A stretch of DNA of 64,000 nt from a virus (taxonomy: Duplodnaviria; Heunggongvirae; Uroviricota; Caudoviricetes): the IMG/VR virus record IMGVR_UViG_3300033463_000003; one strand, 5' to 3'. Shown one piece after another: positions 1-64,000 of the stretch. The notes below the pieces were generated by a model. That model did not search any database, was not told the origin of the DNA, and worked only from the letters and a program-made list of their open reading frames with translations. How positions within the stretch are numbered: position 1 is the stretch's first letter; every line of letters begins with the position of its first letter. Both the position numbers and the translations under genes were made by a program.

Positions 1-55
1 ACATGTCACACTGTCACTGTGAAGATGACGGGTTCGACTCCCGTACGGTCCGCCA
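1..55 (+). tRNA. tRNA-Asp(GTC), 5'-truncated by window edge
   Basis: Anticodon arm TCACA-CTGTCAC-TGTGA, T-arm GGTTCGACTCC, 3' GCCA. Confidence 0.9.
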
Positions 56-58
56 CTT

Positions 59-145
59 AGAGCCTATACTTATTTCTTAATGGTTATAGAAGGTTCGATT
101 CCTTCACCGCCCTCTAACCCAGGGCAGTGATATTAGTTAGGCCAA
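59..145 (+). ncRNA. Bulged-stem element copy 1 (TACTTATTTCT family) carrying a tRNA T-arm mimic
   Basis: GA-GCCTA-TACTTATTTCT ... AGT-TAGGC-CAA; internal GAAGG-TTCGATT-CCTTC hairpin. Confidence 0.7.
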
Positions 146-205
146 AAAATTATTATTTATAAAGGAGATTAAGTTTATGTAAGTATTAAAAAGGAGGGCA
201 TAACA

Positions 206-457
206 ATGAGTTATAGCCGCAAACAATTTGATAAACATAAACTTAAAAAACTTGCCCATGATAGCTGTAATGGCTGGAAAGGCGGAGCTTATTATGACAG
301 AAGAAAAACCTGTTATAGACGCTACTGGAAAAGTCATGGACATACTTCAAGATATACTTATTATAAAAAGTATTATCACAAAAGAATGCGAAGATTTATT
401 AACAAGTATGGTTGGTATTCTAAAAAGGAATTTGATATAATCTGGACTTGTTGGTAA
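206..457 (+). CDS. Small basic hypothetical protein
   Basis: 83 aa, AAGGAG SD, K/R/Y-rich. Confidence 0.75.
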   Translation: MSYSRKQFDKHKLKKLAHDSCNGWKGGAYYDRRKTCYRRYWKSHGHTSRYTYYKKYYHKRMRRFINKYGWYSKKEFDIIWTCW

Positions 458-464
458 AATAATT

Positions 465-540
465 AGCTGGGTGGCCAAGTGGTTAAGGCACAAAGTTCAT
501 ACCTTTGGGATCGTCAGTTCAAATCTGACCCCAGCTACCA
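465..540 (+). tRNA. tRNA with CAT anticodon (Met or Ile2)
   Basis: AGCTGGG/CCCAGCT acceptor, CAAAG-TTCATAC-CTTTG, encoded CCA. Confidence 0.9.
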
Positions 541-542
541 TC

Positions 543-606
543 AGAGCCGATACTTATTTCTGTCTAGAGACAATTTCCTGCCACGAAATCCATATAGTTC
601 GGCCAA
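543..606 (+). ncRNA. Bulged-stem element copy 2 with anticodon-arm mimic
   Basis: GA-GCCGA-TACTTATTTCT ... AGT-TCGGC-CAA; internal ATTTC-CTGCCAC-GAAAT. Confidence 0.7.
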
Positions 607-612
607 TAATAT

Positions 613-686
613 GGCTTCTTAGTTTAAAAGGAAAACTGGATCCTTACAAGATCAGGACGGTGGAGCGTTACCATCAGAGGCCACCA
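613..686 (+). tRNA. tRNA-Val(TAC), non-canonical T-loop
   Basis: GGCTTCT/AGAGGCC acceptor, GATC-CTTACAA-GATC, T-arm GGTGG-AGCGTTA-CCATC, ACCA end. Confidence 0.75.
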
Positions 687-691
687 AATAT

Positions 692-766
692 GCGGACGTA
701 GGACAATGGTTAGTCCACTAGCTTGCCATGCTAGATATACGGGTTCGATTCCCGCCGTCCGCTCCA
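692..766 (+). tRNA. tRNA-Gly(GCC)
   Basis: CTAGC-TTGCCAT-GCTAG, canonical T-arm, TCCA end. Confidence 0.95.
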
Positions 767-771
767 CCGAA

Positions 772-905
772 GTGACTCTTCCTTATATCGTAAAGAATAA
801 GCGGGTATTGCTTACCTGGGTCCAAAGCAACGGTTAAGCTGGCATTACCGAGAGTACCAGAGAAGGTGTCTGTGGTTCACCTGAGGAGTTAGTCACCAAA
901 CCACA
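772..905 (+). ncRNA. Unknown multi-hairpin structured RNA between two tRNA-Gly genes
   Basis: GTGACT/AGTCAC closing stem, several internal hairpins, loop TGTGGTT complementary to 3' AACCACA. Confidence 0.5.
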
Positions 906-909
906 ATAC

Positions 910-984
910 GCGGGTATCGTCCAATGGTTAGGGCCTCTGCCTTCCAAGCAGAAGATACCGGTTCGACTCCGGCTACCCGCTCCA
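910..984 (+). tRNA. tRNA-Gly(TCC)
   Basis: TCTGC-CTTCCAA-GCAGA, canonical T-arm, TCCA end. Confidence 0.95.
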
Positions 985-1083
985 TACTAAAAATAATTAA
1001 GGAGAAAAAGTATGAAAACAATGAATTCACGAAGTCTAAGTTGTGGTCGCTGTAGTAGCAGTTGTTTTCATTCACTCAATTTT

Positions 1084-1161
1084 CTCCCAGTAGCTCAATC
1101 GGATTAGAGCATAACACTACGAATGTTAAGGTTGCAGGTTCAAGTCCTACCTGGGAGGCCA
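1084..1161 (+). tRNA. tRNA-Arg(ACG)
   Basis: TAACA-CTACGAA-TGTTA, CTCCCAG/CTGGGAG acceptor, GCCA. Confidence 0.95.
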
Positions 1162-1162
1162 A

Positions 1163-1237
1163 GCTTTGGTAGCCAAGTGGTTAAGGCCTCGGTCTGCAAC
1201 ACCGATATCGCGGGTTCAAATCCCACCCAAAGCTCCA
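1163..1237 (+). tRNA. tRNA-Cys(GCA)
   Basis: TCGGT-CTGCAAC-ACCGA, U discriminator, CCA. Confidence 0.95.
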
Positions 1238-1242
1238 TATTT

Positions 1243-1330
1243 GGAGGCATGGAGTAATGGTATCTCAATACCCTGCTAAGGTATCCATCGGGCAACTGAT
1301 GTCCGCGTTCGAATCGCGGTGCCTCCGCCA
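1243..1330 (+). tRNA. tRNA-Ser(GCT)
   Basis: ATACC-CTGCTAA-GGTAT, long variable arm, GCCA. Confidence 0.93.
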
Positions 1331-1345
1331 AATGAAAGGATTTTT

Positions 1346-1651
1346 ATGAAAGTGTATTTTATAGCTACAGCAAATAATATTAAAAAAGATAAGCTCGGTT
1401 GGATAGACTGGGGCAAATCACACAGAGTTGTTGGCTTTTTTGATAATTTAGAAGATGCTAAAAAGGCTGTTGAAGATAATTGGTGTGATCTATATGAAAA
1501 TGGCTACTATAAATATGCTATTATAGAAGAAAGGGAAGATGGTCTATACTCTACTTGTGATAATCCTATTTTCTATAAGTGGGAAGATGGTGGCTATAAA
1601 AAAATAAAAAGGCCAAGAGCAACTTATGGATTCTGTAATTTCACAATTTAA
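1346..1651 (+). CDS. Hypothetical phage protein
   Basis: Start moved to ATG 1346 (AAAGGA SD; the track start overlaps tRNA-Ser); 101 aa. Confidence 0.75.
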   Translation: MKVYFIATANNIKKDKLGWIDWGKSHRVVGFFDNLEDAKKAVEDNWCDLYENGYYKYAIIEEREDGLYSTCDNPIFYKWEDGGYKKIKRPRATYGFCNFTI

Positions 1652-1652
1652 T

Positions 1653-1736
1653 ACCCAGATGGTGGAATGGTAGACACCCGTGGCTTAGAACCACGTGCCG
1701 AAAGGCGTGCAGGTTCAAATCCTGTTCTGGGTACCA
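1653..1736 (+). tRNA. tRNA-Leu(TAG)
   Basis: CGTGG-CTTAGAA-CCACG, variable arm, ACCA. Confidence 0.95.
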
Positions 1737-1756
1737 ATATAATAAAGGACTAATTT

Positions 1757-2509
1757 ATGTATTTTAAAATTCCAGAAGCTTTTATTAGAAACAGACGTGA
1801 ATTATTTGCATTAATGGTTGCAACAGTTTCATCTATTCATGTAATTCAGCAACAAATAGATACAACTAATTTAACTATTTCAGAAATGCAAGAATTTTTA
1901 GCTAAAAAAGGCTTTATAAAAGTTGTTCCAGATAAACCTACTACATTACAAGAGCTAATTAATAAGCTAGATATCGCAAGTACAGCTTTTGTTAAATTAG
2001 CAAATAATAAATATATTGGAATAGTTGCAAATACATATTATTATACAGAAAACTTAGACAGTATAAAAGTTGCTGAATATTATTTAAATACTGAATATGG
2101 CCACAATCTTAAATATAAATGTATAAAATGTGGAAATTGTTGTCGTGTATATGGCTCAAATGGTGGCGTAATATTTTCTGAAGAGGATATTAACAAAATA
2201 GAACAAAATACACCATATACAATTCGTGATAAAGTTGTATTGGTATCTAATAAAAGTAATAAAAAACTATATCATCTTAGCCTTAAAAATAACCAATGTG
2301 AGTTCTTAGATAAAGATAATAGTTGTAAGCTAATTAATACATTATCTGTTAATTGCCAACTACCTGTAATTTGTTATTTATTTAGAGCTGGTCGTGGTGC
2401 AGGTATTAATTTCTTTAGCTGCCCAGGTATTGGATTGCCTGATGGTGATAACTGGGATATATTAGATGTATTTAATTGGATTGATAAATATTGTAAAGAA
2501 TATCAATAA
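1757..2509 (+). CDS. YkgJ-like Cys-cluster (Fe-S/Zn) domain protein
   Basis: CIKCGNCC, CEFLDKDNSC, PVICYLF motifs in the C-terminal half. Confidence 0.7.
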   Translation: MYFKIPEAFIRNRRELFALMVATVSSIHVIQQQIDTTNLTISEMQEFLAKKGFIKVVPDKPTTLQELINKLDIASTAFVKLANNKYIGIVANTYYYTENLDSIKVAEYYLNTEYGHNLKYKCIKCGNCCRVYGSNGGVIFSEEDINKIEQNTPYTIRDKVVLVSNKSNKKLYHLSLKNNQCEFLDKDNSCKLINTLSVNCQLPVICYLFRAGRGAGINFFSCPGIGLPDGDNWDILDVFNWIDKYCKEYQ

Positions 2510-2510
2510 T

Positions 2511-2593
2511 GCGCAAGTGGTGGAATTGGTATACACGCAGGTCTAAGAAGCCTGTGCTTCGGCATAAGAGTTCAAGTCTCTTCTTGCGCACCA
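2511..2593 (+). tRNA. tRNA-Leu(AAG) (A34, presumably inosine)
   Basis: CAGGT-CTAAGAA-GCCTG, Leu-type D-arm and variable arm, ACCA. Confidence 0.9.
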
Positions 2594-2596
2594 TAT

Positions 2597-2683
2597 GGAG
2601 GGTTGTGATAATTGGTAGTCGGGCTGTCTTGAAAACAGTTGGGTCGCAAGGCCTTTAGGGTTCGAGTCCCTAACCCTCCGCCA
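2597..2683 (+). tRNA. tRNA-Ser(TGA anticodon, reads UCA)
   Basis: GCTGT-CTTGAAA-ACAGT, variable arm, GCCA. Confidence 0.93.
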
Positions 2684-2738
2684 TATAAAAGTTTATTAAA
2701 AAATCATATTAAAAGTATGGTTTTTTTCTTTTTATAAC

Positions 2739-2746
2739 TGTATAAT
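2739..2746 (+). promoter_or_regulatory. Early/middle promoter motif TGTATAAT (also at 5083, 6461, 8827, 12039, 15153, 16151, 19501, 23020, 31108, 40121)
   Basis: 11 intergenic copies, each shortly upstream of a gene or RNA start, usually after a terminator T-tract; no TTGACA -35. Confidence 0.8.
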
Positions 2747-2764
2747 ATTACGAGGTGTTTTATT

Positions 2765-3202
2765 ATGGGATTAGATCAATATTTAAGAGCAAAAACAACT
2801 AAAAGAGAGTATCAAGGTGCTACTGGTGCTTGTAGTGGCCTTTTTGGTTTGGCACCAGATGATGAAGGAATGGTTGAAATTGGTTATTGGAGAAAAGCTT
2901 ATGACCAAGATAACCTTATTTCAAGATATGCTGAAGCTGATAATGGTTGTAATAATAGATTAATTAAAAAAGAAGATATTGATAGTATTATTAAAGAAGC
3001 TAAACATATTCTTAAAACACATAAGTTTGATAAAGAAGATGGCTTTGATATTACAGAAAGTACAGAAATTGAAGATTTTATTTCATATAGTACTTGGCAA
3101 AGTAAAAGAAAGTGGAAAGATACTATTAGGTTTTTTACAGATGCTAAAACAATTTTAAAAGAAGATCCAGAAGCAGAGATTTATTACTGCACTTGGTATT
3201 AG
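2765..3202 (+). CDS. Hypothetical phage protein (MGLDxY...YWRK type)
   Basis: 145 aa, GAGGTG SD. Confidence 0.8.
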   Translation: MGLDQYLRAKTTKREYQGATGACSGLFGLAPDDEGMVEIGYWRKAYDQDNLISRYAEADNGCNNRLIKKEDIDSIIKEAKHILKTHKFDKEDGFDITESTEIEDFISYSTWQSKRKWKDTIRFFTDAKTILKEDPEAEIYYCTWY

Positions 3203-3211
3203 GAGTAATTT

Positions 3212-4147
3212 ATGGTTAAAGATGCATTAGGCGATAGAATGAAAGAATACTACGAAGGAGTTACTAAAACTAAGCTTGTTCGTAGAATGCCTGTTATTAT
3301 TAGATTAGATGGTTGCCATTTCCATACTTTTACGCGTGGTTTTAGAAAACCTTTTGATGAACTTCTTAATAAAACTATGCAAGCAACTATGAAATATCTT
3401 TGTGAAAACATCCAGGGAGTAGTTTTAGGATATACACAATCAGATGAAATTACTTTAATTTTGGTTGATTATGCTAAACTTGAAACATCTGCCTGGTTTG
3501 ATTATGAAATCCAAAAGATTGTTTCAGTTAGTGCTGCTCTTGCTACATATGCTTTTAATAAATATTTTAATGAATTTTATCTTTATCAACTTGCTGAAAA
3601 ATGTGGGGAAACAGATGAATTTGATTTAGTTTATGATAGAGCTCGTAAAAAAGGTGCTTACTTTGATAGCCGTGCTTTTAATATTCCGAAAGAAGAAGTT
3701 ACTAATTGTGTTTTATGGCGACAACTTGATGCTGAAAGAAACTCAGTTAACTCATTAGGGCAAAGCTTATTCCCACATAAAGCTCTTCAAGGATTAAGTT
3801 GTAAAGCCCTTAAAGCTAAAATTGAAGAAGAAAAAGGCATTGTTTGGGGCAATCTTCCTACCGAACAAAAACGTGGAACTTGTTGCATTAAAAACAGGAC
3901 TTATACTCTTCCTGATGGCCAAGTAGTTAAAGAAAAAGAATATATTAATTATAAAGGCCACTTTGGAACTTTCTATTTTGATGGTGATGGTTATTATTTC
4001 TTTTATAGGGACAATGAATCATATGAAGTCAAAAGCATTAAGCTTGAAGTAAAAGAGCATGCTGAATGGGTTATTGATAAAGATATTCCAAGATTTATTG
4101 ATAGCGGCCGTGAATATATTGAAAAACTTATTAATGTAGGAGAATAA
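3212..4147 (+). CDS. tRNA-His guanylyltransferase Thg1-like protein (3'-5' polymerase)
   Basis: RMKEYYE, IRLDGCHFHTFT, YTQSDEI, FDSRAF, WRQLDAERNS motifs. Confidence 0.93.
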   Translation: MVKDALGDRMKEYYEGVTKTKLVRRMPVIIRLDGCHFHTFTRGFRKPFDELLNKTMQATMKYLCENIQGVVLGYTQSDEITLILVDYAKLETSAWFDYEIQKIVSVSAALATYAFNKYFNEFYLYQLAEKCGETDEFDLVYDRARKKGAYFDSRAFNIPKEEVTNCVLWRQLDAERNSVNSLGQSLFPHKALQGLSCKALKAKIEEEKGIVWGNLPTEQKRGTCCIKNRTYTLPDGQVVKEKEYINYKGHFGTFYFDGDGYYFFYRDNESYEVKSIKLEVKEHAEWVIDKDIPRFIDSGREYIEKLINVGE

Positions 4148-4150
4148 TCT

Positions 4151-4369
4151 ATGGAAGATAATGTTATAAGAGTTGAATCATCAGTTTCATTTGGAACACT
4201 TAGCTGGATTGTTTGGGTAGTGTTTATGATTTTATATTATGGAACAGGAACAATTGCTCATTGGCCAGTTTTTTGGATTTGGTTTCCATTCTGGCTCCCA
4301 CTTGCTATTGGTGGTTTAGGTTTATTACTTTGGCTTATATTATTTATTATTATTAAAGTAACAGAATAG
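4151..4369 (+). CDS. Small membrane protein
   Basis: Two hydrophobic segments, Trp-rich (all TGG). Confidence 0.8.
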   Translation: MEDNVIRVESSVSFGTLSWIVWVVFMILYYGTGTIAHWPVFWIWFPFWLPLAIGGLGLLLWLILFIIIKVTE

Positions 4370-4377
4370 GTAAAAAT

Positions 4378-4977
4378 ATGGCATTATTAAAACATTTACA
4401 TACAGTTGGTAAACATAGAAGATACGTTAGAAGTATGTGCTTTAAAATGGGTATTCCATGGCAAGGCTTAGTTCATGATCTTTCCAAATATTCAATTAAA
4501 GAATTAAGTATAGCAAAATATTACACAGGAACAAAGAGCCCACATGCAGCTTGTCGTGAATTAAAGGGATATAGCCCAAGCTGGATGCATCATTATCATA
4601 AAAATAAACATCATTGGCAATTTTGGCTTGATATAGAAGATTGGCCAAATAATGTAGTTCCAGTTAAAATGCCTTATAAATATGTTATTGAAAGCTTCTG
4701 TGATATGGTTGGAGCAAGTAAAGCATATAATCCAAAAAGTTGGAATGAAAGTATGCCTTGGGATTATTATGAGCAAAAATGTGCAGGTAATCGCCTCATG
4801 CACAAAGAATCTGAATACTTGCTTGCGAAACTACTTTGGAATCTTAAAATCCACGGACAAAAGAAATTTATAAAGTGGTATAAAGGCGCTAAAAAATATC
4901 TAAAAGAAAATTATATAAATGGCTCATTAGAATTTAATGATAATGAAACTTCTATCTACTTTGAAATAAGAGCTTAA
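4378..4977 (+). CDS. DUF5662-like HD-fold protein
   Basis: HDLSKYS, WMHHYHKNKHHWQ, CDMVGAS motifs. Confidence 0.8.
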   Translation: MALLKHLHTVGKHRRYVRSMCFKMGIPWQGLVHDLSKYSIKELSIAKYYTGTKSPHAACRELKGYSPSWMHHYHKNKHHWQFWLDIEDWPNNVVPVKMPYKYVIESFCDMVGASKAYNPKSWNESMPWDYYEQKCAGNRLMHKESEYLLAKLLWNLKIHGQKKFIKWYKGAKKYLKENYINGSLEFNDNETSIYFEIRA

Positions 4978-5010
4978 AAAGGTTGGTTTTATATACCAGC
5001 CTTTTTATTT
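4977..5010 (+). terminator. Intrinsic terminator
   Basis: AAAAGGTTGGT...ACCAGCCTTTT hairpin plus T-tract. Confidence 0.7.
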
Positions 5011-5107
5011 TATTTAAAACAACTAATTATAATAAAAACTGATAAAAAGGTATGCAAATTAAGCATATCTTTTTTTATTTATTGTATAATATATATGAGG
5101 TTTTAAT

Positions 5108-5950
5108 ATGGAAAAAGCTATTGTAGAATTTGGAAAAAGAATGGATGCTGCTGAAGATAAGGCTTTACTTGTTGATTATGCTGAAGGCGCAACAAGAGTT
5201 TTAGATTTAGGAGCTGGTACTGGTAAGATTTCACGTGATATTGCCGAAAAATGGGGGGCTCATTGTGATGCAGTTGATATTCAGTTTAAAGATAATTGTC
5301 AAAATACAGATAAAGTTACTTACTATGGTATGAGTATTATAGACTTTCTTAGAACATATAGTAATAAAAAATATGATTGTATTATTTTGTCTGCTATTTT
5401 ACATGAATTAGATGCTCACACACTTAACTTTTTGAAAGAATATCTACCAATTATGATGATGAAGAACTGTAGAATTCTTATTCGTGAGCCATTTTATGAC
5501 AGTGCTTTAGGCCCAGTTCAAAAAGAAAATGCAGAAAAGTTTATTGACTTAGTTTCTAAAAATGTTTCTGCTGATAAAGCCTTTGAATTTTATTTTGCTA
5601 CAAAGTTAAGTTTAGGTTGCAGTTTATTTAGCCGCCAGATTAACTTTGCTTCATCAGTAGATTGGGCTAACCTTGCATTTACTATTTCATATGGTGAACA
5701 AAGCTGGGAACGTGAAAAACATGAGTTTAGATATGCTTATAGTTTAGACTGGTGTAAAGATTTCTTCAATTTTACTAATAAAGAATTCCATGATAGTGTA
5801 GTTAGACCATTTACAGGTTTTCAAGTTTATCCAGTTTTAGATAGAACATATAAACAACATTTTATTAATGTAGGTATTCCAGGTGAAGCTTTTGATTTAA
5901 TTCAATATACTGGAATGATTGTAATTATTGACTATTCTAAAGGGGAATAA
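5108..5950 (+). CDS. Class I SAM-dependent methyltransferase
   Basis: VLDLGAGTG motif I, YDCIILSAILHEL. Confidence 0.85.
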   Translation: MEKAIVEFGKRMDAAEDKALLVDYAEGATRVLDLGAGTGKISRDIAEKWGAHCDAVDIQFKDNCQNTDKVTYYGMSIIDFLRTYSNKKYDCIILSAILHELDAHTLNFLKEYLPIMMMKNCRILIREPFYDSALGPVQKENAEKFIDLVSKNVSADKAFEFYFATKLSLGCSLFSRQINFASSVDWANLAFTISYGEQSWEREKHEFRYAYSLDWCKDFFNFTNKEFHDSVVRPFTGFQVYPVLDRTYKQHFINVGIPGEAFDLIQYTGMIVIIDYSKGE

Positions 5951-5951
5951 T

Positions 5952-6392
5952 ATGAAAAGATTAACACCAGAAGAAATAAAATTTGTAAAAGAAACTAAAT
6001 TTACTCCAACAGTTTATCAATGTGATCAATATTATTTAACTTCATTTGATGACTACACTGACGCTGCTAAAGTTGCTAAAGAGAAGTATGGTGTAGATTT
6101 AGATAAATTTATTGCTAAGAATATTGCAGCAAGTTTAAATGATGCTGATGCCATTTCTTTAGATTATGTTGCTATTTATTTATTATATAGCTTCTTCACA
6201 AAAGATGAACTTGAAAAAATGACACCTAAAGAAGCTCTTAGCTGGCTTATGGAGTATAGATATTATTTCGGGTTTAGAAAATGGGCTGAACAAGATGCAG
6301 CTAATGCTATTTATGATGCTATTGCTATTTATGATGGTGCTGCAGAGTTCTATGATCAGCCAGATGGAAATGTTTGGTGTCGTGAAAAATAA
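5952..6392 (+). CDS. Hypothetical protein
   Basis: ATG 5952 after AAGGGG SD; 146 aa. Confidence 0.75.
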   Translation: MKRLTPEEIKFVKETKFTPTVYQCDQYYLTSFDDYTDAAKVAKEKYGVDLDKFIAKNIAASLNDADAISLDYVAIYLLYSFFTKDELEKMTPKEALSWLMEYRYYFGFRKWAEQDAANAIYDAIAIYDGAAEFYDQPDGNVWCREK

Positions 6393-6474
6393 TTTTTTTT
6401 GAAAAATTTTAAAATTTATTAGCTAAAATAATAATCAGCAGGAAAAAATAAATTTTCTGCTGTATAATATATAG

Positions 6475-8325
6475 CTAGTTACGCAGAAATGCGTTTCTAT
6501 ATATAAGATATATTAAGGCCAGACCCGACATGTTGAAATATCTAGGATGAGGTCGCCAATACAGCCTTAATATATATCCGGACTTATAGCCAGTAAGCCA
6601 TATGACTAGACATGAGCTTACTCTTGAAAAGGCACAACGGGGTTTGGCAAGTAATATCCACAACTAGTTATTAAAACTTGCTGGGCAAAAATAAGCATAA
6701 GTCCATTAACAACGAGGGCACGTTGTAAAATAACGAGTTTAGCCGAGTCTTATAGACGGTATGGAGTCTGATATAAACCCATGCAACCCACATTCTTTAT
6801 AGGAGGTATGGAACGCTAGAATAAATACTTTGGGATCTAGCTTATCTGGCCGGCCCAATGGTTAGTTTGGGGTGCAACTCCTCAACTGGTCTCAAAACAC
6901 CCATGCAGCAGTAACCAGGGTGAATACTAGAACGTCAAAACGTGAAAGAGCCTGCTGCATTTAGAGAGTCGGAGTATTTACCGGCTGCGGGTTCGCCCGC
7001 TTCTTATTAGAGCTTAAAAAGCACTTGCACCATTATGAACTTCCGAGAAAGCAGAAGGTGAAGCTGACGAAAAGCCTAAGCGTCTATAAATAAAGTTTAT
7101 TGGTAAATTTATGAAAACATAGGGTACTCACACCGAATGTTTCTTGCAGCAATGCGCTTAACTGGTGGGTTGGGGTTAAAGTTGTCTACCAATGTGAGAA
7201 AAACAACTGCTCCCTTGGCTAATTTAGTCCGGTAGGGAGATAATATAAGTTTAGGTGGCCCAGGAGGTATTTATTATTCCCCTCTCCCCAGAAACATAGT
7301 GAGGTCACCAGCCTATAATCAGGTATAGCAATGGCACCTGGATGCTATTATCAAATAGCATAACTTACGAGGCCGCTTTATGCCGCCGCCCTATTGAGTT
7401 TCAACTCTGATAGGTCCAGAGGACGCCGAACGAAAGTTCTACTCCCGAAGAGACGACCTAAGCATGTCCTTAAACTGCTTATTATAGAAGGAAAACTATA
7501 CAACCCGTATGCACCCACTACTACGTTAATAAATGGGTATATTTATTTCCCGGTCCCTTAACGGCAGTTTCCAGTTTCTGTGAAACTAAATAATATAAGG
7601 ACTGCAGGCAAATGAAGCAATTCACACTACCTGCTTATTAGTTCCACCACCTGGTACTGAATGTTGTTTGATAGTGAGCTGTGGTCAATATAAAAATATT
7701 GCAAGAGAAAGACGGCATAACAGCAATAACACAAAATAATCCGTCTCTCATTAATATGTGTGTATCTATCAAGTAAGTGGACTACCTCAGCCTATTAAAC
7801 GTCAGTTTAGCCTAAAGCTATTAATTAATAGGTAATTAACCAAGATTAAAATTGCGAAAACACTTATAGAAATATAAGCTACTTGGTATAGAGAGTGATA
7901 AAGCCAGGGAACTCCAGCCGTTATGGTTGCAAGGAGGGTTGAGCCTCCCGTCTGTTAATCGAAAAAGCCGGACTTCGCTAGTCTTGACGTTAAAGAACAT
8001 CGATTCCGTTATAGTGTCTGGTAAAACTACAAAGAGAGCACAGGAGTTATACGTCGATAGCCCATTTAGAGCGTTTGTGGGAATTGGGTAAGAAACTAAC
8101 CGTGGAAATGTGCAGAGTCGGTGAAAACGTATATCCCAAGGCAATGTAAGAATTATAGTAGGCCAGCCTGGCTGTTGATCATAGTTCTCGGGTAACGTTG
8201 TCCCTGTTCACAATGTCTTGTACTAACATTGTTTTTCTAATAAAATATAATAGGATTTATATCCATGGCGATAAATCGTAAATCCTGGTTGCCTTCAAGT
8301 CCGAAATGACGTTAAACTATGGAGG
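6475..8325 (+). ncRNA. ~1.85 kb ORF-free block of structured RNA(s)
   Basis: Follows promoter at 6461; visibly more GC-rich than flanking genes; many closed helices (e.g. ATATTAAGGC/GCCTTAATAT, GGACTTAT/ATAAGTCC, ATGCAGCAG/CTGCTGCAT, AGCCAGG/CCTGGCT). Confidence 0.65.
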
Positions 8326-8331
8326 TATAGA

Positions 8332-8562
8332 ATGTTAGGATTTACACTTTATGGAACAACAGATGTTCCACATGAATATTACGTTTATGCTGATGGTGTA
8401 GATTGTAAACCAGCTTACTTCTTAACTAGAAAAGAAGCCGAAATCTACATGAATAATTATGCTTCTTCACATGGTATTCAATTAGAATGCACTGAATGTG
8501 ATAAGCATGAGCGTAAATATTCTAATCATAAGGGTGTTAGATTTTATATTAATAGAATTTAA
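8332..8562 (+). CDS. Hypothetical protein
   Basis: 76 aa, GGAGGT SD. Confidence 0.75.
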   Translation: MLGFTLYGTTDVPHEYYVYADGVDCKPAYFLTRKEAEIYMNNYASSHGIQLECTECDKHERKYSNHKGVRFYINRI

Positions 8563-8701
8563 TGCCCTTAACAATTCATTTATAATTAGAAGAGATTCTA
8601 AATAATATTTACCTGAGCAGTACGACTTATGCCTGAAACCTGATATAAAGGAATCTTGGGTATGTCAGAAACAACTGACTATGACATAAGCAAAAAGGGC
8701 G

Positions 8702-8776
8702 GAAACTATACTTATTTCTTCAGTGCTTTAGAACAAATGATCTAAAAAGAAATAGGCTGCAAGTTAGTTAGTTCAA
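8702..8776 (+). ncRNA. Bulged-stem element copy 3 (covariant)
   Basis: GA-AACTA-TACTTATTTCT ... AGT-TAGTT-CAA. Confidence 0.65.
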
Positions 8777-8868
8777 ATATTATTTAGAATCTTTTTTATT
8801 TTTTTATTTACTTTTAAAATTTTTATTGTATAATATTAATGTGGATGAAAACTGAAAGGATCCACAAT

Positions 8869-8925
8869 AGAGCCGATACTTATTTCTGGTTATTTATAAG
8901 AATGTGTTAAAAACAGTTCGGCCAA
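8869..8925 (+). ncRNA. Bulged-stem element copy 4, in the leader of the 9004 gene
   Basis: GA-GCCGA-TACTTATTTCT ... AGT-TCGGC-CAA, ~35 nt after promoter 8827. Confidence 0.7.
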
Positions 8926-8930
8926 GTAAT

Positions 8931-8992
8931 TAAACAGCTTTTAATGTGTTAATACTTGGGGTAACTAGCATATTAAAGGCTGTTTATTTTTT
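8931..8992 (+). terminator. Long hairpin plus T-tract (possible attenuator) before the 9004 SD
   Basis: TAAACAGCTTTTAATGTG...CATATTAAAGGCTGTTTA-TTTTTT. Confidence 0.55.
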
Positions 8993-9003
8993 CGGAGGTC
9001 ATT

Positions 9004-10977
9004 ATGACAAACATTCAAAAAATCTTAATTTCTAGACATTACTTACTTGCAGCTCCAATTGCTGAAGAAGATAAAGTAAAAGTTGCATATTATAATGCAT
9101 ATCTTTTAGCTAACTTTGGTATTGTAGTTGATAAGCCACAACGTTTAAGCGATATTAGCGTTAAAGAAATTGCTGATGTTTATAAGCTTAGTGTTCCAGC
9201 ATCTTTCTACAAAAACCCACAAGATACTAAATATTTTTCTTGTGCAGAATTACTTATTGAACAATTAGTTTCTTACTTTTTAGTTGAAACTGGCACAGGT
9301 ATCTATAATAGAGTCGAGATCTTTGAAAAGAATCTCCCTGAATATAAGCAAGGTGATGAACTTAAACTTCGTGAGTTCAAGATTTTAACTGCAGAAGAAG
9401 CTGATGTTGTTTTAGCTGATATTGCTAAAGCATACTGTGCTTATACTCGCCCATGGGCTCTTGATGAAGAAGAAGAATTTATCTGGTTATTTGAACATGG
9501 TTATTATCAAAACTTTGAAGTCGCATGTGGTGATAATGCTATTAAATTACTTGAAAAAGATGCTTCTTTTGCACGCTTTTTATTCAAAAAAGATTTAGTT
9601 AAGATTTCAGTTACTCGCTGCGGTGAAAAATCTAAACTTATGCTTGATGCTAAAACAGCTGACCTTATTAGAGCAGCTATTCCTTATGTTAAGGATTGCC
9701 CAATGTCTAAAAAGCAAGCTAAGTATTTTAATACTTTAATTGCTAAAGTTGGTGCACAAGGCAAAGTTAAAGAAGCCTCTAATGCTCGTTCACCATATAA
9801 AGCAGCTCAAGAAGCCCTTAATAAAGGTGATGTTTTAGGTGCAGCTAAGATTTATGCAGCTAATGGTTCTCTTTTAGAAAGAAACTTAAAGATGCTTATT
9901 TCAAGAGCTGACCCACAAACAGCTTTAGATATTTTAGGCTTACTTAAAGCTAAAAATCCACTTGTTCTTTTCCAAATTATGTCCACATTAATGGCTGATA
10001 ATGGGGAAGCTCGTACCTTTACATTTACTAAAAATAGATTAGTCAAACATCATATTGAAACTGAATATGAACATACTTGGCGTAAATCTAAGTTAAATGA
10101 TGCCACAAGAAAGCTTATTCATGATGCTTGCCTTGTTAAAATTGAAGAGGGCTATCGTGCCTTTGATTCTTTAGGCAAAGTCTATATTTCACCAGATTTC
10201 TTCAAGATTGGTGTCCCAGTTAATACATCAGCTACTGGTAAAGGTATTGATGTATTACCAACAAGCTCTAGACTTCCACTTCCAACAAATAAAGTTCGTA
10301 CTTTCGTTTATTGGAAAGATGCATTTGATATTGATGCTTCCTTAATTTTTGTTGATAATGTTGGCAAATTAAGCTACATGTATTTCGGCAACTATTCTGG
10401 AAAACCATTTGGTCATGATGTCCTATTTTCTGGCGATAATAGAAATCATACTGGCTCTGAATATTATGATATTGATGTTGAAGCTCTTCATAGAAGAGGC
10501 ATTAGATATGTAATTCAAGCTTTCCATGGCTTCTGCTCTAATTTAAACCAAGGCGAAATTTATTGTGGTTATCAAAATAAAGAAAACTTTAATACACAAG
10601 CCTGGGACCCAAAAAACATTGAATTAAAAATTCATGTTAAGGGTGATACAAGAGCATTTATGGCTTTTGCCTTAGATTTAGCAACTAATGAAGTTGTTAT
10701 CTTAAATCAACTTTTAGACGAAGAATTAAGAGTTGTTAACGGTAAGAACTTTGCTCCAATTGCTAAGTTACTTGACCCAGCTCAACTTGAATTAAATGCT
10801 GGCTTAATTGCTTCATTTAGAGCAAGTGAAGTTGTTGCTACACCAGAAGAAGCTGATGTTGTATTTGATGCTAATTTCAAACCAGAAATAGCTGAAGATG
10901 GCACTGCAATTCAAAAAGTTGTTAGACCATTTGAAGTTGAAAAGATTGTTGCATTAGCTAATGGTGCAAATATTTAA
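9004..10977 (+). CDS. Large helical-repeat protein with C-terminal TerD-like domain (putative TROVE/Ro-like RNA-binding protein)
   Basis: C-terminal RTFVYW..FDIDASL, FSGD, GSEYYDID motifs typical of TerD-like domains; TROVE-likeness of the N-terminus is inference. Confidence 0.65.
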   Translation: MTNIQKILISRHYLLAAPIAEEDKVKVAYYNAYLLANFGIVVDKPQRLSDISVKEIADVYKLSVPASFYKNPQDTKYFSCAELLIEQLVSYFLVETGTGIYNRVEIFEKNLPEYKQGDELKLREFKILTAEEADVVLADIAKAYCAYTRPWALDEEEEFIWLFEHGYYQNFEVACGDNAIKLLEKDASFARFLFKKDLVKISVTRCGEKSKLMLDAKTADLIRAAIPYVKDCPMSKKQAKYFNTLIAKVGAQGKVKEASNARSPYKAAQEALNKGDVLGAAKIYAANGSLLERNLKMLISRADPQTALDILGLLKAKNPLVLFQIMSTLMADNGEARTFTFTKNRLVKHHIETEYEHTWRKSKLNDATRKLIHDACLVKIEEGYRAFDSLGKVYISPDFFKIGVPVNTSATGKGIDVLPTSSRLPLPTNKVRTFVYWKDAFDIDASLIFVDNVGKLSYMYFGNYSGKPFGHDVLFSGDNRNHTGSEYYDIDVEALHRRGIRYVIQAFHGFCSNLNQGEIYCGYQNKENFNTQAWDPKNIELKIHVKGDTRAFMAFALDLATNEVVILNQLLDEELRVVNGKNFAPIAKLLDPAQLELNAGLIASFRASEVVATPEEADVVFDANFKPEIAEDGTAIQKVVRPFEVEKIVALANGANI

Positions 10978-11050
10978 TCGGCTTTAAAAAATTATTATAA
11001 AAGTAGCATTAATTTGCTACTTTTTATTTTAAAAAGCTGTATATTATATT

Positions 11051-11392
11051 ATGAGTAGAGTAAAAACACAGAACACAGATCATTCATATATACGTGCTGC
11101 TGAACGTTGTGGTTGGAGCAAAAAGAAAGCTCGTGAAATGATGCGTTTAGCTTCCCGCTATGGTACTGCTGCTGGTAATTTACAACCAGGACCTGTCAAA
11201 GATTTTATTACTGCAAGGCAAGAGTGTACCCATAGACGTATTAAATTATATCAAGGCTATGTTTTTGTATTTGCTTCTACTAGTACCAAATGTATTACTG
11301 TCTATCCGTTAGAAATAGGTAAAGAACTACAAGAAACTGAAGAAAAACAGTTAACAGAAATTGAAAAAATTGAAGCTATGTTAAGGCTATAA
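11051..11392 (+). CDS. Hypothetical protein (possibly leaderless)
   Basis: 113 aa; ATG immediately after TGTATATTAT, no SD. Confidence 0.7.
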   Translation: MSRVKTQNTDHSYIRAAERCGWSKKKAREMMRLASRYGTAAGNLQPGPVKDFITARQECTHRRIKLYQGYVFVFASTSTKCITVYPLEIGKELQETEEKQLTEIEKIEAMLRL

Positions 11393-11426
11393 AAAATTAG
11401 CTATAATTATTTTGAGGATTAACATT

Positions 11427-11678
11427 ATGGAAGAAGAACTTAAATGGTTAGTTGATGGCCTTATCAGAAATGAGCGTGTTGAAGATGGCCCAGAATTAGA
11501 AAAACCTGAATGTCAACAAATACTTAATGCAGTTGTTAAAAAATTAGGCTGTGCATGTGAATTAATTGTAAATATTAATATAGAAAGAAATGGCATTTTT
11601 TATGATTATTTAATTGATCATGAAAATATTAAAGAAAGCCGTGTTTTAATTGAAGAGTGGGATAACAGATACCTTTAA
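11427..11678 (+). CDS. Hypothetical protein
   Basis: ATG 11427 after GAGG SD. Confidence 0.7.
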   Translation: MEEELKWLVDGLIRNERVEDGPELEKPECQQILNAVVKKLGCACELIVNINIERNGIFYDYLIDHENIKESRVLIEEWDNRYL

Positions 11679-11687
11679 AAATTGTAT

Positions 11688-11696
11688 GCTAAATTA
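11688..11696 (+). promoter_or_regulatory. Putative late promoter GCTAAATTA (also at 26104, 31633, 38245, 44739, 44835, 48357, 52063, 58785, 61230, 62408; variant at 24164)
   Basis: 11 exact copies at gene boundaries, mostly before virion genes; analogous to the T4 late box TATAAATA. Confidence 0.8.
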
Positions 11697-11719
11697 TATA
11701 TTGGTAAAGGAGTATAATT

Positions 11720-11986
11720 ATGGCAAAAGGTAAGGGTAAAAAAGCAAGCGCTGGTAGTGGACTTCGTAAAAAACATGGCCCAAAAAAGCACATGTTTAAA
11801 GAATACAAGCCAATGGTAAGAGCTTTTGCACAAGCAGGTTTATTAGACAAATATCATAACTTTGAATCTTGGCAATTAGCTATGGCTGCAAGAGGAAGTA
11901 AGAAAGCAACTTATGCTGATTTTAAAGCATTTGTTGTCCTAAGTATGGAAGAGAAAAAAGCATACTTTGCAAACCTCAAAAAATAG
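11720..11986 (+). CDS. Small basic protein
   Basis: 88 aa Lys-rich, AAAGGAG SD, own GCTAAATTA promoter. Confidence 0.8.
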   Translation: MAKGKGKKASAGSGLRKKHGPKKHMFKEYKPMVRAFAQAGLLDKYHNFESWQLAMAARGSKKATYADFKAFVVLSMEEKKAYFANLKK

Positions 11987-12079
11987 TTAAAAAACATTAA
12001 AAATATTAAAAAGAGCTGCTAATCCAGCTCTTTTTTATTGTATAATATATTGTAGATAAAAATTTAGGAGGTTTTTGTT

Positions 12080-14350
12080 ATGCGTACCTTATTAATTACA
12101 CGTGGTGCACCTGGTGCCGGAAAATCAACTTGGGTTAAAAATAATCATTTAGAAGATTATACTCTTTGCCCAGATGATATTCGTATTATGTGTGCTTCCA
12201 GAGATCTTCAAGCTGATGGCCATACTGCTATTGCAAGAAATAATGAAGTTGAAAAAGAAACCTGGAAGATTATTTTTCAATTACTTGAATATAGAATGCA
12301 ACGTGGTGAATTAACAGTATTGGATGCAACTGCCTCTAAAACAAAAGATATTCAACAATATAAAGAATTAGCTGAACAATATAGATATAGAACCTATGTT
12401 GTTGATTTTACTGATGTTCCTCTTGAAACTTGCTTAAAACAAAATAGAATGCGCCCAGAAATGAAATGGGTTCCAGAAGAAAGCATTAAAAATATTTATG
12501 CTCGTTTTGCTACACAGCCAGTTCCAAGCAGAGTTGATGTAATTAAACCGGATGAATTAGATAAAATCTTAGAAAAACCTATAGATTTATCTCAATATAG
12601 AAAAGTTGTTTTTATTGGCGATATTCATGGCTGTTATGATACTTTGATGCAATATCCTGATTTCAAAGAAGGACTTAAAGATGATACAGCATATATCTTT
12701 TTAGGCGATTTCGTGGACCGTGGCAATCAAAATGCTGAAGTCATGAAGTTTATCTATTCTATTATGAATAAGCCAAATGTATGCTTGTTAGAAGGCAATC
12801 ATGAACGCTGGCTTAGAGACTATGGAAATAATGTTCCAGCCAAATCAAGAGAGTTTGAAGACAAAACAAAACCACAACTTATTGCAGGCGGTTTTGACCA
12901 AAAAATGGCTAGAATATTCTATAGAAAAGTTCGTCAAATGTCTCACTTTATGTTTAATGGTATAGAAGTTTTAGCTTGCCATGCAGGTATTCCACATATG
13001 AATAATAATTTAGTTTATTTACCAACAGAAGCTTTTATTCATGGTGTTGGAACATATAATGACTACCAAACAATTGCTGAAACTTGGATGACTGAAACTA
13101 AAGAAAATCAATATTTAATTCATGGCCATAGAAATACACATGAAGATCCAACTGAAATAGCTGATAGAGTTTATAATCTTGAAGGCAAAGTTGAATTTGG
13201 TGGTAATTTAAGAATTGTTGAACTTACTTCCGATACATTCAATGGTTGGGCTTTTGGTCACCCTGAAGTTGGTTTAGTTACTGGAACACACTGGAATATA
13301 GTTGAATTACATAACTGCCAACCAATTACTGAGGATGCTATTATTGAAGAAAGAAAAGTTGATACAGTTGAAGAAGCTATTGATTATCTTAGATTAAATA
13401 AATTTGTCCAAGAAAAACAATTAGGTAATGGAGTTTCTTCTTTCAATTTTACCCGTGAAGCTTTCTATGATGCTAACTGGAATAAACAAACTATTTTAGC
13501 ACGTGGCTTATTCTTAGATACTGAAAATAAAAAGATTATGGCACGCTCATATGAAAAGTTTTTTAGAATTAATGAAGTTCATGAAACTGAAATGATTGCA
13601 CTTAAAAATAGACTTCAATTTCCAGTCCAAGCCTATGTAAAAGAAAATGGATTTTTAGCAATAGTATCTTATGATTATAAAAATGATGATTTATTTATTG
13701 CTTCTAAGTCCACAAATAAAGGCGATTATGTTGAATATATTAAAGCTCAACTTGAACCTTATAAAGAAAAATTATTAGACCTTTTAAGAACAAATTATAA
13801 TGATGGTATTCCATGTTCAGCAGTATTTGAATGTGTTGATATTGAACATGACCCACACATTATTAAGTATCCAAAAAGCAAAATAGTATTATTAGATATT
13901 ATTGAAAATACTTTAAATTATAAAGCTAGAACTTATTACTCATTAAAAGAGGCTGCTGCTTATATTGGCTGCCCGGTTAAAGAATTAGCATTTGAAATAA
14001 AAGATTATGATGAATTTAGAAATCTTTATAATGAAGCCCAAGATGAAGAATATAAGTATAATGGTGAATATATTGAGGGTTTCGTTTTTGTGGATGCTTC
14101 TGGTTTTATGACAAAATTAAAAACAGGTTATTATAATTTCTGGAAACATATGAGGGGCGTTGCTGATCAAACTCTTAGATGTGGAAATTATGGTAGAACT
14201 GGCGCACTTCAATCAGCCCAAGCTAATTATTTCTATGGTTTCTGTAGACAATTATTTAGAAATGATCGTGATAAAGAAACAAAATCTTATCCATATAAAA
14301 CAGATATTATTTCGCTTCGTGAAAAGTATCTAGCTGAGTTTAGAAAATAA
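12080..14350 (+). CDS. Polynucleotide kinase - metallophosphoesterase - RNA ligase fusion (RNA end healing/sealing)
   Basis: P-loop GAPGAGKS; GDIHG, GDFVDRG, GNHE, HGH; ligase ARGLF, KFF, KENG, EGFV, KLK. Confidence 0.92.
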   Translation: MRTLLITRGAPGAGKSTWVKNNHLEDYTLCPDDIRIMCASRDLQADGHTAIARNNEVEKETWKIIFQLLEYRMQRGELTVLDATASKTKDIQQYKELAEQYRYRTYVVDFTDVPLETCLKQNRMRPEMKWVPEESIKNIYARFATQPVPSRVDVIKPDELDKILEKPIDLSQYRKVVFIGDIHGCYDTLMQYPDFKEGLKDDTAYIFLGDFVDRGNQNAEVMKFIYSIMNKPNVCLLEGNHERWLRDYGNNVPAKSREFEDKTKPQLIAGGFDQKMARIFYRKVRQMSHFMFNGIEVLACHAGIPHMNNNLVYLPTEAFIHGVGTYNDYQTIAETWMTETKENQYLIHGHRNTHEDPTEIADRVYNLEGKVEFGGNLRIVELTSDTFNGWAFGHPEVGLVTGTHWNIVELHNCQPITEDAIIEERKVDTVEEAIDYLRLNKFVQEKQLGNGVSSFNFTREAFYDANWNKQTILARGLFLDTENKKIMARSYEKFFRINEVHETEMIALKNRLQFPVQAYVKENGFLAIVSYDYKNDDLFIASKSTNKGDYVEYIKAQLEPYKEKLLDLLRTNYNDGIPCSAVFECVDIEHDPHIIKYPKSKIVLLDIIENTLNYKARTYYSLKEAAAYIGCPVKELAFEIKDYDEFRNLYNEAQDEEYKYNGEYIEGFVFVDASGFMTKLKTGYYNFWKHMRGVADQTLRCGNYGRTGALQSAQANYFYGFCRQLFRNDRDKETKSYPYKTDIISLREKYLAEFRK

Positions 14351-14360
14351 GAGGTAAACT

Positions 14361-15140
14361 ATGCAACAAAAATTATATGATGTGGTTATTGTTGGAGCAA
14401 GTGATGAAGGTATTGAAGCAGCTAAATACTTCTTTGCTAAAAATCTAAACATCCTTCTAATTAGCCGACACTTTGATAACTTTAAAAGAACATTTGCAAA
14501 AATTCCATACTTAACCGGCAATGTTATCTTTTCTGGTTATATGCACGGGCTTATTATGCTCTACTTAGAAGATGGCAGCTCTATTTGTACAAAAAATGTT
14601 ATTTTAGCTACAGGTACACGTCATACTCCAGTCAAAAGTGATTGTAAAAATGGTATATATTATAATATTAACAGTATTAAAAATACCAGAAAATATCATA
14701 AATTAGTTATTATTGATGACACAGAGGCTGGAGTAAAACATGCCTTGTTATTAGCAACCAAATTTAAGGAAATATATATTTGTACAAAGCTTCTTAAATT
14801 GCCAATATCTGAAGAGCTTAAACAAAAGTTGCAAGAAACTCCAAATATTCATATTATGCCACTTTGTTCAGTTAAAGAGTTTGTGCACAATAATATGAAC
14901 GTCCTCTATAAAGTTATTCTTGATACATATGCTGAGGTACCATGCCAATATGTATTAGCAAGTACAAATAGAATTGCTGAAGTACCTTGTTTAAGTAAAG
15001 GCATGATTGAAATAGACCAATATGGTTATTATATTGTTAATAAGCATTATGGCTCAAAACTAGTGCCGGGTGTATTTGCGATTGGCGCTTGTACAGGCAG
15101 CAATGATAAAATAAAATTTGGCAATATTTTGCTAAAATAG
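14361..15140 (+). CDS. Degenerate thioredoxin-reductase-like FAD-fold protein
   Basis: YDVVIVGA, VILATG, PGVFAIGAC present; GxGxxG and CxxC eroded. Confidence 0.7.
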   Translation: MQQKLYDVVIVGASDEGIEAAKYFFAKNLNILLISRHFDNFKRTFAKIPYLTGNVIFSGYMHGLIMLYLEDGSSICTKNVILATGTRHTPVKSDCKNGIYYNINSIKNTRKYHKLVIIDDTEAGVKHALLLATKFKEIYICTKLLKLPISEELKQKLQETPNIHIMPLCSVKEFVHNNMNVLYKVILDTYAEVPCQYVLASTNRIAEVPCLSKGMIEIDQYGYYIVNKHYGSKLVPGVFAIGACTGSNDKIKFGNILLK

Positions 15141-15196
15141 CTAAAAAATCATTGTATAATATAGTAGAATATAGAAAGGTTAAAGTTGGTGATACC

Positions 15197-15775
15197 ATGT
15201 TAACAGATGAAAAGAAATATTCAAACAAAGTTAAATTTATTGAGCTATTAACGAAACTTAATATTGATTTAACTGAACTTACAAAATACTTAGATGCTAT
15301 CAATTATTTTGATAAACCATATACGGCTCAATATACAAGAGCTTATTCTGGTGGCTTATGTGAACAAGCATTAATGCTTTGTCATGAACTTGGTGTTTTA
15401 TGTAATGCATATTTCCCAGGTAAGTATTCAGAAGAAGATGTAATTAAAGTTGCATTATTTAAAGATTTATATAGAGCTGAAATGTATGAACCATATTCCA
15501 GAAATGTCAAAAATGATGAAACTGGTGAATGGGAAAAAGTGCTAGCTTATAGAACTAAAGAAGAACGCCCAACATTCGGTGATTTAGGTTTTAGTTCATT
15601 TATGATTGCAAGAAAGTTTATTGACTTAAATGATGAACAAATTGAAGCAATTTGCCATTCATCTTTTAGGGATGTATATACAAGTGACATTCATGATATT
15701 TTAAAGTCATACCCGTTAACAACTTTAACGCATATGGCAGAAATGGTCACAAACTATTTAACTGTAGAGGAATAA
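15197..15775 (+). CDS. HD-domain-like protein with lost His ligands
   Basis: PYTAQYTRAYSGGLCEQ and ALFKDLYR match the layout of HHxxxGGLxxH / LLHDxxK. Confidence 0.6.
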   Translation: MLTDEKKYSNKVKFIELLTKLNIDLTELTKYLDAINYFDKPYTAQYTRAYSGGLCEQALMLCHELGVLCNAYFPGKYSEEDVIKVALFKDLYRAEMYEPYSRNVKNDETGEWEKVLAYRTKEERPTFGDLGFSSFMIARKFIDLNDEQIEAICHSSFRDVYTSDIHDILKSYPLTTLTHMAEMVTNYLTVEE

Positions 15776-15778
15776 TCT

Positions 15779-16102
15779 ATGCCAAAAAAAGAAACAGAAC
15801 ATTTATTACTTGATTTAATTAAAGTAAAAGATGTCTGGGGAAAATTGAGCACACTAGTGCCTGAAGAAGGATTAGCTATTTATGCAAAGCTTCAAGATGA
15901 AGATCCTGAAATTATTGCATACATTAGACCAGACAAAATAACTAAAAATTGTTATATTAGGACCGTTACAGATAGACTTCAAACATATATCTGTGATTAT
16001 CCACGTTTTTGTGAATTCATAGAACTTGTTGATTTAGCTTATGACACATTAAACTATGAAATTCCACTTAATGAAAATATCAAAGCAATCGTAGCTGATT
16101 AG
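15779..16102 (+). CDS. Hypothetical protein
   Basis: 107 aa, GAGG SD. Confidence 0.75.
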   Translation: MPKKETEHLLLDLIKVKDVWGKLSTLVPEEGLAIYAKLQDEDPEIIAYIRPDKITKNCYIRTVTDRLQTYICDYPRFCEFIELVDLAYDTLNYEIPLNENIKAIVAD

Positions 16103-16195
16103 CTAGCAGCTATAAATTAAATAAAGGCGAAGAAATTCGCCTTTTTATATTGTATAATATATTGTAGTAATTTGCCCACAAGGAGGCTAATATAG

Positions 16196-17230
16196 ATGAA
16201 ATGACTTTTATTTACAGATAATCATTATTCAACAAGCTCCTCAATTATTAGAACAAGAGGTAATAAATATAGTGCTAGAATTGAAAACCAATTAGATTCA
16301 CTTAATTGGATTGAACGTTATGCAGAAGAACATAATATTGATGCTATTGCTTGCCTCGGTGATTTTTTTGATAAACCTGTTTTAACCGATGAAGAAATAA
16401 CAGGCCTAAGAGGAATTAAATGGAGTAATATTCAACATTATTTCTTAATTGGCAATCATGAATCAAGTTTTAATGATTTAGTTTTTAGTTCAACAACTGT
16501 TTTACAAAGAGCTAATACAAAAATTATTGATACACCTACAACAATTAAATTAGGTGATACACAAGTACTATTTTTACCTTATATTATTGAAAGTAATAGA
16601 AAGCCTTTAACTGAAACATTATCTTTTGATGCCTCAGTTAAAAAGCATATTGTATTATCACATAATGATATTAAAGGTGTTCAAATGGGAAGCATTACAT
16701 CACAAACAGGTGTTGATATTGATGAAATTGATAAAAACTGTGACTTATTTATTAATGGTCATTTACATAATGGTGGCTATATTACACCTAAAATTTTAAA
16801 CCTTGGCAATTTAACTGGACAAAACTTTGGTGAAAATGCTTTATTATATAAACATCAAATTGCTATTTTAGACACAGATACATTAGAAATTACTCTTATT
16901 GAAAACCCATATGCTCTTAACGTTTATAAGCTTGAAATTTTTGATAAGAAAGATTTAGCTGTATTTGATCAACTTAAAGATAATGCTGCAATATCAGTAA
17001 AATGTTTAAATACACTTGTTGATGATGTCAAAGAAGCAATCGCAAAGTTTAAAGAAGCACATACAACATTAACTACAAGATTGGTTGTTATTAATAGAAG
17101 TACTGAAGTTATGGCCGATAGACTTGATGAATTAACTGTTGACCACTTAGCAAAGTTTATTGAATTCTGTAAAGATAAAATTAATAATACAACTGTTTTA
17201 GCAACTGAATTGGCTGAGGTTTGTAAATAA
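16196..17230 (+). CDS. sbcD: SbcD/Mre11 (T4 gp47-like) nuclease; TGA=Trp at codon 3
   Basis: AGGAGG SD; MK(W)LLFTDNH, LGDFFD, GNHE, SHND, NGHLH in one frame. Confidence 0.9.
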
Positions 17231-17610
17231 TGAAAATATCAAAAGCATTTAGAAAAAAGTATAAAAAAATATGTAAATATTACGAAAATGCTTTTAAAGT
17301 ACAAGCAAAATTGAAAAAAACATATATTTATTATAATTTGGAATATGATGCATTATGTTTACAATATTTACGTGATTATTGCCTACTTTCTTACGACTTA
17401 ACGACTGATAAAGTGAAAGCTGAGCTTGTTTCTGCCTTACAGCTTACAGTTCAAGAATATATGATTTACTTAACACATTTACAAAACTGTGCATTTGCTG
17501 AAGAAGCTGAAGTTAGAAAGCAAGAAATGGAAGAAGCATACAAACACTTAGCAGTTATGCAGTCAATAATAGCAGCACATATAAAGGAGTTTACATTAGC
17601 CTATGAATAG
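17230..17610 (+). CDS. Hypothetical protein
   Basis: 126 aa, coupled by TAATG overlap. Confidence 0.75.
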   Translation: MKISKAFRKKYKKICKYYENAFKVQAKLKKTYIYYNLEYDALCLQYLRDYCLLSYDLTTDKVKAELVSALQLTVQEYMIYLTHLQNCAFAEEAEVRKQEMEEAYKHLAVMQSIIAAHIKEFTLAYE

Positions 17611-19474
17611 TTTAATTTATAATAAAATTATATTACATAACTTTGGAAGCTATGGCCATGCAGAAGTAGAATTAAGAAATAAAGGCTTCTGTTTAGTTTC
17701 AGGTAAAAATAATTATAAAAAAGATAACGCCCTTTCTAATGGTTCAGGAAAGAGCTTTTTGTGGTCTGCTATTTGTTATGCTTTAACAGGTGAAACTATT
17801 GGCGGCTTAACTTCGCATCTTAGAAACATTAATATTGAAGATGATGATACTTGTTATGTAACTTTATATTTAACAGTAGATGGTTCAGACTATATTATTA
17901 CACGCCATCATACACCAAAATCTGACTTAAAAATTATTAAAGATGGAAATGATGAATCTGGTAAAGGTATTCGTGAAAGTGAAAAGCACTTAGGTGAATT
18001 ACTTCCAGACTTAACTAAGGATTTAATTGCCTCAACTATTATTATTGGCCAAGGAATGCCGCATAAATTTTCAGCATTTAGCCCAAGTGGTCGTAAGGAA
18101 TTACTTGAAAAATTAACTAAATCTGATTTTATGATTGAAGATATTAAAAATAGAATTCAAGCCCGTCAATTAGAATTAGATAAACAAGTTAGAACATATG
18201 AAGATAGTATTCTTGTAAATAAAACACAATTAGGAACTGCCCAAAAAGCATTAGAAACAGCCCAAAATGAATTAGCTGAATTTAAGCCTATTGATTATAA
18301 TGCTGAAATAAAAATTCATACAGATAAATTAGCAGAGCTTAAAAAAGATCTTGCAGCTAATACTAAAGAGCTTTCTGCTGCTGAAAAAATTGTAGAAGAA
18401 TTAAATAAAAAGATTTTAGAGCTTACAAGTCAAAAAGCTGGTGAAGTTTCCTTATTAGCTGAAAACTATAATAAAAAATATCGCGAACTTATTGGTGAAA
18501 AGTCCCAGGTAGATGCAGAGCTTTCAAGTGTTAAAAAAGAAATTGCTCATGTAGAAGCAATGCCTGATGTTTGTCCAACCTGTAAGCGACCATTTGAGCC
18601 TGGTTATAAGCCAGATATTACAGATAAGAAAAAGCTTGTTGAAACATTAACCAAAAAAGTTTCAGCATGTAGTAATAAAATAACTGACTGCAATAAGAAA
18701 AATGCTCAATATACTACAGAAATTAACCAAAGATATGATGCAGATATTTCTGCAGCAAATACAAAGTTAACTGAAGCAAAAAAAGAAATTACAAGATTAA
18801 AAAATAATGATACTGATATTTCACACTTCATTAACTTAGAAGAAGATGAAATTAGAACATTAAGCTTCAAAAAAGAAAATGATACAAAACATTTAACAAC
18901 ATTAGCTTTAAACATTAAGAAGTATGAAAAAGATATTGCTGACTTAGAAAAAGCAATTCAAATTACAGACCAAGCTAATGCTGAAATAGCTGAACATTTA
19001 GCCGTTTTACGTAAGATGGATACATTAGTTAAACGTGATTTTAGAGGCTACTTATTAACTAATATTATTACATATTTAGACAAAAGAGCAAAAGATTATA
19101 GTGAATTAGTTTTTGGTACACGTGAACTTAATGTTTATCTTGACGGTAATGCTCTTGATATTTCCTACTGTAATAAATTAATGGAAAACTTATCAGGTGG
19201 TGAAAAACAAAGAGTAGATATTATTCTTCAATTAGCTCTTCGTGACCTATTAAGTGTATATTTAAACTATAGTGCAAATATTCTTGTTCTTGATGAAATC
19301 TTTGATAACTTAGACAGAGTTGCAACAGATAGAATTCTAAACTTAATTTCATCTGAGCTAAAAGATATTGAAAGCATCTTTATTATTTCACACCATGCTG
19401 ATTCATTAAATATTGGCTATGATTCTGAAATACTTGTAGTCAAAGATGAAAATGGAATAAGTGCAGTAATTTAG
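17603..19474 (+). CDS. sbcC: SbcC/Rad50 (T4 gp46-like) ATPase
   Basis: NGSGKS Walker A, coiled coil with CPTC hook, LSGGE, LVLDE..DNLD, IISH. Confidence 0.95.
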   Translation: MNSLIYNKIILHNFGSYGHAEVELRNKGFCLVSGKNNYKKDNALSNGSGKSFLWSAICYALTGETIGGLTSHLRNINIEDDDTCYVTLYLTVDGSDYIITRHHTPKSDLKIIKDGNDESGKGIRESEKHLGELLPDLTKDLIASTIIIGQGMPHKFSAFSPSGRKELLEKLTKSDFMIEDIKNRIQARQLELDKQVRTYEDSILVNKTQLGTAQKALETAQNELAEFKPIDYNAEIKIHTDKLAELKKDLAANTKELSAAEKIVEELNKKILELTSQKAGEVSLLAENYNKKYRELIGEKSQVDAELSSVKKEIAHVEAMPDVCPTCKRPFEPGYKPDITDKKKLVETLTKKVSACSNKITDCNKKNAQYTTEINQRYDADISAANTKLTEAKKEITRLKNNDTDISHFINLEEDEIRTLSFKKENDTKHLTTLALNIKKYEKDIADLEKAIQITDQANAEIAEHLAVLRKMDTLVKRDFRGYLLTNIITYLDKRAKDYSELVFGTRELNVYLDGNALDISYCNKLMENLSGGEKQRVDIILQLALRDLLSVYLNYSANILVLDEIFDNLDRVATDRILNLISSELKDIESIFIISHHADSLNIGYDSEILVVKDENGISAVI

Positions 19475-19546
19475 CTAAAAAATTATTTTTTGCATTTTAT
19501 TGTATAATATAATAAATAGATATTTATTAACGGGAGTGATTAAAAT

Positions 19547-20359
19547 ATGATCTGAAAAAAACCGGGCGACTTAAAATATACTGAGCTCTGTATGTATATA
19601 GATGCTAACATCCCAAAACTTGCTGAAGAGGGCAAGTATCCTGATGTTGAAAATACTATATATAATTATCTTTGGCTACTTGTTAAAGCATTAGCCATTA
19701 AAAAACGTATGTTCCAAAAGTTTGAAGATTATGATGGCTATGCTTTTTATTCTGCAAGTCGTTTGTTCTTCGCTATTAGAAAAAATTATCAAAACCAAGG
19801 CAAAATAATTAAAGGAAAAAAGATTAGGCCAATTAAATCTTCCTTAAACTATACAAAAGCTCTTTTATACCCAATGAAAGTTGAGTACCAAAGAAAAGAG
19901 TATAATGAAATTATTTCAGAAGAATTTACATCTAAAAAGTTTGATGCATTCAATTACAAAGAGCAATTAAAATCATTGGCTGCTGCTTCACAAGATTCTG
20001 CTGCATTAACAGTTGAATATATCAGGGATACTGTTATAAGCTGTCCTAAGATTATTGATGAAATATTAGCCAGCTCACCATTTGCACCAGATTCATTAGA
20101 CTATAAGAAACTTAAGATTTCATTATTGCTTAACTGCGTATATAGTTTAAAAACGAAAAATCAATTAACATATGATTTAAATACAATCTTCCTCTGGAAA
20201 CTACCAAAATCAATGGCAAGTTATGTGAAGGTATTAATTAAAGAATTTTATACCAAGTTGAAAAATGATTTACTCGACTGCTATGAAGTTCCTGACGATC
20301 GTATTTTAGAAAGATTAATAGCCAATCCAGAAGGAGACTTTGTAGATTATGAAGACTAG
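19547..20359 (+). CDS. Putative divergent (gp55-like) late sigma factor; TGA=Trp at codon 3
   Basis: GGGAG SD then ATG ATC TGA AAA in frame with the 19592 ORF; helical sigma-region-2-like pattern and position next to gp46/47 (inference). Confidence 0.4.
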
Positions 20360-20750
20360 TATCAGCGCAAATTTAAACAGTTTACATTTATCAGATGTTT
20401 ATTCCTTAATGCTCTTCTTGCTATATAAAATTCAAGATGTTCCAGAATATGCAGTATTAAGTGAATTATGTTATCTACTTGATGGCAGCAATATTACAAG
20501 ATTATTTACATACTTTGCAGGCAAAACAATTACAATTCCAACAGAAGAAGAATTTGTAATTATGTCAGATGCACTATTATTATATCAATATATTAATGTA
20601 GATGGTTTATCATTTATAGCTGCTCATGAAAAAATTACTGGCTTAACTGCTAAACAACGTGAAACAGTTACTGAGCTATACTTAAAAATACTTCCAATTA
20701 TTAGCGAGTATAATATTAATAGATCAGGAGTTCAAAAAAATGCCTTCTAA
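20349..20750 (+). CDS. Hypothetical, possibly Mor/C-like transcription regulator
   Basis: LFTYFAGKTITIP resembles the Mor-family FGGxxIYIP motif. Confidence 0.45.
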   Translation: MKTSISANLNSLHLSDVYSLMLFLLYKIQDVPEYAVLSELCYLLDGSNITRLFTYFAGKTITIPTEEEFVIMSDALLLYQYINVDGLSFIAAHEKITGLTAKQRETVTELYLKILPIISEYNINRSGVQKNAF

Positions 20751-20976
20751 AGAATATAAAATACAAAAGTTTGATGAAGCAAAAAGAACATTTGAAACTC
20801 GCTTATTATTTATTGAAAGTATCTTCGCAAACAAATATACTAAATATGATATTATGGCAAGCTGCATTGAACATAAGCTTGACCAATCATTTAAAGCCTA
20901 TATCAAAGAGTTAGAAAATAGCTCTTGGGTATTATATGGAAAAGATCCACTTAAAGTTTTGAAAGCAATTGACTAA
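20740..20976 (+). CDS. Hypothetical protein
   Basis: 78 aa, overlapping start with AGGAG SD. Confidence 0.7.
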   Translation: MPSKEYKIQKFDEAKRTFETRLLFIESIFANKYTKYDIMASCIEHKLDQSFKAYIKELENSSWVLYGKDPLKVLKAID

Positions 20977-20988
20977 GGAGTACAAAAT

Positions 20989-21315
20989 ATGGTTACACAA
21001 TCCAACATTATTGCAGATTTAAGTTCTGCCACAAAGGTTCCAAACAAAGCATTAACAGAATTAATTAGTAAAGAAATTCTTTGTATTGGAAGTGCTGTTC
21101 ATGATGCCTTAATTAATAAAGATGAAGCTATTGTGTTAAATATTGGCCTTGGAACATTAAGTATTAGTTTAACTGATATGCAATGCAAATTTATTCCGGG
21201 CAAAGAACTAAAGGCTATAATTAAAAGGAGCATCACAGACAAAATTGACCCATTAGAATTAGTTTTAGAACAAACACTAATTGAAAAGCTAATGAAAATT
21301 TGTGATGAAAATTAA
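20989..21315 (+). CDS. HU/IHF-like DNA-binding protein (divergent)
   Basis: Two N-terminal helices, then IGLGTLSI and FIPGKELK. Confidence 0.5.
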   Translation: MVTQSNIIADLSSATKVPNKALTELISKEILCIGSAVHDALINKDEAIVLNIGLGTLSISLTDMQCKFIPGKELKAIIKRSITDKIDPLELVLEQTLIEKLMKICDEN

Positions 21316-21317
21316 AA

Positions 21318-21893
21318 ATGGCTGAAGAAGAAAAGAAAGTTGAACAAATAGAAGAAACACCAGCTGATGTTACTACAGCATTAGTTGCTAATACAAAAAA
21401 TTTAAATGAAGAATCACTTGAAATAATTAACCAAATTATTGCTGAAAATGATGTTAATAAAGCAAAAGATTTAACTTATTTATTTAATATTAATCAAAAT
21501 AAGAAAACTATTGTTAGAGTTAATAAATTAAGTGATCTCTTAGATGTAATTACAGAGCAAGCAATTACAAGATTTTCTGAACGTCCTGATGAAATTTCTA
21601 ATAAAGAATTACTTGATGGCTTAAAAGTTGTCCAAGATATCATTGAGCGTGGACAAAAGCAAGTTAGTGGCGCCACAGAAGTTGCTCCATTAATTCAAAT
21701 TAACCAACAAGATAACTCAGTTAATGTAAAAGATGGCCAAACAAACTTAAGCCGTGAATCTCGTGAACGTGTTAAAAATGCTGTTATGGATATTTTACAT
21801 GGTATTGCAACAGGTCAAGATACAACTATAATTGATAGCTCTGAAGAAGAAGTTGTTGATGCTAATTATACTTCCAAAGAGGAGGACAAATAA
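21318..21893 (+). CDS. Hypothetical helical protein (terminase small subunit candidate)
   Basis: 191 aa; helices followed by a low-complexity IQINQQDNSVNV strand; function is weak inference. Confidence 0.4.
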   Translation: MAEEEKKVEQIEETPADVTTALVANTKNLNEESLEIINQIIAENDVNKAKDLTYLFNINQNKKTIVRVNKLSDLLDVITEQAITRFSERPDEISNKELLDGLKVVQDIIERGQKQVSGATEVAPLIQINQQDNSVNVKDGQTNLSRESRERVKNAVMDILHGIATGQDTTIIDSSEEEVVDANYTSKEEDK

Positions 21894-22190
21894 ATGATTG
21901 ATGATATTACTGCTATACTAAAAAGGCTTGACTTAAAAGCTGATGGAAAATATGAAAATCATTTTTATGTTATTCCCCTAAAAGATAGTAATGAATATGC
22001 AAGAATGTATACACTTCTTGACGAAAATGCTATCAATACAGAATATCCAAATTTTCAAACAAATAGCACAAAATCTACTACAAAAGTAACTAATTATTTT
22101 GAATTAGATGAAAGCAATGTTACTTATAATATTTTCTTAATTGCTGATTTTGATAATGATAAATATTATATTAAAATAGGCGAAAAATAA
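21894..22190 (+). CDS. Hypothetical protein
   Basis: 98 aa, GGAGG SD. Confidence 0.75.
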   Translation: MIDDITAILKRLDLKADGKYENHFYVIPLKDSNEYARMYTLLDENAINTEYPNFQTNSTKSTTKVTNYFELDESNVTYNIFLIADFDNDKYYIKIGEK

Positions 22191-22552
22191 TGATATTTGA
22201 CTTTGATTTACGTGAACAATATGCTCAATCATTAACTATTGCAGATTTTGGAAATACTTGTATTCAAGGTATTGATGGTGAAGGTAATGAGCATTATTTA
22301 ATTCTTAAAACAGTTATGGGAAAAACTCATATTTTAGAATTTGGCCCTATCTGTCCTGATATTGAAATGCTCGTTCCAACATTTAAAATATATTATTCAA
22401 AAATGACCTATAGTGAAAAGAAGCTATTTAAAGAAATTGATCTATTCTTAAATGATAAAAAGAAAGGTTTAACAGAAGCTAAGGAAATAGATATTGAAGA
22501 AGGGTTATCCTATATTCCAGCAATATCAATGGCATTCTTAAATAGTCTATAA
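22190..22552 (+). CDS. Hypothetical protein
   Basis: 120 aa, TAATG coupling. Confidence 0.75.
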   Translation: MIFDFDLREQYAQSLTIADFGNTCIQGIDGEGNEHYLILKTVMGKTHILEFGPICPDIEMLVPTFKIYYSKMTYSEKKLFKEIDLFLNDKKKGLTEAKEIDIEEGLSYIPAISMAFLNSL

Positions 22553-22566
22553 TTGAAAGGATTTTT

Positions 22567-22935
22567 ATGGCATTAATTGATGTAAAAGAATATTATCTTA
22601 AAATGTTTCAACAATATGTCGAGTTAAAAAATGATATGGCAGATTTTGAACAAGCATTTAAAGATGGACATATTACTGAAGATAAGTTAGTTGCTGTTCA
22701 AGATGACTTAGCACAAGTTAAAATAAATTGTGATAGATTAGCTTATATCATGTTTCTTATTGAAGCACCTCGAAGAAAAGCTAAAAAAGAAAAGTATAAA
22801 AAAGCTAACAGTGATCTTGTTAAAGCCTTTGAAGAGCTACATGCTGATGAGCAGTCTGTAATTGATGAAAACACAAGCCTGTTAAAACACCTTAGAGCAG
22901 AGCTTACAAAACTAACAGAAGAGGATAAAAAATAA
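22567..22935 (+). CDS. Hypothetical coiled-coil protein
   Basis: 122 aa, AAAGGA SD, followed by a terminator hairpin. Confidence 0.75.
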   Translation: MALIDVKEYYLKMFQQYVELKNDMADFEQAFKDGHITEDKLVAVQDDLAQVKINCDRLAYIMFLIEAPRRKAKKEKYKKANSDLVKAFEELHADEQSVIDENTSLLKHLRAELTKLTEEDKK

Positions 22936-23056
22936 GATTATTCTTGGGTGAAAACTAAAAACTAACCCAAGAATAATTTTTTTAATAATTTAATAATTTA
23001 ATAATTTATTAAAATTTATTGTATAATAATATAGTATATAAATTGGAGTGTTTTAG

Positions 23057-23785
23057 ATGTCAAAAATTATAACAGATATTGAATCATTAAAAACACCAGT
23101 TAAACCACTTGAGTTTTTAACTGATAAGGGTGTTGAAAAAGAAGAAGGGCTTTCTATTATTGCCCAATTAAAAGAAGAATTGAATGCAGATGAACATTTG
23201 CTTGCTTTATCTGCTCCACAAATTGGTATTAATGCAAGAATTTTTTGTATCAAATTTAATGATGTAATTAAAACTTTTATTAATCCAATTATTACAAAGA
23301 AGTCTGGAAGTATTATTGCCCCTGAAACTTGTGCTAGTATGCCTGGTAAAGAAATTGTAATTAATAGACCAGAAGAAGTTACTGTTGTTTATTATACAGA
23401 TGAATTTAAATATGAGGATAACAAGCTCTTAGGGCCTGCTGCTAGAATTTTTGATCAGCAAGCACAGCTTTTAGATGGTGTTACACCAGATGAACTTGGC
23501 CTAGTTTCAGATGTTAAAGAAGATGGTTCTTTATATGATGCAACTGATGAAGAAATGCAAGAAATTATTGCATATTATAAAGATACATATATTCCTACAT
23601 TATCTAAAAAATATAAAGAAGCTATTGAAAGCCACCCAGAGCTTGCACAAAGATATAATAATTTAAAAGCAACTGAAGAAGTTATTAATGGTCGTATTAC
23701 CGTTGTTGAAGATACACCAAAACTTAATAGAGCAACCAGAAGAGCGCTAGCTAAGAGACAAAAACGTGCTGGAGGGAAGAAATAA
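23057..23785 (+). CDS. Peptide deformylase-like protein, HExxH lost
   Basis: LALSAPQIG, FINP, ETCASMPG present; HExDH replaced by DQQAQLLDG. Confidence 0.8.
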   Translation: MSKIITDIESLKTPVKPLEFLTDKGVEKEEGLSIIAQLKEELNADEHLLALSAPQIGINARIFCIKFNDVIKTFINPIITKKSGSIIAPETCASMPGKEIVINRPEEVTVVYYTDEFKYEDNKLLGPAARIFDQQAQLLDGVTPDELGLVSDVKEDGSLYDATDEEMQEIIAYYKDTYIPTLSKKYKEAIESHPELAQRYNNLKATEEVINGRITVVEDTPKLNRATRRALAKRQKRAGGKK

Positions 23786-24006
23786 TGAAAGAAGAATACA
23801 TTAAAAATTTCAACAAAGTAATTGTCGGTATTATTCAAACTGATGATGAAGGAAACCAAACAGGTAGAATGTTTAATAGCAGAAAAATTGTTGGTTATTA
23901 TACTGTAAAAGATAACCGCACAAGAAATTTTATGCTTCAAATTGTATCTGAAGGAAATACTCTTGCCAACTTAATTTATGAAGAATTAAATAAGGGAGGC
24001 AAATAA
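23785..24006 (+). CDS. Hypothetical protein
   Basis: 73 aa, TAATG coupling. Confidence 0.7.
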   Translation: MKEEYIKNFNKVIVGIIQTDDEGNQTGRMFNSRKIVGYYTVKDNRTRNFMLQIVSEGNTLANLIYEELNKGGK

Positions 24007-24007
24007 T

Positions 24008-24172
24008 ATGGAAAAGAAAATTATTAGTTTAGAAATTCCAGGCACATTACGTGAAGCCCTTCGTATTGAAGCTTTTAAACGTGATGTTACTATTTCAGCG
24101 CTTATAAGGCAAATTCTTGAAGAAAAATTACAAGATACTATTAAGGAGTGCAATGATAAAATTGCTAAATAA
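24008..24172 (+). CDS. Ribbon-helix-helix (CopG/Arc-like) regulator, not in ORF track
   Basis: GGGAGG SD; MEKKIISLEIPGTLREALRIEAFKRDVTISALIRQILEEKL. Confidence 0.8.
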   Translation: MEKKIISLEIPGTLREALRIEAFKRDVTISALIRQILEEKLQDTIKECNDKIAK

Positions 24173-24189
24173 TTATTAGGAGGTACTTT

Positions 24190-26037
24190 ATGGCAGAAGA
24201 TTTAAAAAGTAAAAAGCTTCTAGTAATTGTTGAATCACCAAACAAAGTAGCCCACATTAAAGAATATCTTAAAAATGCTGGTTATAATGTAAGTGTTACT
24301 GCTTCTGTTGGCCATATTATGCACTTAGCTGATGGCGGAAGCTACTATAACTCTGGCATTAGTCCAAGCAAAGATTTTGAACTAAACTTGGAAGTGGCCG
24401 ATGATAAGCATCAAGTTGTAAATAAACTAAAAGATGCTATTAAAACTGCTGATTTAGTTTATTTAATGACCGACCCAGACCGTGAAGGGTATGTTATAAG
24501 TTGGAGCTTGGTGAAGTTTTTAAAGATCCCAAAAACTAAATATAGACGTGCTGTAACACATGAAATTACTCCTAAAGCAGTAGTTCATGCTATTGAAAAT
24601 CCTATTCCTATGGATGATAATTTAGTTGATGCTGGTTTAGCTAGAATGACACTTGATAAAATGATTGGCTACAGACTAAGCCCAATTTCTAAAACTTATG
24701 TTGGTGCTAAATCTGTTGGTAGATGTCAATCAGTTGGCCTTAAACTTATTGCAGATCGTGAACGTGAAATTCAAAACTTTAAGCCTGAAACATATTTTGA
24801 TATTTATCTAAACTTTGTTAAAAATAATACAAAATTTAAAGCAAAATATGCTGGCAATGAAAAAATTGGAAATATAGATCACTTAAAATCACAAAAAGAA
24901 GTTGATGCTGTTAAAAAGAATTGTACAGGCAAATATGTTATTGAAGCTATTAAATCTAAAACAAAAGAAGAGGCTCCAAAACCACCTTTCTGTACTGCAA
25001 CATTCCAACAAGAAGCTGCAAGTAAATTAAACCTAAAAGTTAAAGATGCTATGGCTATTGCTCAAAAACTATTTGAAGCTGGCTCAATTACTTATATGCG
25101 TACTGATGATACAGAATTTGCTCCTGAATTTATCCCTATCCTACAAAATTATATTGAAACTACTTATGGTAAAAAAGCATGGACTAAACCTCGTGTTGGT
25201 AAGAAACAAGAAACAGCCCAAGCTGGCCATGAGTGTTTAAGAATTACAGACCCAGCTGTTACACCAGAAAAGTATGCAAAACTTGACCCAAATGCTTTAA
25301 ATCAAAAAGTTTATAAGCTTATTTGGCAAAGAACTATTGCTGCAGCTCTTCCAAATGCTAAGATTTCTGAAACACAATACTTAATAGATAATAATGGTGA
25401 AAAATTTATCTTAACCTCTAATGAAATTACAAGTTTAGGTTATCGTGAAGTATATAGCTATAAAGATGACGATGACAAAGAGGAAAATGGAGTTGTTAAA
25501 GAAACATTTACCAAAGGCGAAGAACTTAAAAAATGTTCCCTTGATGATGTTAAAAAAGAAACTAGACCACCAGCAAGATATACAGAAGCTACTTTAATTA
25601 AAAAGCTGCAAGCTACAAATGTTGGTCGTCCATCTACATATGCCACAATTGTTGAAACTGTTTTAAGTCAATCAAGAGGCTATGCTGAACTTCAAGATAA
25701 AGCTATTGTTCCAACTGAAAGAGGTATGCAATTAGCTGCTTTCTTAGATAGAACATTTAATAATATTATTAACATAGATTATACTAAAAACATGGAAGAA
25801 AATTTAGATAAAATTGCTGATGGCAAGATGAAAAAGCTAGATTTTCTTAAAGAATTCTATAATACACTTGAAAATACAATTAAAAACAGCACTGAAATAA
25901 AAGCTGCTTCACAAACAACTGATGAGGTATGTCCATTATGTGGTGCACCAATGGTTATTAGAAGAAATAAATATGGCAACTTATTCTTAGGTTGTTCAAA
26001 GTATCCAAAGTGTAAGGGCATTAAAAATATAAACTAA
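24190..26037 (+). CDS. topA: DNA topoisomerase IA
   Basis: VIVESPNK, DPDREG, SVGRCQS, ITYMRTD, GRPSTYA, C-terminal Zn ribbon. Confidence 0.96.
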   Translation: MAEDLKSKKLLVIVESPNKVAHIKEYLKNAGYNVSVTASVGHIMHLADGGSYYNSGISPSKDFELNLEVADDKHQVVNKLKDAIKTADLVYLMTDPDREGYVISWSLVKFLKIPKTKYRRAVTHEITPKAVVHAIENPIPMDDNLVDAGLARMTLDKMIGYRLSPISKTYVGAKSVGRCQSVGLKLIADREREIQNFKPETYFDIYLNFVKNNTKFKAKYAGNEKIGNIDHLKSQKEVDAVKKNCTGKYVIEAIKSKTKEEAPKPPFCTATFQQEAASKLNLKVKDAMAIAQKLFEAGSITYMRTDDTEFAPEFIPILQNYIETTYGKKAWTKPRVGKKQETAQAGHECLRITDPAVTPEKYAKLDPNALNQKVYKLIWQRTIAAALPNAKISETQYLIDNNGEKFILTSNEITSLGYREVYSYKDDDDKEENGVVKETFTKGEELKKCSLDDVKKETRPPARYTEATLIKKLQATNVGRPSTYATIVETVLSQSRGYAELQDKAIVPTERGMQLAAFLDRTFNNIINIDYTKNMEENLDKIADGKMKKLDFLKEFYNTLENTIKNSTEIKAASQTTDEVCPLCGAPMVIRRNKYGNLFLGCSKYPKCKGIKNIN

Positions 26038-26052
26038 TATTTTATTTTAATA

Positions 26053-26090
26053 AAATAAGCTGGCCATTTAGCTGGCTTATTTTTATTTTT
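26053..26090 (+). terminator. Intrinsic terminator ending the DNA-metabolism operon
   Basis: ATAAGCTGGC...GCTGGCTTAT-TTTT. Confidence 0.65.
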
Positions 26091-26154
26091 AGGCTAAACA
26101 ATCGCTAAATTAATTGATTTGAAAATGAATACTGAAGGAGTTATAGATTAATAT

Positions 26155-27198
26155 ATGGCAAAAGGATCAATTACTGCTGAAGAATTACAATTAAGTCAAG
26201 CATGGCTTAAAACAGTATTCTTTCCAGCTCTTCATGATAATACTGACTATTTAGCTAATGGTAGTAGATACACATTATGTAATGCTTGTAAAGCAATTTA
26301 TAATTTTATTTGCCAAAAACAATGGATTGATATTTCAGGATATATTTCTGATTTAGCTGGCATGCACTATAAAGTTGTTGATGAACGTACCCCAGAATCA
26401 GGTAATAACTGGTATGGAAGTTGGTATAAGGTAAGTGCTTCAAAACTTTATAAATTTTTTGCAAATATCTGTCGTGTCAAACAAATTTGGTGGGAAGATG
26501 ATGAACATACAAAAGAAGAAATGACAGCATTTTTAAGCACACCAATGGGAAAAACACTCTGGGAATTTGGTTGCTTTATTAGCCAAGATGATAGTGCTAC
26601 AAAAGTTAATATCAAAACACCAAGTAATTCAGCACCACGCCAACAAAGAGCTTCATCTGGTTCCAGTAGTGGTTCAGCAGGTTCTGGCTCTAAACTTAAT
26701 AAAGGTAATGCAGGTGGATTACTTGCACAAGATAAAGAAATTATTAATCAAACTGATATGTATTGGATTTGTGGTGAATTTGCTACACCAGGAAAAACAA
26801 AACCAAGAATTCATGTTAGCCCAATTAATCAACCAGCTCCACTAAAAGTTAAATACAATTCTGGACAAGGTTTTGATGATTGTATTTTATATTTTACTGA
26901 TAAAATTGAAGCTACAGCATTTATGGCAAAATGTGATGCTGCAAAACCAAGTACTGTTGCAAACTTAGAAGTTAAACGTGTTAGTACTGATCCTAATGGT
27001 TATTTTAAAGTTAATACTGAATTTGGTGAAGCATATATTAAAGCTGCCAAATTACATGAAATGCTTGAACAATTAGAAGAATCATCAGAAGAACATGTAC
27101 TTGAAGAGATTGATGAATCTTTCACAAGCATCCCAGAAGTTACTACAGAAAAAGATATTATGGAAGCATATGATGCACTATGCAGATTTATGGACTAA
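26155..27198 (+). CDS. Hypothetical late protein
   Basis: 347 aa after GCTAAATTA promoter; Ser/Gly linker, acidic tail. Confidence 0.8.
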   Translation: MAKGSITAEELQLSQAWLKTVFFPALHDNTDYLANGSRYTLCNACKAIYNFICQKQWIDISGYISDLAGMHYKVVDERTPESGNNWYGSWYKVSASKLYKFFANICRVKQIWWEDDEHTKEEMTAFLSTPMGKTLWEFGCFISQDDSATKVNIKTPSNSAPRQQRASSGSSSGSAGSGSKLNKGNAGGLLAQDKEIINQTDMYWICGEFATPGKTKPRIHVSPINQPAPLKVKYNSGQGFDDCILYFTDKIEATAFMAKCDAAKPSTVANLEVKRVSTDPNGYFKVNTEFGEAYIKAAKLHEMLEQLEESSEEHVLEEIDESFTSIPEVTTEKDIMEAYDALCRFMD

Positions 27199-27210
27199 GG
27201 AGTAAATAAA

Positions 27211-28803
27211 ATGAAAATTAAGCGTGTACAAAAATTAGTTGAAGAAGCAGTTAAAGTTAATAATACACCGAACATTGAAGAAATTGCTAATGCAAGCCGC
27301 CCATGTTGGTGCCTTGAATTTATTGGAGCACAATCTGGTTTATTTTTTGATAATGAAGAAGAAGCTAGAGCTGCTTTTAAAGATTTAAACGTTCCTGAAG
27401 ATATTCCAGAAAAAACTGGTGATGTTGTTCTTTGGTATCTTAATCCAGATAAAAATGATTATGATAAAGATATAGTTCTTGATTATATTAGAAACCCACT
27501 TGGAAAAAGTGAAGAAGAGCTTAGAATGTTAGGAATTACTGAAAAATTAAATGAAAAAATAGCAATGAAAGAAGCTGAAGGCGACCAACCACTTGATATT
27601 GAAGATGCTTCAGTTAAAGATGTTACTACTGATATTATTCAAGGTGCAGAAGAAGCTGGTGTTCCTGTAAACCCAGAAGCAGCTGCTGAAGAAGCTCAAA
27701 AAGTTTTAGATATTGCTGATGCTGTTGATTTTGATCTTAATCCATATGCAAAAATGACTGCAAAACCAAACTTAGTTACTCGTGCACTTCAAAGGTCACT
27801 TACTACAGCTATTAGAAACCGCTTATCTGGCCTTGGTAGAAAGGACTATCCAAATATTATCATTTATGGATTAGCTGGTTTTGGTAAAACTTCTATCGTT
27901 CAATCATTCTGTGATGCCCATAAAAATGCAGCAGGTGACGCTGGCTTACACTTATTCCCATGTGATGCTAAAACACTTGACTCTGCAACTGTTGGTGGTA
28001 TTCCATATCCAAAGAAAAATGATGAAACTGGTGAAACAACACAATCACCAATTGCCTCTGATTACTGGAAAAACCTTGAATTACCAAACACAATTTTATT
28101 CTTAGATGAATTAAACAGAGCTAATGCAAGAGTTAGGGGCACACTTTTAACACTTATTAATGAGCATAAATTACCTGCCTATATTGAGGATCCAGAAACA
28201 GGTAAAGTTAAGAATGAAAAATTCTATGAAAATATCTTATTTACTGTTATTGCAATTAACCCAGCTAGTGATGTATTTGAAGGTGCAAACCCATTAGACC
28301 CAGCTGAAGTTTCACGTGTTGTTGCAAGTATTGAACAAAAACCAGATATTAGAGACTTCTTAAATCTTTTAGATGGTATTTATGGCAGTATTAAAAATCT
28401 TACTACTTTACACCCAAATATTAAAATGGCATATGCTGGACAATATGACATTGCAAGAGCTATTTTAACTGATAGATCATTCTCTTTTGATAACGCTGAT
28501 GATGTTAAAGCTATTTATAAACGTCAACGTCAAGGACAAGTTGGAAACTACTTAAATTATCGTACTTTCTTTGGTATTTTATTAAACTGTGATGGTACAA
28601 AGAATGACTACTTTGATGCATTAGAAATTTCTGGTATCCAAGAATCTAAGGTACAATTAATTAAAAATATTTTAGCAACATATACTGATAAACAAACAGT
28701 CGGTAATCAAATCTTTGATACAACTGCAAGTGCTTCCCGTGTAAGAACAACTCAACTTGATGTTGAATCTGCATTAGCTGATTTTGAAGCATCACTTAAA
28801 TAA
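27211..28803 (+). CDS. MoxR-like AAA+ ATPase with acidic N-terminal extension
   Basis: GLAGFGKT, ILFLDELNRA, AINP, LDPAEVSR. Confidence 0.88.
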   Translation: MKIKRVQKLVEEAVKVNNTPNIEEIANASRPCWCLEFIGAQSGLFFDNEEEARAAFKDLNVPEDIPEKTGDVVLWYLNPDKNDYDKDIVLDYIRNPLGKSEEELRMLGITEKLNEKIAMKEAEGDQPLDIEDASVKDVTTDIIQGAEEAGVPVNPEAAAEEAQKVLDIADAVDFDLNPYAKMTAKPNLVTRALQRSLTTAIRNRLSGLGRKDYPNIIIYGLAGFGKTSIVQSFCDAHKNAAGDAGLHLFPCDAKTLDSATVGGIPYPKKNDETGETTQSPIASDYWKNLELPNTILFLDELNRANARVRGTLLTLINEHKLPAYIEDPETGKVKNEKFYENILFTVIAINPASDVFEGANPLDPAEVSRVVASIEQKPDIRDFLNLLDGIYGSIKNLTTLHPNIKMAYAGQYDIARAILTDRSFSFDNADDVKAIYKRQRQGQVGNYLNYRTFFGILLNCDGTKNDYFDALEISGIQESKVQLIKNILATYTDKQTVGNQIFDTTASASRVRTTQLDVESALADFEASLK

Positions 28804-28821
28804 TTACGAGGTGCATAACTC

Positions 28822-29589
28822 ATGGGAATTTATGAAAAATTATTAGAAGCAAGCGGTAAATTAAATGATGCTGCTTTAACAAAACAACTTGTTATTAAAA
28901 TGCTTATTGATGAAGGCTATGGCACTTATGCTAAACGCCTTAAAGAATATACATTTGTAGTAGCAGATGTTTTTCATGGTTGCCCAATTGAAGTTGCTGC
29001 AATGTTCCCAGACACTGGTGAAATTGTTATTAACCCATCATTTTTAGTTGATGCACCAGATGGAAAAATTTTCAAGCAGTTAAGCTTAGTTGTTAGACAT
29101 GAATTATTACACTTCTTACTTGTTCATGAAAAAAGATTTTATGATCATTTAAAGAAGGTTGACCCAGAATTTGAAAAAACATATAGACGTGCTTCAATCC
29201 ATGAGCTTGCTAATATTGCTATGGACTGGGAGCTTTCACAACGTGGTTATGATGACTATGATAAAGAAGTTGCTCATAACTTAACATTAAATGGCCGTGT
29301 TCTTGGTGGTTTAGTTCTTTCTATGGATAGACCTGAATGGATTGATAAGCCTATGGAAGAAATTTTTGACTTATTAAGAAAAGAACGTGAAGATGCTATT
29401 GCAGAAGCTGAAAAACTTGCTGAACAAGAAGAAATTGAAGTTACTATTCACAGAGCAAGCCATTCCCCAGAGTATATTGATGCTTATAATAAAGTAATTA
29501 AAAAGTATGATGATGAAATTTATTCTGATGCAGATCTTGAAGCTTTAATTACTGAATTAGAAGCAGATAATGATATTAATATTGACTAA
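28822..29589 (+). CDS. HExxH metallopeptidase-like domain protein (DUF2201-N-like)
   Basis: VVRHELLHFLLVH, ANIAMDWE. Confidence 0.8.
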   Translation: MGIYEKLLEASGKLNDAALTKQLVIKMLIDEGYGTYAKRLKEYTFVVADVFHGCPIEVAAMFPDTGEIVINPSFLVDAPDGKIFKQLSLVVRHELLHFLLVHEKRFYDHLKKVDPEFEKTYRRASIHELANIAMDWELSQRGYDDYDKEVAHNLTLNGRVLGGLVLSMDRPEWIDKPMEEIFDLLRKEREDAIAEAEKLAEQEEIEVTIHRASHSPEYIDAYNKVIKKYDDEIYSDADLEALITELEADNDINID

Positions 29590-29600
29590 GGAGGCTTAAT

Positions 29601-31103
29601 ATGACACAAGAAGAAAGAAAAGCTGCAAAAGAAGCCTTAGCTGCAATATTAAAAGCTAGAGCAATGTCACAAATTCCAGCAGGTCCAGGTGGAGGTGGTA
29701 TTCCAATTCCTCCAGGTTTAAAAGTAGATGTTGATGTTGACCCAGATTTACTTGAACCAAAAACAACCTCAAATGGTGATAATGGTCCAAAAATGAAAAT
29801 TAATGACCCTGATAATGTTTTAAAAGATAAAAATAAAAATAATCAAGGTGCTAATAATAATCAACAAAGTGGTAGTCAACAAGGTGGTCAAGAAAGCGGC
29901 GAAGATCAGCCACAAGGCGGAAGTCAACAAGGTTCTGATGGTCAAAACCAAAATGGTTCCCAAGATGGTAGTTCACAGGGTGGTAGCCAATCTGGTGAAA
30001 AACAAGATGGTAAACAAGGTGACAAACAAAGCGGACAAGGTGGTCAACAGGGTGAAAAAGGTGAAGAAGATGCTGGCGGACCAGGAACTCCTGACTATAA
30101 TGGTGGCTGGAATAAAGTAGTTGACCAACTTAATAGTGGTGAAATCGATAATATCCGTAATGCATTAGATAAATTAGGTCGTGGACAATTAGATGGTGTT
30201 GATCCTAAAAACCAACAAGAAGTTAAAGGAGCTAAGGATGCTTTAGGCCTTGCCTTAGCTGCTCAAAATAGAAAACTTAGAATGAGCAAGGAAGAAAAAG
30301 AAGCTCTTGAAGAAAAAGGATTAAAAATTCCAGCTAATGTTGAAATTGATGATGAAATTAGGTCTGATGAGGAAGAAGAAGAGTCAGAAGAAGATAAACA
30401 AGCTAGAATTGACAGAATTAATGATCCAAGTGAAATAGAACAAGATATTGAAGATATTATTACAGACGTTGACATCAGACAAGGCGATATTACAAGAGCT
30501 AAAGAAGATGAAAAACGTGCTATTGCTGAAAAGAACAAGCTATTAAACTTTGCTGATTTTGAAACAGACCTATTTGATGCTGTTAGATCACAAATTGGTG
30601 AAGCTAAAACACCAGATGAAACATACTTAAAAGTTAACCCAACATATGCTGATAGTGATTTATTAATGCCTGGAATGGATTATCCAGATGTTAAAATGAA
30701 ACCAATTATCTATGTTTATGTTGATCAATCTGGTTCATTTGATGATAATGATATTAAAGTTGCCGAAGAAGCAATTTCTACCCTTTGGGACTTTGAACGT
30801 AGGGGCAAAATTGAAACTAGAATGTTCTTCTTTGCTAACCACGTTTTTGATAATCCTCGTGATGCTCGTCGTGAGGGTGGAACACATGCTTTCCCAGATA
30901 TTCTTAGACATATTAATGATAGTGATGCAAATAATATTATTGTCCTATCTGATGCTGATTTTGATGGACAAACAAATTGGCAAACATGCGGAAACGTTGG
31001 TGTTAGAGGTTGTGTCTGGTGGTTATGGCGTTATGGAAATAGATCATGGAAAGCCCCAGAACACTTAAGAGGTGAACTTGGCAATTTCCAATATAAACTA
31101 TAA
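29601..31103 (+). CDS. vWA (MIDAS) domain protein with Gly/Gln/Ser linker
   Basis: VYVDQSGS, GGT, IVLSDAD. Confidence 0.85.
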   Translation: MTQEERKAAKEALAAILKARAMSQIPAGPGGGGIPIPPGLKVDVDVDPDLLEPKTTSNGDNGPKMKINDPDNVLKDKNKNNQGANNNQQSGSQQGGQESGEDQPQGGSQQGSDGQNQNGSQDGSSQGGSQSGEKQDGKQGDKQSGQGGQQGEKGEEDAGGPGTPDYNGGWNKVVDQLNSGEIDNIRNALDKLGRGQLDGVDPKNQQEVKGAKDALGLALAAQNRKLRMSKEEKEALEEKGLKIPANVEIDDEIRSDEEEEESEEDKQARIDRINDPSEIEQDIEDIITDVDIRQGDITRAKEDEKRAIAEKNKLLNFADFETDLFDAVRSQIGEAKTPDETYLKVNPTYADSDLLMPGMDYPDVKMKPIIYVYVDQSGSFDDNDIKVAEEAISTLWDFERRGKIETRMFFFANHVFDNPRDARREGGTHAFPDILRHINDSDANNIIVLSDADFDGQTNWQTCGNVGVRGCVWWLWRYGNRSWKAPEHLRGELGNFQYKL

Positions 31104-31140
31104 TTAATGTATAATATAATATAAAAATAGGAGTTAAACT

Positions 31141-31572
31141 ATGGAAAAACAAATTCTTAAAGAAGAAGAAATTACAACTGAATTACCAAAAGAAGATTTA
31201 CCAATGGATTTTGTTACATCTTTTGTTAGTAAATCATGGGATGAAGTTGGTGTATTAAAAGCAAGTATTGAAGCAATTTCAAAAGATTTCAATAATACAG
31301 AAAAAGTTGTTAGTGTTTTACAAGATTTAGCTGATGCATATTTAGTTTGTATTGGCCAATTGGAATTATTCTTACATAAAAATGATTATTTAACAAAAGA
31401 AGTCATAGCAGAACCAGAAATTGCAGCCCCAATTGAAGAGCCTGTAATTGTTGCTCCAGAAGCTCCAATTGTTTCAGAAGTTCCTGTTACAATTGAAACT
31501 CAACCACTTACAGAAAGTACTGAAGAAAAAGCTGATTTTGAGCCATTTGAGTACTTCTGTGATTTTGAATAA
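31141..31572 (+). CDS. Hypothetical acidic protein
   Basis: 143 aa, AGGAG SD. Confidence 0.75.
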   Translation: MEKQILKEEEITTELPKEDLPMDFVTSFVSKSWDEVGVLKASIEAISKDFNNTEKVVSVLQDLADAYLVCIGQLELFLHKNDYLTKEVIAEPEIAAPIEEPVIVAPEAPIVSEVPVTIETQPLTESTEEKADFEPFEYFCDFE

Positions 31573-31725
31573 TTAAATAAAGTAATAGTCAAGAAAAACA
31601 ACAGTAAATTACTGTTGTTTTTTATTATATTTGCTAAATTATATGATATCAAGGCTGTTGCTCTTATCCTTTCATCAGCAGCTTTGGTATCACTGAAGTA
31701 AAATATTGTAGTATTGGAGCACTAT

Positions 31726-33585
31726 ATGGAAAATAAAGAATTAATTGAAGATATGTTAGATGAAGCCTCAAATTTAAGTGCATATGAAAAAATGGACCTT
31801 TTTAATAGAGGCCAAAGAAGAGAAAATGTTAAGGCTTGTGGTGACCAAAAGCTTTTTGATTATCGTAGAATTTGTCAAAATAATAATTTTAATGTTGCAC
31901 TTGACCAAATTGAAGCTGAAATGGTAGCAAGAGGATTAATTTCTACATCACAAACAAGATTAGCACAAACTTCTGCAGCACAACAATCAAATGCTCCAAA
32001 ATTAATTAGTATTATTGCAGAAGATTTTTATATTCCAGATGCATTATTTGTAAAAGAACATCCAGAATCAAAAGCTATTATTGAACGCTATATGGCAGAA
32101 ACAGGCACAATTAAAAAAGCTATTGTTGCCCTTATTTTTGCTCTTTGTTTAAAACACCCACAAGAAGTTATTGATGAATTAAAAACATTTATTACTGTTA
32201 ACTGTGGTATTTCTAAAAATGAATTAAAAGCAATTATTTCAAGTTGCTTATCCGACCCAGAAATCTTAAAACGTATTGAACTTTGCGTTCGTGGTGCTTT
32301 AAGTTATCATGAAGATTTAGAAGAAGGAAAGAAAAAGAAAAAACCATATTCTTCAATGTCAATTACAACTGGTGATATTGCTTATAATATTGCACAATTT
32401 AATAAACGCATGGGCACTAATTTCCCAGGTAATGATAATAATAACCCAAGTACTGCTGAAGCACAAGCTGCTGCTGCAAAAGCTAATAATGCAGTTAGCG
32501 ATGGTGCAGGTGATGCTTCATCAAGTAGCTCTGCTGGCGAGGGCTCTGGTATAGCCTCTGGTGGTGATGCTGGAGCATCAGCTGGTGAAGGTGCTGGAAT
32601 GGGTGAAAGCCTAAAAGAAGGTAAGAAAAAATTTGCAGATGTTTTAATTAAAGTTGCTAAAGAAGCTGCTAAAAAATATAATGAACTTGACCAAGCAGAA
32701 AGAGACTGGCTAGAACAAGCTGGAACCTCTATGATTTTTGAAGATCAACCAGAATATTCAGAAATTCTTGACCCATTAAATCATTTTGATATTGAAGATT
32801 TAAAAGCTAATGGCATTAATACTGAAGATGAAGATTCAGCTTCTGATGATGCCTTCTGAGCTTTAGATAATAATTTCTGGGAATTTACTAAATCAGCAAC
32901 TGAAAGCTTAGAAGCAACTGTTGACCAAGATTTAAATGATAATAGACAACCAGAAAATGAGTTTGATTTAGAATTTGATAAACCACTTGATGCGAATGAA
33001 GTTAGAAAACATGAGGCTGGAATTGAAGAAGATTTGGACCCAATGAAAGCTTGGTATGATGCTGCTCTTGCTATTGCTAAACAAAATAATAAACCTGTTA
33101 TTTATGGTTATTTTTCAAAAGGTAAATATAATCAAGTAGACCCAATTATTTGTGATGATATGATTGCTTGTAATAGAGAATTTATGAAAAAATATCATCC
33201 AAGTGGAAGTATTTTAATTGCATACCCAGATAAACCATTTGTTGAAGAAGTTAATGAAGGCTTAAAAGAAGAGCTTAAAAAAGTTACTACTGAAGAAGAT
33301 TTATTTGACTTATACTATAATAACTGGCTTGACTGCGATGTAGACATTGATGATTTGCATGGTAGTTTTGAAGATGGTTTAAGTGGTAATGAATTTGATG
33401 AAGATGCAGCTTTAGAAATTTATGGCTGGAGTGATGCTTATGATTATCTTGAATCTATGTATGATTTAGGTAAAGATATTCATGATAGAGGTTTACAAGC
33501 AGTAGTTGCAGATGAAATTGCAAATAGAGACCCAAATGATCCAGATGATAAAGAATTACTTGAAGATACAGATATTATAAAATAA
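31726..33585 (+). CDS. Multi-module acidic protein (putative head-internal); one TGA=Trp at 32857
   Basis: Track ORFs 31714 and 33034 are in frame, separated only by TGA (DAF-W-ALDNNFW). Confidence 0.75.
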
Positions 33586-33605
33586 AGTATAGAGGAGCAT
33601 ATAAG

Positions 33606-36600
33606 ATGAAAAAAGAATTACATACTTATTACTATATTACAGACCCACATAAATTAGAAGGTACTGTTGTAGCAGCTAATCAAGAAGAGGCATATGTATT
33701 AGCTGAATTAGATTGTGCTGAAAACGGCATTTATGTAGCTGATGAAATTATTACTCTTGAATTATTAGAAAATAAGCAAGAAGAATTAAAAGAAGAAGCA
33801 CATGAAGAAATGCCTAATACTCTTTCAGCTATTTTAGACTATTTAAATAGCGATGAAGATGAAGCTATTGATGGCTATGAAAAAGCTATTGAAAAAATTG
33901 AAAATAAAACAGCAGAACTTAACAATGAACTTGATGCTTTAGAAGAATTAACAGACATTGATAATCCTAAAGATGAAGATTTAGATAGACTCGAAAATGT
34001 TGAAGCTGCTATTGATACACTTGAAAATATTGCTTCAGAGTTAGACCATATTGAAGTTGAAGAAGAAGAGCATAAAGCTGAATTAGAAGATGCTAAAGAT
34101 GATGCTAGACTTGCTAGTATTGATGATTTGAAACTTGAAGAAGCATTAACAGAAGCTATGGCTGATTTAGTTGATGAGGAAATTGAATTTGACCTTGAAG
34201 GTGAAGCTCTTGAAGAAGCAAAACGTAATGTCAAACGTTATTATATTAGACCACAAAATATCTACTGCTCCAATAAAACAGAAATTATTAAAAACTTAAT
34301 TAAACTTGCTGACCAAAACTGCTCTATTTATACTTTAAAAAATTTACCAGATAATAAAGATTTACACTTATTAACTAATAAAGATATTATTTATTACTAT
34401 GATGATGGTATTCTTTATGATAAAAACCACGTTAAAGTAATGGATTATGATTTATATATTAAGCATGAAGAAGAACGTAAAAAATTCCCAGGTGAAAATG
34501 GTGAAGGTGTTTCCGATACTACTTTTGCTGATGAATATGATGATAGAATTACTGATGCTGATTTAGATATGGAAGAAGCATTAGAATTAGATGAAGATAA
34601 AATTTATGTTGGTAAAATTAAGCAAGAAATGGAATTACCATCAGAAATTCACTTACTTTCACAAGATGAAGTTGAACAATTAATTGATTTACTTGAACCT
34701 GAAGAAGAATTTGAAGTCGGCTATGTTAGCCCATTATACTTCTATAAAGAATTATGGGATATCTTGCCAATTTTCAAATGTACTGAAATGTCTGGTTATA
34801 CTGGTGTTGACTTTTCACAAAGTGAAGATAGCGTCCATACTGATGCAGCACAAAGAGTAAAAGATGCACAAGATCAAATTGCTTTGGCTAAAGAAACAGG
34901 CAAACAAGTGTATGTTGGAGCAGATGTTAATTACTCAAATCAAAATAAATTAGTTCATCAATTTAAGAGAACTGATGCTATAGGTAGCAATGTAGTACAA
35001 AGTACAATTTTATTCTACCCAACATCAGAAGCTAAAGTTTGTTATTTCACAAAGCTTCCTGGCCAATCACAGTATCTTAAACTTACAGCTGAACAACTTG
35101 AAAAACATATCTATGATAATTTAGATAAGATTACAAGAAAATTCGATCTAGCAAAAGCTAAAACAAAAGTTTATGATACACTTTATGGTAAATCAGTACA
35201 AGATATTGATAGAGATACCCGTGGTGCTGCAGCATTAGACCCAAAATATATTTATAAATATGAAAGAGATAAACATTCAGTTAGAGCTCTTTATACAACA
35301 CAACTCTATATGTTAAATATTTCAGGAGCTTCTAGACGTGGCCATTCACTTGTTGAGTGTTTAAAAGAAGATTTAGACTTAAATGAAAATACAACTACAG
35401 GCCTCCCAGATTGGACTGAACTTTCTGATAAAGAAGAAGAAAAAGCATTAAATCTTAAATGGGCTGCTAATTTAAACGGTGAAGTTAATGGTATTTCTGG
35501 CGTTAAAGGTGCTCATGTTGATGTTATGTTTAAGTCCGGAAGAAGCTATGTAAAACGTTTTGGTGGTGAGCTTGTTAGAGTTGTCTATAATGATAAGTCT
35601 GAAAGATTAAATGCTAAAATTGCAAAAGATGGCGACTTAAGTAATATTAAAACATATAAATTTGCTGGTTTCTTTGAGCCACAAAAATTCGAAAGCAAAA
35701 CTAGTGGCGAAATAATTACCTACTATTTAGCTACAAAAGATCCAACATTAACATCAAGGCTTGAAACTTATATTGAAGATAAAAAAGATAAAAAAGCAAA
35801 AGCTAAAACTGCTGCTTATAAAGGCGCAAGAGCTGTTAGTAGCTTAACCCCTGAAGAAAAAGCTGAGGCACTTGACTGGTTTGCTAAAAATATAAAGAGT
35901 ATGGATATCACATGCCCAATCGGAAGCCCAACTTATACTGAAGAAGAGGGTGTTGTTGATAGCAGTAACCCAAAAGTCAAGAAAATTACAGATAAATTTA
36001 TTAAAATTAGTAAAGCTTTCCACAATGATTTTGATATTCCAGAAAGTGAACAAGAAGGCTACTTAGATGCAGCTCATAAGGTTCATTTTGGTGTTCGTGA
36101 TGCTGAAAAAGTACATGAAAAAACATTAGAATATTATACTTTCTGGGGATTAACATGTGAAATTGAATTTGCAACAAGCTTAAAAGATGCTAATGGTGTT
36201 GTTTTAGGCTTAATTGAACAAGCCAAGATTGATAGTATCAGAGCAAAGAATTCTGTCACTCCTTGGAAAGAAACAGATACAAGCATTAGTAGTATCTTCT
36301 TATGCTACTCCATTAAAGAATTAGTAAATGATGACTGGAATTTACTTTCAAAGCCTGGACAAGATCCAATTGCCCCAGAAGCAGCAAAAGTCATAGATAA
36401 TACAGAAGAAAACCCATTTGACCAAGAATTTGAGGAAGTTAATGCTTATGGTGAGGCTTTAACTGAAGGCAAGGTTAAAGGTGGAGTTTGCTGCATTTGT
36501 GGTGAAGAAATTGAAGGCTATGGAAATAACCCAGAACCAATTAAGCATGATGGCAGATGCTGTGATGCTTGTAACTTAAAATTTGTTATTCCTGCAAGAT

Positions 36601-36638
36601 TAGAAGGTATTGAAGGCGAACAAGAAGAAGAAGAATAA
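33606..36638 (+). CDS. 1010-aa modular acidic protein with ferritin-like segment and C-terminal Cys cluster
   Basis: DEDEAIDGYE...EEEEHKAEL; CCICG..YGNNP..CCDAC; repeated EAL(T/E)E linkers. Confidence 0.75.
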   Translation: MKKELHTYYYITDPHKLEGTVVAANQEEAYVLAELDCAENGIYVADEIITLELLENKQEELKEEAHEEMPNTLSAILDYLNSDEDEAIDGYEKAIEKIENKTAELNNELDALEELTDIDNPKDEDLDRLENVEAAIDTLENIASELDHIEVEEEEHKAELEDAKDDARLASIDDLKLEEALTEAMADLVDEEIEFDLEGEALEEAKRNVKRYYIRPQNIYCSNKTEIIKNLIKLADQNCSIYTLKNLPDNKDLHLLTNKDIIYYYDDGILYDKNHVKVMDYDLYIKHEEERKKFPGENGEGVSDTTFADEYDDRITDADLDMEEALELDEDKIYVGKIKQEMELPSEIHLLSQDEVEQLIDLLEPEEEFEVGYVSPLYFYKELWDILPIFKCTEMSGYTGVDFSQSEDSVHTDAAQRVKDAQDQIALAKETGKQVYVGADVNYSNQNKLVHQFKRTDAIGSNVVQSTILFYPTSEAKVCYFTKLPGQSQYLKLTAEQLEKHIYDNLDKITRKFDLAKAKTKVYDTLYGKSVQDIDRDTRGAAALDPKYIYKYERDKHSVRALYTTQLYMLNISGASRRGHSLVECLKEDLDLNENTTTGLPDWTELSDKEEEKALNLKWAANLNGEVNGISGVKGAHVDVMFKSGRSYVKRFGGELVRVVYNDKSERLNAKIAKDGDLSNIKTYKFAGFFEPQKFESKTSGEIITYYLATKDPTLTSRLETYIEDKKDKKAKAKTAAYKGARAVSSLTPEEKAEALDWFAKNIKSMDITCPIGSPTYTEEEGVVDSSNPKVKKITDKFIKISKAFHNDFDIPESEQEGYLDAAHKVHFGVRDAEKVHEKTLEYYTFWGLTCEIEFATSLKDANGVVLGLIEQAKIDSIRAKNSVTPWKETDTSISSIFLCYSIKELVNDDWNLLSKPGQDPIAPEAAKVIDNTEENPFDQEFEEVNAYGEALTEGKVKGGVCCICGEEIEGYGNNPEPIKHDGRCCDACNLKFVIPARLEGIEGEQEEEE

Positions 36639-36658
36639 AAGTAAAGGAAGTAAGTAAA

Positions 36659-38182
36659 ATGCATTATACTGATGAATTACTCGAATCAATTTTAGATGCT
36701 GAACCTACTACTTCAATAGTTACTGCATTAGATAAAACTACTCCATATATGTTAAGATCTGATGGGGCTTTACTTGAATGTAGCACCATCCATCCATATA
36801 TTAAAATGTTTTATAAAGATGACTTTGAAGTAAATTATAATAATCTTTTAGAGCATCCACAATTTTTAGTATGGTTTTATAATAATACTTTACTTCCAGA
36901 AACTAAAGAAGCTATTGCTGAGTTAATTTATTTATCACCTGAGTTAAAAGATTTAATTTCTGAATTAAATATATCAAATCCTAAGCATTTTGATGAAATT
37001 ATAGCTGTTTTTGATAGATTAAATTACCTAACAAATCAAGAATTCTGTCGTGTAAGAACATCAAACTTTAAATATGCTTATGGTGGTGATAATGGTGAAA
37101 TCTACTTTAGAATAAGCTCAACAGGATTTAATTGGTTTGATTTAATCTGAAAAATAGTGTTAAAATTTAAGTCAGCTATTAAATATGTTACTATAATGAG
37201 TGATTATGCAACATTTGGAAAACAATTTGACTATTATAGATATAAAAATATAGTATTCAATAAACTTCCAATTGATGAATTCTTAACACTTCCTGGAAAC
37301 CCAATACTTGAATGTATGTCAAAAGATACTATTGTTGAAACTATTATCAATGAAGCACCTGAAAAACATGATACATTAAATCCTAAATTATTTGGTGAAG
37401 ATGAAAAATTAAAACCAGAAGTCCACGCAAAATTATTAGAAATTGCTGATGATTTTATGGACGGACTAACTGAAGATGATATTAAATTTGACTTAGAAGA
37501 TATTGTTATTGTTGGCTCTAATTGCTCTTATAATTATAACTCTAAATCTGACCTTGATATGCATCTTAGATTTAATACAGAAAGTTTAACATGCCCAGAT
37601 AATTTATACCCACTTATCTATAGTGCTTATAGAAGTATCTGGAATAAAAATCATGACCTTTCAATCTATGGCATCCCTGTTGAAATCTTTGTTGAAACAG
37701 ACCAAGATGTTGATCAACAAGAGCTTATTGCTGCTGACGCTGAAAATGACTTACTAACAGACAATGAAACGCCTCTTACTGAAGCTGCACCTGTTGGTAA
37801 ATTGGTTTCAAATGGTATCTATTCAGTACTTCATAATGATTGAGTAAAGCATCCAGTAAAAGAAGATATCCCAGATATTGATATCGATATGTTTAATAGG
37901 ATATATGATAAATGGGATGCTGCTTATGCTGAAATTGCAGAAAACCCAACCATTGAAGATATTGATGATTTCTTAACAGATTTATATGATTTAAGAAAAC
38001 AAAGTATTGCCCGCGAAGGTGAATATGGTATTGGAAACTTAGTATTTAAAGAATTAAGAAACCGTGAATACCTTGATAATCTAAGAAATATTAAACGTGA
38101 ACTTCGTGATAAAGAGCTATCCCTTGAAAGCTTAGACAAAAAAGAAATTACTGAAGATTACGAAATTTGATTTCAGGACTAA
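36659..38182 (+). CDS. Pol-beta-superfamily nucleotidyltransferase-domain protein (3 TGA=Trp)
   Basis: Three track ORFs in one frame joined at TGA 37148, 37841, 38168; VGSNCSYNY..SDLDMH, PVEIFVE. Confidence 0.8.
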
Positions 38183-38275
38183 AAATTAATTATAAAAAGA
38201 AGGCAAAAACTAACTGCTTTCTTTTTTATTTTACTTCTGCATTTGCTAAATTATATGATTATTGAGGCGAATGTA

Positions 38276-40108
38276 ATGACTAATGAATTAATGGAAAAAA
38301 TAGTTAAAATTGGTTCAAAATGGCAAGTTCAGTCAGAAAATGGTAGAAATATGGGAACATATGATACTAAGGCTGAAGCTGAAAAAAGGCTCCAACAAGT
38401 CCATTATTTTAAATATGCTAATGAAGAACTAAATGAAGCAGGTAAAAATATTAGGTCAACCTATAGTGATATTAAAAATATTACTAATAAATTTGATAGC
38501 ACACACATTTCTAAAAATGATATTGTAATAAATCTACCTGATCCAGTTAAAGAACAGTATGTAGCTGAAATAAATGCTTTAATTGATAGTCAAGGCAGGC
38601 TATTAAATTATTTAGATGATACCACTGGTAAACAAATACATCATATTAATTTAAAATCACTAGGTGGTGCAGTTAATGACCTTAATAACTTTATAGTAGT
38701 TTACCCAAAAGATCATCTAAATATACATCGTAATCTTAGTAAAAATTTACATGATTATTTAGAAGCTCATCCGAAAGAAATAGCTAAATATAAAGATGCT
38801 GTAAGAGAAACAAGCAATGCTACATCAGTTTTAGCATTAAATGCAGAGGTACCACAAGAAGAATTTATTCGAGAATTTTATAATATGAGTAAATCTCAAA
38901 GTCAAAATAGGCTTCAAATACAACAAAGTTATTCAGAACGTAGATTAAATGCAAATAATACTATTATTAATGATGCTAATGCTAGAGTATTAATTAATTT
39001 TATAAAAGATCAGGCTGGAAATATTTTACCAGATTATGATCATCCAGTAATTAAGTCTACTCGTCAAGCTGCTGCATTTTTATTAACAGATGAGCCAATT
39101 ACAAAAAATATGGCACCAGAGTTAGTTAAAAAAATAGACAATAAAAGAGTAGATATTAGAGACACTGCAAATAAAAATACTAGTTGAATACAATGAGGTT
39201 TTGCTCCTTTTAATGGGGCAGATGATTTTGAAGGCCAGGCATGACTAATTTTAAATAAAAAAGATTTTGATAATCTTGCTATAACAACAGAATCCCTTTT
39301 AGAAGATACTCGTACTCAATTAATTAGTAAATCAAGAAGTGCAGGTCAATATAAAGATCAAAGTCGTGGTAAAAATAGATTTGAAAGAAAGAAACATTCA
39401 CATATAGCTAATCAAGTAAAAAGCTATAATCAAATTGATATGAATGACTTCTTCAAAAAAGATTTATTAGAAGTTAAAATTCCTGTTACTGGCGAAACAA
39501 ATCAATATATTGTTACTATTAAATTAGATGGCATTTGTACAGAAATTCAAAAAAATATTAAAAATAATAAGAATAAATTAGAATATAGAACAATTATACA
39601 AGCAATTACGAAAGTGTTTAACACAAGTGATGTTTATGTCAAATGCACTTGTGCTGATTTCCAATATCGCTTTAATCACTGGTCAATTGTAAATAATTAT
39701 GGTGTTGATGATAGTGCTCATGACCCAGGACCAGGAAAAGGAATTGCTAATCCAAATAATGATAAAGGTATTGGCTGTAAACATATCCTATTAGTATTAG
39801 CTAACTGCGATTGGATTATGAAAGTTGCGTCGGTCATTAACAACTATATTCACTATGCTGAAGAGCATATGCAAAAACCATTCTTAAAAGTTATATTCCC
39901 GAAACTTTATGGAATTCAAGCTGAAGAAATGGTTGAACAAGATTTAATTGATGATGATAAATACTTGGATTCTTCTGTTGGCCTAATTGATGCTATTAAT
40001 GAGTATGGAAAAACTCGTGGTAGATATAAAGCTGGCACAAATAAAAACCCAGTTACTGGAACAGGCGGTAGGACTAAAAAAGCTGCTGAAGAACCAGAAG
40101 AAGAATAA
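38276..40108 (+). CDS. HNH-like plus SWIM zinc-finger protein (3 TGA=Trp)
   Basis: IHHINLKSLGG..DLNNF..HLNIH; CTCADF...CKH; two track ORFs in frame, joined by TGAs. Confidence 0.75.
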
Positions 40109-40151
40109 TTTATAAATTATTGTATAATATAAAAGGAGAGTGGACGAATAG

Positions 40152-42206
40152 ATGATATCTAACGTTGAAAATATATCTCAAGCATTAAATAACTTATCTG
40201 AAGAAGAAAAGCAGGCTGCTCTTGAAATTTTAAAAGAAATGGCTGCTCAAGGTAAATCAGATCTTTTAGATAGTTTAAAATATAGCGATTTTGCTGAAAT
40301 ACCTGTTGGTATTGAAGAGTTTTTAGATAACGATTTATACTTAGGTAAGGGTATTTGAGAACGTGATGAAGTTACGGGTGAACGTAGATGCACCCTTTTT
40401 CCATATTGACGTGATACACTTAAAAAAGTATTTCCAGATAATTTAACAACCGCCTACAATACATTGATATTGACAGGCTCAATTGGTTTAGGTAAAACTT
40501 TGTGTGCTGTTTTATGCATGCTTTATTTATTATACAGAATGTTATGCTTAAAAGATCCATATTCTTATTATAGAATGATGCCTTCTGATAAGATTTCATT
40601 TTCAATGTTAAATATTACCTTAGATACAGCTCAAGGTGTTGGTTGGGATAAGCTACAGCAGCTAGTTCAAAATTCACCATGATTTTTAGAGCATGGTGCT
40701 ATGAATGCTAGCAGAACAAATCCTATGTGGCAACCAGATAAACATATTGAGCTTATTTTTGGTTCTAGTAATAACCACGTCGTAGGCCGTGCACTATTCT
40801 GCAATTTTACAGATGAAGTTAACTTTGGTATCGGCGGCGATGTTGAAAAGAAAAAAGCAAAGCAAAAGAAACTTATTGCCCAAATCGATGCTCGTATGAA
40901 ATCACGTTTTGGTAAAGGAACATATCTACCAACTCTAAATATTATTGCATCATCTAAAGATACAGAGCAAGCATTCTTAGATTCATATATTAATACTAAG
41001 AGGCAAAATGAAAGTAAAACGACTCTTATTATTGATGAACCACAATGGGTTGTTAGAAATGATAAAGGAACACCAAATGACCCTGGTTCATTCTGGGTTG
41101 CTGTTGGTGGTAAATTCTTAGCTCATGAGCTTCTTCCAGTTGGTGCTGATGAAGCAATGGTTGATAGCTTCCGCGATAAGGGCTATCAAATGCTCAAAGT
41201 CCCACCTATATTCCGTGAAGATTTTGAAACAAACCTAGAACAAGCCTTAATGGATATTGCTGGTTTATCAAGTGCTTCAAGTACAAAATATATTTCTGGT
41301 ATAAGATTAAATCAGGCAAAAGTTGATACATATGTAAATCCATTTACAAAAGATATAATTGAAGTTGGTAATAATCCTGATGATCACTATCAATATGCTA
41401 ACTTCTTCGATTTATCTGCAGTAAGTGGTGATGACTTAGCAAAACCACTATTTATTCATCTTGATATGTCGTTATCAGGGGACAAAACTGGTATTGCTGG
41501 AGTCTGAATTACTGGAAAGCGACCAACACGTGAAGGTGAAGAAGCATCCAGGGAATTACAATATAAACTAGCATTTTCTGTATCAGTTAAAGCACCTAAG
41601 GGTTTCCAAGTTAGCTTTGAAAAAAATAGAAACTTTATTAGATGATTACGTGATAGAGGATTTACTATTAAGGGTATTTCATCTGATACCTTCCAATCAG
41701 CACAAATTCAACAAGATTTAAAAAGTGATGGATTTGATACACAAATTATATCTGTTGACCGTGTTGACACTCAAAGTAAGATTTGTATACCATACCATTA
41801 TTTACAGTCAGCTATTTATGAACGACGTATACAAATATATAAAAAATGTGATTTATTAACAGATGAATTAATTGGCCTTGAGCGACTATCAAATGGTAAA
41901 ATTGACCACACACCTGATGGAATTAACTCAAAGGACCAAGCTGACGCAGTGTGTGGTGCCCTATATCTGGCTAGTAAGTTTGCTGAAGAATACGCCTATG
42001 ATTATGGTGAAAGCTTAGAAGCAACAGTAGATGCAAATACTGAACTTACTGAAGAAGATAGAAGAAAACAGATGATTGCAGATTGACAGACTGAATTGGC
42101 TAAAATATATATGGCCGAACAGAAAGCAATTGATGCAGAAACGGCTAAGAAAAAAGCCGATTATGAGTATTATAAGGACCTAAGTGATGGTATTATAATT
42201 ATATAA
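40152..42206 (+). CDS. terL: Terminase large subunit (6 TGA=Trp)
   Basis: Walker A LTGSIGLGKT, FTDEVNF, HLDMSLSGD, SKDQADA; TGA at 40356, 40407, 40680 (SP-W-F), 41505, 41643, 42084; TAA 42204. Confidence 0.92.
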
Positions 42207-42222
42207 AGAATAGGAGAATACT

Positions 42223-44163
42223 ATGGCAAATACAAAACCAAAAAATACCAAAAGTAAAAGCCCATTAGTTGGAAATCAAGCAAAACCAACAGTATTAGAC
42301 TCTACAACAAAATTAGATATTGATACCAACAAAGTATTTATTGATAATATTATTGATGCTGGTATTAATGGCGGTTTGAATTTAGGAGCATTAGAAAACT
42401 TTACCTCTATTTCAAATAACAGAGACCAAATTTATACGTTGATTGACACTATGGCAGCCGACTCTTCTGTTTCAGCTATTGTTAGAACTTATGCTGAAGA
42501 AGTTTGTGAAACCAGTGATAATGGCCATGTTGTCTGGTGTGAATCTCAAGATCCAAAAGTTAGTAAGTTTATTAATTACTTATTAAATGTTATGAATGTT
42601 GATAAAAATATTTATAACTGGACCTATAACTTAATTAAATATGGTGATGTTTATCTAAGATTATACCGTGAATCTGACTATGAAGATAAGCTTTTCAAAA
42701 AAGATAATATTGGTAAAGCTGATATGGGTAGAAAATTACATGAAGGTGCTGAAGATGTAAATGAAAGTGTTACATTAAATATGCATACAGCAAATGACCC
42801 ATATTCATACTATGTTGAAATGGTTCCAGATCCAAGCACAATGTTTGAATTAACTAAATATGGTAAAACATATGGCTACATTGAAACACCAAATGCAGAC
42901 ATTCAACAAAATTATCTTCAAACAATGCAAACAGAAACTCAAAACTATTTAAGTTATAGAATGAAATCGTCTGATGTTAATGTTTATCAAGCTGATGATT
43001 TTGTACATGCTTGCTTAGAAGATAATGTTTCAAGATATCCAGAAACTGTAGAAATATTTACAAACCAAGATGATTACACTAATTCTAAAAATGCATTAAC
43101 ATATAAAGTTAGACGTGGTAAATCACTTCTTTATGACTCATATAAAATCTGGCGTGAAAAACAATTACTTGAAAATGCTGCACTATTAAATAGAATTACA
43201 AGATCAAGTATTGTTAGAAATATTCAAGTTGAAGTTGGAAACATGCCAAAAGAGCAAGTCCAACTAACATTAAGAAGAATTAAAGAATTATTTGAACAAA
43301 AATCAAGTGTCAATGTTGGAAATGGCATGACAGAATATACTAACCCAGGTGCCATTGAAAATAATATCTTTACTGCTACACACAATGGTCAAGGTGCTAT
43401 TACAGTAAATAGTGTCGGTGGTGATGTTGATGTTAAAAACCTTGCTGACTTAGACTGGTGGAATAATAAATTCTATTCATCTTATGGCATTCCAAAACAA
43501 TACTTTGGCTGGACAGATGATAGCACAGGTTTCAATGGTGGCTCTTCATTAACAATTTTATCAAGTGTATTTGCTAAAGGCGTTAAAAGAGTACAAAATG
43601 CTATTCTTCAAGCAATTACCGATAGTATTAATTTAATTTTAGTTAATAAAGGACTTAAAGCATACCTTAATAACTTTGTTCTTAAAATGCGTGCCCCATT
43701 AACTCAAGAAGAAGTTGACTATCGTTCAAATCTTACTGATAGAATTAATGCAATTAGTAACTTACAAAGCTTATTCACTGATGTTGAAGATAAAGTTAGA
43801 AGATTAGAAATCTTAAAATCTTTAGTTGCTACATTAAACTATGGTGATGATATTATTGAAGAAATAGAAAAAGAAATTGAAGCTGCAAAGCAAGCTAAGA
43901 AAGAAAAAGCTGAAAAAGAGGCAGAAGAAGCTAAAGCTGCTGAAGCTGAAGCTGCTAGCGGTGAAGCAACAGAAACAACTGAAGAAGCACCTGCTGAAGA
44001 AAGCGATGAAGAGCTTGACTTAGGCATGGCTGAAATTGCTACAGAAGGCATTAAAGAAAAAACAGGTGAAATCTTATTAGAAGATACAATTGTTGAAAGT
44101 GATGATGACCTTCCAACTCCAGAAGAAGTTAATGAAAAAATTGACTTTTCTAAAAATAAATAG
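42223..44163 (+). CDS. Portal protein (T4 gp20-like)
   Basis: Follows terminase; KYGDVYL, GKSLL, LLENAALLNRITRS, VEVGNMP, YGIPKQY. Confidence 0.88.
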   Translation: MANTKPKNTKSKSPLVGNQAKPTVLDSTTKLDIDTNKVFIDNIIDAGINGGLNLGALENFTSISNNRDQIYTLIDTMAADSSVSAIVRTYAEEVCETSDNGHVVWCESQDPKVSKFINYLLNVMNVDKNIYNWTYNLIKYGDVYLRLYRESDYEDKLFKKDNIGKADMGRKLHEGAEDVNESVTLNMHTANDPYSYYVEMVPDPSTMFELTKYGKTYGYIETPNADIQQNYLQTMQTETQNYLSYRMKSSDVNVYQADDFVHACLEDNVSRYPETVEIFTNQDDYTNSKNALTYKVRRGKSLLYDSYKIWREKQLLENAALLNRITRSSIVRNIQVEVGNMPKEQVQLTLRRIKELFEQKSSVNVGNGMTEYTNPGAIENNIFTATHNGQGAITVNSVGGDVDVKNLADLDWWNNKFYSSYGIPKQYFGWTDDSTGFNGGSSLTILSSVFAKGVKRVQNAILQAITDSINLILVNKGLKAYLNNFVLKMRAPLTQEEVDYRSNLTDRINAISNLQSLFTDVEDKVRRLEILKSLVATLNYGDDIIEEIEKEIEAAKQAKKEKAEKEAEEAKAAEAEAASGEATETTEEAPAEESDEELDLGMAEIATEGIKEKTGEILLEDTIVESDDDLPTPEEVNEKIDFSKNK

Positions 44164-44190
44164 TAGATAATTTGAAAGGAAATACTAATT

Positions 44191-44661
44191 ATGATTACAA
44201 AAAATGATTGTTTATCAATTTTAGTTAAATTAGAAGATCAAGGTGTTAATATTGATTTGCCTATGCGTAAATTAGTTGTTAGCAAAGAAGTACCAATTGA
44301 AGTTTTAAAATTTATTTCAGAACATCGTGGTATTGAAGTAAGTAATTTCTATGAAATGCTTAGAAAAAGGCATAATCAAAAGAAATCACCATTATATACT
44401 AATATTTTAAAAGAAATTTCAGATATGGATGACGTTATTACTACATTATCTTGCTTCTTAACTCAAATTATTCTATATAGTTCAAAACTTCAAGCACGTG
44501 ATAGCTTCATTAAAGAGGTTAGAGCTGAAGAAGTTACAAGAGTTTTAAATACTTATTTTAAAACTGGTGATGGCTCTGCCTGTATTGCACTTTTAAAACT
44601 AATTAAATCTGATTTATTGGTTTTAGAATATATAAGTGGTAGACGTGAACTAGCTGCTTAA
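44191..44661 (+). CDS. Hypothetical protein
   Basis: 156 aa, AAAGGA SD. Confidence 0.75.
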   Translation: MITKNDCLSILVKLEDQGVNIDLPMRKLVVSKEVPIEVLKFISEHRGIEVSNFYEMLRKRHNQKKSPLYTNILKEISDMDDVITTLSCFLTQIILYSSKLQARDSFIKEVRAEEVTRVLNTYFKTGDGSACIALLKLIKSDLLVLEYISGRRELAA

Positions 44662-44950
44662 TATATAAAAACATTTAGAACATTAAAAGCCCAAAGTTAA
44701 TTGGGCTTTTTATTTTTATACTACTTTTATTTTTATATGCTAAATTAATTGGTTTTTTGCAGTATATTGATTACTTGCAAATACTATTTATAAGCATTTT
44801 TAATAAATTATTAAATTATTAACGATGTTTATTCGCTAAATTAAAATGATTGGAGCATTCCTCTAATCTAATTTATGATAACTTGCCTGGTAATGGTCGA
44901 CCTGCTAGTTATCAGGTAAGTTTGTAAATTTGGAGATTGGAAAGATACGC

Positions 44951-46879
44951 ATGATGAAAAACAAAAAAGTTATTAAAGAAATGCTTAACTTTCAAGACTT
45001 AACTGAAGAAGAAAAAAAGTCTAGAGGTATATTGGGACGTTTATACGGACCATGTGCTTCTATCATCGCCCCGACAAGAAACGGACGTAAGTATTCTGAT
45101 GAAGTCTGGGAAAAAGTATTTAATGAAAATGAAATTGTAAAGGAAATGTTTGCAAATGGTGGAATTCCTATGGAACTTGACCATCCAGCAGACAGGGAAG
45201 AAACTTGTAGTGAAAAAATTGCTGCTATGCTTCCTGAGCCACCAAAGAAAGATAATGATGGCCACTTAATTTGTTATGTTGACCTCATTGATACTCCTTG
45301 TGGTAGAATTGCTTATCAATTAGCAAAGTACGGTTTCAAGCTCGGAATTAGTTCTAGAGGCACTGGTGATTTATATACTGATGCTGATGGAAATGAATCC
45401 GTTGACCCAGATACCTATGACTTTACAACATTTGACCTTGTTCTTCTACCAGCAGTTAAAGATGCTAGATTAACAATGACTGAATCATATAAGCCTTCTA
45501 ATGAAGCTGGATTCAAAAAAGCCCTTGTTGAATCTCTTGAAGTTGCATCTGATGCTGATAAAAGAGTTATGGAAGAAACTTTAAAGGACTTAAATATCAG
45601 TTTAACTGAAGAAGTCTGCGTTGAAGATGTTCCATATGAAGATCCAGAAGAACCTATTACTGATTTATTAATTGAAGAAACCAGTGAAGAGACTCCTGTG
45701 ATTGAAGAAACCGAATCTACTGAGGAGGCCAATGAACCTTCTGAGGAAACTAGCACTGAAGCTCCTGTTGAAGAAGTGTCAGAAGAACCATCTGAAGAAG
45801 AAAACATTGAGCCTGAAGTAGAAGCTGGTGAAGAAGCAGTTGTAGAAGCTCCAAAAGCAGAAACAATTGGCGACTTAGTTAAAGAATTAACTGAATATAA
45901 TGACGATTTAAGTGTAGAATTTAAACCATTAGTCATTGAAGATAAAGAATACGAAATTGCTGGATTAGAGTTTGATAATTCTGAAGAAGGTAAAGTCGTA
46001 ATTACAATTGGTTATAACTCTGAAAAGGGTGATAATATAGATAGTAGCGAAGAAAAGGTTGAAGGTGAAGAACCTGCAGAACCTGCTACAATTGCTGATG
46101 ATGAAACTTCCACAAGTGAAGAAGTTGCCTCTGAAGAAGCTGTCGATGACGGGAACGAAGAAGTAATTGAAAGCCTTAAAGAAATGATTCGTCAGAAGAA
46201 TTTACTTGAGCAAACAGTTAGTGATCTTAAAGCTGCTAAAACAGTTGGCGATGCCGAGGTCGAACATCTGAAAGAGGAACTTAACAAATACAAAACATCA
46301 TTTGCAAGAGTAAGCGAGTTGGCCGCAGATTCTAAACGCTTTGAAAAAGAAGTTCAATCCTTAACTGAACAATTATCTAAGAAAGATTCCGAAATAGCGG
46401 AATTAAAACAAGCACATAAAGTTAGCTTGACAGAAAGTGCAAAAGCTAAAGCAGATGAAGTTAAAGTGCTTACTGAAAAACTTGCCACTAAGGCACAAGA
46501 AGTTGAAGATGTTAAAGTACAAGCAACTGAAAATGCTACCGCACTCAGAAAAACTATTAATGAACGCACAGAAATTGCTAAGAAATATAAAGCAAAATAT
46601 GAAAGCGTTGTTAGACGTTATATTGAGTCAAAAGCTTCTATGCTCGGTGTCAGACCAACTGAAATTACCAGCAGATTAAATGAACATTATTCTTTAGATG
46701 ATGTTGATAAAGTCTGTGAAGAATTATTAGATATTAATTTCAATACATTACCATTTAATACTGGTCGTGGTGCGAAAGTAAATATCAAAGAGTCTAATGA
46801 ACGTAAGGTTCAAGCCTCTGATCCTGATAATGGTTATGAAATCGATGATGATTTATTAATCTTAGCTGGATTGAAATAA
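44951..46879 (+). CDS. Prohead protease (T4 gp21-like) fused to acidic/coiled-coil scaffold
   Basis: NGRKY, ELDHP, DTPCG, LGISSRGTG, FDLVLLPA; long coiled-coil C-terminus. Confidence 0.9.
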   Translation: MMKNKKVIKEMLNFQDLTEEEKKSRGILGRLYGPCASIIAPTRNGRKYSDEVWEKVFNENEIVKEMFANGGIPMELDHPADREETCSEKIAAMLPEPPKKDNDGHLICYVDLIDTPCGRIAYQLAKYGFKLGISSRGTGDLYTDADGNESVDPDTYDFTTFDLVLLPAVKDARLTMTESYKPSNEAGFKKALVESLEVASDADKRVMEETLKDLNISLTEEVCVEDVPYEDPEEPITDLLIEETSEETPVIEETESTEEANEPSEETSTEAPVEEVSEEPSEEENIEPEVEAGEEAVVEAPKAETIGDLVKELTEYNDDLSVEFKPLVIEDKEYEIAGLEFDNSEEGKVVITIGYNSEKGDNIDSSEEKVEGEEPAEPATIADDETSTSEEVASEEAVDDGNEEVIESLKEMIRQKNLLEQTVSDLKAAKTVGDAEVEHLKEELNKYKTSFARVSELAADSKRFEKEVQSLTEQLSKKDSEIAELKQAHKVSLTESAKAKADEVKVLTEKLATKAQEVEDVKVQATENATALRKTINERTEIAKKYKAKYESVVRRYIESKASMLGVRPTEITSRLNEHYSLDDVDKVCEELLDINFNTLPFNTGRGAKVNIKESNERKVQASDPDNGYEIDDDLLILAGLK

Positions 46880-46905
46880 AAATTTAATTTATAAAGGAAA
46901 TGATT

Positions 46906-48273
46906 ATGAGACAAAATTTACTTGAAACTTATTCTCGTCAATTAAAAGTCGCAGAAGCTTATGTCGCAAAGAATTTCGATAAAACAGTCTCTGCTAATAC
47001 AAAATTGACAACTGCTGTCTTATTAGACAACACAAACAGATGGATGACAGAAGCTTTCAGTACAACCGCAACTGCTAGAGCAGATATGGGCGATTGGAAG
47101 AAATTCTGCTTAAACCTCACAAACATCGCTGTTCCATCATTAATCGCTAATGATTTAGTCATCGTTCACCCAATGACTTCTTACAGCGGATCTGTTGCAT
47201 ACTTAAAGTATGTCAGCAAAACTGATAAGGGTGGAGTCGTTAAAGGACAAGAATTCAACTCTGTTTTCGGTCTTGGTGAAATGAGCCCAGCTCGTGAAAA
47301 ATTCACAAGCCAAGTCATCGTTGAAGAAGTCGGTTCTAACGGCGAATTACTTTTACACCCAGTTAAGAACGGTCGCTTCGTTAACCCAGAAGATGAATCA
47401 AAACATGACGCTAAAGTCAAACGTGATGGTAAAGATGTTTACCTTGATGTCATCGGTGAAGGCGAAGAAGCTCACCTTGATGTTGCAGCTGGTGAAAAAG
47501 TTGCTTACATTGCTGCTGAATTCCAAATGGAACAAGTTCCAGCAATCGACATCCCAACAATTGGTCCAAAACTCGAACACATCGCTTTAGTTGCAGAACC
47601 AAGACGTATTGCTGTCCGTTATGACCAAATCACTGCTTTCCAAGCAAAAACTGACTACGGCTTCTCACTCGATAAACAAATCGCTGAACAAGCTTGTGGT
47701 GAATTAGCATACGAAATCGATACAGAAATCGTTGCAATGTTAGCTGAAGGTGCTGGTAAAGCTCTTCCAGAATTAACATGGTCCAAAGTTCTTCCTGTTG
47801 GCGTTAGCAAATTCGAACACTACAATGGCTTCTTAGAAGTTATTGAAAAAGCTCGTGCTATCATCTACAAGAGAACACAAAAATTCCATCCTAACTATAT
47901 GGTCATCTCTTCTGACGTTCTTCCAGTTTTAAGATTCGTTAATGGATTTACAGCTGTCAAGAATGCTAAGATGAATGGTCCTTATAAAGTTGGTGAATTA
48001 GATGGTTTATCAATCTATGTTTCCCCAATCCTTAAAGATGGCGAATTCTTCTTTGGATTAAACGGCTCTGACATGATGTCATCTGCTGGTGTCTATGCTC
48101 CATATATGGCTATCGTTCCAACACAATTACTTGGAACACCAGATGGTGGTTTAGCACAAGGCTTCTCAACTTGGTATGCCAAAGCCTTACTCAACACTAA
48201 TTTATTAGTTGCTGGTAAGATCATTGGTGGCGAACCATTCGAAGGCACCACTTACGGTGTCATCAATGGCTAA
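46906..48273 (+). CDS. Major capsid protein (T4 gp23-like)
   Basis: LIANDLVIVHPM, ELAYEIDTE, GVYAPYM; high-expression codon bias; follows scaffold. Confidence 0.92.
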   Translation: MRQNLLETYSRQLKVAEAYVAKNFDKTVSANTKLTTAVLLDNTNRWMTEAFSTTATARADMGDWKKFCLNLTNIAVPSLIANDLVIVHPMTSYSGSVAYLKYVSKTDKGGVVKGQEFNSVFGLGEMSPAREKFTSQVIVEEVGSNGELLLHPVKNGRFVNPEDESKHDAKVKRDGKDVYLDVIGEGEEAHLDVAAGEKVAYIAAEFQMEQVPAIDIPTIGPKLEHIALVAEPRRIAVRYDQITAFQAKTDYGFSLDKQIAEQACGELAYEIDTEIVAMLAEGAGKALPELTWSKVLPVGVSKFEHYNGFLEVIEKARAIIYKRTQKFHPNYMVISSDVLPVLRFVNGFTAVKNAKMNGPYKVGELDGLSIYVSPILKDGEFFFGLNGSDMMSSAGVYAPYMAIVPTQLLGTPDGGLAQGFSTWYAKALLNTNLLVAGKIIGGEPFEGTTYGVING

Positions 48274-48307
48274 TTAAACGCCAAGTCGATAAAGCAATAA
48301 AAAAATT

Positions 48308-48334
48308 AGAGGTTCCTTCGGGAGCCTCTTTTTT
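48308..48334 (+). terminator. Intrinsic terminator after the capsid gene
   Basis: AGAGGTTCC-TTCG-GGAGCCTCT-TTTTT. Confidence 0.9.
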
Positions 48335-48394
48335 ATATTAAATCTTAGCTGAATTTGCTAAATTATACAAAGAGTAAAGGAAAATTATTTTAAT

Positions 48395-51223
48395 ATGACT
48401 ACTTATGCAGCATATAATTTAAATGAAGATATTAGAAAAAAGAGTTCCTCAGGGGGAGTTTTTTACGAATTAGCTAAATATACTATTGAACATGACGGCT
48501 ATGTTTTTGGAGCAGCTTGAAATAAAGATTGATTTGTTGATATATGTTATATTAAGAAGCTAGAAGACTTACCAAAATTAATGGGGTCTAAATATGTAAA
48601 AGCTGATAATAAAAATACTTTTAAAGAATGTAAAGAATTTTTAGATTCTGGAAAACAAGTTTTATATTCTGGTACTCCTTGTCAAATATATGCATTAAAA
48701 TTTTTCCTTAAAAAAGATTATGATAATTTATTAACTGTTAGTGTTGCTTGTTTTGGGACTACTCCGCTTGTTGTTTGAAAAGACTACTTAGAAACAATTA
48801 AAAGACCAGATGCTGAAATAACAGAAATAAACTTAAGAGATAAATCTGATACTAATTGAAATAATTATAAATATACTATTAAATATTCTGATGGAAAAAT
48901 AATCTCAGAAAACCATTTAAATAATAAATATTCAAAAGCATATATAAGTGCTGGTTATTTTAATAAACCATGTTATAATTGTATAGCCAAAAAAGAGTTA
49001 AAATCTGATATTTCTATTGGTGATTTTTGAGGAGTTCAAGAAGCTTTGCCAAAAATTGATGCAAAGCTTGGAGTTAGTTTTATTATCTGTAACTCAAACA
49101 AAGGTGAAAAGATTATTAAAGCTCTTAATAATCTAAAGCTTGAAGAAATTAAAGATATAAATAAAGTTAAAAAATTTAACCGTGGAATTCAAGAGACTCC
49201 AGGAACTAAAGAGACTACTTATAATAAAAATATTTTTAGGAAAAAAGTAGCAATAGTTACAATGAATTTACATTTTAATATTGGAACAGCTTTACAAGCT
49301 TATGCCTTACAAAAAGTTATTTTAGATAATGGTTATGATTGTGATGTAATTACATGAGCTCGTAAAGATAGACTTCATTTTTGTGATACCTATATTAAAA
49401 TGAGAATTTTACCTACTGCACAAGATTATGATAAAATAAAAGAATCTGACTATGATATATTTGTAGTTGGTAGTGACCAAATTTGGAGAAAAAACACTAG
49501 TTTAAAAGACTATAAAGAAAACTATATTAATTACCCATTTTTAGGATTTACTGCCAACTGAAGCAAAGTTAGATTTTCATATGCAGCTTCATTTGGAACT
49601 TCTTGACAATATGATAAAGCAGAAGACGAAAAAATAACAAATATTTTAAAGCAATTTAATGCACTATCTACCAGAGAATTAAGCTCAATTATAGACTGCG
49701 AAGATAAGCTTGGCCTAAATTTTGAGCAACATATTGACCCAACTATGTTGCTAAACAAAGAAGACTACCTAAAGCTTTGTTCAAATATTACTGCAAATCA
49801 TAATAAAAATATTTTTAAATATATTTTACATGAGACAACAGATAAAACTAATTTTATTAATGAAAAAGCAAAAAAATTAGGATTACCAATAACTACACAT
49901 AATAAACTATATGTGGTAGACTGGCTTGCTAAGATGCGTGATACTAGTTTAGTAATTACAGATTCTTTCCATGGTGTGATTTTTTCTATTATTTTTAATA
50001 AACCATTTATTTACTGAAATACTAGAGACAGTGGTAAAGCTCGTTTTGAAACTATTGAAAAATTATTTAATATCCAGAATAGACAAATTAAAGATAATTT
50101 TACTATTACTGATGAATTGCTTAAACCGGCTAATATTAATTTAAATAATAACAGACAAAAAAGTTTGGATTATATATTAAAAAATTTGGCCGCTGTACCA
50201 CAACAATTAACTATTAACCTTTCACAAAATAAATTAAACTGGCAAAAAAATAATAAACAAGCCTGAATGTTATTTTTAAGCTCAGATAACTATATTTATT
50301 ATGTATTAAATGTTTATAAAAATTTATTAGATCACAATACTAAATATGCAGTATGCTGTGGTTATACAGAAGATGTTAGTCAAACAACTGTTAATATATT
50401 AAATAAATGTGGGATTATTACCTTTAAACTTGATACTAAAGCTATTTTGCATGAAAATATTAAACTTAGGGGCATATCTAATTGAATTAAAGCTTTTACA
50501 AAACTTGGCTTATTGAAGAACCAGCTTAATTTAGATAAAATGATCTATCTAGATTCTGACTTAGGAATTTATGATAATATTGATGAATTATTTAATAAGC
50601 CACATATGAGTGCAGTGCTAGATGGTGCGCCACTTCCAAATAGAAAACCTGGACCATATCAAATTGGAGATTCTATTTTTTGTTCTGGTCTGTTTGTTTG
50701 AGATTTTAAGAATAATAATAATGATGCTAATAAATTATTACAATTATTACCAAAGCTTCCAAAAGATGTAGAATGACATGACCAAAATGTTTTAAACTAC
50801 TACTATAAAGACTGACAAAATCAAAAAAATTTACATTTAGATTATACATATGGTCTTATGACTACTATTCCTAAATTTAAATTTGTTAACCCAGTTAGAG
50901 GTAAAAACTGACCTAAAGTTATACACTATATAGCTGGCCAAGGTGAGAAAACAAAAATACCATTTATAAATCAAAAATTTAATCTTCAAAGTTGATGTGA
51001 TATGCTATTAATAGATGATTACTATACTGAAATAAATAATAGCATTATTGCATTAAAACAATTATATGATTTTGATTTGCCTCTTATTAGTACTCAAAAT
51101 ATTGTACATAAAAAAGCAGATAAAATTGCAGCCAAAGAAGAAACTATAAAGTGAGCAGAAATAGAACAAAAGAAAAAAGATATACGTGCAGATGGCAGAC
51201 CAAATACTTACCTATATTTTTAA
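48395..51223 (+). CDS. 942-aa fusion: FrhB-like (F420 hydrogenase beta) + polysaccharide pyruvyl transferase + GT8 glycosyltransferase (17 TGA=Trp)
   Basis: Single frame with no TAA/TAG; SSSGG, GSKY, GTPCQ, IGDF(W)G; GSDQIW, YAASFG, DPTML, TDSFHG; FTKL, YLDSD, DQNVLN, VIHY. Confidence 0.88.
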
Positions 51224-51232
51224 GGAGATTAT

Positions 51233-52021
51233 ATGATAAAAAAATACTTCGGAATTATTTCTTGGTTCCCAGATGATGAACCGCATAGGGGCCAAAGACT
51301 CAGTAGACTAAATCAAACATTTAAACATTTAACTGATTTATTTGGAACAGAAATAGAATTTTTAATTATTGCTCAAAACTGGAAAGATTATAAGGTTCCT
51401 GAATTTGTTAAGCACACTATAATTCATAAATTTGATAAGCTTGGTATTCTTGGAGCCAGAAAAATGCTACGTGAAAAATTCTTAGAAAGTGACTATGATT
51501 ATCTAATTATGTGTGATGATGATATTGTATTAAAACCAGAGATTGAAAATGCACCACAAAAATATATGGAAGAATTAGACAAATATCCACAAGGTTTTTC
51601 ATTTGTTAGATATGGCTGGTCGCTAACTTTTTGTGCAATTTCTAAATATATTTATGAAAAAGAGCCTATGGTTGATGTAGACCCAGAAAAGAATGAAGGA
51701 TATGAAGATATGGTATTTCCTTTACTTCTTCATTATAAATACCCACAAAATGAATTCAAAACAAGTAATTTATTTAGTTTCCACCAACATGAGGCAAAAT
51801 TCAAAAAAGATCACAAGTCTACATGGATGGTAAGAGGTATTGATTATAATGAAATACAAATAAATACTGATACCTATACTAAAAATTTTAAAGAGGGTAA
51901 TTTTAATATCGAAAAAATCAAAGAGGATATTAATAAATACTGGGCAGAAAGAAAAGCACAAAACAGTTATAACCCAAAACATGTTGCTGATGGACAAGAT
52001 AATTGTTTCTTATATTTCTAA
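51233..52021 (+). CDS. GT-A fold (GT2-like) glycosyltransferase
   Basis: GILGARKML, YLIMCDDDIVL, YEDM. Confidence 0.7.
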   Translation: MIKKYFGIISWFPDDEPHRGQRLSRLNQTFKHLTDLFGTEIEFLIIAQNWKDYKVPEFVKHTIIHKFDKLGILGARKMLREKFLESDYDYLIMCDDDIVLKPEIENAPQKYMEELDKYPQGFSFVRYGWSLTFCAISKYIYEKEPMVDVDPEKNEGYEDMVFPLLLHYKYPQNEFKTSNLFSFHQHEAKFKKDHKSTWMVRGIDYNEIQINTDTYTKNFKEGNFNIEKIKEDINKYWAERKAQNSYNPKHVADGQDNCFLYF

Positions 52022-52108
52022 CCTAAATATGCTATAATACATAGTATTATTTACTTTTATTTGCTAAATTAATTGATATGAACGCCAATAGGAGGAGTTT
52101 TATAGAAG

Positions 52109-52834
52109 ATGACTAAAAAAGATGTTGCCGATGAAATAAAACTTGAACTTACTGGCCAAATCTTAGAACTTGAAATCGATGACTCAACAATTGACCTTAT
52201 AATTAGTAAGGGATTACGTGAGCTTCAAAGATTCTGGGATGAGTCATCAATGATAAGCGTTCCATATGCTTCTTGTATTGATTACTCAGGAACACCATTA
52301 GAAGATTCAAGCTCAATTGTTAAGGTATATAGAACGCAAGGCTTAGGTGTTGCAGGTGGTACAACTGATATATCTGTAAACTCTGACCCACTATATATGC
52401 AACAATGAATGATCTTCAGTAATGGTGGAACAATGTATAATTTAAATGATTATGTAATGAATTATGCAGCTTGGAGTACCTTATCCCAAATCAAAAATAC
52501 AATTTCTACAGATATGGCATTCAGAGAGGACAAGCACAATCACAAGCTCTATATTAATTGTGCTATGGGAGCTCCTAGCGGAATTACAATAGAGTATATA
52601 CCAAAATTACAAAAAGTTGAAGATATTAAAAGTGATTATTGAATTGATATACTAATTAAATTATGCTTAGCGTTAACAAAAATAACACTTGGCAGAATTA
52701 GAACCAGATTTACCCAATCAAATACACTTTGGGCACAAGATGGTGAAACAATGCTAAGTGAAGGAACCACTGAGCTTAAAGAATTACGTGATATGCTCAC
52801 ATCGAATTCTAATTTAATTTATCCAATTGATTAA
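52109..52834 (+). CDS. Neck/head-completion protein (gp13-like), 2 TGA=Trp
   Basis: Track fragments joined at TGA 52406 and 52640; LGRIRTRF...DGETMLSEG. Confidence 0.7.
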
Positions 52835-52853
52835 TAAGGAGAGTTGAATACCT

Positions 52854-55367
52854 ATGGAAAAACAACCAATTACAAAATTTGACCTTGAGGCTGCATTCAA
52901 AGCTTTAGACGAAATTGAAGTGCCTGCTGTTGAAGGTGGAATTATCGCTAATAAACCAGCTGTTTTATTTGAAGATATTAAAAGAGCTGATAAAACTTCA
53001 TTATTACTTGAAGATTACTATGATTTAGGCAGTAATGAAGATTTAGAACAAGCTAAAGAAGATCGCGAAGCAGAAGTTGCAAAAGCTAAACTTGCTAAGA
53101 TTGAAAAAATCGTTGACCTTGATGCTGAAACAGAAGATGACATACAACCTTCATATGTTGGCAAAGTTATTATTCAATGCCCACAATGTATGACACTCTT
53201 CTACAAAAACCCAGAAGATATTGAATATTCTGAAGAAAACCCAGATGTTGTTAATATTAATGAAACATGCCAACACTGTGGAAATAACTCAGGCTATACA
53301 TTAATCGGTAAGGTTGATAATGTTTCTGAAGAAGAAGCTGATAAGTATGAAGGTGGCGAAGAAGCTGCTGAAGAAGATGACCTTGACCTTGACTTTGGTG
53401 AACCAACTGAAGAAGTTGATGCTGAAGGAACTGGCGAGGCTGAAGTTGACGAAGAAGATGCTTTTGATTTAGATATTGAAGAAGAACCAGAAGAAGAGGC
53501 TGAAGAAGAAGTTAAAGAATCACTTAATGAAGATGCTGAAAGTGATGCTGAAGAAGAAGTTGAAGAAACTGCTGAAGCTGAAACCCTTGGTGAATTAGTA
53601 GATGAATTAACAGTTGCCGAAGAAGAAACACCTGTTGAATTTAAGCCAGTTGAAACACCAGAAGGTGAGGAGCTTGAAGTTAAAGGTTTAGAAATTGAAA
53701 CAGAAGAAGATCCAGAAAAGGTTGTTATTTCTGTTGATGTTGAAGCTAAAGAAGAAGGCTCTGAAGAAGCTAATGAAGAAGCAGCTGAAGAAGAAAAAGA
53801 AGAAGAAGAAGAACCTGTTGAAGAAAGCTTAAATGCTTCTGAAGAACAAAAAGATGCTGAAGAAGGTTCTGAACTTAAAACTGAAAATGAGTCTGAAAAT
53901 TTAACACTTAATGAAGAAACTGTTAATGAAGGTGTTGATAAAGATTTAGATGCAAAATTAAAAGCACATAATGATTATATTGCTTATCTTCAACAAATGA
54001 TTAAGCAAGAAGAAGAAGCTTTAGCAAAAGCAGACAATGAAGAAGTTAAAGCAGCTATTCAAAGAAGATTAGATGCTTTTGAACAAGATTTAAAAGATGC
54101 TTTGCCAGAAGCTGTTAAAGAAGAAGCTGAAGTTGAAGAATTACCAACTCCAGAAGAAGCCGGAGCAGAAGAAGTTAAAGAGGAAGAAAAAGTAGAAGAA
54201 AGCTTAAATGAAAGTTTAAATAATTCAGAAGTCCAAGCAGAAGCTAAAGAAGAAAGTGAATTAGCAACTGAAAATGAATCTGAAGAAAAAACACTCAATG
54301 AAGATGTTTCTGAAATTGAATCAGCTCTTACACAATTCTGCAACAGTTTAGATGAAAGCTGCGAAGGTGAAGAGTGTAAAGAATGCAAAGAAGATCTCAG
54401 CACTGAAATGAAATTAGCTGAATACGAAGCATCATTACCAGAATCATGTGCAGAAGGTAAAGACTGTAAAGAAGAAGTTTGCCCAAAATGTGGTAAAGCT
54501 CCTTGTGAATGTGAAAGCTTAAAAGAAGCTTCTGCTAGTGAATTTGAAGTTTCTGATGCTGATTTTCACAAGATGATTAACAGCCAATCATTTAAAGATT
54601 TTAGTGAAGAATTAGAAGAACATATTAATGAAGAACATCCAGCAATTGAAAGTGAACAAGAATATCAAGGTGTTGATAATCAAGTAGTTCCTTGTGAAAC
54701 AGAATTATTAATGACTCACTCTGAAGATGAAAAACCATTAGATTGCAAAATGGAAAAACCAGCCCTTGAAGAGCCAGTTGCTGGTGAACAAATTGATGTT
54801 AAAATTACTGAGGATACATTAACTGAATCTCCATCTGATATCTGCAATATGGCTGTTTATAAAGATGTTATTAATAGAATTGAACATGCTGGTGAAAGTG
54901 CTGTTGAAGAAGATTTAGAAGATAAGCATGATGAAACAGCTGAAAAAGAAGAAACAGATAGTGCAGAAGAAGTTGATAAAGTTATTAAAACTTGGGAAAG
55001 CTTAGAAGATTTACATGAAGCTTCATTAGATGATCATATTTCTGATTATTTAACTGAAGTATATTCTAATGTTGATAGCTTCCAAACAACAGCTTGCTCC
55101 CAAGAAGATAATAAATTAATTGTTGAAGGAAATATCTTATTCAAATCAGGCAATTCAAGAAAAACAACATTTGAATTTACCGAAAATAAAGAAGCTGAAA
55201 AAGAAAATGCCTCACAAGTTATTTATGAAGGCTTAAATAAAGATTTCGCTGATGCTCCAGCATTTACTTTAAAAGGTATTGCTGAAGAAAACGGAAAAAT
55301 TCTTGTTACAGAAAGCTTTGGCTATAAATATACAATTAACAATACTTTAGTTGAAGGTTTAAAATAA
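52854..55367 (+). CDS. Very acidic putative prohead-core/internal protein with Zn ribbon
   Basis: CPQC..CQHC, repeated ESLNE, internal ~30-aa duplication. Confidence 0.7.
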   Translation: MEKQPITKFDLEAAFKALDEIEVPAVEGGIIANKPAVLFEDIKRADKTSLLLEDYYDLGSNEDLEQAKEDREAEVAKAKLAKIEKIVDLDAETEDDIQPSYVGKVIIQCPQCMTLFYKNPEDIEYSEENPDVVNINETCQHCGNNSGYTLIGKVDNVSEEEADKYEGGEEAAEEDDLDLDFGEPTEEVDAEGTGEAEVDEEDAFDLDIEEEPEEEAEEEVKESLNEDAESDAEEEVEETAEAETLGELVDELTVAEEETPVEFKPVETPEGEELEVKGLEIETEEDPEKVVISVDVEAKEEGSEEANEEAAEEEKEEEEEPVEESLNASEEQKDAEEGSELKTENESENLTLNEETVNEGVDKDLDAKLKAHNDYIAYLQQMIKQEEEALAKADNEEVKAAIQRRLDAFEQDLKDALPEAVKEEAEVEELPTPEEAGAEEVKEEEKVEESLNESLNNSEVQAEAKEESELATENESEEKTLNEDVSEIESALTQFCNSLDESCEGEECKECKEDLSTEMKLAEYEASLPESCAEGKDCKEEVCPKCGKAPCECESLKEASASEFEVSDADFHKMINSQSFKDFSEELEEHINEEHPAIESEQEYQGVDNQVVPCETELLMTHSEDEKPLDCKMEKPALEEPVAGEQIDVKITEDTLTESPSDICNMAVYKDVINRIEHAGESAVEEDLEDKHDETAEKEETDSAEEVDKVIKTWESLEDLHEASLDDHISDYLTEVYSNVDSFQTTACSQEDNKLIVEGNILFKSGNSRKTTFEFTENKEAEKENASQVIYEGLNKDFADAPAFTLKGIAEENGKILVTESFGYKYTINNTLVEGLK

Positions 55368-55437
55368 AAAGATACTTATATAGGACCGATACACAGTATT
55401 AGGCCCTATTTTATTAAGAAGCAATGGGAGGCTATGT

Positions 55438-55947
55438 ATGTCTGATACACCAAATAACTATGGCATATTATTAAATAAAAATATTAAATTGCATAGAAAC
55501 TGGTTTAAGCAAATGACAAAGCTTATCGGTATCAACTGCATTTATAAAGCTCCACTACCTGGAAAACATTTTGACACACATGGTGATTTAGATGCTGACT
55601 ACTTCCCAGGAAAATTAGTTGGCTGCATTTTTCAAGATCATCCAGACCAAAAAACATTAAAGAAAATGGGATGGGTCGCTGAATTACAAGAAGGCTCATC
55701 TGTTATCCATGTTCCATATGATTTACCAGATTTACAAGTAGGCGCGCTTTTTATCGTACCTAGCGGAATAGACAATGCACAAGGCCGTGTTTTCCGTGTA
55801 ATTAGTATGCAAAATATTATGGTTTATCCTGCTTCTATTGCCTGTGAAATTGCTCCTGAATATATTGATGATGTTGAACCAGTACTAACAAGAGACTTTG
55901 AAGATACTAATTTTACAATGCTTGTAGACCATGAGGAGGATGACTAA
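55438..55947 (+). CDS. Putative head-closure/neck protein (gp14-like)
   Basis: 169 aa beta-rich; position in the neck module. Confidence 0.5.
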   Translation: MSDTPNNYGILLNKNIKLHRNWFKQMTKLIGINCIYKAPLPGKHFDTHGDLDADYFPGKLVGCIFQDHPDQKTLKKMGWVAELQEGSSVIHVPYDLPDLQVGALFIVPSGIDNAQGRVFRVISMQNIMVYPASIACEIAPEYIDDVEPVLTRDFEDTNFTMLVDHEEDD

Positions 55948-55948
55948 T

Positions 55949-57733
55949 ATGAATAAATTTATATTAAGTGAATTAGCCTCAAAGTTTATTTTAGCTGAAA
56001 AGTATATTTTAACTGAAGCGACTGCTGAAGAAAAAAATAAAGCTAAAGAAGCATATTTAAAAGCTAAGGATGCCTTTAATAAAATATATCCAAATGCAAA
56101 AACTTTCCTAGAAGAAGCAAACGGCTCTAAAGAATTAACTACTGATGAAAAGTTTATTAATGAAATTAAACCATTAGAAAAAGAAATTGCTGCTGGAACT
56201 ATTACTGATGTTCTTGATTTAAAGAATAAAGGCAAAGAATATATTGATAAAGTATCAGCCAAACTAGATAAAATCCCAAACTTTGAAGAAAAATACCCAC
56301 AAATTGACCAACTAGTTTTTGATATTAAAAACCTTATTGAAAAAGGTAAAGATGAAGATATTAAAGGTAGACTTGGTAGTGAGGTTGAAAAACTTGGTGC
56401 AACTGTTGATGAAGTTTTTGGTAGCAGTGAAAAAGCTGATGCTGATAAAACAGTTAGCGAAAATGCATTAAAAAATCTTAATAATATAAATGATTTTGAC
56501 ATTTCTGCAGCATTAGAAGCTATGGATAATGGTGATGAAAAAGATGAATTAGCCAATGCTGTATATGGTGAATTAGGAAATATTACTACTATATTAACTG
56601 ATATTACTAAAACTATTACTGATGCTGTTGGTAAAAAAGATACATCTGATGCTGCTTTAGCAGCTTTAAATGATGCACTTACTGACGCATATGATAAATT
56701 AAAAGAAAATAAAAAAGCCGCATCATTAGCAGATTTAAGTAATAAAAATAAGAGTGCTGAGGAAAGTGAAGATGCTGCACACCTTATAGACCTATTAAAA
56801 GCTGCAAAGAATGATCCAAAAGCATTTGAAGCTGCACTTATGTCAATATTAAAATTAGCTTTTGGTTCTAATGATGACCTAATTAACGCTATTTTAAAAT
56901 TAAATGTTGATGGTGCTATTGCTGATGAAATTATACATTATGGCCCAGATGCTAAACAAAATCCATTTTTATATTTCTTAGATAAAAACCAAGATTTATT
57001 AAAAAATGGTAGTATAACGCCTGAAAAATATAAGATAATTCATAATGCTTTTGTTAAAGGTAATGCTTCTGGAGTATTTGGTGATGCTGATTTAAGAGGT
57101 ACTGGTAGATTTGGAAACTCTGATATTATTTTTAGCGGTTCACTTTATGACTATGGCCCAGATGATATTACTAAGTACTTTAATTTAAGGGAACAAGTAA
57201 TTAACCTATTTAATGGCTCAACAAAATTTAGTAATGATTTATTAGCTGAAAAATATCAAAATAATATTAAAAACTTCTTTGCTGATTTAATGTATGAAGG
57301 CGGCGATTTATTTAACCCAAAAGGTAGTGCTGCTGGACCTTCTGCAAATAGACAACTTAAAGGACTTAAAGCAATTGAAGATGAATTAAAAAATTGTTTT
57401 GATGAAGAAGCACTTAAAAATAGCAAACCAAAAGGAACAACAGCTGTTAATGAAAAAGTTGTTAAAAGCTGGATTGAATCTCTTGGTGGTGATAAGAGAA
57501 AAGTTGGTCAACTTATCATCTACTTAGCAACAAGATTTGTTTCTGCTTCAAGTGCAAAAGCTGTTCAAGAACTTTTGGATAAATATGCCGAAACAAGAAA
57601 AGTCCCGCTTGATGCTGCTAATATTGTACCACTTAGTACAACAATTGGGAAACCTGATATTACAGATAAAAATCTTGCTGATGTAATTAAACAGATTGCA
57701 GAAGCAGCAGGACTAGAAGGTGCTGGAGCTTAG
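55949..57733 (+). CDS. Hypothetical helical protein
   Basis: ATG 55949 after GGAGG; N-terminal FILSE/FILAE/YILTE repeats. Confidence 0.75.
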   Translation: MNKFILSELASKFILAEKYILTEATAEEKNKAKEAYLKAKDAFNKIYPNAKTFLEEANGSKELTTDEKFINEIKPLEKEIAAGTITDVLDLKNKGKEYIDKVSAKLDKIPNFEEKYPQIDQLVFDIKNLIEKGKDEDIKGRLGSEVEKLGATVDEVFGSSEKADADKTVSENALKNLNNINDFDISAALEAMDNGDEKDELANAVYGELGNITTILTDITKTITDAVGKKDTSDAALAALNDALTDAYDKLKENKKAASLADLSNKNKSAEESEDAAHLIDLLKAAKNDPKAFEAALMSILKLAFGSNDDLINAILKLNVDGAIADEIIHYGPDAKQNPFLYFLDKNQDLLKNGSITPEKYKIIHNAFVKGNASGVFGDADLRGTGRFGNSDIIFSGSLYDYGPDDITKYFNLREQVINLFNGSTKFSNDLLAEKYQNNIKNFFADLMYEGGDLFNPKGSAAGPSANRQLKGLKAIEDELKNCFDEEALKNSKPKGTTAVNEKVVKSWIESLGGDKRKVGQLIIYLATRFVSASSAKAVQELLDKYAETRKVPLDAANIVPLSTTIGKPDITDKNLADVIKQIAEAAGLEGAGA

Positions 57734-57736
57734 TTT

Positions 57737-58066
57737 ATGTTATTTATTGCACAAAGCCATAAATATACACCAAAAGGACTTGTTAAAATAAAGATAAAAA
57801 GAATTGCTAAATATCATGTCTACCATTGAAAATTATCTGGAAATGATATAGCAGTTGATAATTATTGTAAACAAAAATATAATAAATCATTAAAAGAAGT
57901 TTGTTGATATATTATTGATAAAATAAAAGTATTTATAAGCAATGATGAAAATCAATATATTATAATACTTGAAGATAAAAATTTAGATAAGCTTGCCCAT
58001 ATAATCACTTATGGTAATGGTGAAATTGGTGGAAGTCAAATATTACAAAAAGCATTTATATTCTAA
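57737..58066 (+). CDS. Hypothetical protein (2 TGA=Trp), absent from ORF track
   Basis: 109 aa filling the gap exactly; ends IITYGNGEIGGSQILQKAFIF. Confidence 0.7.
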
Positions 58067-58084
58067 GAAAGGGAGTAATCAAAT

Positions 58085-58762
58085 ATGGCAATAAGATATT
58101 ATGATGATGCTATTATAAAAAAATTACTACGCTGGGTACCAGAAAACCAGGGCCTACGTGTTTTAAAGCCAGATGAAACAAAAAGATTATTTGAAATAAT
58201 TGCTGATGATACTAATGACAAACCAATTAGACTTCCATTCATTGCCCTTTCAAGAAATACAGATATTGAACTATTATCAAACATTAAACAAAACAAATCT
58301 TTTGATGGTTTATGATTAAATAACAACAAACTTGACCTCAATAATAGAGTAATTGAAGAAAGTTCAAGCACAACAATATTCAATGTTATTCCAATTCTTC
58401 CACAATATCAACTAGATATTTATACTAAAACTTATGAAGAAGCGGATGAATTATTAAGAAATATACTATTTAAATTAATTAATAATCCTGCAATTTATAT
58501 TTCAATTCCTTATAATGGACAAAATATAACGCACATTGCAAATATCAGAGTTTTAAGTGGTTTAGCTGATAATAGTGGTATTAATGAGCGTATATTTTCT
58601 GGCCAATTTACTAGATGAACAATACAGCTTGAAATTCATGACGCCTTCCTATTCAGCATACCATATAGAAATAACTGAAGAATTGGTGAAAGTGCCCTCG
58701 AAGTGTCTGAAAAAATGGACTTAGATGGCGAAATTGAAGTTGCATATAGCAATAAAAATTAA
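58085..58762 (+). CDS. Tail terminator/sheath stabilizer (gp15-like), 3 TGA=Trp
   Basis: RLPFIALSR, YQLDIYTK; TGA at 58313, 58616, 58676. Confidence 0.7.
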
Positions 58763-58855
58763 TTAAAAGCAATTTAATAAATATGCTAAATTAATTGAGT
58801 TATGAAAATATTATAACTTTTTAGAGACAGAAGTTAACAATAAGGAGAAATACAC

Positions 58856-60511
58856 ATGCCACAAATTGTTATTAGAGAACATGATAAAACAAAAGCCGGC
58901 CTTGGTACCTACTCAAATTTTTCTGTTTTAATTCCAGGATTTATCAGTTCAACTGCAGTTGCTACTGATTTATGGGATGATAACGATATTCTTGAGTTAA
59001 ATAACCAAGCTGATTTTGAAAAATATATTGGCAAAGTTGCTGCTGATGTAAATCCACAAACTGCTGAAGCACCTGTATTCACATATCCAGAAGCATGGAG
59101 GGTGGAAGAAAAAGATGGTGACGTCGTTACCGCAGTTACATATAACATTACAGGAAAATTAACTGCTGATGAATTTTATGGAACATTCGGTGGAAGAGTT
59201 TATGAAAAAGTAGCTTGGGAAGCTGGTATAACACCATATGATGGTGAATTAGCTGTTGCAGCCACTGCTGAAGATGAAGTTGAAACTGATCCAGAAACAG
59301 GCGTTGTAACTACACATAAAGGAGCTGAACAAGGCCGTTATGTTAAAAGAACACAAGGTTGGAATGCAAATACAAACTATTGTATTATTGAGCCAGAAAA
59401 TATTGGCCGTGATGCAAGAAGCGTTACACCACAAATTGGTAACCAAATTGCTTATGAATTATTAGGATTAGGTTATACTGTATTATATAAGAAAATTATT
59501 GCTGAAAATATTGCATTTAGTAATAATGATGAAGAGTCAAGTGGCATTCAAATGTCAGAATATGATTTCTGGAGACCATTTGAAGATAAAGCAACCTATG
59601 ATTTCAGATATGTAGTTACTGGATTCTGCGGTGAAGATGATACTCAACCATATAAAGATGTTAATAGCAGAATTAGTGAATTAGCAAATGCTCGTGGCGA
59701 TTGTATTGCTCTTGTTGATATTCCAAAAGAAGTTTATAAAACATACAGTAGCTGGAAATCCGATGTTATTGCTTATGCTAATGCATTAAGTAATGCTAAT
59801 AAGTATACAGCTTTATTTATGCCAGTTGTTACATATGACATGAATAGTGATGCAACATATCAAAATGATACATTCCCAGCATACTTCCATTATTTACTTT
59901 GTGCAAGTGATGCATTTGTTAACTATCCAGAATGGTTTGCTGTTGCTGGATATACTCGTGGTATTTCTTCTGTCTATAATATTAAGAGCACACAAATTAA
60001 ACTTGGTGATGCTGCAATTAATGCACTTGAACCAAGAAGCACAAGTGGTACTGGCAGATTAACAAAGGCTATCAATGTTGTTGCAAATATTAAAGGTACT
60101 TACTATTTATGGGGCAATAGAACTGCTCACTTACTTGGTACAACTGGTGATCCTGTTAATGGTGATCTTGTTGCAAGCCACTTCTTAAATATTAGACAAC
60201 TTTGTACTACATTAAAGAAACAACTTTATGTTGCATGCCGTAAGTTCACATTTGATCCAAATAGTGATACATTATGGGCAAACTTCTGTAATGCAATTAC
60301 ACCAACCCTTGATAAAATGAAAGCAAATCAAGGTATTGATGATTATAAAATTATCAAAGTTCCAACAGATACTAAAGCATTATTACAAGCTAAGATTAGA
60401 ATTGTTCCAATTGAAGCTGTTGAAGATTTTGAAATTGACTTATACTTAGAAGATTCAATTTCTGGTGCTGATGTTGAAATTGATGAAGGAACTGTTGGTA
60501 CAAATAACTAA
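58856..60511 (+). CDS. Tail sheath protein
   Basis: RGDCIALVD, WFAVAGYTRG, WGNRT, LNIRQL, FDPN. Confidence 0.92.
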   Translation: MPQIVIREHDKTKAGLGTYSNFSVLIPGFISSTAVATDLWDDNDILELNNQADFEKYIGKVAADVNPQTAEAPVFTYPEAWRVEEKDGDVVTAVTYNITGKLTADEFYGTFGGRVYEKVAWEAGITPYDGELAVAATAEDEVETDPETGVVTTHKGAEQGRYVKRTQGWNANTNYCIIEPENIGRDARSVTPQIGNQIAYELLGLGYTVLYKKIIAENIAFSNNDEESSGIQMSEYDFWRPFEDKATYDFRYVVTGFCGEDDTQPYKDVNSRISELANARGDCIALVDIPKEVYKTYSSWKSDVIAYANALSNANKYTALFMPVVTYDMNSDATYQNDTFPAYFHYLLCASDAFVNYPEWFAVAGYTRGISSVYNIKSTQIKLGDAAINALEPRSTSGTGRLTKAINVVANIKGTYYLWGNRTAHLLGTTGDPVNGDLVASHFLNIRQLCTTLKKQLYVACRKFTFDPNSDTLWANFCNAITPTLDKMKANQGIDDYKIIKVPTDTKALLQAKIRIVPIEAVEDFEIDLYLEDSISGADVEIDEGTVGTNN

Positions 60512-60531
60512 GGTAAAGGAGAAAATAAATT

Positions 60532-61125
60532 ATGGCAAATTACGAACCAAGTTTATCAGGACAACACATTAGCTCAAATCTTGCTAATTATGAAGCAGCA
60601 AGAACTGGCTTCTTCTCATTCTTAGTAAATGATATCGACAATATTATCAGAGCAACTTATACTGGTGATAGAACAAAAGATATTCCAGCAAGTGATAAAA
60701 TTGCAAATGCTCAACAATATCTTAAATTAAACGTTGTTAAAGCAGATGTCCCACACTTTAGCTTAGAACCATTACAATACAAACGTGGTAATGACACAAT
60801 CAAGTTTGCTGGTACTCCAACATTTGATGCTGGTACAATTACAGTTGATGATGTCGTTGGACTTGATACTAAATCAATCTTAATGGCATGGCAAGCACTT
60901 GCTTATGATGTATACTCACGTCGTGGTGGAAGAATGGTTGACTATAAGAAAGATTGTACTCTTATTGAATACACCCAAGATTTCCAACAAATTAGAAGCT
61001 GGAAGTTATATGGCTGCTGGATTTCTGATTTAAGTGAAGATGCATTTGATAAAGAAAATGATGGCAAACGTCAAATTTCTGCAACTATTCAATATGATAG
61101 AGCTGAAATGATTATGCCTCAATAG
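60532..61125 (+). CDS. Tail tube protein
   Basis: KFAGTPTF, YKKD, WKLYGCW; directly after sheath. Confidence 0.88.
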   Translation: MANYEPSLSGQHISSNLANYEAARTGFFSFLVNDIDNIIRATYTGDRTKDIPASDKIANAQQYLKLNVVKADVPHFSLEPLQYKRGNDTIKFAGTPTFDAGTITVDDVVGLDTKSILMAWQALAYDVYSRRGGRMVDYKKDCTLIEYTQDFQQIRSWKLYGCWISDLSEDAFDKENDGKRQISATIQYDRAEMIMPQ

Positions 61126-61269
61126 TTATCAGCAAAATAACTTAATATAAAAGGTTAAGCAAAGCTTAATCTTTTTATTTTACAAAATAGATTTAATAAA
61201 AATTTAATAAAAATAAAAGCAATAAAATTGCTAAATTATATAGAAACTTGAAAGGAATAAAGTTGTAAT

Positions 61270-61431
61270 ATGGGAAGGATTAAATTAGACAGAAGCAACA
61301 AAGTAATGCAATCTTTTGAATCATCTAAACCGCTTAAAGAACGACTTGAAAAAATTGCTCAAAAGAAAAATATTACTGTGTCTGCTTTAATCAGACAAAT
61401 CTTAGAAAACTATATTGAAGAAAGGAATTAA
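61270..61431 (+). CDS. Second ribbon-helix-helix regulator, not in ORF track
   Basis: MGRIKLDRSNKVMQSFESSKPLKERLEKIAQKKNITVSALIRQILENYI. Confidence 0.75.
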   Translation: MGRIKLDRSNKVMQSFESSKPLKERLEKIAQKKNITVSALIRQILENYIEERN

Positions 61432-61432
61432 T

Positions 61433-62203
61433 ATGGAAATGGAGAGACAAGAAAATTACACAATTATGGAAGGTTATGAATTACCTTCTAAGGGCCTTAT
61501 TTATGACAAAAAGGTCAATCCACATGTTGAATTAAGAAGCATGACTGCAAGGGATGAAATGAAACGTTTATCCCCATCATCTACACCATTCAAAACACTT
61601 GCTGACATTATTGAAGGCTGCTTAATTGAAAAGCCAGCAGTTCATGTTTATGATATGGCTATTGGTGATTATGAATATTTATTACATAAGTTAAGAATTG
61701 TTACTTATGGTGATGAATATAAAGTTGAATTACAATGTCCATTCTGTGGCGAAACATTTGATGCAATAACTCACTTAGAAGATATTGCTGTTAAAGATTT
61801 CGATCAAGAAAAATTTGAAAAACTTAGAAATTTAAAATTACCTAAGAGTGGTGATGATATTGTATTAAAATTCCAGACACCACATATTCTTGATGAAATT
61901 GATAGCAAAACACGTGAATATAAACGTAAATATAAAGATGCTTCTATCAGTTTTGATCTATTAGCCATATTAATTTGTTCAATCGAGTCTGTTAATGGCG
62001 TTGAATATGCTGAGTATGATTTAGAAAACTATATTAATAAATTACCAGCTATGGATATGACAAAAATTATTAACACACTTGATGAGTTAAATAAATGCGT
62101 CGGTATCGAAAATGAATTACAAGTAACATGTAAACATTGTGGTGGCGACGTAAATACCTTTTTTCGCTTCGGGACCGAATTTTTTAGACCCTCAACTATC
62201 TAG
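61433..62203 (+). CDS. Tail assembly chaperone / baseplate-hub (gp26-like) protein
   Basis: ELPSKG..Y, LRSMTARDE, LRIVTYG, CPFCG, CKHCG, EFFRP. Confidence 0.8.
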   Translation: MEMERQENYTIMEGYELPSKGLIYDKKVNPHVELRSMTARDEMKRLSPSSTPFKTLADIIEGCLIEKPAVHVYDMAIGDYEYLLHKLRIVTYGDEYKVELQCPFCGETFDAITHLEDIAVKDFDQEKFEKLRNLKLPKSGDDIVLKFQTPHILDEIDSKTREYKRKYKDASISFDLLAILICSIESVNGVEYAEYDLENYINKLPAMDMTKIINTLDELNKCVGIENELQVTCKHCGGDVNTFFRFGTEFFRPSTI

Positions 62204-62408
62204 GGATGGTAAACCTTACGGTCCTAAAAGATTTAAGGAAATTATTAGGGAATGCTGGTATATAAGTGATAATTTACATACTAGCTATACAGATGTATTA
62301 GATTTAAGCTTTCAAGAAAGAGTTTATCTAATAGAATGTATTAATGAAAAGCAGGCAGCAACAAAAAAAGCTATTGACGAAATACAAGCAAAAAACAAGA
62401 GTAAATAG
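62154..62408 (+). CDS. Startless ORF, probable frameshift extension of the tail chaperone
   Basis: Open +1 frame, no ATG/SD; SYTDVLDLSFQERVYLI resembles tail-chaperone second domains. Confidence 0.6.
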   Translation: MPFFASGPNFLDPQLSRDGKPYGPKRFKEIIRECWYISDNLHTSYTDVLDLSFQERVYLIECINEKQAATKKAIDEIQAKNKSK

Positions 62409-62430
62409 CTAAATTATACGAGGTATTTTT

Positions 62431-64000
62431 ATGGATGCAATAACAGAGTATGAGGCAAAGTTAAAAGAATCTAATTCAAAACTTAGCGCTTATGAGTTTG
62501 AAATGGAAGATAAGCTTTATAAGCTACGCCTTTCAAATACAGAAAAACTTGCAGAAGCTAAGGCAAAATATGACACTGCTGGATATGATAAGATAGCCAA
62601 GCTCGGTTTATTAGCAACCAAAAAAGATTTAGAAAATGCTCAGAAAGCTGCCCATGCTGCCGCTGAATTAAAATACCGTGAAGAACGTGGTATAAAAGGC
62701 AAGCTTTCAAAAGAAGATAAGAAAGCATTAGCTGCACAATTTGCTGAGCAAGATGCTAACTTAACTAAAAAATATAAAAAAGAATCTAAATTAGCAGACC
62801 AAATACATAAGCAAGCACAAAAGAATATTGCTGCTGAAAATGCACAAAGAGCTGCTGGTGCCTTAAAAGAAGGTTTATTTGGCAGCGGAAAATCAATGGC
62901 TGAAAGAAAACAAGCCTTATATGATGCTTTCCACCAAAATAAAGATGGCAGTAAAAATACTCTTGCTGGTTTAGCAACATTAACAAATGCTTTATCTGAC
63001 TTAACAAAACAATTAGATAGTAGTATTGAAGAAATTGCCAAACAAAAAGGTGCTATTGATACACGTTTACAAGGCTCTGGTTTAAAAAGGAGACTTGGTT
63101 CATATTGGGATGCTATAAGTAATGACATTATTGGTGTAGCAGGTGTTTCGCCATTAGTTAGACAATCCGATGTTGTTAAAAATGTTGGCACAATGGTTGA
63201 TGCAGGTATTGCATATAACGTTGAACAACGTGCTTTTTTACAAACAATTAAAGATAAAATTGCAACTACATTTGATGCTAATAATGGTACACTTTTAAGA
63301 TTAGTTCGTATTCAACAACAAGATTCCACAGCTGCTCGTTTAGGCATGGAGTCTGCAATGAACTCATTCTTAAATAATATGTATGAAAATACAGAATATT
63401 TAAAAGGTGTTGCAACTGCTGTTAAGAGCAACTTAGAAGAAGCTATGTCATTAATGTCTGCAACTGATGCTGTAAGCTTTGAATATCAAGTCCAAAAATG
63501 GATGGGTTCATTATACTCTGTTGGTATGTCCCAAGGTGCTGTTCAAGGTTTAGCAGGTGTCGTTGGTAAATTAGCTGCTGGTGATATTTCAGGTATTACT
63601 GGTGGTGGACAAGGAAACTTATTAGTTATGGCTGCAAATAAAGCTAATCTTTCACTTGCAGATATGTTAGCTAATGGTTTAAATGATTCTGATACAAATA
63701 GATTATTAGATGCAATGGTTGACTACTTAGCACAAATTGCTAATGACTCTAAAAATAGTAGAGTAGTTCAACAACAAATTGCTAATGTTTATGGATTAAC
63801 TGCATCTGATTTAAAAGCTGCCACAACACTATCTAAATCAAGAAAAGCTGTTGCAGGTGAATATTTAAGCTATAATGGTGCTCTTGCTCAATTAACAAGT
63901 ATGGCAAGCAGTATGTATAGCCGTACAAGTATTGGTGAAATGATGACCAATGTTTGGGATAACTTTAAATATACAATGGCTGGTGGTATTGCTTCTAACC
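62431..64000 (+). CDS. Tape measure protein (3'-truncated by window)
   Basis: GAGGT SD, long open Ala/Lys-rich helical ORF after the tail chaperone. Confidence 0.8.
   Translation, partial: MDAITEYEAKLKESNSKLSAYEFEMEDKLYKLRLSNTEKLAEAKAKYDTAGYDKIAKLGLLATKKDLENAQKAAHAAAELKYREERGIKGKLSKEDKKALAAQFAEQDANLTKKYKKESKLADQIHKQAQKNIAAENAQRAAGALKEGLFGSGKSMAERKQALYDAFHQNKDGSKNTLAGLATLTNALSDLTKQLDSSIEEIAKQKGAIDTRLQGSGLKRRLGSYWDAISNDIIGVAGVSPLVRQSDVVKNVGTMVDAGIAYNVEQRAFLQTIKDKIATTFDANNGTLLRLVRIQQQDSTAARLGMESAMNSFLNNMYENTEYLKGVATAVKSNLEEAMSLMSATDAVSFEYQVQKWMGSLYSVGMSQGAVQGLAGVVGKLAAGDISGITGGGQGNLLVMAANKANLSLADMLANGLNDSDTNRLLDAMVDYLAQIANDSKNSRVVQQQIANVYGLTASDLKAATTLSKSRKAVAGEYLSYNGALAQLTSMASSMYSRTSIGEMMTNVWDNFKYTMAGGIASN

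What the first reader, a model, noticed from the sequence alone, without database searches (positions are those of the whole stretch)
6475..7830. Promoter-driven string of distinct structured RNA modules with no coding capacity
In an otherwise densely coding genome, ~1.35 kb after promoter 6461 consists of closed folds separated by AT linkers: 6509-6574 (ATATATTAAGGC/GCCTTAATATAT), 6580-6704 (GGACTTAT/ATAAGTCC with nested CCAGTAAG/CTTGCTGG and TGACTAG/CTAGTTA), 6903-6960 (ATGCAGCAG/CTGCTGCAT), 7604-7634 and 7705-7749. This looks like a polycistronic array of small RNAs (decoys or sponges) rather than one gene.
Basis: seen in the sequence. Interest (0 to 1): 0.75.

Follow-up and report, generated by a model that had tools for sequence, protein, structure and literature searches.

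The report
Shuffled structured-RNA array in jumbo phage
A 1.9-kb gene-free stretch of a rumen jumbo phage, placed behind one of the phage's own promoters, holds a string of separately conserved folded RNAs that related phages carry in another order or among their tRNA genes; none matches a catalogued RNA family and what they do is unknown.

Summary
The ORF-free stretch is real and larger than reported (6393-8331). It has no reading frame under codes 11, 4, TAG=Q or TAA=Q. GC is 0.37-0.50 against 0.31 in the flanks. It starts at a copy of the phage's over-represented TGTATAATA promoter motif.

It is not one gene. Related rumen phages carry pieces of it in a different order, as stand-alone genes, or between tRNAs.
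- A, 6579-6968, with a pseudoknotted 3' domain
- B, 7005-7398
- C, 7636-7949
- D, 7950-8130
- H1 and X, which have no relatives

Compensatory base changes support A's 3' domain, B and C: 10-11 doubly changed pairs each, against 0-4 in slid controls. Conserved G-U pairs put the fold on the + strand.

6580-6704 is only partly supported. 7705-7749 is a variable insert of C.

Whole-module folding energies are no better than shuffles (z about 0), so the support is comparative, not thermodynamic. Rfam 15 gives no match. Transcription, processing and function ("decoys") remain untested.

The kind is known: ncRNAs near phage tRNA islands, such as GOLLD, ROOL, T4 RNAC/D and Kayvirus lncRNAs. This scan has also noted similar shuffled arrays on other phage DNA.

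The parts
6437..6463 (+). Hairpin just upstream of and overlapping the promoter. It could be the end of the upstream operon or a promoter-occluding structure.
   Evidence: z = -4.1 together with the leader hairpin. The stem differs but is kept in G001 and L059 (alignment A7).
6461..6469 (+). Phage promoter motif TGTATAATA (-10 TATAAT at 6464-6469). The predicted start is near 6476.
   Evidence: 14 copies in the window against 2.0 expected, 11 of them on the + strand ahead of genes. Invariant in win, G001 and L059. The start site is inferred, not shown.
6481..6494 (+). Leader hairpin with a GNRA loop followed by UUUCUAUA. Probably a 5'-end stabiliser or punctuation element.
   Evidence: Two compensatory pairs: ACGCA/UGCGU in the window against ACAGA/UCUGU in G001 and L059. 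Flagged as terminator-like by the scan.
6508..6575 (+). H1: a 12-bp closed hairpin domain, found in the window only.
   Evidence: z = -3.4, 0 of 200 shuffles as stable. No homolog in any locus. In G001 and L059 the leader runs straight into module B.
6579..6968 (+). Module A, about 390 nt. It has a 5' hairpin at 6592-6622, a near-invariant core at 6682-6841 and a 3' domain at 6850-6960.
   Evidence: 88% identical to G001 (L027 1489-1871). 159 of 160 core positions are identical. 7 doubly changed pairs against 0-1 in slid controls.
6850..6960 (+). A 3' domain. Helices are GGCCGG/CUGGUC, a UUGGGG/CCUCAA hairpin, and GCAGCAG (6905-6911)/CUGCUGC (6952-6958), which is crossed by CACCC (6898-6902)/GGGUG (6918-6922). 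The crossing makes a candidate H-type pseudoknot.
   Evidence: 5 phages, 24 pairs, 11 with changes on both sides, 0 of 500 shuffles, slid controls 2-3. The pseudoknot stem reads AGCCC/GGGCU in G001 and CUCCUC/GAGGAG in G012 (sequences). The covariance model R1 finds one copy per array.
6987..7008 (+). UUCG-tetraloop hairpin GCGGG-UUCG-CCCGC followed by UUCUUAUU. A terminator-like punctuation between A and B.
   Evidence: Terminator scan. The tail resembles the leader's UUUCUAUA. Its function is inferred.
7005..7398 (+). Module B, about 390 nt. It has two closed domains: B1 at 7007-7160, and B2 at 7166-7393, which is closed by an 11-bp long-range helix.
   Evidence: 82% identical to G001 and 88% to L059. 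98 pairs, 11 with changes on both sides against 0-2 in slid controls, 0 of 500 shuffles.
7399..7635 (+). X: GC-raised (0.41) stretch with no relatives.
   Evidence: No nhmmer or blast match. z = -1.1. The hairpin alone gives z = -2.7. Status open.
7636..7949 (+). Module C, a family of 200-345 nt. The closing helix is GUUCCaCC (7640-7648) with GGgGAAC (7905-7912). Variable hairpin inserts include 7705-7749, and there are two 3' hairpins.
   Evidence: Found in G001, G004, G005, G011/G014 and G013, with a mini form in G015. 39 pairs, 10 doubly changed against 1-4 in slid controls, 0 of 500 shuffles. In G011 it has its own TTGACA-17-TATAAT promoter and an intrinsic terminator.
7950..8130 (+). Module D. 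It lies outside the given coordinates and overlaps the neighbouring finding.
   Evidence: 72% identical to G004, where it lies between two tRNA genes. 3 doubly changed pairs.
8211..8239 (+). Hairpin ACAATGT/ACATTGT followed by UUUUUCU. The likely end of the array transcript.
   Evidence: Read from the sequence. No further TGTATAATA motif occurs before 8827. Inferred.

Best explanation
The stretch 6393-8331 is a non-coding RNA locus of a rumen jumbo phage whose host is probably a Firmicute. I propose that one phage promoter (TGTATAATA, 6461-6469) drives a long precursor on the + strand. The precursor carries a 5' GNRA hairpin and then a row of independently folding RNA domains: H1, A (with a pseudoknotted 3' domain), B (two closed domains), X, C and D. 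Tetraloop hairpins followed by U-rich tails punctuate it at about 7000 and about 8235.

Shown:
- The units are separate evolutionary cassettes. Related phages hold them in another order, singly with their own promoter and terminator, or between tRNA genes.
- The helices of the A 3' domain, B and C are maintained by compensatory substitutions.
- Conserved G-U pairs place the fold on the + strand.

Inferred:
- The precursor is made early or at middle times, and host RNases cut it into stable RNAs, as happens to the stable RNAs of phage tRNA clusters.
- Each RNA acts in trans as a scaffold that binds a protein, an RNA or itself.
- The patchy, accessory distribution, next to tRNA genes and RNA-repair genes, points to translation or tRNA metabolism, or to counter-defence. 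It does not point to a core replication function.
For: Non-coding:
- No ORF under four codes, and no genes called in the identical contig.
- GC is 0.37-0.50 against 0.31 in the flanks.

Promoter:
- The motif is enriched 7-fold and sits ahead of genes.
- The promoter and leader are conserved in G001 and L059, and the leader stem shows compensatory changes.

Selection:
- A is 88% and B 82-88% identical to relatives, while the relatives' 657-aa gene is only 70% identical at DNA level.
- The A core is identical at 159 of 160 positions.

Structure:
- Pairs changed on both sides: A 3' domain 11 of 24, B 11 of 98, C 10 of 39, whole A 7 of 93.
- Each exceeds the slid controls (0-4) and 496-500 of 500 shuffles.
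- G-U pairs are invariant in several helices, for example GU:5 in A8 and in A5 and UG/GU:3 in A6. On the other strand these would be C-A mismatches.

Modularity:
- Block order differs among the window, G001, L059, G011, v1346, G004, G005 and G013.
- C is a stand-alone gene in G011.
- C and D lie between tRNAs in G004.
- The A 3' domain sits directly before a tRNA in G012.

Accessory nature:
- The A 3' domain is absent from five 91-100% complete relatives.

Context:
- A tRNA array, Thg1, a methyltransferase and Pnkp-RNA ligase lie nearby.
- One relative holds GOLLD in its tRNA array.
Against: - There is no expression data, so transcription, ends and processing are all inferred.
- Folding energies of whole modules equal those of shuffled sequence: z = -0.01, +0.24, -1.1 and -1.3. 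Most 120-nt windows behave the same way.
- Covariation rests on few sequences: 2 for whole A, 3 for B, 5 for the A 3' domain and 6 for C. The structures were derived from those same sequences.
- The near-identity of the A core could reflect recent exchange rather than constraint.
- H1 and X have no relatives at all.
- No partner protein, target or ligand is indicated.
Confidence: 0.7

Rival explanations
1. One giant ornate RNA of about 1.8 kb, in the manner of GOLLD or ROOL. The 'modules' would be domains of a single functional molecule.
For: There is a single promoter motif and no internal TGTATAATA. GOLLD itself has a conserved 3' region and a variable 5' region, can carry tRNAs in its linker, and is found near phage tRNA islands (PMC12286853). 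A relative carries GOLLD. G011 and v1346 also have 1.5-1.8-kb GC-rich loci.
Against: The blocks occur in a different order and in different combinations in relatives. C exists as a complete stand-alone gene. Each of A, B1, B2 and C is closed by its own helix. No covarying helix was found that joins two modules. There is no GOLLD or ROOL match even at E up to 10.
Confidence: 0.1
2. A long structured 5' leader that regulates the downstream 76-aa gene (8332-8562), acting in cis.
For: No TGTATAATA promoter lies between the array and the 76-aa gene. Homologs of that small protein lie next to tRNA or ncRNA arrays in G005 and G012.
Against: In G001 the array is followed by a different promoter and a different ORF. 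In G012 the small gene lies upstream of the RNA element. C in G011 ends in a terminator. A terminator-like hairpin (8211-8239) and a sigma-70-like site (8223-8251) separate the array from the gene.
Confidence: 0.05
3. Functionless DNA: decayed genes, or recombination debris of the tRNA region that spreads by hitch-hiking, for example with homing endonucleases.
For: Distribution is patchy. The order is mosaic. A SegE-like homing endonuclease lies beside the array in G015. Folding energies are no better than shuffles. H1 and X have no relatives.
Against: Conservation is higher than in neighbouring coding DNA. Compensatory changes are concentrated in helices. GC is raised in an AT-rich genome. 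The promoter and leader are conserved. No residual reading frame exists under any code tried.
Confidence: 0.08
4. A DNA-level element, such as a replication origin or packaging site, whose hairpins form in single-stranded DNA.
For: Large non-coding regions in phages are often origins. A promoter could prime replication.
Against: No iterons or direct repeats turned up: blast of the stretch against the whole window finds only itself. GC is raised, whereas phage K's presumed origin is the lowest-GC locus (PMC9241854). The modules are accessory and occupy different genomic places in relatives. Conserved G-U pairs are strand-specific.
Confidence: 0.03

Closest known systems
GOLLD (Rfam RF02032) and ROOL (RF03087) large ornate RNAs of phages and prophages
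   Same: Large, GC-raised, multi-helix non-coding RNAs with pseudoknots. They are encoded by phages, often near tRNA islands, and their function is unknown (PMC12286853). A relative of this phage has GOLLD in the equivalent neighbourhood. ROOL was first found in rumen data.
   Different: No sequence or structure match even at E up to 10. Here there are several shorter units (110-400 nt) that reshuffle between phages, not one conserved 600-800-nt molecule. Oligomer or nanocage formation is untested.
Phage T4 stable RNAs RNAC and RNAD of the tRNA cluster
   Same: Non-coding stable RNAs of unknown function encoded with phage tRNA genes (function unknown: PMC9697503). In relatives, modules C, D and the A 3' domain lie directly between or beside tRNA genes, where tRNA processing would release them.
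   Different: The T4 RNAs are about 120-140 nt and lie inside the tRNA cluster (my own knowledge). In this window the array is 3.7 kb from the tRNA array, has its own promoter and holds no tRNA. No sequence relation was tested or expected.
Kayvirus (phage K) lnc001 and lnc002
   Same: Abundant long non-coding RNAs (635 and 1154 nt) of a large Firmicute phage. [quoted passage not shown]
   Different: No DNA similarity to any of 50,697 phage records, Kayviruses included. The Kayvirus RNAs are known from RNA-seq, whereas these are known only from comparative sequence analysis.
Phage RNA mimics of type III antitoxins (pseudo-ToxI of phage phiTE; abiF RNA, RF03085)
   Same: The array of relative G015 has an abiF-like motif at 36.8 bits against a gathering score of 37, without an AbiF gene. 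On AbiF regulation by its RNA, only the title and the start of the abstract of PMC12373285 were seen. The phiTE case is from my own knowledge.
   Different: No ToxI, abiF or other antitoxin-RNA match occurs in this window. Those mimics are short (about 36 nt) and often repeated, whereas the modules here are long, unique and non-repetitive.

Membership tests
GOLLD RNA (RF02032) | Match to the family covariance model at or above the gathering score (150 bits) | tested here: not met
   No match in the window at gathering or at E up to 10 in 6300-8450. The same search finds GOLLD at 156 bits in relative L003, so the method works on this phage group.
GOLLD RNA (RF02032) | Phage or prophage location near a tRNA island | tested here: met
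   The tRNA array lies at 1-2683, 3.7 kb upstream. In relatives the modules lie within tRNA arrays.
ROOL RNA (RF03087) | Match to the family covariance model | tested here: not met
   No match at E up to 10 in the window, nor at E up to 1 in the arrays of G001, G004, G005, G011 and v1346.
ROOL / GOLLD | Homo-oligomeric RNA-only assembly (nanocage) | not testable with these tools
   This needs size-exclusion chromatography, mass photometry or cryo-EM of in-vitro transcripts.
Stable RNAs co-transcribed with phage tRNA clusters (T4 RNAC/RNAD type) | Non-coding and encoded between or beside tRNA genes on the same strand | tested here: inconclusive
   Met in relatives: C and D in G004, and the A 3' domain in G012. 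In the window itself the array has its own promoter and contains no tRNA.
Stable RNAs co-transcribed with phage tRNA clusters (T4 RNAC/RNAD type) | Released from a precursor by tRNA-processing RNases and metabolically stable | not testable with these tools
Kayvirus lnc001/lnc002 | Sequence homology to the phage K loci | tested here: not met
   blastn in distant mode with 6393-8331, and megablast with 1-20000, against 50,697 phage records gave no match.
tRNA / tmRNA / tRNA-like | Cloverleaf or tmRNA detected by ARAGORN or the Rfam tRNA clan | tested here: not met
   None in 6393-8331.
Type III antitoxin RNA mimics (ToxI, abiF RNA) | Match to an antitoxin-RNA model; usually short tandem repeats | tested here: not met
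   No such Rfam match in the window and no internal repeats. A near-threshold abiF motif exists only in relative G015.
Cis-regulatory leader or riboswitch | Constant association with the same downstream gene | tested here: not met
   The downstream genes differ among the window, G001, G011 and G012.

The most novel reading that the evidence does not exclude
Rumen jumbo phages may keep a mobile pool of structured-RNA cassettes. These are several so far undescribed RNA families, one with a near-invariant 160-nt core and one with a pseudoknotted 3' domain shared by otherwise unrelated large RNAs. The cassettes would be exchanged like tRNA genes and would act as RNA-only effectors. They could be counter-defence decoys against RNA-guided or RNA-regulated host systems, as the abiF-like motif in one array suggests. 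Alternatively they could be self-assembling particles of the GOLLD/ROOL type. Either way, this would make RNA, not protein, a major accessory-gene currency of these phages.
Probability: 0.2. Interest if true: 0.85.

Novelty: new variant of a known kind. Interest (0 to 1): 0.6.

Why it matters
Large phage RNAs next to tRNA islands (GOLLD, ROOL, the Kayvirus lncRNAs, T4 RNAC/D) have been known for years or decades and still have no function. This locus adds at least three covariation-supported RNA families that are absent from Rfam 15.

It also shows that they behave as exchangeable cassettes within a promoter-driven array in one group of uncultured rumen jumbo phages. Module C (200-345 nt, with a stand-alone gene version) and the roughly 110-nt pseudoknotted A 3' domain are small and well defined enough for probing, pull-down and structure work.

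The patchy distribution among close relatives allows natural comparisons. The result also shows that energy-based screens (z-scores) would have missed these RNAs, and that gene-free kilobases in phage genomes deserve comparative analysis.

Tried and rejected
- **Alternative genetic codes** (4, TAG=Q, TAA=Q) to open a frame: none appeared.
- **Rfam.** Gathering score on the whole window, and E up to 10 on the stretch: only noise such as miRNA and snoRNA models. The same was true for the relatives' arrays.
- **Homologs at the syntenic place.** I looked next to relatives of the flanking 657-aa and 146-aa proteins. The stretch is not there. Homologs were found only by searching the whole records.
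- **Searches with no true new hits.** Other fragmentary records had no hits. INPHARED phages had no DNA match. The metagenome scan with a B word gave one new sequence, L059. IMG/VR scans with two A-core words found only G001. The B-core word gave three chance hits in repeat-like DNA. Two of six hits to the A 3' word were chance hits in coding DNA. The module C motif is absent from 185,579 species genomes.
- **Covariance model of the A 3' domain.** No extra copies in 416 kb of loci, nor in five complete relatives.
- **Supplement of the IMG/VR structured-RNA catalogue** (PMC10690425): not held, so I could not check whether module C is one of its 8,495 candidates.
- **Resemblances I considered from memory and dropped.** RNase P RNA (the AAAGCCGGGGAACUCCAG motif of C), tmRNA, hammerhead (the hairpin-GAAA of the A 3' domain), T-box. 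None has model support.
- **Internal paralogs** in the window: none.
Full report
**Setting.** The window is an AT-rich (GC about 0.32) phage-like contig with every gene on the + strand. It holds a tRNA array at 1-2683 and a Thg1-like gene. A DUF5662 gene and a methyltransferase follow, with a Pnkp-phosphatase-RNA-ligase fusion, SbcCD and a topoisomerase further on. A near-identical contig comes from a JGI metagenome (L017, one mismatch). The longest contig that carries one of its proteins is 273 kb. Relatives found through the 657-aa protein are IMG/VR contigs of 146-233 kb with large tRNA arrays. The Pnkp-ligase is closest to those of Firmicute phages. This is therefore an uncultured jumbo phage, probably of a Firmicute.

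**The observation.**
- The stretch 6393-8331 has no ORF of note under table 11 or under code 4, TAG=Q or TAA=Q.
- An independent gene call on L017 also leaves it empty.
- Its GC is 0.37-0.50 by segment, against 0.31-0.32 in the flanking genes.
- TGTATAATA at 6461-6469 is one of 14 copies in the window (2.0 expected; no shuffle of 100 reaches 14). Eleven are on the + strand and most lie just ahead of genes. It is a credible phage promoter, and there is no further copy until 8827.

**Energy.**
- Unbiased 120-nt windows across 6540-8220 are mostly near zero.
- The natural modules give z = -0.01 (A), +0.24 (B), -1.1 (X) and -1.3 (C).

By thermodynamics alone the region is not distinguishable from shuffled sequence.

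**Finding relatives.**
- Nothing similar lies at the syntenic position in 16 relatives, or next to homologs of the upstream 146-aa protein.
- INPHARED has no match.
- Searching the whole records of the relatives did find it. Pattern scans added further sequences.

In G001 (IMGVR_UViG_3300031992_000025) a 3.1-kb ORF-free region holds these blocks in this order:
- the promoter and leader (78% identical);
- the counterpart of window 7005-7401 (82%);
- about 950 nt of unrelated sequence;
- the counterpart of 6583-6968 (88%);
- about 700 nt of unrelated sequence;
- pieces of 7636-7853.

A 2-kb metagenome contig (L059) also has the leader running straight into the 7009-7391 block (88%). Other phages share only single blocks:
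- 7636-7949 in G004, G005, G011/G014 and G013, with a roughly 100-nt mini form in G015;
- 7950-8119 in G004;
- about 6850-6960 in G011/G014, G012 and v1346.

An all-against-all comparison of ten such loci shows a mosaic of 30-400-nt blocks in differing order.

**The units.** These data define:
- a leader (6470-6507);
- H1 (6508-6575), with no relatives;
- A (6579-6968);
- a UUCG hairpin with a U-rich tail (6987-7008);
- B (7005-7398);
- X (7399-7635), with no relatives;
- C (7636-7949);
- D (7950-8130);
- a hairpin followed by UUUUUCU (8211-8239).

In G011, C is a complete gene of its own, with TTGACA-17-TATAAT and an intrinsic terminator. In G004, D and C lie between tRNA genes on the tRNA strand. 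In G012 the A 3' domain lies between a homolog of the window's 76-aa protein and a tRNA. The modules are larger than the hairpins listed.

**Selection and structure.**
- The modules are better conserved between the window and G001 (82-88%) than the 657-aa gene (70% at DNA level).
- In A, 159 of 160 positions (6682-6841) are identical, and the differences cluster in the flanking stems.
- B (3 sequences): RNAalifold plus explicit pair counts give 98 pairs, 11 changed on both sides, slid controls 0-2, 0 of 500 shuffles.
- A 3' domain (5 sequences): 24 pairs, 11 changed on both sides, slid controls 2-3, 0 of 500.
- C (6 sequences): 39 pairs, 10 changed on both sides, slid controls 1-4, 0 of 500.
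- Whole A (2 sequences): 7 changed on both sides against 0-1 in slid controls.
- D (2 sequences): 3 pairs changed on both sides.

In the A 3' domain two mutually crossing stems both covary. These are GCAGCAG/CUGCUGC and CACCC/GGGUG; the latter reads AGCCC/GGGCU in G001 and CUCCUC/GAGGAG in G012. An H-type pseudoknot is therefore likely. Several helices keep invariant G-U pairs, which would be C-A mismatches on the other strand, so the folded molecule is the + strand, in line with the promoter.

Caveats: the sequence sets are small, the structures were derived from the same sequences, and the shuffle control ignores phylogeny.

- 6903-6960 is confirmed; it is the outer stem of the A 3' pseudoknot.
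- In 6580-6704, TGACTAG/CTAGTTA is kept with one compensatory change. GGACTTAT/ATAAGTCC loses 2 of 8 pairs in G001 and CCAGTAAG/CTTGCTGG loses 3 of 8. The competing local hairpin AGTAAGC/GCTTACT (6592-6622) has three compensatory pairs and no break. With two sequences this cannot be settled. Together with TGACTAG/CTAGTTA, the local hairpin would form another pseudoknot.
- 7705-7749 is a window-specific insert in a variable arm of C.
- 6509-6574 and 7604-7634 cannot be tested.

**What it is not.**
- Rfam 15 gives nothing for the window stretch, or for the arrays of G001, G004, G005, G011 and v1346. The same search finds GOLLD in relative G002, so the method works on this phage group.
- There are no tRNA or tmRNA genes in the stretch.
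- There are no repeats or paralogs in the window.
- The A 3' model finds one copy per array and none in five 91-100% complete relatives. The cassettes are therefore accessory.
- The module C motif is absent from 185,579 prokaryote species genomes.

**How it most likely works.**

Shown:
- a non-coding, promoter-headed locus;
- independently conserved and reshuffled structured units;
- a + strand fold.

Inferred:
- A long precursor starts near 6476, protected by a covarying GNRA hairpin.
- There is partial termination or punctuation at the UUCG hairpin near 7000, and the transcript ends near 8239.
- Host RNases cut it into stable module-sized RNAs, as for the stable RNAs of phage tRNA clusters.
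- The RNAs act in trans as binding scaffolds.

Function is open. Two features point to translation or tRNA metabolism, or to counter-defence: the neighbourhood (tRNAs, Thg1, methyltransferase, Pnkp-ligase) and the patchy distribution. It lies beside a mini-C in G015, with no AbiF gene but with a SegE-like homing endonuclease next to it. That hint is in another phage, not in this window.

**Comparison with what is known.** The kind is known.
- GOLLD and ROOL are large phage RNAs near tRNA islands with unknown function (PMC12286853).
- T4 RNAC and RNAD are still of unknown function (PMC9697503).
- Phage K makes two abundant lncRNAs beside its tRNA genes; lnc001 has its own early promoter (PMC9241854).

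This locus fails the membership tests for each of these by sequence or model. It differs in being a multi-cassette array whose units reshuffle. Earlier notes of this scan describe similar shuffled structured-RNA arrays in other, unrelated phages. I did not test those notes. They suggest that the arrangement is common and under-annotated.

**Verdict.** This is a real, conserved, modular non-coding RNA locus with at least three new covariation-supported RNA families. It is a new variant of a known kind. Transcription, processing and function remain to be shown.

Noticed in passing
L003 18531-19044 (+), relative G002: GOLLD RNA (RF02032, 156 bits) lies between two tRNA-Glu genes in the tRNA array of a 233-kb relative. 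That relative lacks modules A-D.
   Followed up: partly
L003 13848-13981, 14484-14679, 14898-15057; L011 13594-13742; L007 16038-16197: Rfam tRNA matches that span 134-196 nt. These look like tRNA genes with long insertions, possibly introns, in the relatives' arrays.
   Followed up: no
L040 6712-6748 (-) and 5342-6175 (-), relative G015: An abiF RNA motif (36.8 bits, gathering score 37) lies directly 5' of a roughly 100-nt mini version of module C. The next ORF is a SegE-like GIY-YIG/NUMOD3 homing endonuclease, and no AbiF protein is present. It is a possible antitoxin-RNA mimic.
   Followed up: partly
L028 2324-2393 (-), relative G004: Weak YrlA (Y RNA-like) match (33.8 bits, E = 3e-4) inside the tRNA array.
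   Followed up: no
window 8880-9000 and 8529-8571: A very stable long hairpin plus U tract (z = -5.5) lies between promoter 8827 and the ribosome-binding site of the 657-aa gene, and looks like an attenuator. A 19-bp hairpin (z = -5.0) lies at the end of the 76-aa ORF.
   Followed up: partly
window 8332-8562; L043 2768-2959; L037 248-463; L026 2936-3163: The 76-aa protein (it ends in RFYINRI and has no Pfam family) has homologs that sit beside tRNA or ncRNA arrays in G005 and G012.
   Followed up: partly
L055 about 7800-9300 (-) and L058 about 3900-5700 (-): G011 and v1346 each hold a promoter-headed, ORF-poor locus of 1.5-1.8 kb with GC 0.50-0.54. The two share blocks in a different order and include the A 3' domain. 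Rfam gives no match.
   Followed up: partly
window 7950-8130: Module D, which is part of the neighbouring finding, is 72% identical to a block between two tRNA genes in G004 and has 3 compensatory pairs.
   Followed up: partly
window 6437-6463: A hairpin whose 3' arm runs into the -10 region of the array's promoter. The stem sequence differs but is kept in G001 and L059.
   Followed up: partly

Follow-up and report, generated by a model that had tools for sequence, protein, structure and literature searches.

Separable structured RNA modules form the probable 3′ end of a non-coding transcription unit downstream of the tRNA array of an AT-rich phage

The window considered here is a 64,000-nucleotide stretch of an AT-rich phage of the Caudoviricetes (IMG/VR record IMGVR_UViG_3300033463_000003). 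Its context genes encode a Thg1(-like) protein, a DUF5662 protein, a methyltransferase, and a kinase–phosphatase–ligase fusion (Pnkp/RNA-ligase). A probable transcription unit at 6461–8238 (+ strand) sits between the tRNA array with its RNA-repair genes and the next protein genes; the array lies 5 kb upstream of the RNA modules described below. An extended −10 promoter (TGTATAAT, 6461–6468, + strand), recognized by motif enrichment, probably starts the ORF-free block of the unit (6475–8238), in which the GC content is elevated (0.38–0.50 versus ∼0.30 in the flanks). In the window, 19 copies of the motif are present where 7.2 ± 2.5 would be expected; those on the + strand immediately precede genes or blocks, and the next copy after 6461 is found only at 8827. 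No long ORF is present in 6400–8330 under table 11, table 4, TAG=Q, or TAA=Q, and alternative genetic codes were accordingly rejected.

The unit probably ends at an intrinsic-terminator-type hairpin predicted by folding (8210–8238, + strand), in which ACAATGT and ACATTGT pair across a 9-nt loop ahead of TTTTTCT. The initial annotation had listed these two strings as a flanking hairpin; they can indeed be assigned to the stem of a terminator-type structure, albeit a weak one (7 bp, ΔG −4.5 kcal/mol, z −1.4). With fewer than three G–C pairs in its stem, it is left out by the consensus terminator scan. An analogous AT-rich hairpin followed by T6 is present in a related locus (L050), where it comes after the module T described below, and in the window a promoter-like site (8223–8251) separates the hairpin from the ORF at 8332.

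Within this block, the stretch 7838–8232 had been described as a single ornate RNA of ∼400 nt with nested long-range helices. All twelve strings on which this description was built are found: AGCCAGG (7902) and CCTGGCT (8167), AACTCC (7910) and GGAGTT (8043), AATCGA (7957) and TCGATT (8000), TGGGA (8078) and TCCCA (8134), ACCAAG (7839) and CTTGGT (7882), and ACAATGT (8210) and ACATTGT (8226). The complementarity of the stretch as a whole is not above chance, with 14 complementary 6-mers (17.4 ± 5.3 in dinucleotide shuffles), three 7-mers (4.25 ± 2.7), and no 8-mer (1.0), all at or below the shuffle mean. Likewise, the minimum free energy is at chance on both strands (+ strand, z +0.34; − strand, z −0.45). 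We consider it likely that 7838–8232 is the 3′ end of a ∼1.8-kb non-coding transcription unit made of a string of separate structured-RNA modules. It contains the last 113 nt of one RNA (termed X), all of a second RNA (Y), a further module (T), and the terminator. X and Y are real and apparently undescribed phage RNA families, as judged from the comparison of homologous sequences.

RNA X occupies 7641–7950 (+ strand), of which only 7838–7950 falls into the flagged stretch; its 5′ two-thirds (7641–7837), including the conserved 5′ strands, lie outside. The boundary to the neighboring flagged stretch (6475–7830) thus runs through the middle of X. A set of ∼45 related metagenomic and viral loci was used for comparison, and at least 35 distinct copies of X, ∼95–430 nt in length, were found in IMG/VR and JGI/ENA metagenome contigs. 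The family has invariant joining strands and six covarying helices; ∼60 near-invariant nucleotides in junction strands alternate with freely varying arms. The minimal form comprises 95 nt (L063 and L084), and in two loci (L032 and L084) X is a solitary unit with a promoter before it and a rho-independent terminator behind it.

Five arms or hairpins of X (V1–V5) show covariation. Arm V1 (7668–7772) is closed by TTGATAG (7668–7674) and CTATCAA (7766–7772); positions 1–6 of this helix are canonical in 93–100% of 29 distinct copies, with up to six pair types. Arm V2 (7791–7832), closed by CCTATTAA and TTAATAGG, is 100% canonical at positions 1–6 in 18 distinct copies and shows five pair types at position 6. 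Arm V3 (7839–7887) corresponds to the ACCAAG/CTTGGT hairpin of the initial annotation, which is borne out by covariation in 21 distinct copies: canonical pairs fill positions 1–3 in 100% and position 4 in 90% of the copies, with three to five pair types at positions 3 and 4 (CG/AU/UG and AU/GC/CG/UA/GU). Hairpin V4 (CAGCC/GGTTG, 7915–7929) also covaries and is canonical in 94–100% of 35 copies at positions 1–4; in alignment A9, where it is helix 1, it is 100% paired with double changes at two pairs. Hairpin V5 (7933–7948), in which GGAGG and CCTCC enclose a conserved GTTGAG loop, marks the 3′ end of X. Its five positions are canonical in 97–100% of 36 copies, with up to six pair types, and the canonical share drops to 17–47% at positions 6–8, which provides an internal control. 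Taken together, 94.6% of the V4 and V5 cells in A9 are paired, compared with 78.3 ± 1.6% after shuffling (0/500). All five arms are placed on the + strand, and the G·U pairs of the X hairpins are consistent with this strand only.

The 5′ strand S1 (GTTCCACCACC YR GTACTGAAT GTTGT, 7641–7667, + strand) is invariant, partly by ascertainment, as it served as the search motif for X copies; its UCCACCAC portion is nevertheless kept in five copies that were found via the 3′ domain alone. Strand S4 (AAAGCCAGGGAACTCCAG, 7900–7917, + strand) is nearly invariant and is conserved in all X copies, including ∼30 that have no Y or T downstream. Pair counts in 35 copies tentatively suggest a helix P1* between CCTGG of S1 (7650–7654) and CCAGG (7904–7908), the latter falling inside the AGCCAGG string at 7902. 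The Y12–b pair of P1* is canonical in 34 of the 35 copies (CG 20, UG 9, and UA 5), and the R13–a pair is distributed over GC (10), GU (5), AU (3), and A·C (16). Below arm V1, a helix P2′ joins TACTGA (7655–7660) to TAAGTG (7774–7779, both + strand); its fifth pair is G–C in 11, G·U in 3, A–U in 1, and G·A in 17 of ∼33 copies, and C–G in L086. Both core pairings therefore contain many non-canonical cells (A·C in 16/35 and G·A in 17/33). X gives no thermodynamic signal (minimum free energy z −1.2). The closing helix predicted from minimum free energy (GUUCC/GGAAC) could be dismissed, since the S1 variants GGUCC, CUCCC, and UCUCC are uncompensated in S4.

A scan for the S1 motif in one genome per prokaryote species gave no match and therefore no lead to a host or prophage. 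No protein family recurs in more than five of ∼40 X loci, and none of the recurring ones has a Pfam or PHROG annotation. Because of this and because two complete relatives (G002 and G003) are without X, a link to tRNA metabolism is suggested by neighborhood only. Searches of the block by blastn and nhmmer against INPHARED phages and against loci flanking homologues of the neighboring genes found no match, as those genomes carry the modules in other places. The 146/154-aa and 76-aa neighboring proteins, used as anchors, led only to an identical contig (L019) or to relatives in other contexts. Contig Ga0265301_10000295 of JGI sample 3300028797 matches the window without a difference over 6400–8340.

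RNA Y directly follows X (7950–8131, + strand, 182 nt) and was delimited by alignment and covariation of five copies (the window, L040, L061, L045, and G004/L037). Its helices are AATCGA (7957)/TCGATT (8000), TAGT (8012)/ACTA (8026), TACGT (8050)/ACGTA (8127), CCCA (8061)/TGGG (8078), and CCG (8100)/CGG (8119). The first of these had been proposed in the initial annotation and is confirmed by AU→GC and AU→UA double changes. Over the five copies, the 33 pairs of Y are 95.2% paired, and 15 of the 33 show double changes, compared with 7.1 ± 1.8 after shuffling (0/500) and 0–2 when slid. Y contains no conserved ORF, its substitutions show no 3-periodicity, and, as for X, a thermodynamic signal is absent (minimum free energy z +1.6). 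A covariance model of Y found no copies beyond these five in 540 kb that include the ∼45 X loci; Y is thus not an obligate partner of X.

Module T is an extended hairpin (8135–8195, + strand) formed by CCCAAG/CTCGGG, AGAATTAT/ATAGTTCT, and an apical stem of GCCAG (8162) and CTGGC (8168). It holds the TCCCA and CCTGGCT strings. T is defined by three sequences: the window, L040, where it follows Y, and L050, where it directly follows X without Y. The apical stem is GCCAG/CTGGC, GACAA/TTGTC, or AAC·A/T·GTT (4/5 paired) in these copies, with double changes at three pairs, and the second stem alternates between AGAATTAT/ATAGTTCT and AGATTAG/CTAATCT.

These alignments bear directly on the original proposal of one RNA at 7838–8232 that is closed by nested helices (7902 with 8167 and 7910 with 8043). 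The complementary strings exist, and X, Y, and T are contiguous both in the window and in L040. However, the proposed 5′ boundary cuts X and leaves its conserved 5′ strands at 7641–7837 outside, and S4, which supplies AGCCAGG and AACTCC, is invariant in ∼30 copies that lack Y and T. CCTGGCT has a local partner in GCCAG, and both L050 and L040 show double changes in this stem, whereas its long-range pairing with AGCCAGG decays from seven of seven Watson–Crick pairs to four plus two G·U pairs and one mismatch in L050 and to two plus three G·U pairs and two mismatches in L040. In L045 and G004, GGTGCT and GGAGCT, respectively, stand in place of GGAGTT, with X unchanged. TGGGA has a conserved local partner (GCCCA), and TCCCA is missing in those phages in which Y is followed by a tRNA. 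Moreover, one relative has a tRNA between Y and X, two others have Y 2–3 kb from X, T follows X without Y in L050, and both k-mer complementarity and folding energy are at chance. The single RNA, whose range divides X in two and fuses the remainder with two modules found apart from X, is therefore very improbable and in our view largely refuted. The homolog alignment thus supports two of the listed helices but not the three long-range pairings (AGCCAGG/CCTGGCT, AACTCC/GGAGTT, and TGGGA/TCCCA), since every strand involved can pair better locally or inside its own module and the modules are separable in relatives. The more general view of a non-coding stretch with genuinely structured RNA near a tRNA array holds.

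In relatives, the homologous modules occur in other places and in another order, and each is conserved as a unit while its neighbors change, its helices being kept by compensatory substitutions around invariant unpaired strands. In G004, the order is Y, tRNA-Arg, 3 nt, and X; in L073, X is followed after 8 nt by a tRNA. A tRNA starts 6–9 nt after Y in three of the five Y-bearing phages (L061, L045, and G004), being tRNA-Leu in two, and the spacers between modules and tRNAs measure 3–9 nt in G004, L073, L061, and L045. All 116 tRNAs detected by ARAGORN in 43 distinct X-bearing sources are on the strand of X and none on the opposite strand. In the window and in L040, X, Y, and T adjoin without spacers. 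This arrangement shows that the modules behave as independent cassettes that related phages shuffle among tRNA genes.

The same contexts speak against a cis-regulatory leader (riboswitch or attenuator) for the 76-aa ORF at 8332 or a decayed or antisense gene (− strand ORF, 7836–8144). The modules do lie directly upstream of the ORF and end in a terminator-like hairpin, and a 102-aa frame is open on the − strand. Elsewhere, however, their surroundings are unrelated, some copies being set between tRNAs and others having a promoter and terminator of their own, and in the window the promoter-like site at 8223–8251 intervenes between terminator and ORF. The − strand frame does not stay open in L061, L045, and G004, variable sites are spread evenly over codon positions (28/26/29), the G·U pairs suit the + strand alone, and there is no Pfam match. 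Such a leader or gene is extremely improbable.

X, Y, T, and the upstream modules might instead be domains of a modular large RNA or assembly that combine in cis or in trans and in any order, possibly as an RNA-only multimer. The precedent would be GOLLD, in which a variable linker, able to contain tRNAs, connects two halves and which, like ROOL, lies near phage tRNA islands (PMC12286853). The modules share one operon in the window, the AACUCC of X is complementary to the GGAGUU of Y in three of the five Y-bearing phages, and the apex of T is a near-palindrome. Nevertheless, most long loci, as well as complete genomes, carry X but neither Y nor T (L032/G020, L084/G016 of 31.8 kb, L039, and L053), Y is 2–3 kb from X in L061 and L045, no covariation is seen between modules, and even a threshold of E ≤ 10 brings up neither GOLLD nor ROOL. 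We regard this assembly as distinctly unlikely and retain separate modules as the reading of the locus.

None of the modules matches an Rfam family. Searches with cmscan against Rfam 15 (the window at the gathering threshold, 6300–9100 at E ≤ 10, and seven related loci at E ≤ 1) returned no family for X, Y, or T, including ROOL, GOLLD, OLE, RNase P, and tmRNA. This agrees with the initial annotation, which could recognize the RNA as neither ROOL nor GOLLD and stated that it lacks the signatures of RNase P and tmRNA. A part of the sequence, AAAGCCGGGGAACUCC, bears what we take to be a loose resemblance to CR-I of RNase P; RNase P RNA is ruled out, as neither the bacterial A/B nor the archaeal models match at E ≤ 10 and the minimal X of ∼95 nt is too small. 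A tmRNA was found neither by ARAGORN in the window nor by Rfam in the block. Resemblances to T-box, tRNA-like, and hammerhead RNAs were discarded, as no model match supports them. We found no described equivalent of these RNAs in the literature.

Several known systems are nonetheless comparable. RNAC and RNAD of phage T4, the species 1 and 2 stable RNAs of its tRNA region, are, like X and Y, small non-coding RNAs that share the strand of a phage tRNA cluster and lie inside or next to it. X exceeds them in size and varies far more in length (95–430 nt), and expression and processing have been shown for the T4 RNAs, whereas for X and Y they are predicted. The tRNA-processing machinery presumably releases RNAC and RNAD. 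No function has yet been assigned to them (PMC9697503) or to ROOL and GOLLD, which often occur near phage tRNA islands (PMC12286853). ROOL resembles X and Y in being a structured RNA of phages and prophages in metagenomes, often by tRNA islands and without a known protein partner; X and Y are two to six times smaller and give no cmscan match to it. GOLLD shares with the X/Y/T locus the proximity to phage tRNA islands and a modular build of conserved and variable parts; its 5′ region is variable, and its linker sometimes contains tRNAs (PMC12286853). In contrast, X, Y, and T occur independently of one another, which is not described for the two GOLLD halves, and they show no cmscan match to GOLLD. 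The bacterial Y RNA-like YrlA is likewise modular, with conserved strands and variable arms, is sometimes phage-borne, and is associated with tRNA-like elements. X, Y, and T have no YrlA match; the sole weak one lies elsewhere in L037 (33.8 bits versus a gathering score of 69), and no Ro/TROVE gene was seen near the modules.

The 5′ strand of X could also act as an antisense element, with GUUCCACCAC pairing to GUGGUGGAAU in the D-arm region of class II tRNA-Leu; this tRNA would thereby be sequestered, marked, or protected. With up to one mismatch, GGTGGTGGAA occurs nine times in the window (1.26 expected), including positions 6–15 of both tRNA-Leu genes, although the G-rich + strand inflates these counts. 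Among 254 distinct tRNAs of all loci, the D-arm 7-mer is confined to tRNA-Leu, and Y precedes tRNA-Leu in two phages. On the other hand, the motif is present in a minority of tRNA-Leu genes (6 of 30), the D-arm is buried in the folded tRNA, and no phage-encoded tRNA with the motif exists in three complete or near-complete X-bearing genomes (G016, G017, and G020). On the last point, phage-encoded tRNA-Leu was rejected as the target of S1, and tRNA-Leu binding by X in general is quite improbable.

If the modules are separate, as we prefer, the operon transcript would be cut into discrete stable RNAs. Where tRNAs flank a module in relatives, cleavage by RNase P at the 5′ end of the downstream tRNA could set one end, and 3′ trimming of the upstream tRNA could set the other, a route of release that may be likened to that by which T4 frees RNAC and RNAD from its tRNA region. 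In the window, X, Y, and T have no tRNA between them and may therefore stay joined as one RNA of ∼600 nt or longer. The mature RNAs would act in trans. X and Y may possibly bind a specific partner, a host or phage protein or RNA, linked to tRNA or to the takeover of translation, a guess prompted by the invariant junction strands, the fixed association with tRNA islands, and the Thg1-like, Pnkp/RNA-ligase, and methyltransferase neighbors. That X is a new and widespread class of phage RNA with a catalytic or recognition core acting on tRNAs or the translation apparatus, and Y a second class, seems rather unlikely, even if near-invariant junction strands combined with varying arms are a pattern typical of ribozymes and ligand-binding RNAs. 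Binding of tRNA-Leu by the 5′ strand of X would be one example of such a core.

The map of the window is corrected in that two neighboring flagged stretches share one RNA, X. To the enigmatic RNAs of phage tRNA islands, the locus contributes at least two families with covariation support (X and Y), and none of its modules resembles any Rfam family. At 95 nt, X is small enough for direct biochemical and structural work, which would make the function of tRNA-island RNAs more tractable than with the ornate RNAs of 600–800 nt.

The segment at 7838–8232 forms just the last fifth of an ORF-free block (about 6475–8240; GC up to 0.38–0.50) in an AT-rich, phage-like window (GC about 0.32) that carries every gene on the + strand. 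Eleven tRNA genes at the head of the window (1–2683) are followed by a Thg1-like gene, a DUF5662 gene, and a methyltransferase gene, then by the block, and after it by a 76-aa ORF, a 657-aa ORF, and a kinase-phosphatase-RNA-ligase fusion. Reading the block with table 4, TAG=Q, or TAA=Q opens no frame. The promoter-type motif TGTATAAT lies at 6461, with the next copy at 8827; the window holds 19 copies (7.2 expected), and those on the + strand precede genes. An identical contig over 6400–8340 is present in JGI sample 3300028797. Because a protein of this locus is also encoded on a 273-kb contig, the source is probably a jumbo phage.

The 657-aa protein (9004–10977) matches solely PHROG 33734, of unknown function, and is conserved across 16 viral contigs (52–65% identity), mostly next to a tRNA array. 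A 30-nt direct repeat (77% identity, perhaps by chance) joins 6802–6831, inside the non-coding block, to 8321–8350, where the 76-aa ORF has its ribosome-binding site and start (GGAGGTAT.GAA...).

The initial annotation took 7838–8232 for a single ∼400-nt RNA with long-range helices. All complementary strings that it listed are present where it placed them, but chance alone would supply strings of this sort in a 395-nt stretch, as complementary 6-, 7-, and 8-mers number 14, 3, and 0 versus 17.4, 4.25, and 1.0 in dinucleotide shuffles. The MFE z-score of the segment is +0.34. Searching the block against Rfam 15 at gathering thresholds and at E ≤ 10 returned no family, which agrees with the exclusion of RNase P and tmRNA and answers the proposed check for ROOL, GOLLD, and OLE in the negative.

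DNA beside homologues of the neighboring genes showed no similarity to the block. When the whole contigs of those relatives were searched, pieces of the block recurred elsewhere and in changed order in three related phage contigs. Exact-match scans with a 22-nt invariant motif from these pieces, GTTCCACCACCYRGTACTGAAT, yielded 8 IMG/VR loci and 42 metagenome loci, and a scan with the 3′ domain of RNA X alone added five loci with variant 5′ strands.

X (7641–7950) is known from at least 35 distinct copies, which share the near-invariant strand S1, the strand AGUNAGUGGACU, the near-invariant strand S4 (AAAGCYRGGGAACUCCAG), and two terminal hairpins, the last with a GUUGNG loop. The arms between the conserved strands range from nothing to >100 nt, so that X varies in size from about 95 nt (loci L063 and L084) to about 430 nt. 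In tallies anchored on the conserved strands, helices V1–V5 clearly covary: V1 (7668/7766) is 93–100% canonical at six positions in 29 copies, V2 (7791/7825) 100% at six positions in 18 copies, V3 (7839/7882) 100% at positions 1–3 and 90% at position 4 in 21 copies, V4 (7915/7925) 94–100% at four positions in 35 copies, and V5 (7933/7944) 97–100% at five positions, with up to six pair types, in 36 copies. Just outside the V5 stem, canonical pairs drop to 17–47% in the same 36 copies. For the 3′ domain, aligned over 24 sequences, 94.6% of cells are paired (78.3 ± 1.6 in shuffles) and there are 43 double-change cells (12.2 in shuffles), values reached by 0 of 500 shuffles in either case. V3, a real helix, is the ACCAAG/CTTGGT hairpin of the initial annotation. 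The core of X likely contains two less clean pairings, UACUNA (7655) with UNAGUG (7774) and CCYRG (7650) with CNNGG (7904), the latter giving AGCCAGG a partner within X. Scanning seven related loci at E ≤ 1 gave no Rfam match to any X copy.

In two loci, L032 and L084 (the latter part of a complete 31.8-kb genome), X is served by a promoter and a rho-independent terminator of its own. In phage contig G004, X starts 3 nt after a tRNA CCA, and in locus L073 a tRNA starts 8 nt after X ends; all 116 tRNAs in X loci lie on the strand of X. The 3′-domain model has a single match in the window and a single one in G007; the complete relatives G002 and G003 give no match.

At about 10900–11200 of L084 (reverse-strand coordinates), at least two small RNA genes adjoin, the minimal X among them, each with its own TGGTATAAT promoter and GC-rich terminator. 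In L036, a short X variant is preceded at a distance of 17 nt by an abiF RNA motif match (RF03085; 6712–6748, −; 36.8 bits, gathering score 37) and followed about 500 nt downstream by a GIY-YIG-type ORF. Both tRNA-Leu genes of the window carry (A/G)UGGUGGAA at tRNA positions 6–15 (1658–1667 and 2516–2525), complementary to the invariant X 5′ strand (7642–7650). Among 254 distinct tRNAs from all loci, the 7-mer occupies the D-arm position only in tRNA-Leu (6 of 30). No tRNA with such a motif is encoded, however, by three X-bearing phage genomes that are complete or nearly so, and the complementarity remains a weak lead to function.

RNA Y (7950–8131) occurs in five copies, aligned over 182–185 nt, for which RNAalifold gives eight helices; 33 pairs are 95.2% paired. 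Compensatory changes affect 15 of the 33 pairs. Shuffles average 7.1 ± 1.8, with 0 of 500 as high, and sliding the partners leaves 0–2. The long-range closing helix UACGU (8050)/ACGUA (8127) covaries to CACGU/ACGUG and CAGGU/ACCUG. AATCGA/TCGATT, proposed initially, is a supported helix of Y, with AGUCGA/UCGACU and UAUCGA/UCGAUA in relatives. Y has no conserved frame on either strand, and its variable sites lack 3-periodicity. X is directly followed by Y only in the window and L040; Y lies 2–3 kb upstream of X in L061 and L045, and the order in G004 is Y, tRNA-Arg, X. In these last three, a tRNA begins 6–9 nt downstream of Y. A Y covariance model run over 540 kb found no copy beyond the five, indicating that X does not depend on Y.

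Module T (8135–8195), which folds as a single extended hairpin, has two further copies: one behind Y in L040, the other immediately behind X in L050. The apical stem of T reads GCCAG/CTGGC in the window, GACAA/TTGTC in L050, and AAC.A/T.GTT (4 of 5 paired) in L040; it has three pairs with double changes and supplies a local partner for CCTGGCT. The proposed pairing of CCTGGCT with AGCCAGG at 7902 decays from seven Watson-Crick pairs in the window to four plus two GU and one mismatch in L050, and to two plus three GU and two mismatches in L040; moreover, its 5′ strand is invariant in many X copies that lack T. Nor does AACTCC/GGAGTT hold, as the Y strand changes uncompensated to GGTGCT and GGAGCT, in phages with X and Y apart, while the X strand is invariant. 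TGGGA/TCCCA would join Y to T, which is missing where a tRNA follows Y, and in 5 of 5 Y copies TGGGA (8078) has a local partner, GCCCA (8060). Since none of the three long-range pairings is supported, the segment is a composite; its left boundary falls inside X, and the remainder of X lies upstream in the neighboring stretch 6475–7830. The ACAATGT/ACATTGT stem is present and, with TTTTTCT (8210–8238), resembles a weak terminator, and the end of L050 is similar.

Two large non-coding modules further upstream in the block, 6595–6959 and 7005–7409, are 90 and 82% identical to parts of the G001 contig (L024 1501–1862 and 138–533), where their order is reversed, and probably represent additional RNA cassettes of this type; the promoter region 6403–6501 is also kept in G001 (80%). 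The short module GGTCCAGAGGA... (7405–7446; L039 8436–8477), another shuffled unit, comes immediately after X in G005 but some 200 nt before it in the window. In the arrays of relatives, Rfam tRNA matches of 134–196 nt span the full 71-position model (L003 8623–8774, 9848–9981, 10484–10679, and 10898–11057; L014 9594–9742; L007 12038–12197); these tRNA genes therefore hold 60–120-nt insertions, possibly introns. A weak YrlA (Y RNA-like) match in L037 (2538–2607, −; 33.8 bits, gathering score 69, E 7.6e-4) lies within the G004 tRNA array, apart from X and Y.

X, Y, and T are thus conserved non-coding modules, structured and independent of one another, that share the strand of the tRNAs; in many cases tRNAs stand between them or they bring their own transcription signals. 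The block may be made as one transcript and then cut into stable RNAs, and tRNA-processing enzymes would set the RNA ends where tRNAs flank the modules. Such a release would parallel T4 RNAC and RNAD, whose function is still unknown (PMC9697503). Among described RNAs, ROOL and GOLLD come closest; they are found near phage tRNA islands and likewise have no known function (PMC12286853). A literature search found no description of the X, Y, or T RNAs. The invariant junction strands amid freely varying arms speak for a core that is catalytic or binds a specific partner. The gene neighborhood argues for a part in tRNA or translation takeover, a role that the modules may play but that we would assign to them only tentatively, as possible yet rather unlikely.

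Follow-up and report, generated by a model that had tools for sequence, protein, structure and literature searches.

The locus analysed here (the window, a stretch of 64,000 nucleotides) raises two questions: how TGA is read in this phage, and why the codon is found within only some of the genes. The original prediction was that TGA had been recoded as tryptophan in a selected subset of genes. The window comes from a large T4-like phage of gut or rumen-type metagenomes, in which some of the middle and late genes have TGA as a tryptophan codon. The structural module of a T4-like myovirus lies in one block and comprises Portal_T4, a Gp23-type capsid protein, gp13-/gp15-type neck proteins, sheath, tube and baseplate hub. 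The source is probably a jumbo T4-like myophage with a genome of about 225-273 kb. The genome is AT-rich (32% GC). The features of the window are listed in the Table.

Table. Features of the window and their tryptophan codons
Feature	Coordinates	Strand	TGA	TGG	Remarks
Distal end of phage tRNA array	1..2683	+			Asp (cut), Met, Val(UAC), Gly x2, Arg, Cys, Ser x2, Leu x2
Early block: Thg1-like, DUF5662, methyltransferase, Pnkp/RNA ligase	206..16102	+	0	64	No TGA stops
SbcD-like nuclease	16196..17230	+	1		TGA at codon 3 (16202)
Gene 19547	19547..20359	+	1		TGA at codon 3 (19553); TGG there in standard-code relative
TopA-type topoisomerase	24190..26037	+	0	3	
Gene 31714	31714..33585	+	1		TGA at position 32857, codon 382
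Gene 36659	36659..38182	+	3	4	Codon 395 TGA, TGG in G001
HNH/DNase-like protein	38243..40108	+	3	3	Likely start 38276
Large terminase (TerL)	40152..42206	+	6	4	TGA at codons 69, 86, 177, 452, 498, 645
Portal, 156-aa protein, head maturation protease, Gp23-like major capsid protein	42223..48273	+	0	11	
FrhB-like + pyruvyl transferase + GT8 fusion enzyme (glycan enzyme)	48395..51223	+	17	3	942 aa
gp13-like neck (head-tail adaptor) protein	52109..52834	+	2	3	
109-aa protein	57737..58066	+	2	0	
gp15-like tail-sheath stabiliser/terminator	58085..58762	+	3	1	
Tail sheath, tail tube, baseplate hub	58856..62203	+	0	12	

Reading of the in-frame TGA codons

Readthrough is needed at 39 in-frame TGA codons, which are spread over 10 genes in the interval from 16.2 to 58.8 kb. 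The counts predicted for individual genes were exact (terminase 6, neck 2, tail terminator 3, HNH 3, glycan enzyme 17, and 3 in gene 36659), but the name NTase given to the last of these was not confirmed: its sole match was phrog_36119, which has no assigned function. Extension of the start codon in the upstream direction probably produced the apparent TGAs at 21303/21306 and 52845. In gene 31714 homology to P0272 already begins at residue 391, whereas the earliest start that code 11 allows is codon 441, thus the TGA of this gene must be read through. The SbcD-like gene has no other in-frame start available.

TGA did not serve as a stop codon. All 49 ORFs of at least 100 aa ended with TAA or TAG (TGA in 0/49), in agreement with what had been claimed for the called genes. 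In the standard-code relative G001 TGA ends 41 of 211 ORFs (19% of stops). Translation with code 4 joined frames that are fragmented under code 11, and coding density rose from 0.752 to 0.877. In the relatives G002 and G003 the gain under code 4 was 15-16 points.

The amino acid encoded by TGA was deduced from alignments. With TGA masked, 10 of the 16 sites that could be aligned to a standard-code relative with 73% TerL identity were TGG in the relative; the other six aligned with F, F, I, H, L and R. In the TerL genes of 10 genomes TGA and TGG replace each other at identical Trp columns. TerL residues W86 (FPYW), W177, W452 and W498 are invariant columns, encoded by TGG in the standard-code relatives. 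The TGA sites of the glycan enzyme aligned to W or aromatic residues (up to 147 homologs), and the IGDF-W-G site was W in 145 of 147 homologs. Comparison with the standard-code homolog L085 found TGG at all nine aligned sites where L085 has Trp. The TerL FPYW and glycan-enzyme IGDF-W-G columns agree with the predicted use of TGA at conserved Trp positions, and TGA is Trp in this phage.

Readings of TGA as another residue, be it Gly (code 25), Sec or Cys, are hardly credible, and so is the idea that the genes are broken. The 95-96 nt UCA tRNA of the relatives (L054, L060, G002/G003) was tagged 'SeC' by ARAGORN owing to its long extra arm, but it has the acceptor stem, G73 and the anticodon stem of tRNA-Trp. 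The masked TGA sites were overwhelmingly W or aromatic, and never consistently G or C; the aligned residues were W, F and Y, with Gly in a minor role at positions that are not conserved. Since several lineages have TGA in essential genes (TerL, neck), the TGA-bearing genes are not pseudogenes. Code 25 (TGA=Gly), used by Absconditabacteria/Gracilibacteria hosts, is at odds with the lack of consistent Gly alignment at the TGA sites.

Distribution of TGA among genes and relatives

The genes upstream of 16.2 kb use only TGG, as had been noted: there were 0 TGA and 64 TGG codons before this position, and 39 TGA and 92 TGG after it (Fisher p=2e-8). TopA, portal, protease, capsid, sheath and tube, whose identities were confirmed by Pfam/PHROGs, were likewise TGG-only. 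TGA/TGG counts were 0/23 in these high-copy proteins (portal, protease, capsid, sheath and tube), whereas the remaining genes from 31.7 kb onward gave 37/39 (p=4e-6). Between-gene heterogeneity in the 24-62 kb region was significant by permutation (p<5e-5), also without the glycan enzyme (2e-4). The neutral expectation for TGA among Trp codons, taken as the A-ending share of Lys/Glu/Gln codons, is ~87%; the glycan enzyme, with a TGA share of 17/20 (85%), matches this bias. The strongest codon bias of the window was found in the capsid gene (C-ending fraction 0.56). With the capsid gene set aside, there was no significant correlation between TGA fraction and codon bias, taken as a measure of expression (Spearman -0.28, p=0.19). 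The SbcD-like gene and gene 19547, with one TGA each, are exceptions lying outside the structural/late set. Three genes without assigned function (26155, 29601 and 33606) are free of TGA.

All recoded lineages fall into one clade of the TerL tree (support 1.0) but differ in their sets of TGA-bearing genes, which indicates turnover. Expressed as TGA share, TerL was at 57-62% across three lineages and the capsid gene at 0/4, 0/4 and 0/2. The glycan enzyme had 18/19 in L084, at only 47% identity, and 5/8 in a shorter homolog of its C-terminal part in L006; the range across relatives was 63-95%. Genes that are TGA-free in the window carry TGA elsewhere: the ortholog of 29601 in L067 has 4 TGA and 1 TGG, and orthologs of 33606 have TGA/TGG counts of 7/5 in L067 and 3/6 and 1/4 in L006. 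In G002 the counts are 2/2 for the sheath and 2/3 for the tube, thus expression-linked avoidance of TGA is not absolute. The late-gene TGA subset is conserved in part only. Of the predicted selected subset, the restriction of recoding to some genes was upheld; its fixed composition was not, for orthologs of TGA-free genes have TGA in relatives.

Such differences would be expected if the recoding were recent, TGA had yet to reach all late genes and the present subset were a historical accident. The lower overall TGA share of the window (20%), compared with the more AT-rich G002 (29%), would also fit such unfinished drift. We consider it unlikely: the three recoded lineages share one origin, have diverged by 21-29% in TerL and show turnover of TGA sites, but each of them keeps a TGA share near 60% in TerL and of 0% in the capsid gene. 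Moreover, the glycan enzyme is at equilibrium, and the heterogeneity among genes does not depend on it.

Host code, suppressor tRNA and the proposed cost of suppression

The original prediction offered two models, a code switch in a code-11 host and a code-4 host. The evidence strongly favours the former, with the switch driven by the phage. A host that itself used code 4 (TGA=Trp), whose phage kept a slowly decoded codon out of its highly expressed genes, would fit an AT-rich genome in which no gene stops at TGA, and the search for release-factor genes in the relatives, which found none. Such a host is nevertheless very improbable. The ~19 early genes have TGA at none of their 64 Trp codons despite the 87% A-ending bias, TGA is a normal stop codon in the sister phages (71-75% TerL identity), and the relatives' own UCA suppressor would be superfluous in a code-4 host. 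The TGA-free early genes and the standard-code sister phages indicate that the host would use the standard code.

As predicted, no tRNA(TCA) was detected in the window (ARAGORN, Rfam), nor in the 509 nt upstream of it. ARAGORN identified 9 tRNAs in the window, and Rfam added Val(UAC) at 613-683 and the cut Asp(GUC) at 1-52. The tRNA array extends upstream beyond the window start: L071, which is identical to the window over a 740-nt overlap, contains Asn, Ile, Trp(CCA) and Phe tRNAs just upstream, and through this overlap the phage is seen to carry a tRNA-Trp(CCA), a further point in favour of a standard-code host. In close relatives the UCA suppressor, derived from tRNA-Trp, is located in the same array. 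A suppressor tRNA(UCA) is presumably encoded in this genome as well, outside the window.

With a probability of roughly 60%, the TGA content of each gene was set less by a designed gate than by two opposing forces, AT mutation pressure and the cost of leaky suppression, that balance each other. The phage would infect a standard-code bacterium, in which a phage-encoded UCA suppressor derived from tRNA-Trp would decode UGA as Trp. Early genes, translated by the unmodified host ribosome, would contain no TGA, and TGA stops would have been purged genome-wide, since at later stages of infection translation would run past them. In later genes strong AT pressure would drive TGG to TGA, toward the neutral expectation. 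Each TGA would be costly, because the suppressor would compete with release factor 2, and the cost, which we infer, would rise with the amount of protein needed. This would account for the gene-specific shares seen: ~0% TGA in the capsid and other abundant virion proteins, ~60% in the terminase and ~85-95% in an enzyme in low demand. As a consequence, terminase, nucleases and neck proteins would be translated with a delay, which selection may exploit, too.

It is possible, if doubtful, that TGA was positively selected as an adaptive gate in the terminase, nucleases, neck/tail-completion proteins and the glycan enzyme. These proteins would be withheld until the suppressor accumulates, and translation would provide a timing that leaky promoters do not. 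In SbcD, 19547 and TerL the TGA-bearing frame lies directly behind a TGTATAATA element (host sigma-70-like extended -10), which is accompanied by an AAGGAGG ribosome-binding site in front of the SbcD-like gene and is located at 40121 for TerL. The codon-3 position of TGA in SbcD and 19547 is where an aborted product costs least. TerL and the glycan enzyme were rich in TGA in every recoded lineage examined. A gating function was proposed by Borges et al., who found a few gene families to be significantly TGA-biased (bioRxiv 10.1101/2021.08.26.457843). On the other hand, the 85% TGA share of the glycan enzyme equals the neutral bias, so no positive selection is needed for this gene. TGAs were not concentrated toward 5' ends overall (mean relative position 0.52 vs 0.49 for TGG, p=0.69), and the TGA-bearing gene set varies among relatives. 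The other promoter-like motif, GCTAAATTA, precedes the HNH/DNase-like gene (at 38245) and the glycan enzyme (at 48357), but units of this type hold TGA-free as well as TGA-rich genes. Neither motif separated TGA-bearing from TGA-free genes. With TGA present in orthologs of TGA-free genes and no class separation by the motifs, the proposal of a fixed selected set gating packaging and assembly completion is not supported in that form.

The three TGA genes behind host-type extended -10 elements look more like deliberate gating. A rather speculative extension is that the per-gene TGA share is a reproducible selected trait, close to nil in abundant virion proteins, ~60% in the terminase and saturated by mutation in a virion-associated glycan enzyme, with the codon-3 TGAs of SbcD and 19547 acting as cheap locks that offset early transcription. 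If so, the reassigned codon would provide graded, gene-by-gene control of expression, beyond an early/late switch.

Comparison with known recoded phages

The phage is a clear new example of a described type of recoding, not a new phenomenon, and it adds no new principle to phage stop-codon recoding. For annotation the consequence is practical: code 11 breaks the terminase, the neck proteins and the 942-aa enzyme into fragments. The family, with one recoded clade beside standard-code sisters (71-75% TerL identity), is a natural comparison set, in which the spread of a reassigned stop codon through genes of differing expression can be measured; the per-gene TGA share spans 0% to the mutational equilibrium of ~87%.

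Like Mycoplasma/Spiroplasma with code 4 and their phages, the present phage has UGA read as Trp, presumably by a tRNA-Trp(UCA), and AT pressure favouring TGA over TGG. In those genomes TGA is the main Trp codon throughout, whereas here it is missing from a block of ~19 genes, and in the relatives the decoding tRNA is encoded by the phage. In code 25 phages TGA would align to Gly, in contrast to the W, F and Y found here. TGA- or TAG-recoded crAss-like phages are said to have been described by Peters et al. in 2022 and Yutin et al. in 2021, and the study of Borges et al. reportedly appeared later in Nature Microbiology (2022). Recoding in the crAss-like phages is reportedly a phage-borne switch in a standard-code host that affects late genes, with the TAG case validated by metaproteomics. 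The crAss-like phages belong to another order, the podovirus-like Crassvirales, whereas the present phage is a T4-like myovirus.

The TGA=Trp habit of recoded gut phages has already been described, with clade mean genome sizes of 154-210 kb (Borges et al., bioRxiv 10.1101/2021.08.26.457843). With the Agate/Jade-type code 4 phages of that study, our phage shares in-frame TGA at Trp positions of structural genes, standard-code early genes, loss of TGA as a stop, close standard-code relatives, a large genome near these clade means and a strong preference for the recoded codon in only some gene families; the comparison was made with the published description of those phages. The suppressor tRNA, present in recoded members of the Agate/Jade type, was here seen in relatives. 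The present case differs in three respects. All recoded lineages group in one TerL clade, thus there is no sign of repeated gains; two replication/recombination genes, SbcD and 19547, have one TGA each, at codon 3; and the gene with the most recoding is that of a glycan-modifying enzyme rather than a lysis or tail gene.

Decoding of in-frame TGA codons

Translation of the window with TGA read as Trp (code 4) joins broken frames into ten genes, which together contain 39 TGA codons needing readthrough. In the code 4 frames the TGA counts originally given for six genes proved exact. The prediction that TGA never serves as a terminator was also supported: none of the 49 ORFs of at least 100 aa ends in TGA, versus 41 of 211 in the 221-kb standard-code sister phage G001 (73% identity in the large terminase, TerL), and coding density increases from 0.75 to 0.88 when code 4 is applied. 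The terminase on the JGI contig of the window can be translated only if TGA is read as Trp.

The single TGAs at codon 3 of the SbcD-like nuclease gene and of gene 19547 (named, like the other numbered genes, by its start position) are real. The former, preceded by a good ribosome-binding site, starts M-K-TGA-L-L-F-T-D-N-H, and its frame offers no second start codon; the latter starts M-I-TGA, with TGG opposite the TGA in G001. The lone TGA of gene 31714 (codon 382) is a sense codon, because similarity to its homolog P0272 already begins at residue 391, past the TGA but ahead of codon 441, where a code-11 start first becomes possible. Apparent TGA genes at 21300 and 52827 are probably artefacts of start extension. 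The base following TGA did not differ markedly from that following TGG, and TGA showed no 5′-end bias within genes.

To avoid bias, the TGAs of the window were entered as X in the alignments. The predicted assignment to Trp was borne out by the 16 alignable masked sites, ten of which face TGG in G001 (the others F, F, I, H, L and R), and by site 212 (IGDF-W-G) of the glycan enzyme, an FrhB-like, pyruvyl transferase and GT8 fusion, where 145 of 147 homologs have W. G001 has its TGAs where ORFs end, and in its terminase uses TGG (nine codons) but never TGA. The same TerL Trp columns hold TGA or TGG interchangeably among ten genomes. Site 155 of the glycan enzyme is W in 99 of 146 homologs. All nine sites at which its standard-code homolog L085 has Trp are TGG there, a tenth (541) being ATT; the remaining TGA sites have W or aromatic residues opposite. 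No alignment evidence points to Gly, Cys or Sec.

Distribution of TGA among genes and relatives

The window (32% GC) carries every gene on the + strand. At the left it opens with the distal part of a tRNA array, followed by an early block (Thg1-like and Pnkp/RNA-ligase genes among others), a recombination block (SbcD, SbcC), a topoisomerase, and a T4-like morphogenesis block with large terminase, Portal_T4, protease, Gp23-type capsid, gp13- and gp15-like neck proteins, sheath, tube and baseplate hub. The 684-aa terminase product is recorded on contigs of up to 273 kb, so the phage is a jumbo phage. Megablast of the window against GenBank phages gave no match.

Features discussed in the text and their positions
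Feature	Window	Relatives
83-aa ORF	206-457	
tRNA-Val(UAC)	613-683	
Thg1-like gene	3212-4147	
Nearly ORF-less stretch (sole ORF, 76 aa)	6392-9004 (8332-8562)	
Pnkp-type kinase/phosphatase/RNA-ligase fusion	12080-14350	
SbcD-like gene	16196-17230	
Trp-poor block	20349-24006	G001 about 66.6-70.2 kb
Large terminase	40152-42206	
Glycan enzyme	48395-51223	
Glycan cassette	48395-52021	L084:2975-6629; L085:8001-10706
Terminase insertion		L006:10318-11351
Five-armed UCA suppressor tRNA		L054:5301-5395; L060:12965-13059; L066:12376-12471
tRNA with anticodon-loop insert		L038:13030-13218 (G001 208029-208217)
tmRNA gene (ARAGORN)		L060:11645-12025

The distribution of TGA in the window is far from random. 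Early genes have 64 TGG and no TGA, compared with 39 TGA and 92 TGG in all others (p=2e-8). The portal, protease, capsid, sheath and tube genes (TGA/TGG 0/23) differ from the other genes from 31.7 kb onwards (37/39, p=4e-6), and genes between 24 and 62 kb are heterogeneous (p<5e-5; 2e-4 without the glycan enzyme). Of the original prediction, that TGA is used in a selected subset of genes, the non-random pattern holds. In recoded relatives the major capsid gene stays free of TGA, and terminase and glycan enzyme stay rich in it, but orthologs of 29601, 33606, sheath and tube bear TGA.

In-frame TGA/TGG in genes of the window and of its relatives
Gene	Window	Relatives
Major capsid protein	0/4	L006 0/4; G003 0/2 (partial gene)
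Terminase	6/4	L067 5/3; L006 4/3
Glycan enzyme	17/3	L084 18/1 (47% identity); L006 5/3 (shorter homolog)
29601	0/7	L067 4/1
33606	0/7	L067 7/5; L006 3/6 and 1/4
Sheath	0/9	G002 2/2
Tube	0/3	G002 2/3

A simple lack of time, with TGA yet to spread to all late genes, could be proposed as the cause of this pattern. A small tree of TerL places the recoded lineages together in one clade (support 1.0), each with its own set of TGA sites. This means that recoding did not arise very recently and that the sites turn over, which argues against this explanation. In the terminase gene of the recoded relative L006, about 1 kb of extra sequence separates residues 115 and 116, and code 4 keeps the frame open across it (1032-aa ORF); this insertion may represent an intein or else an intron-encoded endonuclease.

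In the glycan enzyme the TGA share (85%) equals the neutral A/G bias, which places it at the unconstrained end of the spectrum with no sign of positive selection. Foreign origin was rejected: related phages, recoded and standard-code, have the closest homologs at this locus too, so the gene was not recently acquired from an organism using code 4, and in codon usage it resembles the rest of the window. The cassette comprises the FrhB-like and pyruvyl transferase fusion, with or without the GT8 domain, and a protein of ~260-270 aa. In relatives of either code the gp13-like neck gene lies downstream of it; in the window it is placed between the capsid and neck genes.

Nine successive small genes form a block with a single Trp codon among 1165 codons (Poisson P=7e-5; window average 1.04%). 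This scarcity is not caused by recoding, because the orthologous block of G001 is just as poor in Trp.

Host code and tRNA genes

Lys, Glu and Gln codons end in A in 87% of cases; this bias, together with the lack of TGA in early genes, indicates strong selection excluding TGA from genes that a naive host must translate. TGA serves as a stop in sister phages, and a tRNA-Trp(CCA) gene lies directly upstream of the window, as seen in L071 (identical across a 740-nt overlap); both fit a standard-code host. A 95-96-nt UCA tRNA with the acceptor stem, G73 and anticodon stem of tRNA-Trp is present in the close relatives L054 and L060, where it sits inside the tRNA array, and in a more distant recoded relative (G002/G003). 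The 83-aa ORF near the left end of the window has 89% identity in L054 and 83% in L060. From these relatives we infer a suppressor for the window's own genome; blastn of the window with their suppressor sequence gave no match. The tRNAs added by Rfam, Val(UAC) and Asp(GUC), are not suppressors. RF-1 and PCRF domain searches of G001-G003 found none. Of the two hosts originally considered, a code-11 host fits the TGA-free early genes, the TGA stops of sister phages and the UCA tRNA of relatives, whereas a code-4 host is very unlikely.

The UCA tRNA, labelled tRNA-SeC by ARAGORN, has a second 5-bp hairpin after the UCA anticodon arm, with a 7-nt loop (CUCCAAA) equal to the anticodon loop of tRNA-Trp(CCA). 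This second arm does not differ among three copies, one of them carried by a phage far richer in AT (26% GC); in L060 the first arm has two compensatory pair changes. The tRNA-Val(UAC) of the window has an atypical T-loop, one pair of its anticodon stem is mismatched, and ARAGORN missed it (Rfam 40.7 bits). One tRNA of the standard-code relative L038 has its anticodon loop interrupted by a 118-nt insert, which contains a tRNA-like T-arm and a 3′ strand ending in CCA. The tmRNA gene called by ARAGORN lies in the tRNA array of L060, with no counterpart reported in the window. The Thg1-like and Pnkp-type genes adjoin the tRNA array, which suggests a role in tRNA repair or maturation. The nearly ORF-less stretch (~2.6 kb) gave no match to a tRNA or an Rfam family at gathering score.

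Promoter-like motifs and models of TGA use

GCTAAATTA occurs at 12 exact + strand sites from 11688 to 62408, mostly followed by WWTGA, and lies 20-90 nt upstream of the starts at 11720, 26155, 31714, 38276, 44930, 48395, 52109, 58856, 61415 and 62431. This motif probably serves as a late or middle promoter element of the phage. TGTATAATA, similar to an extended -10 element of host type, has 11 exact + strand sites from 2739 to 40121, directly upstream of 2765, 5108, 12080, 16196, 19547, 23057, 31141 and 40152, and two further sites in the gene-poor stretch (6461 and 8827). TTTACA-N16-18-TATAAT had no match in the window. Neither motif separates the two classes of gene: each precedes TGA-free and TGA-bearing genes alike.

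We favour a balance in which AT mutation pressure, set against the cost of leaky suppression, would determine TGA use, with an absolute ban on TGA in early genes. Adaptive gating of particular genes is a live rival. Its best hint is the host-type TGTATAATA element before SbcD, 19547 and terminase, all TGA-bearing, where TGA may act as a translational lock on genes that may be transcribed early.

The window clearly exemplifies the TGA-to-Trp recoding already described by Borges et al. (bioRxiv 10.1101/2021.08.26.457843). In that study, which tested recoded-codon preference by gene family, suppressor tRNAs were found in just 35% of code-4 genomes, recoded and standard-code phages could be close relatives, and the recoded genes were structural and lysis genes, replication genes being variable.

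Follow-up and report, generated by a model that had tools for sequence, protein, structure and literature searches.

Encapsulin cargo enzymes, which are unrelated to one another and are encoded near the shell gene, have in common a short peptide at the C-terminus, borne on a flexible linker. In T4-type phage heads, internal proteins are targeted by N-terminal signals and a protease. The capsid-binding domain of Hoc has been found fused to an enzyme domain in T4-like phages (PMC10385173), and in mycobacteriophages, capsid and tail-tube subunits have been reported to carry glycans at their C-termini (as cited in PMC12619734). Here, a stretch of 64,000 nucleotides from a giant cattle-gut phage (IMG/VR record IMGVR_UViG_3300033463_000003), referred to as the window, was analysed. 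In this phage and in at least 12 related phages, otherwise unrelated glycan enzymes end in the tail [YF]LYF. To our knowledge, a common address peptide on phage glycan enzymes has not been described previously, and this novelty holds even if the target of the enzymes is DNA or the host wall.

Late glycan genes in a variable slot of the head module

The cassette is encoded on the plus strand between a major capsid protein of the T4 Gp23 type (46900..48273; PF07068, E 1e-26) and an Ad2-like head-tail adaptor (52109..52834; PHROG 211, E 1.4e-8), which form the upstream and downstream borders of a variable slot; its placement between capsid and neck genes in an earlier note on this DNA was thus correct. 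The capsid protein was matched by 67 related loci in IMG/VR with 57-88% identity, and the nearest isolate by this protein is Bacillus phage SP-15 (30% identity). The related phages are T4-like, with genomes of 200-270 kb, and their capsid/adaptor slot is either empty or occupied by variable cassettes. In relatives without a cassette the adaptor gene lies 124-250 bp 3′ of the capsid gene. Paralogues of BspA-type LRR surface proteins are also found in this slot, and in other lineages a glycosyltransferase lies between portal and protease.

An intrinsic terminator-like hairpin (48308-48329; 9-bp stem with 5 GC pairs), which together with a T-run spans 48308..48339 on the plus strand, follows the capsid gene and is the sole such site in 46800-52900. 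It is followed on the same strand by a promoter-like box, TTTGCTAAATTA (48354..48365; core GCTAAATTA at 48357), which lies 30 nt 5′ of the ATG of the first cassette gene, and a second copy (52063..52071, plus strand) precedes the adaptor gene. The window contains 12 copies of the core, where 2.4 would be expected; most lie directly 5′ of genes, and 11 of the 12 are on the plus strand. The box is probably a late promoter.

The first gene (48395..51223, plus strand, code 4) encodes a 942-aa triple-fusion enzyme. Its FrhB-like domain (aa 3-255, Pfam FrhB_N/C) was matched by PF04422 (E 1.2e-5, 25.7 bits against a cut-off of 22) and PF04432 (E 2.7e-20, 73.2 bits against 23.3), and the polysaccharide pyruvyl transferase domain (aa 295-540, PS_pyruv_trans) by PF04230 (E 3e-29, 103 bits against 25.3). 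A glycogenin-like GT8 domain (aa ~621-905) follows, and then a linker and the tag. The window fusion itself gave no Pfam match to PF01501 (GT8) at E <= 0.01. Its residues 621-942 are 41% identical (E 2e-73) to a stand-alone protein of the related phage L066, which passes PF01501 (37.2 bits against a cut-off of 24.3); the related fusion P0126 has a precomputed PF01501 assignment, and the DxD metal/nucleotide-sugar motif is present in the translation (...YLDSDLG...). The three domains named in the earlier note are thus indeed joined in one protein, the first two by Pfam and GT8 by way of the relatives. The accompanying claim that FrhB-like and pyruvyl transferase genes are normally separate did not hold, as 609 fused homologues were found. 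Since such fusions are very frequent in bacteria, this part of the enzyme is ordinary.

The fusion ORF is open only with 17 in-frame TGA codons read as Trp. TGA does not serve as the stop codon of any gene in the window, and TGA positions 155 and 212 of the fusion align with Trp in 16/16 standard-code bacterial homologues, which justifies this reading. The window fits the TGA-recoded (code 4) gut phages, with no TGA stops and with Trp-position TGA concentrated in late genes; in recoded phages such in-frame codons mark structural and lysis genes (bioRxiv 10.1101/2021.08.26.457843). The fusion has the highest TGA density among the long ORFs of the window (>=200 aa), and the only ORF above it is one of 109 aa with 2 TGA. 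Unlike the TGA-rich cassette genes, the ThyA region is TGA-free. The cassette genes belong to the late class. One TGA, that of Trp624 (50264..50266, plus strand), lies at the pyruvyl transferase/GT8 junction directly before an ATG. Read as stop, this codon would leave the pyruvyl transferase part untagged; read as Trp, it falls within the first strand of the GT8 domain. Five triple fusions keep the junction ...KAW(M/L)..., and in two of the five Leu replaces Met after the Trp, so this is a true fusion.

The second gene (51233..52021, plus strand) encodes a 262-aa GT-A-fold glycosyltransferase of an unnamed, metagenome-only family. No Pfam family was found for it, and none of its 125 homologues has a Pfam domain. 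The AF2 model gives a confident GT-A fold (pLDDT 92.6), and the DDD motif at aa 95-97 is invariant. Foldseek matched the model to AvpGT, TarP and TarS at the top (TM about 0.46), and to SpsA, with probability 1.0 and TM 0.46-0.51 over these matches. Weak GT2 matches were seen in just 4/38 family members (best 7.9e-5), beside weak TAGT and GT25 matches. For the enzyme called GT2-like before, the GT-A fold with its DDD motif is therefore retained, and membership in GT2 is dropped, with no PF00535-type match found.

The C-terminal tail, its carriers and its dialects

The fusion protein ends in IRADGRPNTYLYF before the stop codon (51185-51223) and the GT-A enzyme in HVADGQDNCFLYF (51983-52021), so that the near-identical ends of two unrelated proteins reported earlier are borne out. 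The tags proper, ADGRPNTYLYF (51188..51220, plus strand) and ADGQDNCFLYF (51986..52018, plus strand), both follow ADGxxNx[YF]LYF-stop. Seven of the last 12 residues are identical, a level reached by 3 of 184,262 non-homologous ORF pairs from the window and five related genomes. DNA duplication was ruled out as the origin of the matching ends: the 3′ ends of the two genes are dissimilar as DNA and use different codons for the common residues, which excludes recent duplication. The tag is borne on a polar, flexible linker, and that of the GT-A enzyme is modelled as a weak beta-hairpin (AF2 pLDDT 57-76; strand residues 250-251 and 258-259). A third, internal copy, ...NPFLYF... in a 600-aa ORF (55931-57733), can be attributed to chance, since relatives have NPFVKY and NPFAQF and do not keep it.

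The earlier note had proposed a search of related genomes for proteins with such ends. This search placed the tag on interchangeable, non-homologous enzymes: at least eight carrier types end in the tail in at least 12 related phages. The carriers are GT8, the ~260-aa GT-A enzyme, a GT2-Stealth and another GT-Stealth fusion, Stealth alone, a TagF-like protein, FrhB-pyruvyl transferase, pyruvyl transferase-GT92 and a ~230-aa unknown protein. Of 240 database homologues found for the two window proteins, 65 likewise have this end. The consensus is [CTS][YF]LYF. Of the signal as first proposed, recurrence on other enzymes was confirmed; its ADG..N part proved limited to the GT-A and GT8 carriers, and [YF]LYF is the core. 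Fusions of a pyruvyl transferase to a glycosyltransferase, such as that of the window, have lost the internal tag and keep one tag only. The cytidylyltransferases that supply donors in the cassettes have no tag. A complete 232-kb relative has the tag on two cassette ORFs only. An IMG/VR tag match in L071 was out of frame and was discarded.

The bacterial homologues of the tagged enzymes do not have the tail. In bacterial FrhB-pyruvyl transferases the protein ends with the final helix of the domain; in those of the phages, a further ~30 residues (70% polar, 23% Lys) lead to the tag. By sequence comparison, the tag is an add-on to the enzyme. In about 185,000 species genomes no enzyme with the strict tag was found; the tag pattern gave 52 matches, and the long ORFs among them all belong to one family of Bacteroidales outer-membrane beta-barrels, in which it is the last strand that fits the pattern, so the tag was rejected as a bacterial signal. 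Comparison of a tail profile with PDB chains returned nothing relevant.

In other phages, orthologues of the enzymes carry other tails, GLPDEWWKEDF or aromatic/Gly-rich. Stealth orthologues end in YLYF (L067), NFWSY (L104) or GLPDEWWKENY (L099), and pyruvyl transferase-GT92 orthologues in YLYF (L102) or SYFRGW (L112). In each case the tail matches that of the GT-A enzyme in the same cassette, and 14 cassettes are concordant. As each tail matches those of its cassette neighbours, it is specific to the phage and not to the enzyme. Capsid residues were considered as determinants of these dialects; the 34 capsid columns that separate A-dialect from C-dialect phages track clade structure, and the candidate was set aside.

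Possible partners and sites of action

Being portable, borne on a polar flexible linker, absent from bacterial homologues and co-varying within cassettes, the [YF]LYF tail has the properties of a docking peptide. This role is well supported; docking itself, its partner and the acceptor are inferred. We favour, at a probability of roughly 0.45, the reading that the portable C-terminal peptide gathers the late glycan transferases at a common site, which would most likely be the assembling virion, and that a glycan coat on the particle would result. In this mechanism, the tail would be a short aromatic beta-hairpin or strand on its flexible polar linker, and would bring the transferases that a swappable glycan cassette produces late to the capsid or to another head protein. 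Either the 262-aa GT-A enzyme or the GT8 domain would start the glycan and the other would extend it, and the FrhB-like/pyruvyl transferase module would add a pyruvate-derived acidic group. Relatives have sugar-phosphate (Stealth) or glycerol-phosphate (TagF-like) modules instead of it, so that all versions of the cassette would make an anionic glycan.

The late TGA-rich genes, their position in the head module and the LRR surface-protein genes in the slot make the capsid a plausible target. Some observations speak against docking at the virion: several glycosyltransferases in large cassettes are untagged (L113, L015, L105/L110), the cassette of the L099 lineage adjoins nucleotide-metabolism genes, and the LRR proteins of the slot have no tag. 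A C-terminal extension of the capsid protein is present in four of nine tag-bearing phages (the window and three others), absent in five, and present in 0/17 empty-slot loci; without a clean association with the cassette, this extension, which would be an acceptor of the mycobacteriophage kind, was rejected as a universal acceptor. A receptor-gene search comparing complete genomes with (n=3) and without (n=2) the cassette gave only 66 core clusters, confounded by phylogeny, and was uninformative because too many genes are clade-specific.

The tails could instead bind each other or a small hub and form a self-contained multi-enzyme complex with a substrate other than the virion, for example a lipid- or wall-linked host glycopolymer (teichoic-acid or capsule-like) that is altered late in infection. 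Like-binds-like contact would give the concordance of tails directly and would spare a mobile cassette the need for a matching receptor, but L020 and L108 have one tagged enzyme each, which points to a receptor outside the cassette. TagD/TagF-like proteins, TarP/TarS-like GT-A enzymes, Stealth and CsaB-type pyruvyl transferases do build Gram-positive wall polymers and capsules; however, no flippase, transporter or polyprenyl-phosphate transferase genes were found in the examined cassettes, and lateness of the TGA-gated genes would leave little time for remodelling of the cell surface. Attachment to the membrane could be aided by the Lys-rich linkers and aromatic tip, although the tails of the GT-A enzymes are not basic and those of dialect B are acidic. 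Such a complex is on balance unlikely. Loading of the enzymes into the head as cargo, in the manner of encapsulins or of T4 capsid targeting, would have them delivered with the DNA and let late-only (TGA-rich) proteins act at the start of the next infection. Encapsulin cargo has just this anatomy, with a short C-terminal peptide on a flexible linker, common to unrelated enzymes that are encoded beside an HK97-fold shell gene. We consider this improbable, since the tag is unlike the known encapsulin motif, T4-type targeting relies on N-terminal signals and a protease and not on C-terminal tags, and a use for polymer-building transferases after injection is not evident.

It was also considered that the enzymes hypermodify phage DNA with sugars, with the tail as a clamp- or replisome-binding motif by which they ride on DNA. 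The tails (N-x-[YF]-L-Y-F, ...YLDLF...) resemble the clamp-binding peptides QL[SD]LF and QxxLxF, and SP-15, the nearest isolate by capsid protein, has DNA with sugar-phosphate modified bases. A ThyA-family gene is present in a complete relative, and weak TAGT matches occur in the GT-A family (L015 protein, E 0.005; 4/38 alignment members, E >= 0.028). Known phage glycosyltransferase clusters glycosylate hmC, and some of these adjoin structural genes (bioRxiv 10.1101/2023.12.21.572611). Against these points, clamp (PF02916, PF02768), PolB and TET/JBP genes were not found in the complete relatives, and no ORF outside the cassette has the tag, replication proteins included, while a polymerase-like cluster ends differently; docking to clamp or replisome was rejected on these grounds. 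The separation of the late cassette genes from the TGA-free ThyA region, and a pyruvyl transferase and TagF-like polymerase chemistry not known on DNA, further make DNA modification very improbable. Finally, the tail may be no address at all: it could govern degradation or stability, anchor the proteins to membranes in a generic way, or be a structural cap that each enzyme needs in order to fold. Hydrophobic C-termini can serve as degrons or anchors, and the AF2 confidence of the tail is low; but phage-specific dialects that co-vary within cassettes would be unexpected for a degron or anchor, four different folds would hardly need one cap, and the bacterial homologues function without it. Of all the explanations weighed, this one has least to recommend it.

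If docking at the virion is true, it would explain by what means swappable enzymes are recruited by large gut phages for the decoration of their particles. This would bear on recognition between phage and host, on interactions with mucus and the immune system, and on how stable virions are in rumen and gut. The tail would then be a natural tag of 6-12 residues for enzyme loading or display on T4-like capsids, and the dialects a rare sequence-readable record of enzymes that work together.

Comparison with described systems

Bacterial FrhB-like/pyruvyl transferase fusions of polysaccharide loci combine these two domains in this order as well (609 fused homologues), usually with an extra N-terminal 4Fe-4S ferredoxin domain and with no linker or tag, whereas the phage forms lack the ferredoxin domain and have a tag or a fused glycosyltransferase. 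Clamp-binding motifs (QL[SD]LF) and the reported contact of T4 alpha-glucosyltransferase with gp45 are comparable in the hydrophobic C-terminal penta- or hexapeptide on a flexible tail, which would recruit DNA glycosyltransferases; here, in contrast, no clamp gene was found, replication proteins are untagged and the genes belong to the late head-module class. The C-terminal glycogenin peptide that recruits glycogen synthase, and the COM- and dockerin-type docking elements of assembly-line enzymes, are similar in that a priming enzyme of GT8 type is joined to its successor through a linker-borne terminal peptide, and in that matching pairs give specificity, as the dialects may do here. These are pairwise enzyme-enzyme contacts in cells, whereas each phage cassette has one type of tail.

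In the virion glycosylation systems of mycobacteriophages (Freeman et al. 2023, via PMC12619734) and chloroviruses, virus-encoded glycosyltransferase genes also lie beside capsid genes, and the product proposed here would similarly be a glycan on virion proteins. No common enzyme tag is known to have been described for those systems, and the cassettes differ from them in their polymer-type modules (Stealth, TagF-like, pyruvyl transferase). Hoc shares with the tail a T4-like capsid and a modular C- or N-terminal binding element with variable passengers, which include an enzyme, the GDSL lipase of phage PG7; it differs in being a folded domain and not a tail of ~12 residues, with no sequence similarity (PMC10385173).

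Encapsulin cargo peptides differ in having a Gly-Ser-Leu type motif against the aromatic [YF]LYF, and in their shell, which here is the DNA-packaging head of a T4-like phage, to which the tail would bind on the inside or the outside. They are alike in the conserved C-terminal peptide, the flexible linker, the unrelated enzymes, the adjoining HK97-fold shell gene and the interchange of cargo between relatives. It is tentatively suggested, as a possibility that we regard as doubtful, that gut jumbo phages use a lineage-specific C-terminal peptide addressing code to attach interchangeable, horizontally swapped glycan enzymes to the outside or inside of the HK97-fold head, an encapsulin-like arrangement for a customisable anionic coat.

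Recoded reading frame and enzymes of the cassette

Under genetic code table 11, the region 48395-51223 is split into seven ORFs of the same frame, and straight-through translation revealed each break to be a TGA. No ORF of at least 100 aa in the window is terminated by TGA; the in-frame TGAs are concentrated in the structural half, with almost none in the early third. In the long ORF, the TGAs at positions 155 and 212 correspond to Trp in all 16 of the standard-code bacterial homologues aligned, and the remaining ones mostly face aromatic or hydrophobic residues or fall in stretches that the bacterial proteins lack. Reading TGA as Trp in this ORF is justified, and the lack of TGA stops, the structural clustering and the Trp alignment indicate that the window is part of a TGA-to-Trp recoded phage. 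Its capsid protein (46900-48273) is of the T4 Gp23 type, IMG/VR contains relatives of 200-237 kb and a 273-kb contig carries the window's own proteins. The sole polymerase-like signal in the complete relatives is a protein of 445-576 aa with a weak DNA_pol3_alpha match (E 4e-4; G001:71502-72839, G006:89421-91115, G008:9904-11631, G010:85070-86800).

In the 942-aa product, Pfam profiles place FrhB_N/C at aa 3-255 and a pyruvyl transferase at aa 295-540, and over its C-terminal third it shares 41% identity (E 2e-73) with GT8 enzymes that stand alone in relatives. Five triple fusions keep the junction ...KAW(M/L)...; since Leu replaces Met in two of them, barring translation restart, the fusion is genuine. 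The pyruvyl transferase/GT8 junction coincides with a TGA (50264-50266) that is immediately followed by ATG. Under the code in use before the switch, this codon would end translation and leave a two-domain protein lacking the tail discussed below; after the switch, the tailed triple fusion would be produced. The GT-A enzyme (262 aa, 51233-52021) matches no Pfam or PHROG family. Its 125 metagenomic homologues share an invariant DDD motif and its predicted structure is a confident GT-A fold (pLDDT 92.6). The structural matches are generic GT-A proteins (AvpGT, TarP, TarS, SpsA; TM about 0.46-0.51), and GT2, TAGT and GT25 profile matches in the family are weak and scattered.

Between the capsid gene and these enzymes lie a terminator (48308-48329) and, at 48357, a promoter-like box, GCTAAATTA (longer form TTTGCTAAATTA); the head-tail adaptor gene follows at 52109-52834. 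The box has 12 copies in the window against 2.4 expected, mostly directly upstream of genes (+ strand: 11688, 26104, 31633, 38245, 44739, 44835, 48357, 52063, 58785, 61230, 62408), and is probably a promoter element of the phage itself.

A C-terminal tail shared by unrelated enzymes

The fusion ends in ADGRPNTYLYF and the GT-A enzyme in ADGQDNCFLYF, although codons differ and the DNA is without similarity at the 3' ends of the two genes. Identity at 7 of the last 12 residues was reached by only three of 184,262 non-homologous ORF pairs drawn from the window and from five related genomes, this pair among them. The shared ending noticed earlier on these two unrelated enzymes is thus real and beyond chance. 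An internal ...DAKQNPFLYF... in a late 600-aa ORF without family (55931-57733) was discounted as a third copy, its relatives having NPFVKY or NPFAQF.

By capsid similarity, 67 related loci were gathered. The capsid-to-adaptor gap is only 124-250 bp in 17 of them and is filled with 1-10 kb of variable genes in the rest; this slot appears to be a general insertion hot spot. Wherever glycan enzymes occupy it, the transferases terminate in [YF]LYF-stop. The tag was found on GT8 (L020, L025, L066, L067), on GT-A enzymes of ~260 aa (window, L013, L015, L063, L102, L105, L108, L110, L111), on GT2-Stealth or other GT-Stealth proteins (L013, L016/L105, L063), on Stealth alone (L067), on TagF-like glycerophosphotransferases (L015, L111), on FrhB-pyruvyl transferases without (L025, L066) or with GT8 (window, L110), on a pyruvyl transferase-GT92 (L102) and on a ~230-aa protein without assigned type (L111). 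The search of related genomes proposed in the earlier note thus finds the tag recurring on varied transferases. Of the motif suggested there, ADGxxNx(Y/F)LYF, the [YF]LYF core is invariant, but G at -9 and D/N at -6 are typical only of GT-A and GT8 carriers. In the protein database, the ending is shared by 47/120 homologues of the GT-A enzyme and 18/120 of the fusion.

The tag is absent from the donor-supplying cytidylyltransferases of the cassettes and from an unrelated formate-tetrahydrofolate ligase in the L025 slot (PF01268, E 1e-154). In a complete 232-kb relative it is exclusive to the two cassette ORFs. The strict pattern DG..N.[YF][L/F]YF-stop occurs in frame in IMG/VR solely within this phage family. 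One genome per species from about 185,000 prokaryote species gave 52 matches and no enzyme carrying it; the only long ORFs were Bacteroidales proteins of ~294 aa ending ...LDGSxN[LI]F[LF]YF (L241:1925-2809, L251:2668-3552; also L219, L250, L204), which, with a terminal beta-strand signal and a weak outer-membrane beta-barrel match, were set aside as coincidental look-alikes.

The slot also holds BspA-type LRR paralogue arrays of 2 to about 8 proteins, between capsid gene and cassette (L006:13038-20718; L110:768-5114; L016:14804-16647, equal to L105:3556-5399; LRR_5, E down to 3e-61). These candidate virion surface or adhesion proteins have their own common C-terminal module, roughly [DE]FPxFxF...W.... 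Homing-endonuclease-like genes (385-480 aa) are also frequent in the slot (L029, L030, L063, L064, L104, L006), with conserved ends such as ...VEIYDCGQATYVW.. The capsid proteins vary in a 10-20-residue C-terminal extension past ...VAGKIV[AD] (...GGEPFEGTTYGVING in the window), absent in 17/17 relatives with an empty slot.

Tail types and the add-on character of the tag

Within enzyme families, the type of tail tracks the phage and not the enzyme type. Among Stealth orthologues (37-43% identical) the endings are ...NYYLYF (L067), ...TGNFWSY (L104) and ...GLPDEWWKENY (L099), and among pyruvyl transferase-GT92 orthologues (40% identical) ...GYYLYF (L102) and ...NSYFRGW (L112). Neighbouring GT-A or GT8 enzymes match in type: ...NTYLYF for the L067 GT8, ...SQYIGL (L104), ...GLPDEWWKEDF (L099), ...GCYLYF (L102) and ...SSYIGF (L112). 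Tails were concordant in fourteen cassettes with at least two tailed enzymes; one extra L015 protein has an aromatic/Gly-rich-like tail. Such concordance is expected of tails that bind one another or a shared partner. The cassettes of other type (L099:6886-8810, L104:6919-8789, L112:6316-8783) have acidic ...AFTGLPDEWWKE[DN][FY] or aromatic/Gly-rich tails (...SQYIGL, ...SSYIGF, ...NSYFRGW, ...GNFWSY) common to their enzymes, and database homologues add ...YLDLF.., ...LPSLDDYLF and ...NSEDNSWW.

The earlier note took FrhB-like and pyruvyl-transferase genes to be normally separate; with 609 fused matches in bacteria, the fusion is ordinary. The bacterial proteins usually carry an additional ferredoxin domain at the N-terminus and terminate at the last domain helix or in basic tails, whereas the phage proteins lack the ferredoxin domain and carry ~30 extra residues (70% polar, 23% Lys) followed by the tag. 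AF2 models the tail of the 262-aa enzyme as a low-confidence beta-hairpin past the last helix. Pyruvyl transferases joined covalently to a GT have no internal tag and keep a single terminal one; such loss is classically a sign that the separate proteins act side by side. Some cassettes (L020, L108) contain only one tagged enzyme, so either self-association or a partner encoded elsewhere is required.

Candidate targets and known systems

The concordant tails and their add-on character make a docking peptide as such the best reading (probability about 0.7). The earlier proposal that docking is to the capsid fares less well, a capsid coat being only plausible; docking combined with the virion as target is tentative, slightly below even odds. 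In recoded gut phages, in-frame TGA codons mark structural and lysis genes translatable only late (bioRxiv 10.1101/2021.08.26.457843). The TGA density of the fusion ORF (18 per 1000 codons), the highest among the window's long ORFs and exceeded only by a 109-aa ORF with 2 TGA, therefore counts for the virion, as do the slot's position within the head module and the likely surface-exposed LRR arrays in the slot of two relatives. Elsewhere among T4-like lineages, the same GT domain occurs as a fusion to FrhB-pyruvyl transferase that is encoded between the portal and protease genes. Judging from the known activities of these enzyme families, every module type would add negative charge, as a pyruvate-derived group, hexose-phosphate or glycerol-phosphate. 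Against the virion, or neutral, are the lack of the tag on the slot LRR proteins, some untagged cassette GTs and one lineage with the cassette beside nucleotide-metabolism genes. A receptor sought by gene content and by capsid residues tracking tail type was not singled out, phylogeny confounding.

Modification of phage DNA is suggested by some tails that look like a clamp motif, by the weak TAGT matches and by published gene clusters of DNA-glycosylating phages; yet no clamp (beta or gp45-type), PolB or TET gene was found in the complete relatives, no replication protein bears the tail and the cassette genes are of late class, as against the TGA-free ThyA region of a relative. The host envelope would agree with the enzyme repertoire but poorly with late expression, and encapsulin-like loading inside the head would fit the anatomy.

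We are aware of no published C-terminal tag shared by phage glycan enzymes, and the literature consulted on other questions mentions none. Two precedents speak for the virion as target. Glycans on capsid and tail-tube C-termini of mycobacteriophages are reported in work cited by PMC12619734; here the tag coincides with a capsid C-terminal extension in only 4/9 phages, which is against or neutral for the virion. In T4-like phages, passenger domains, one of them an enzyme, are hung on a capsid-binding module (PMC10385173).
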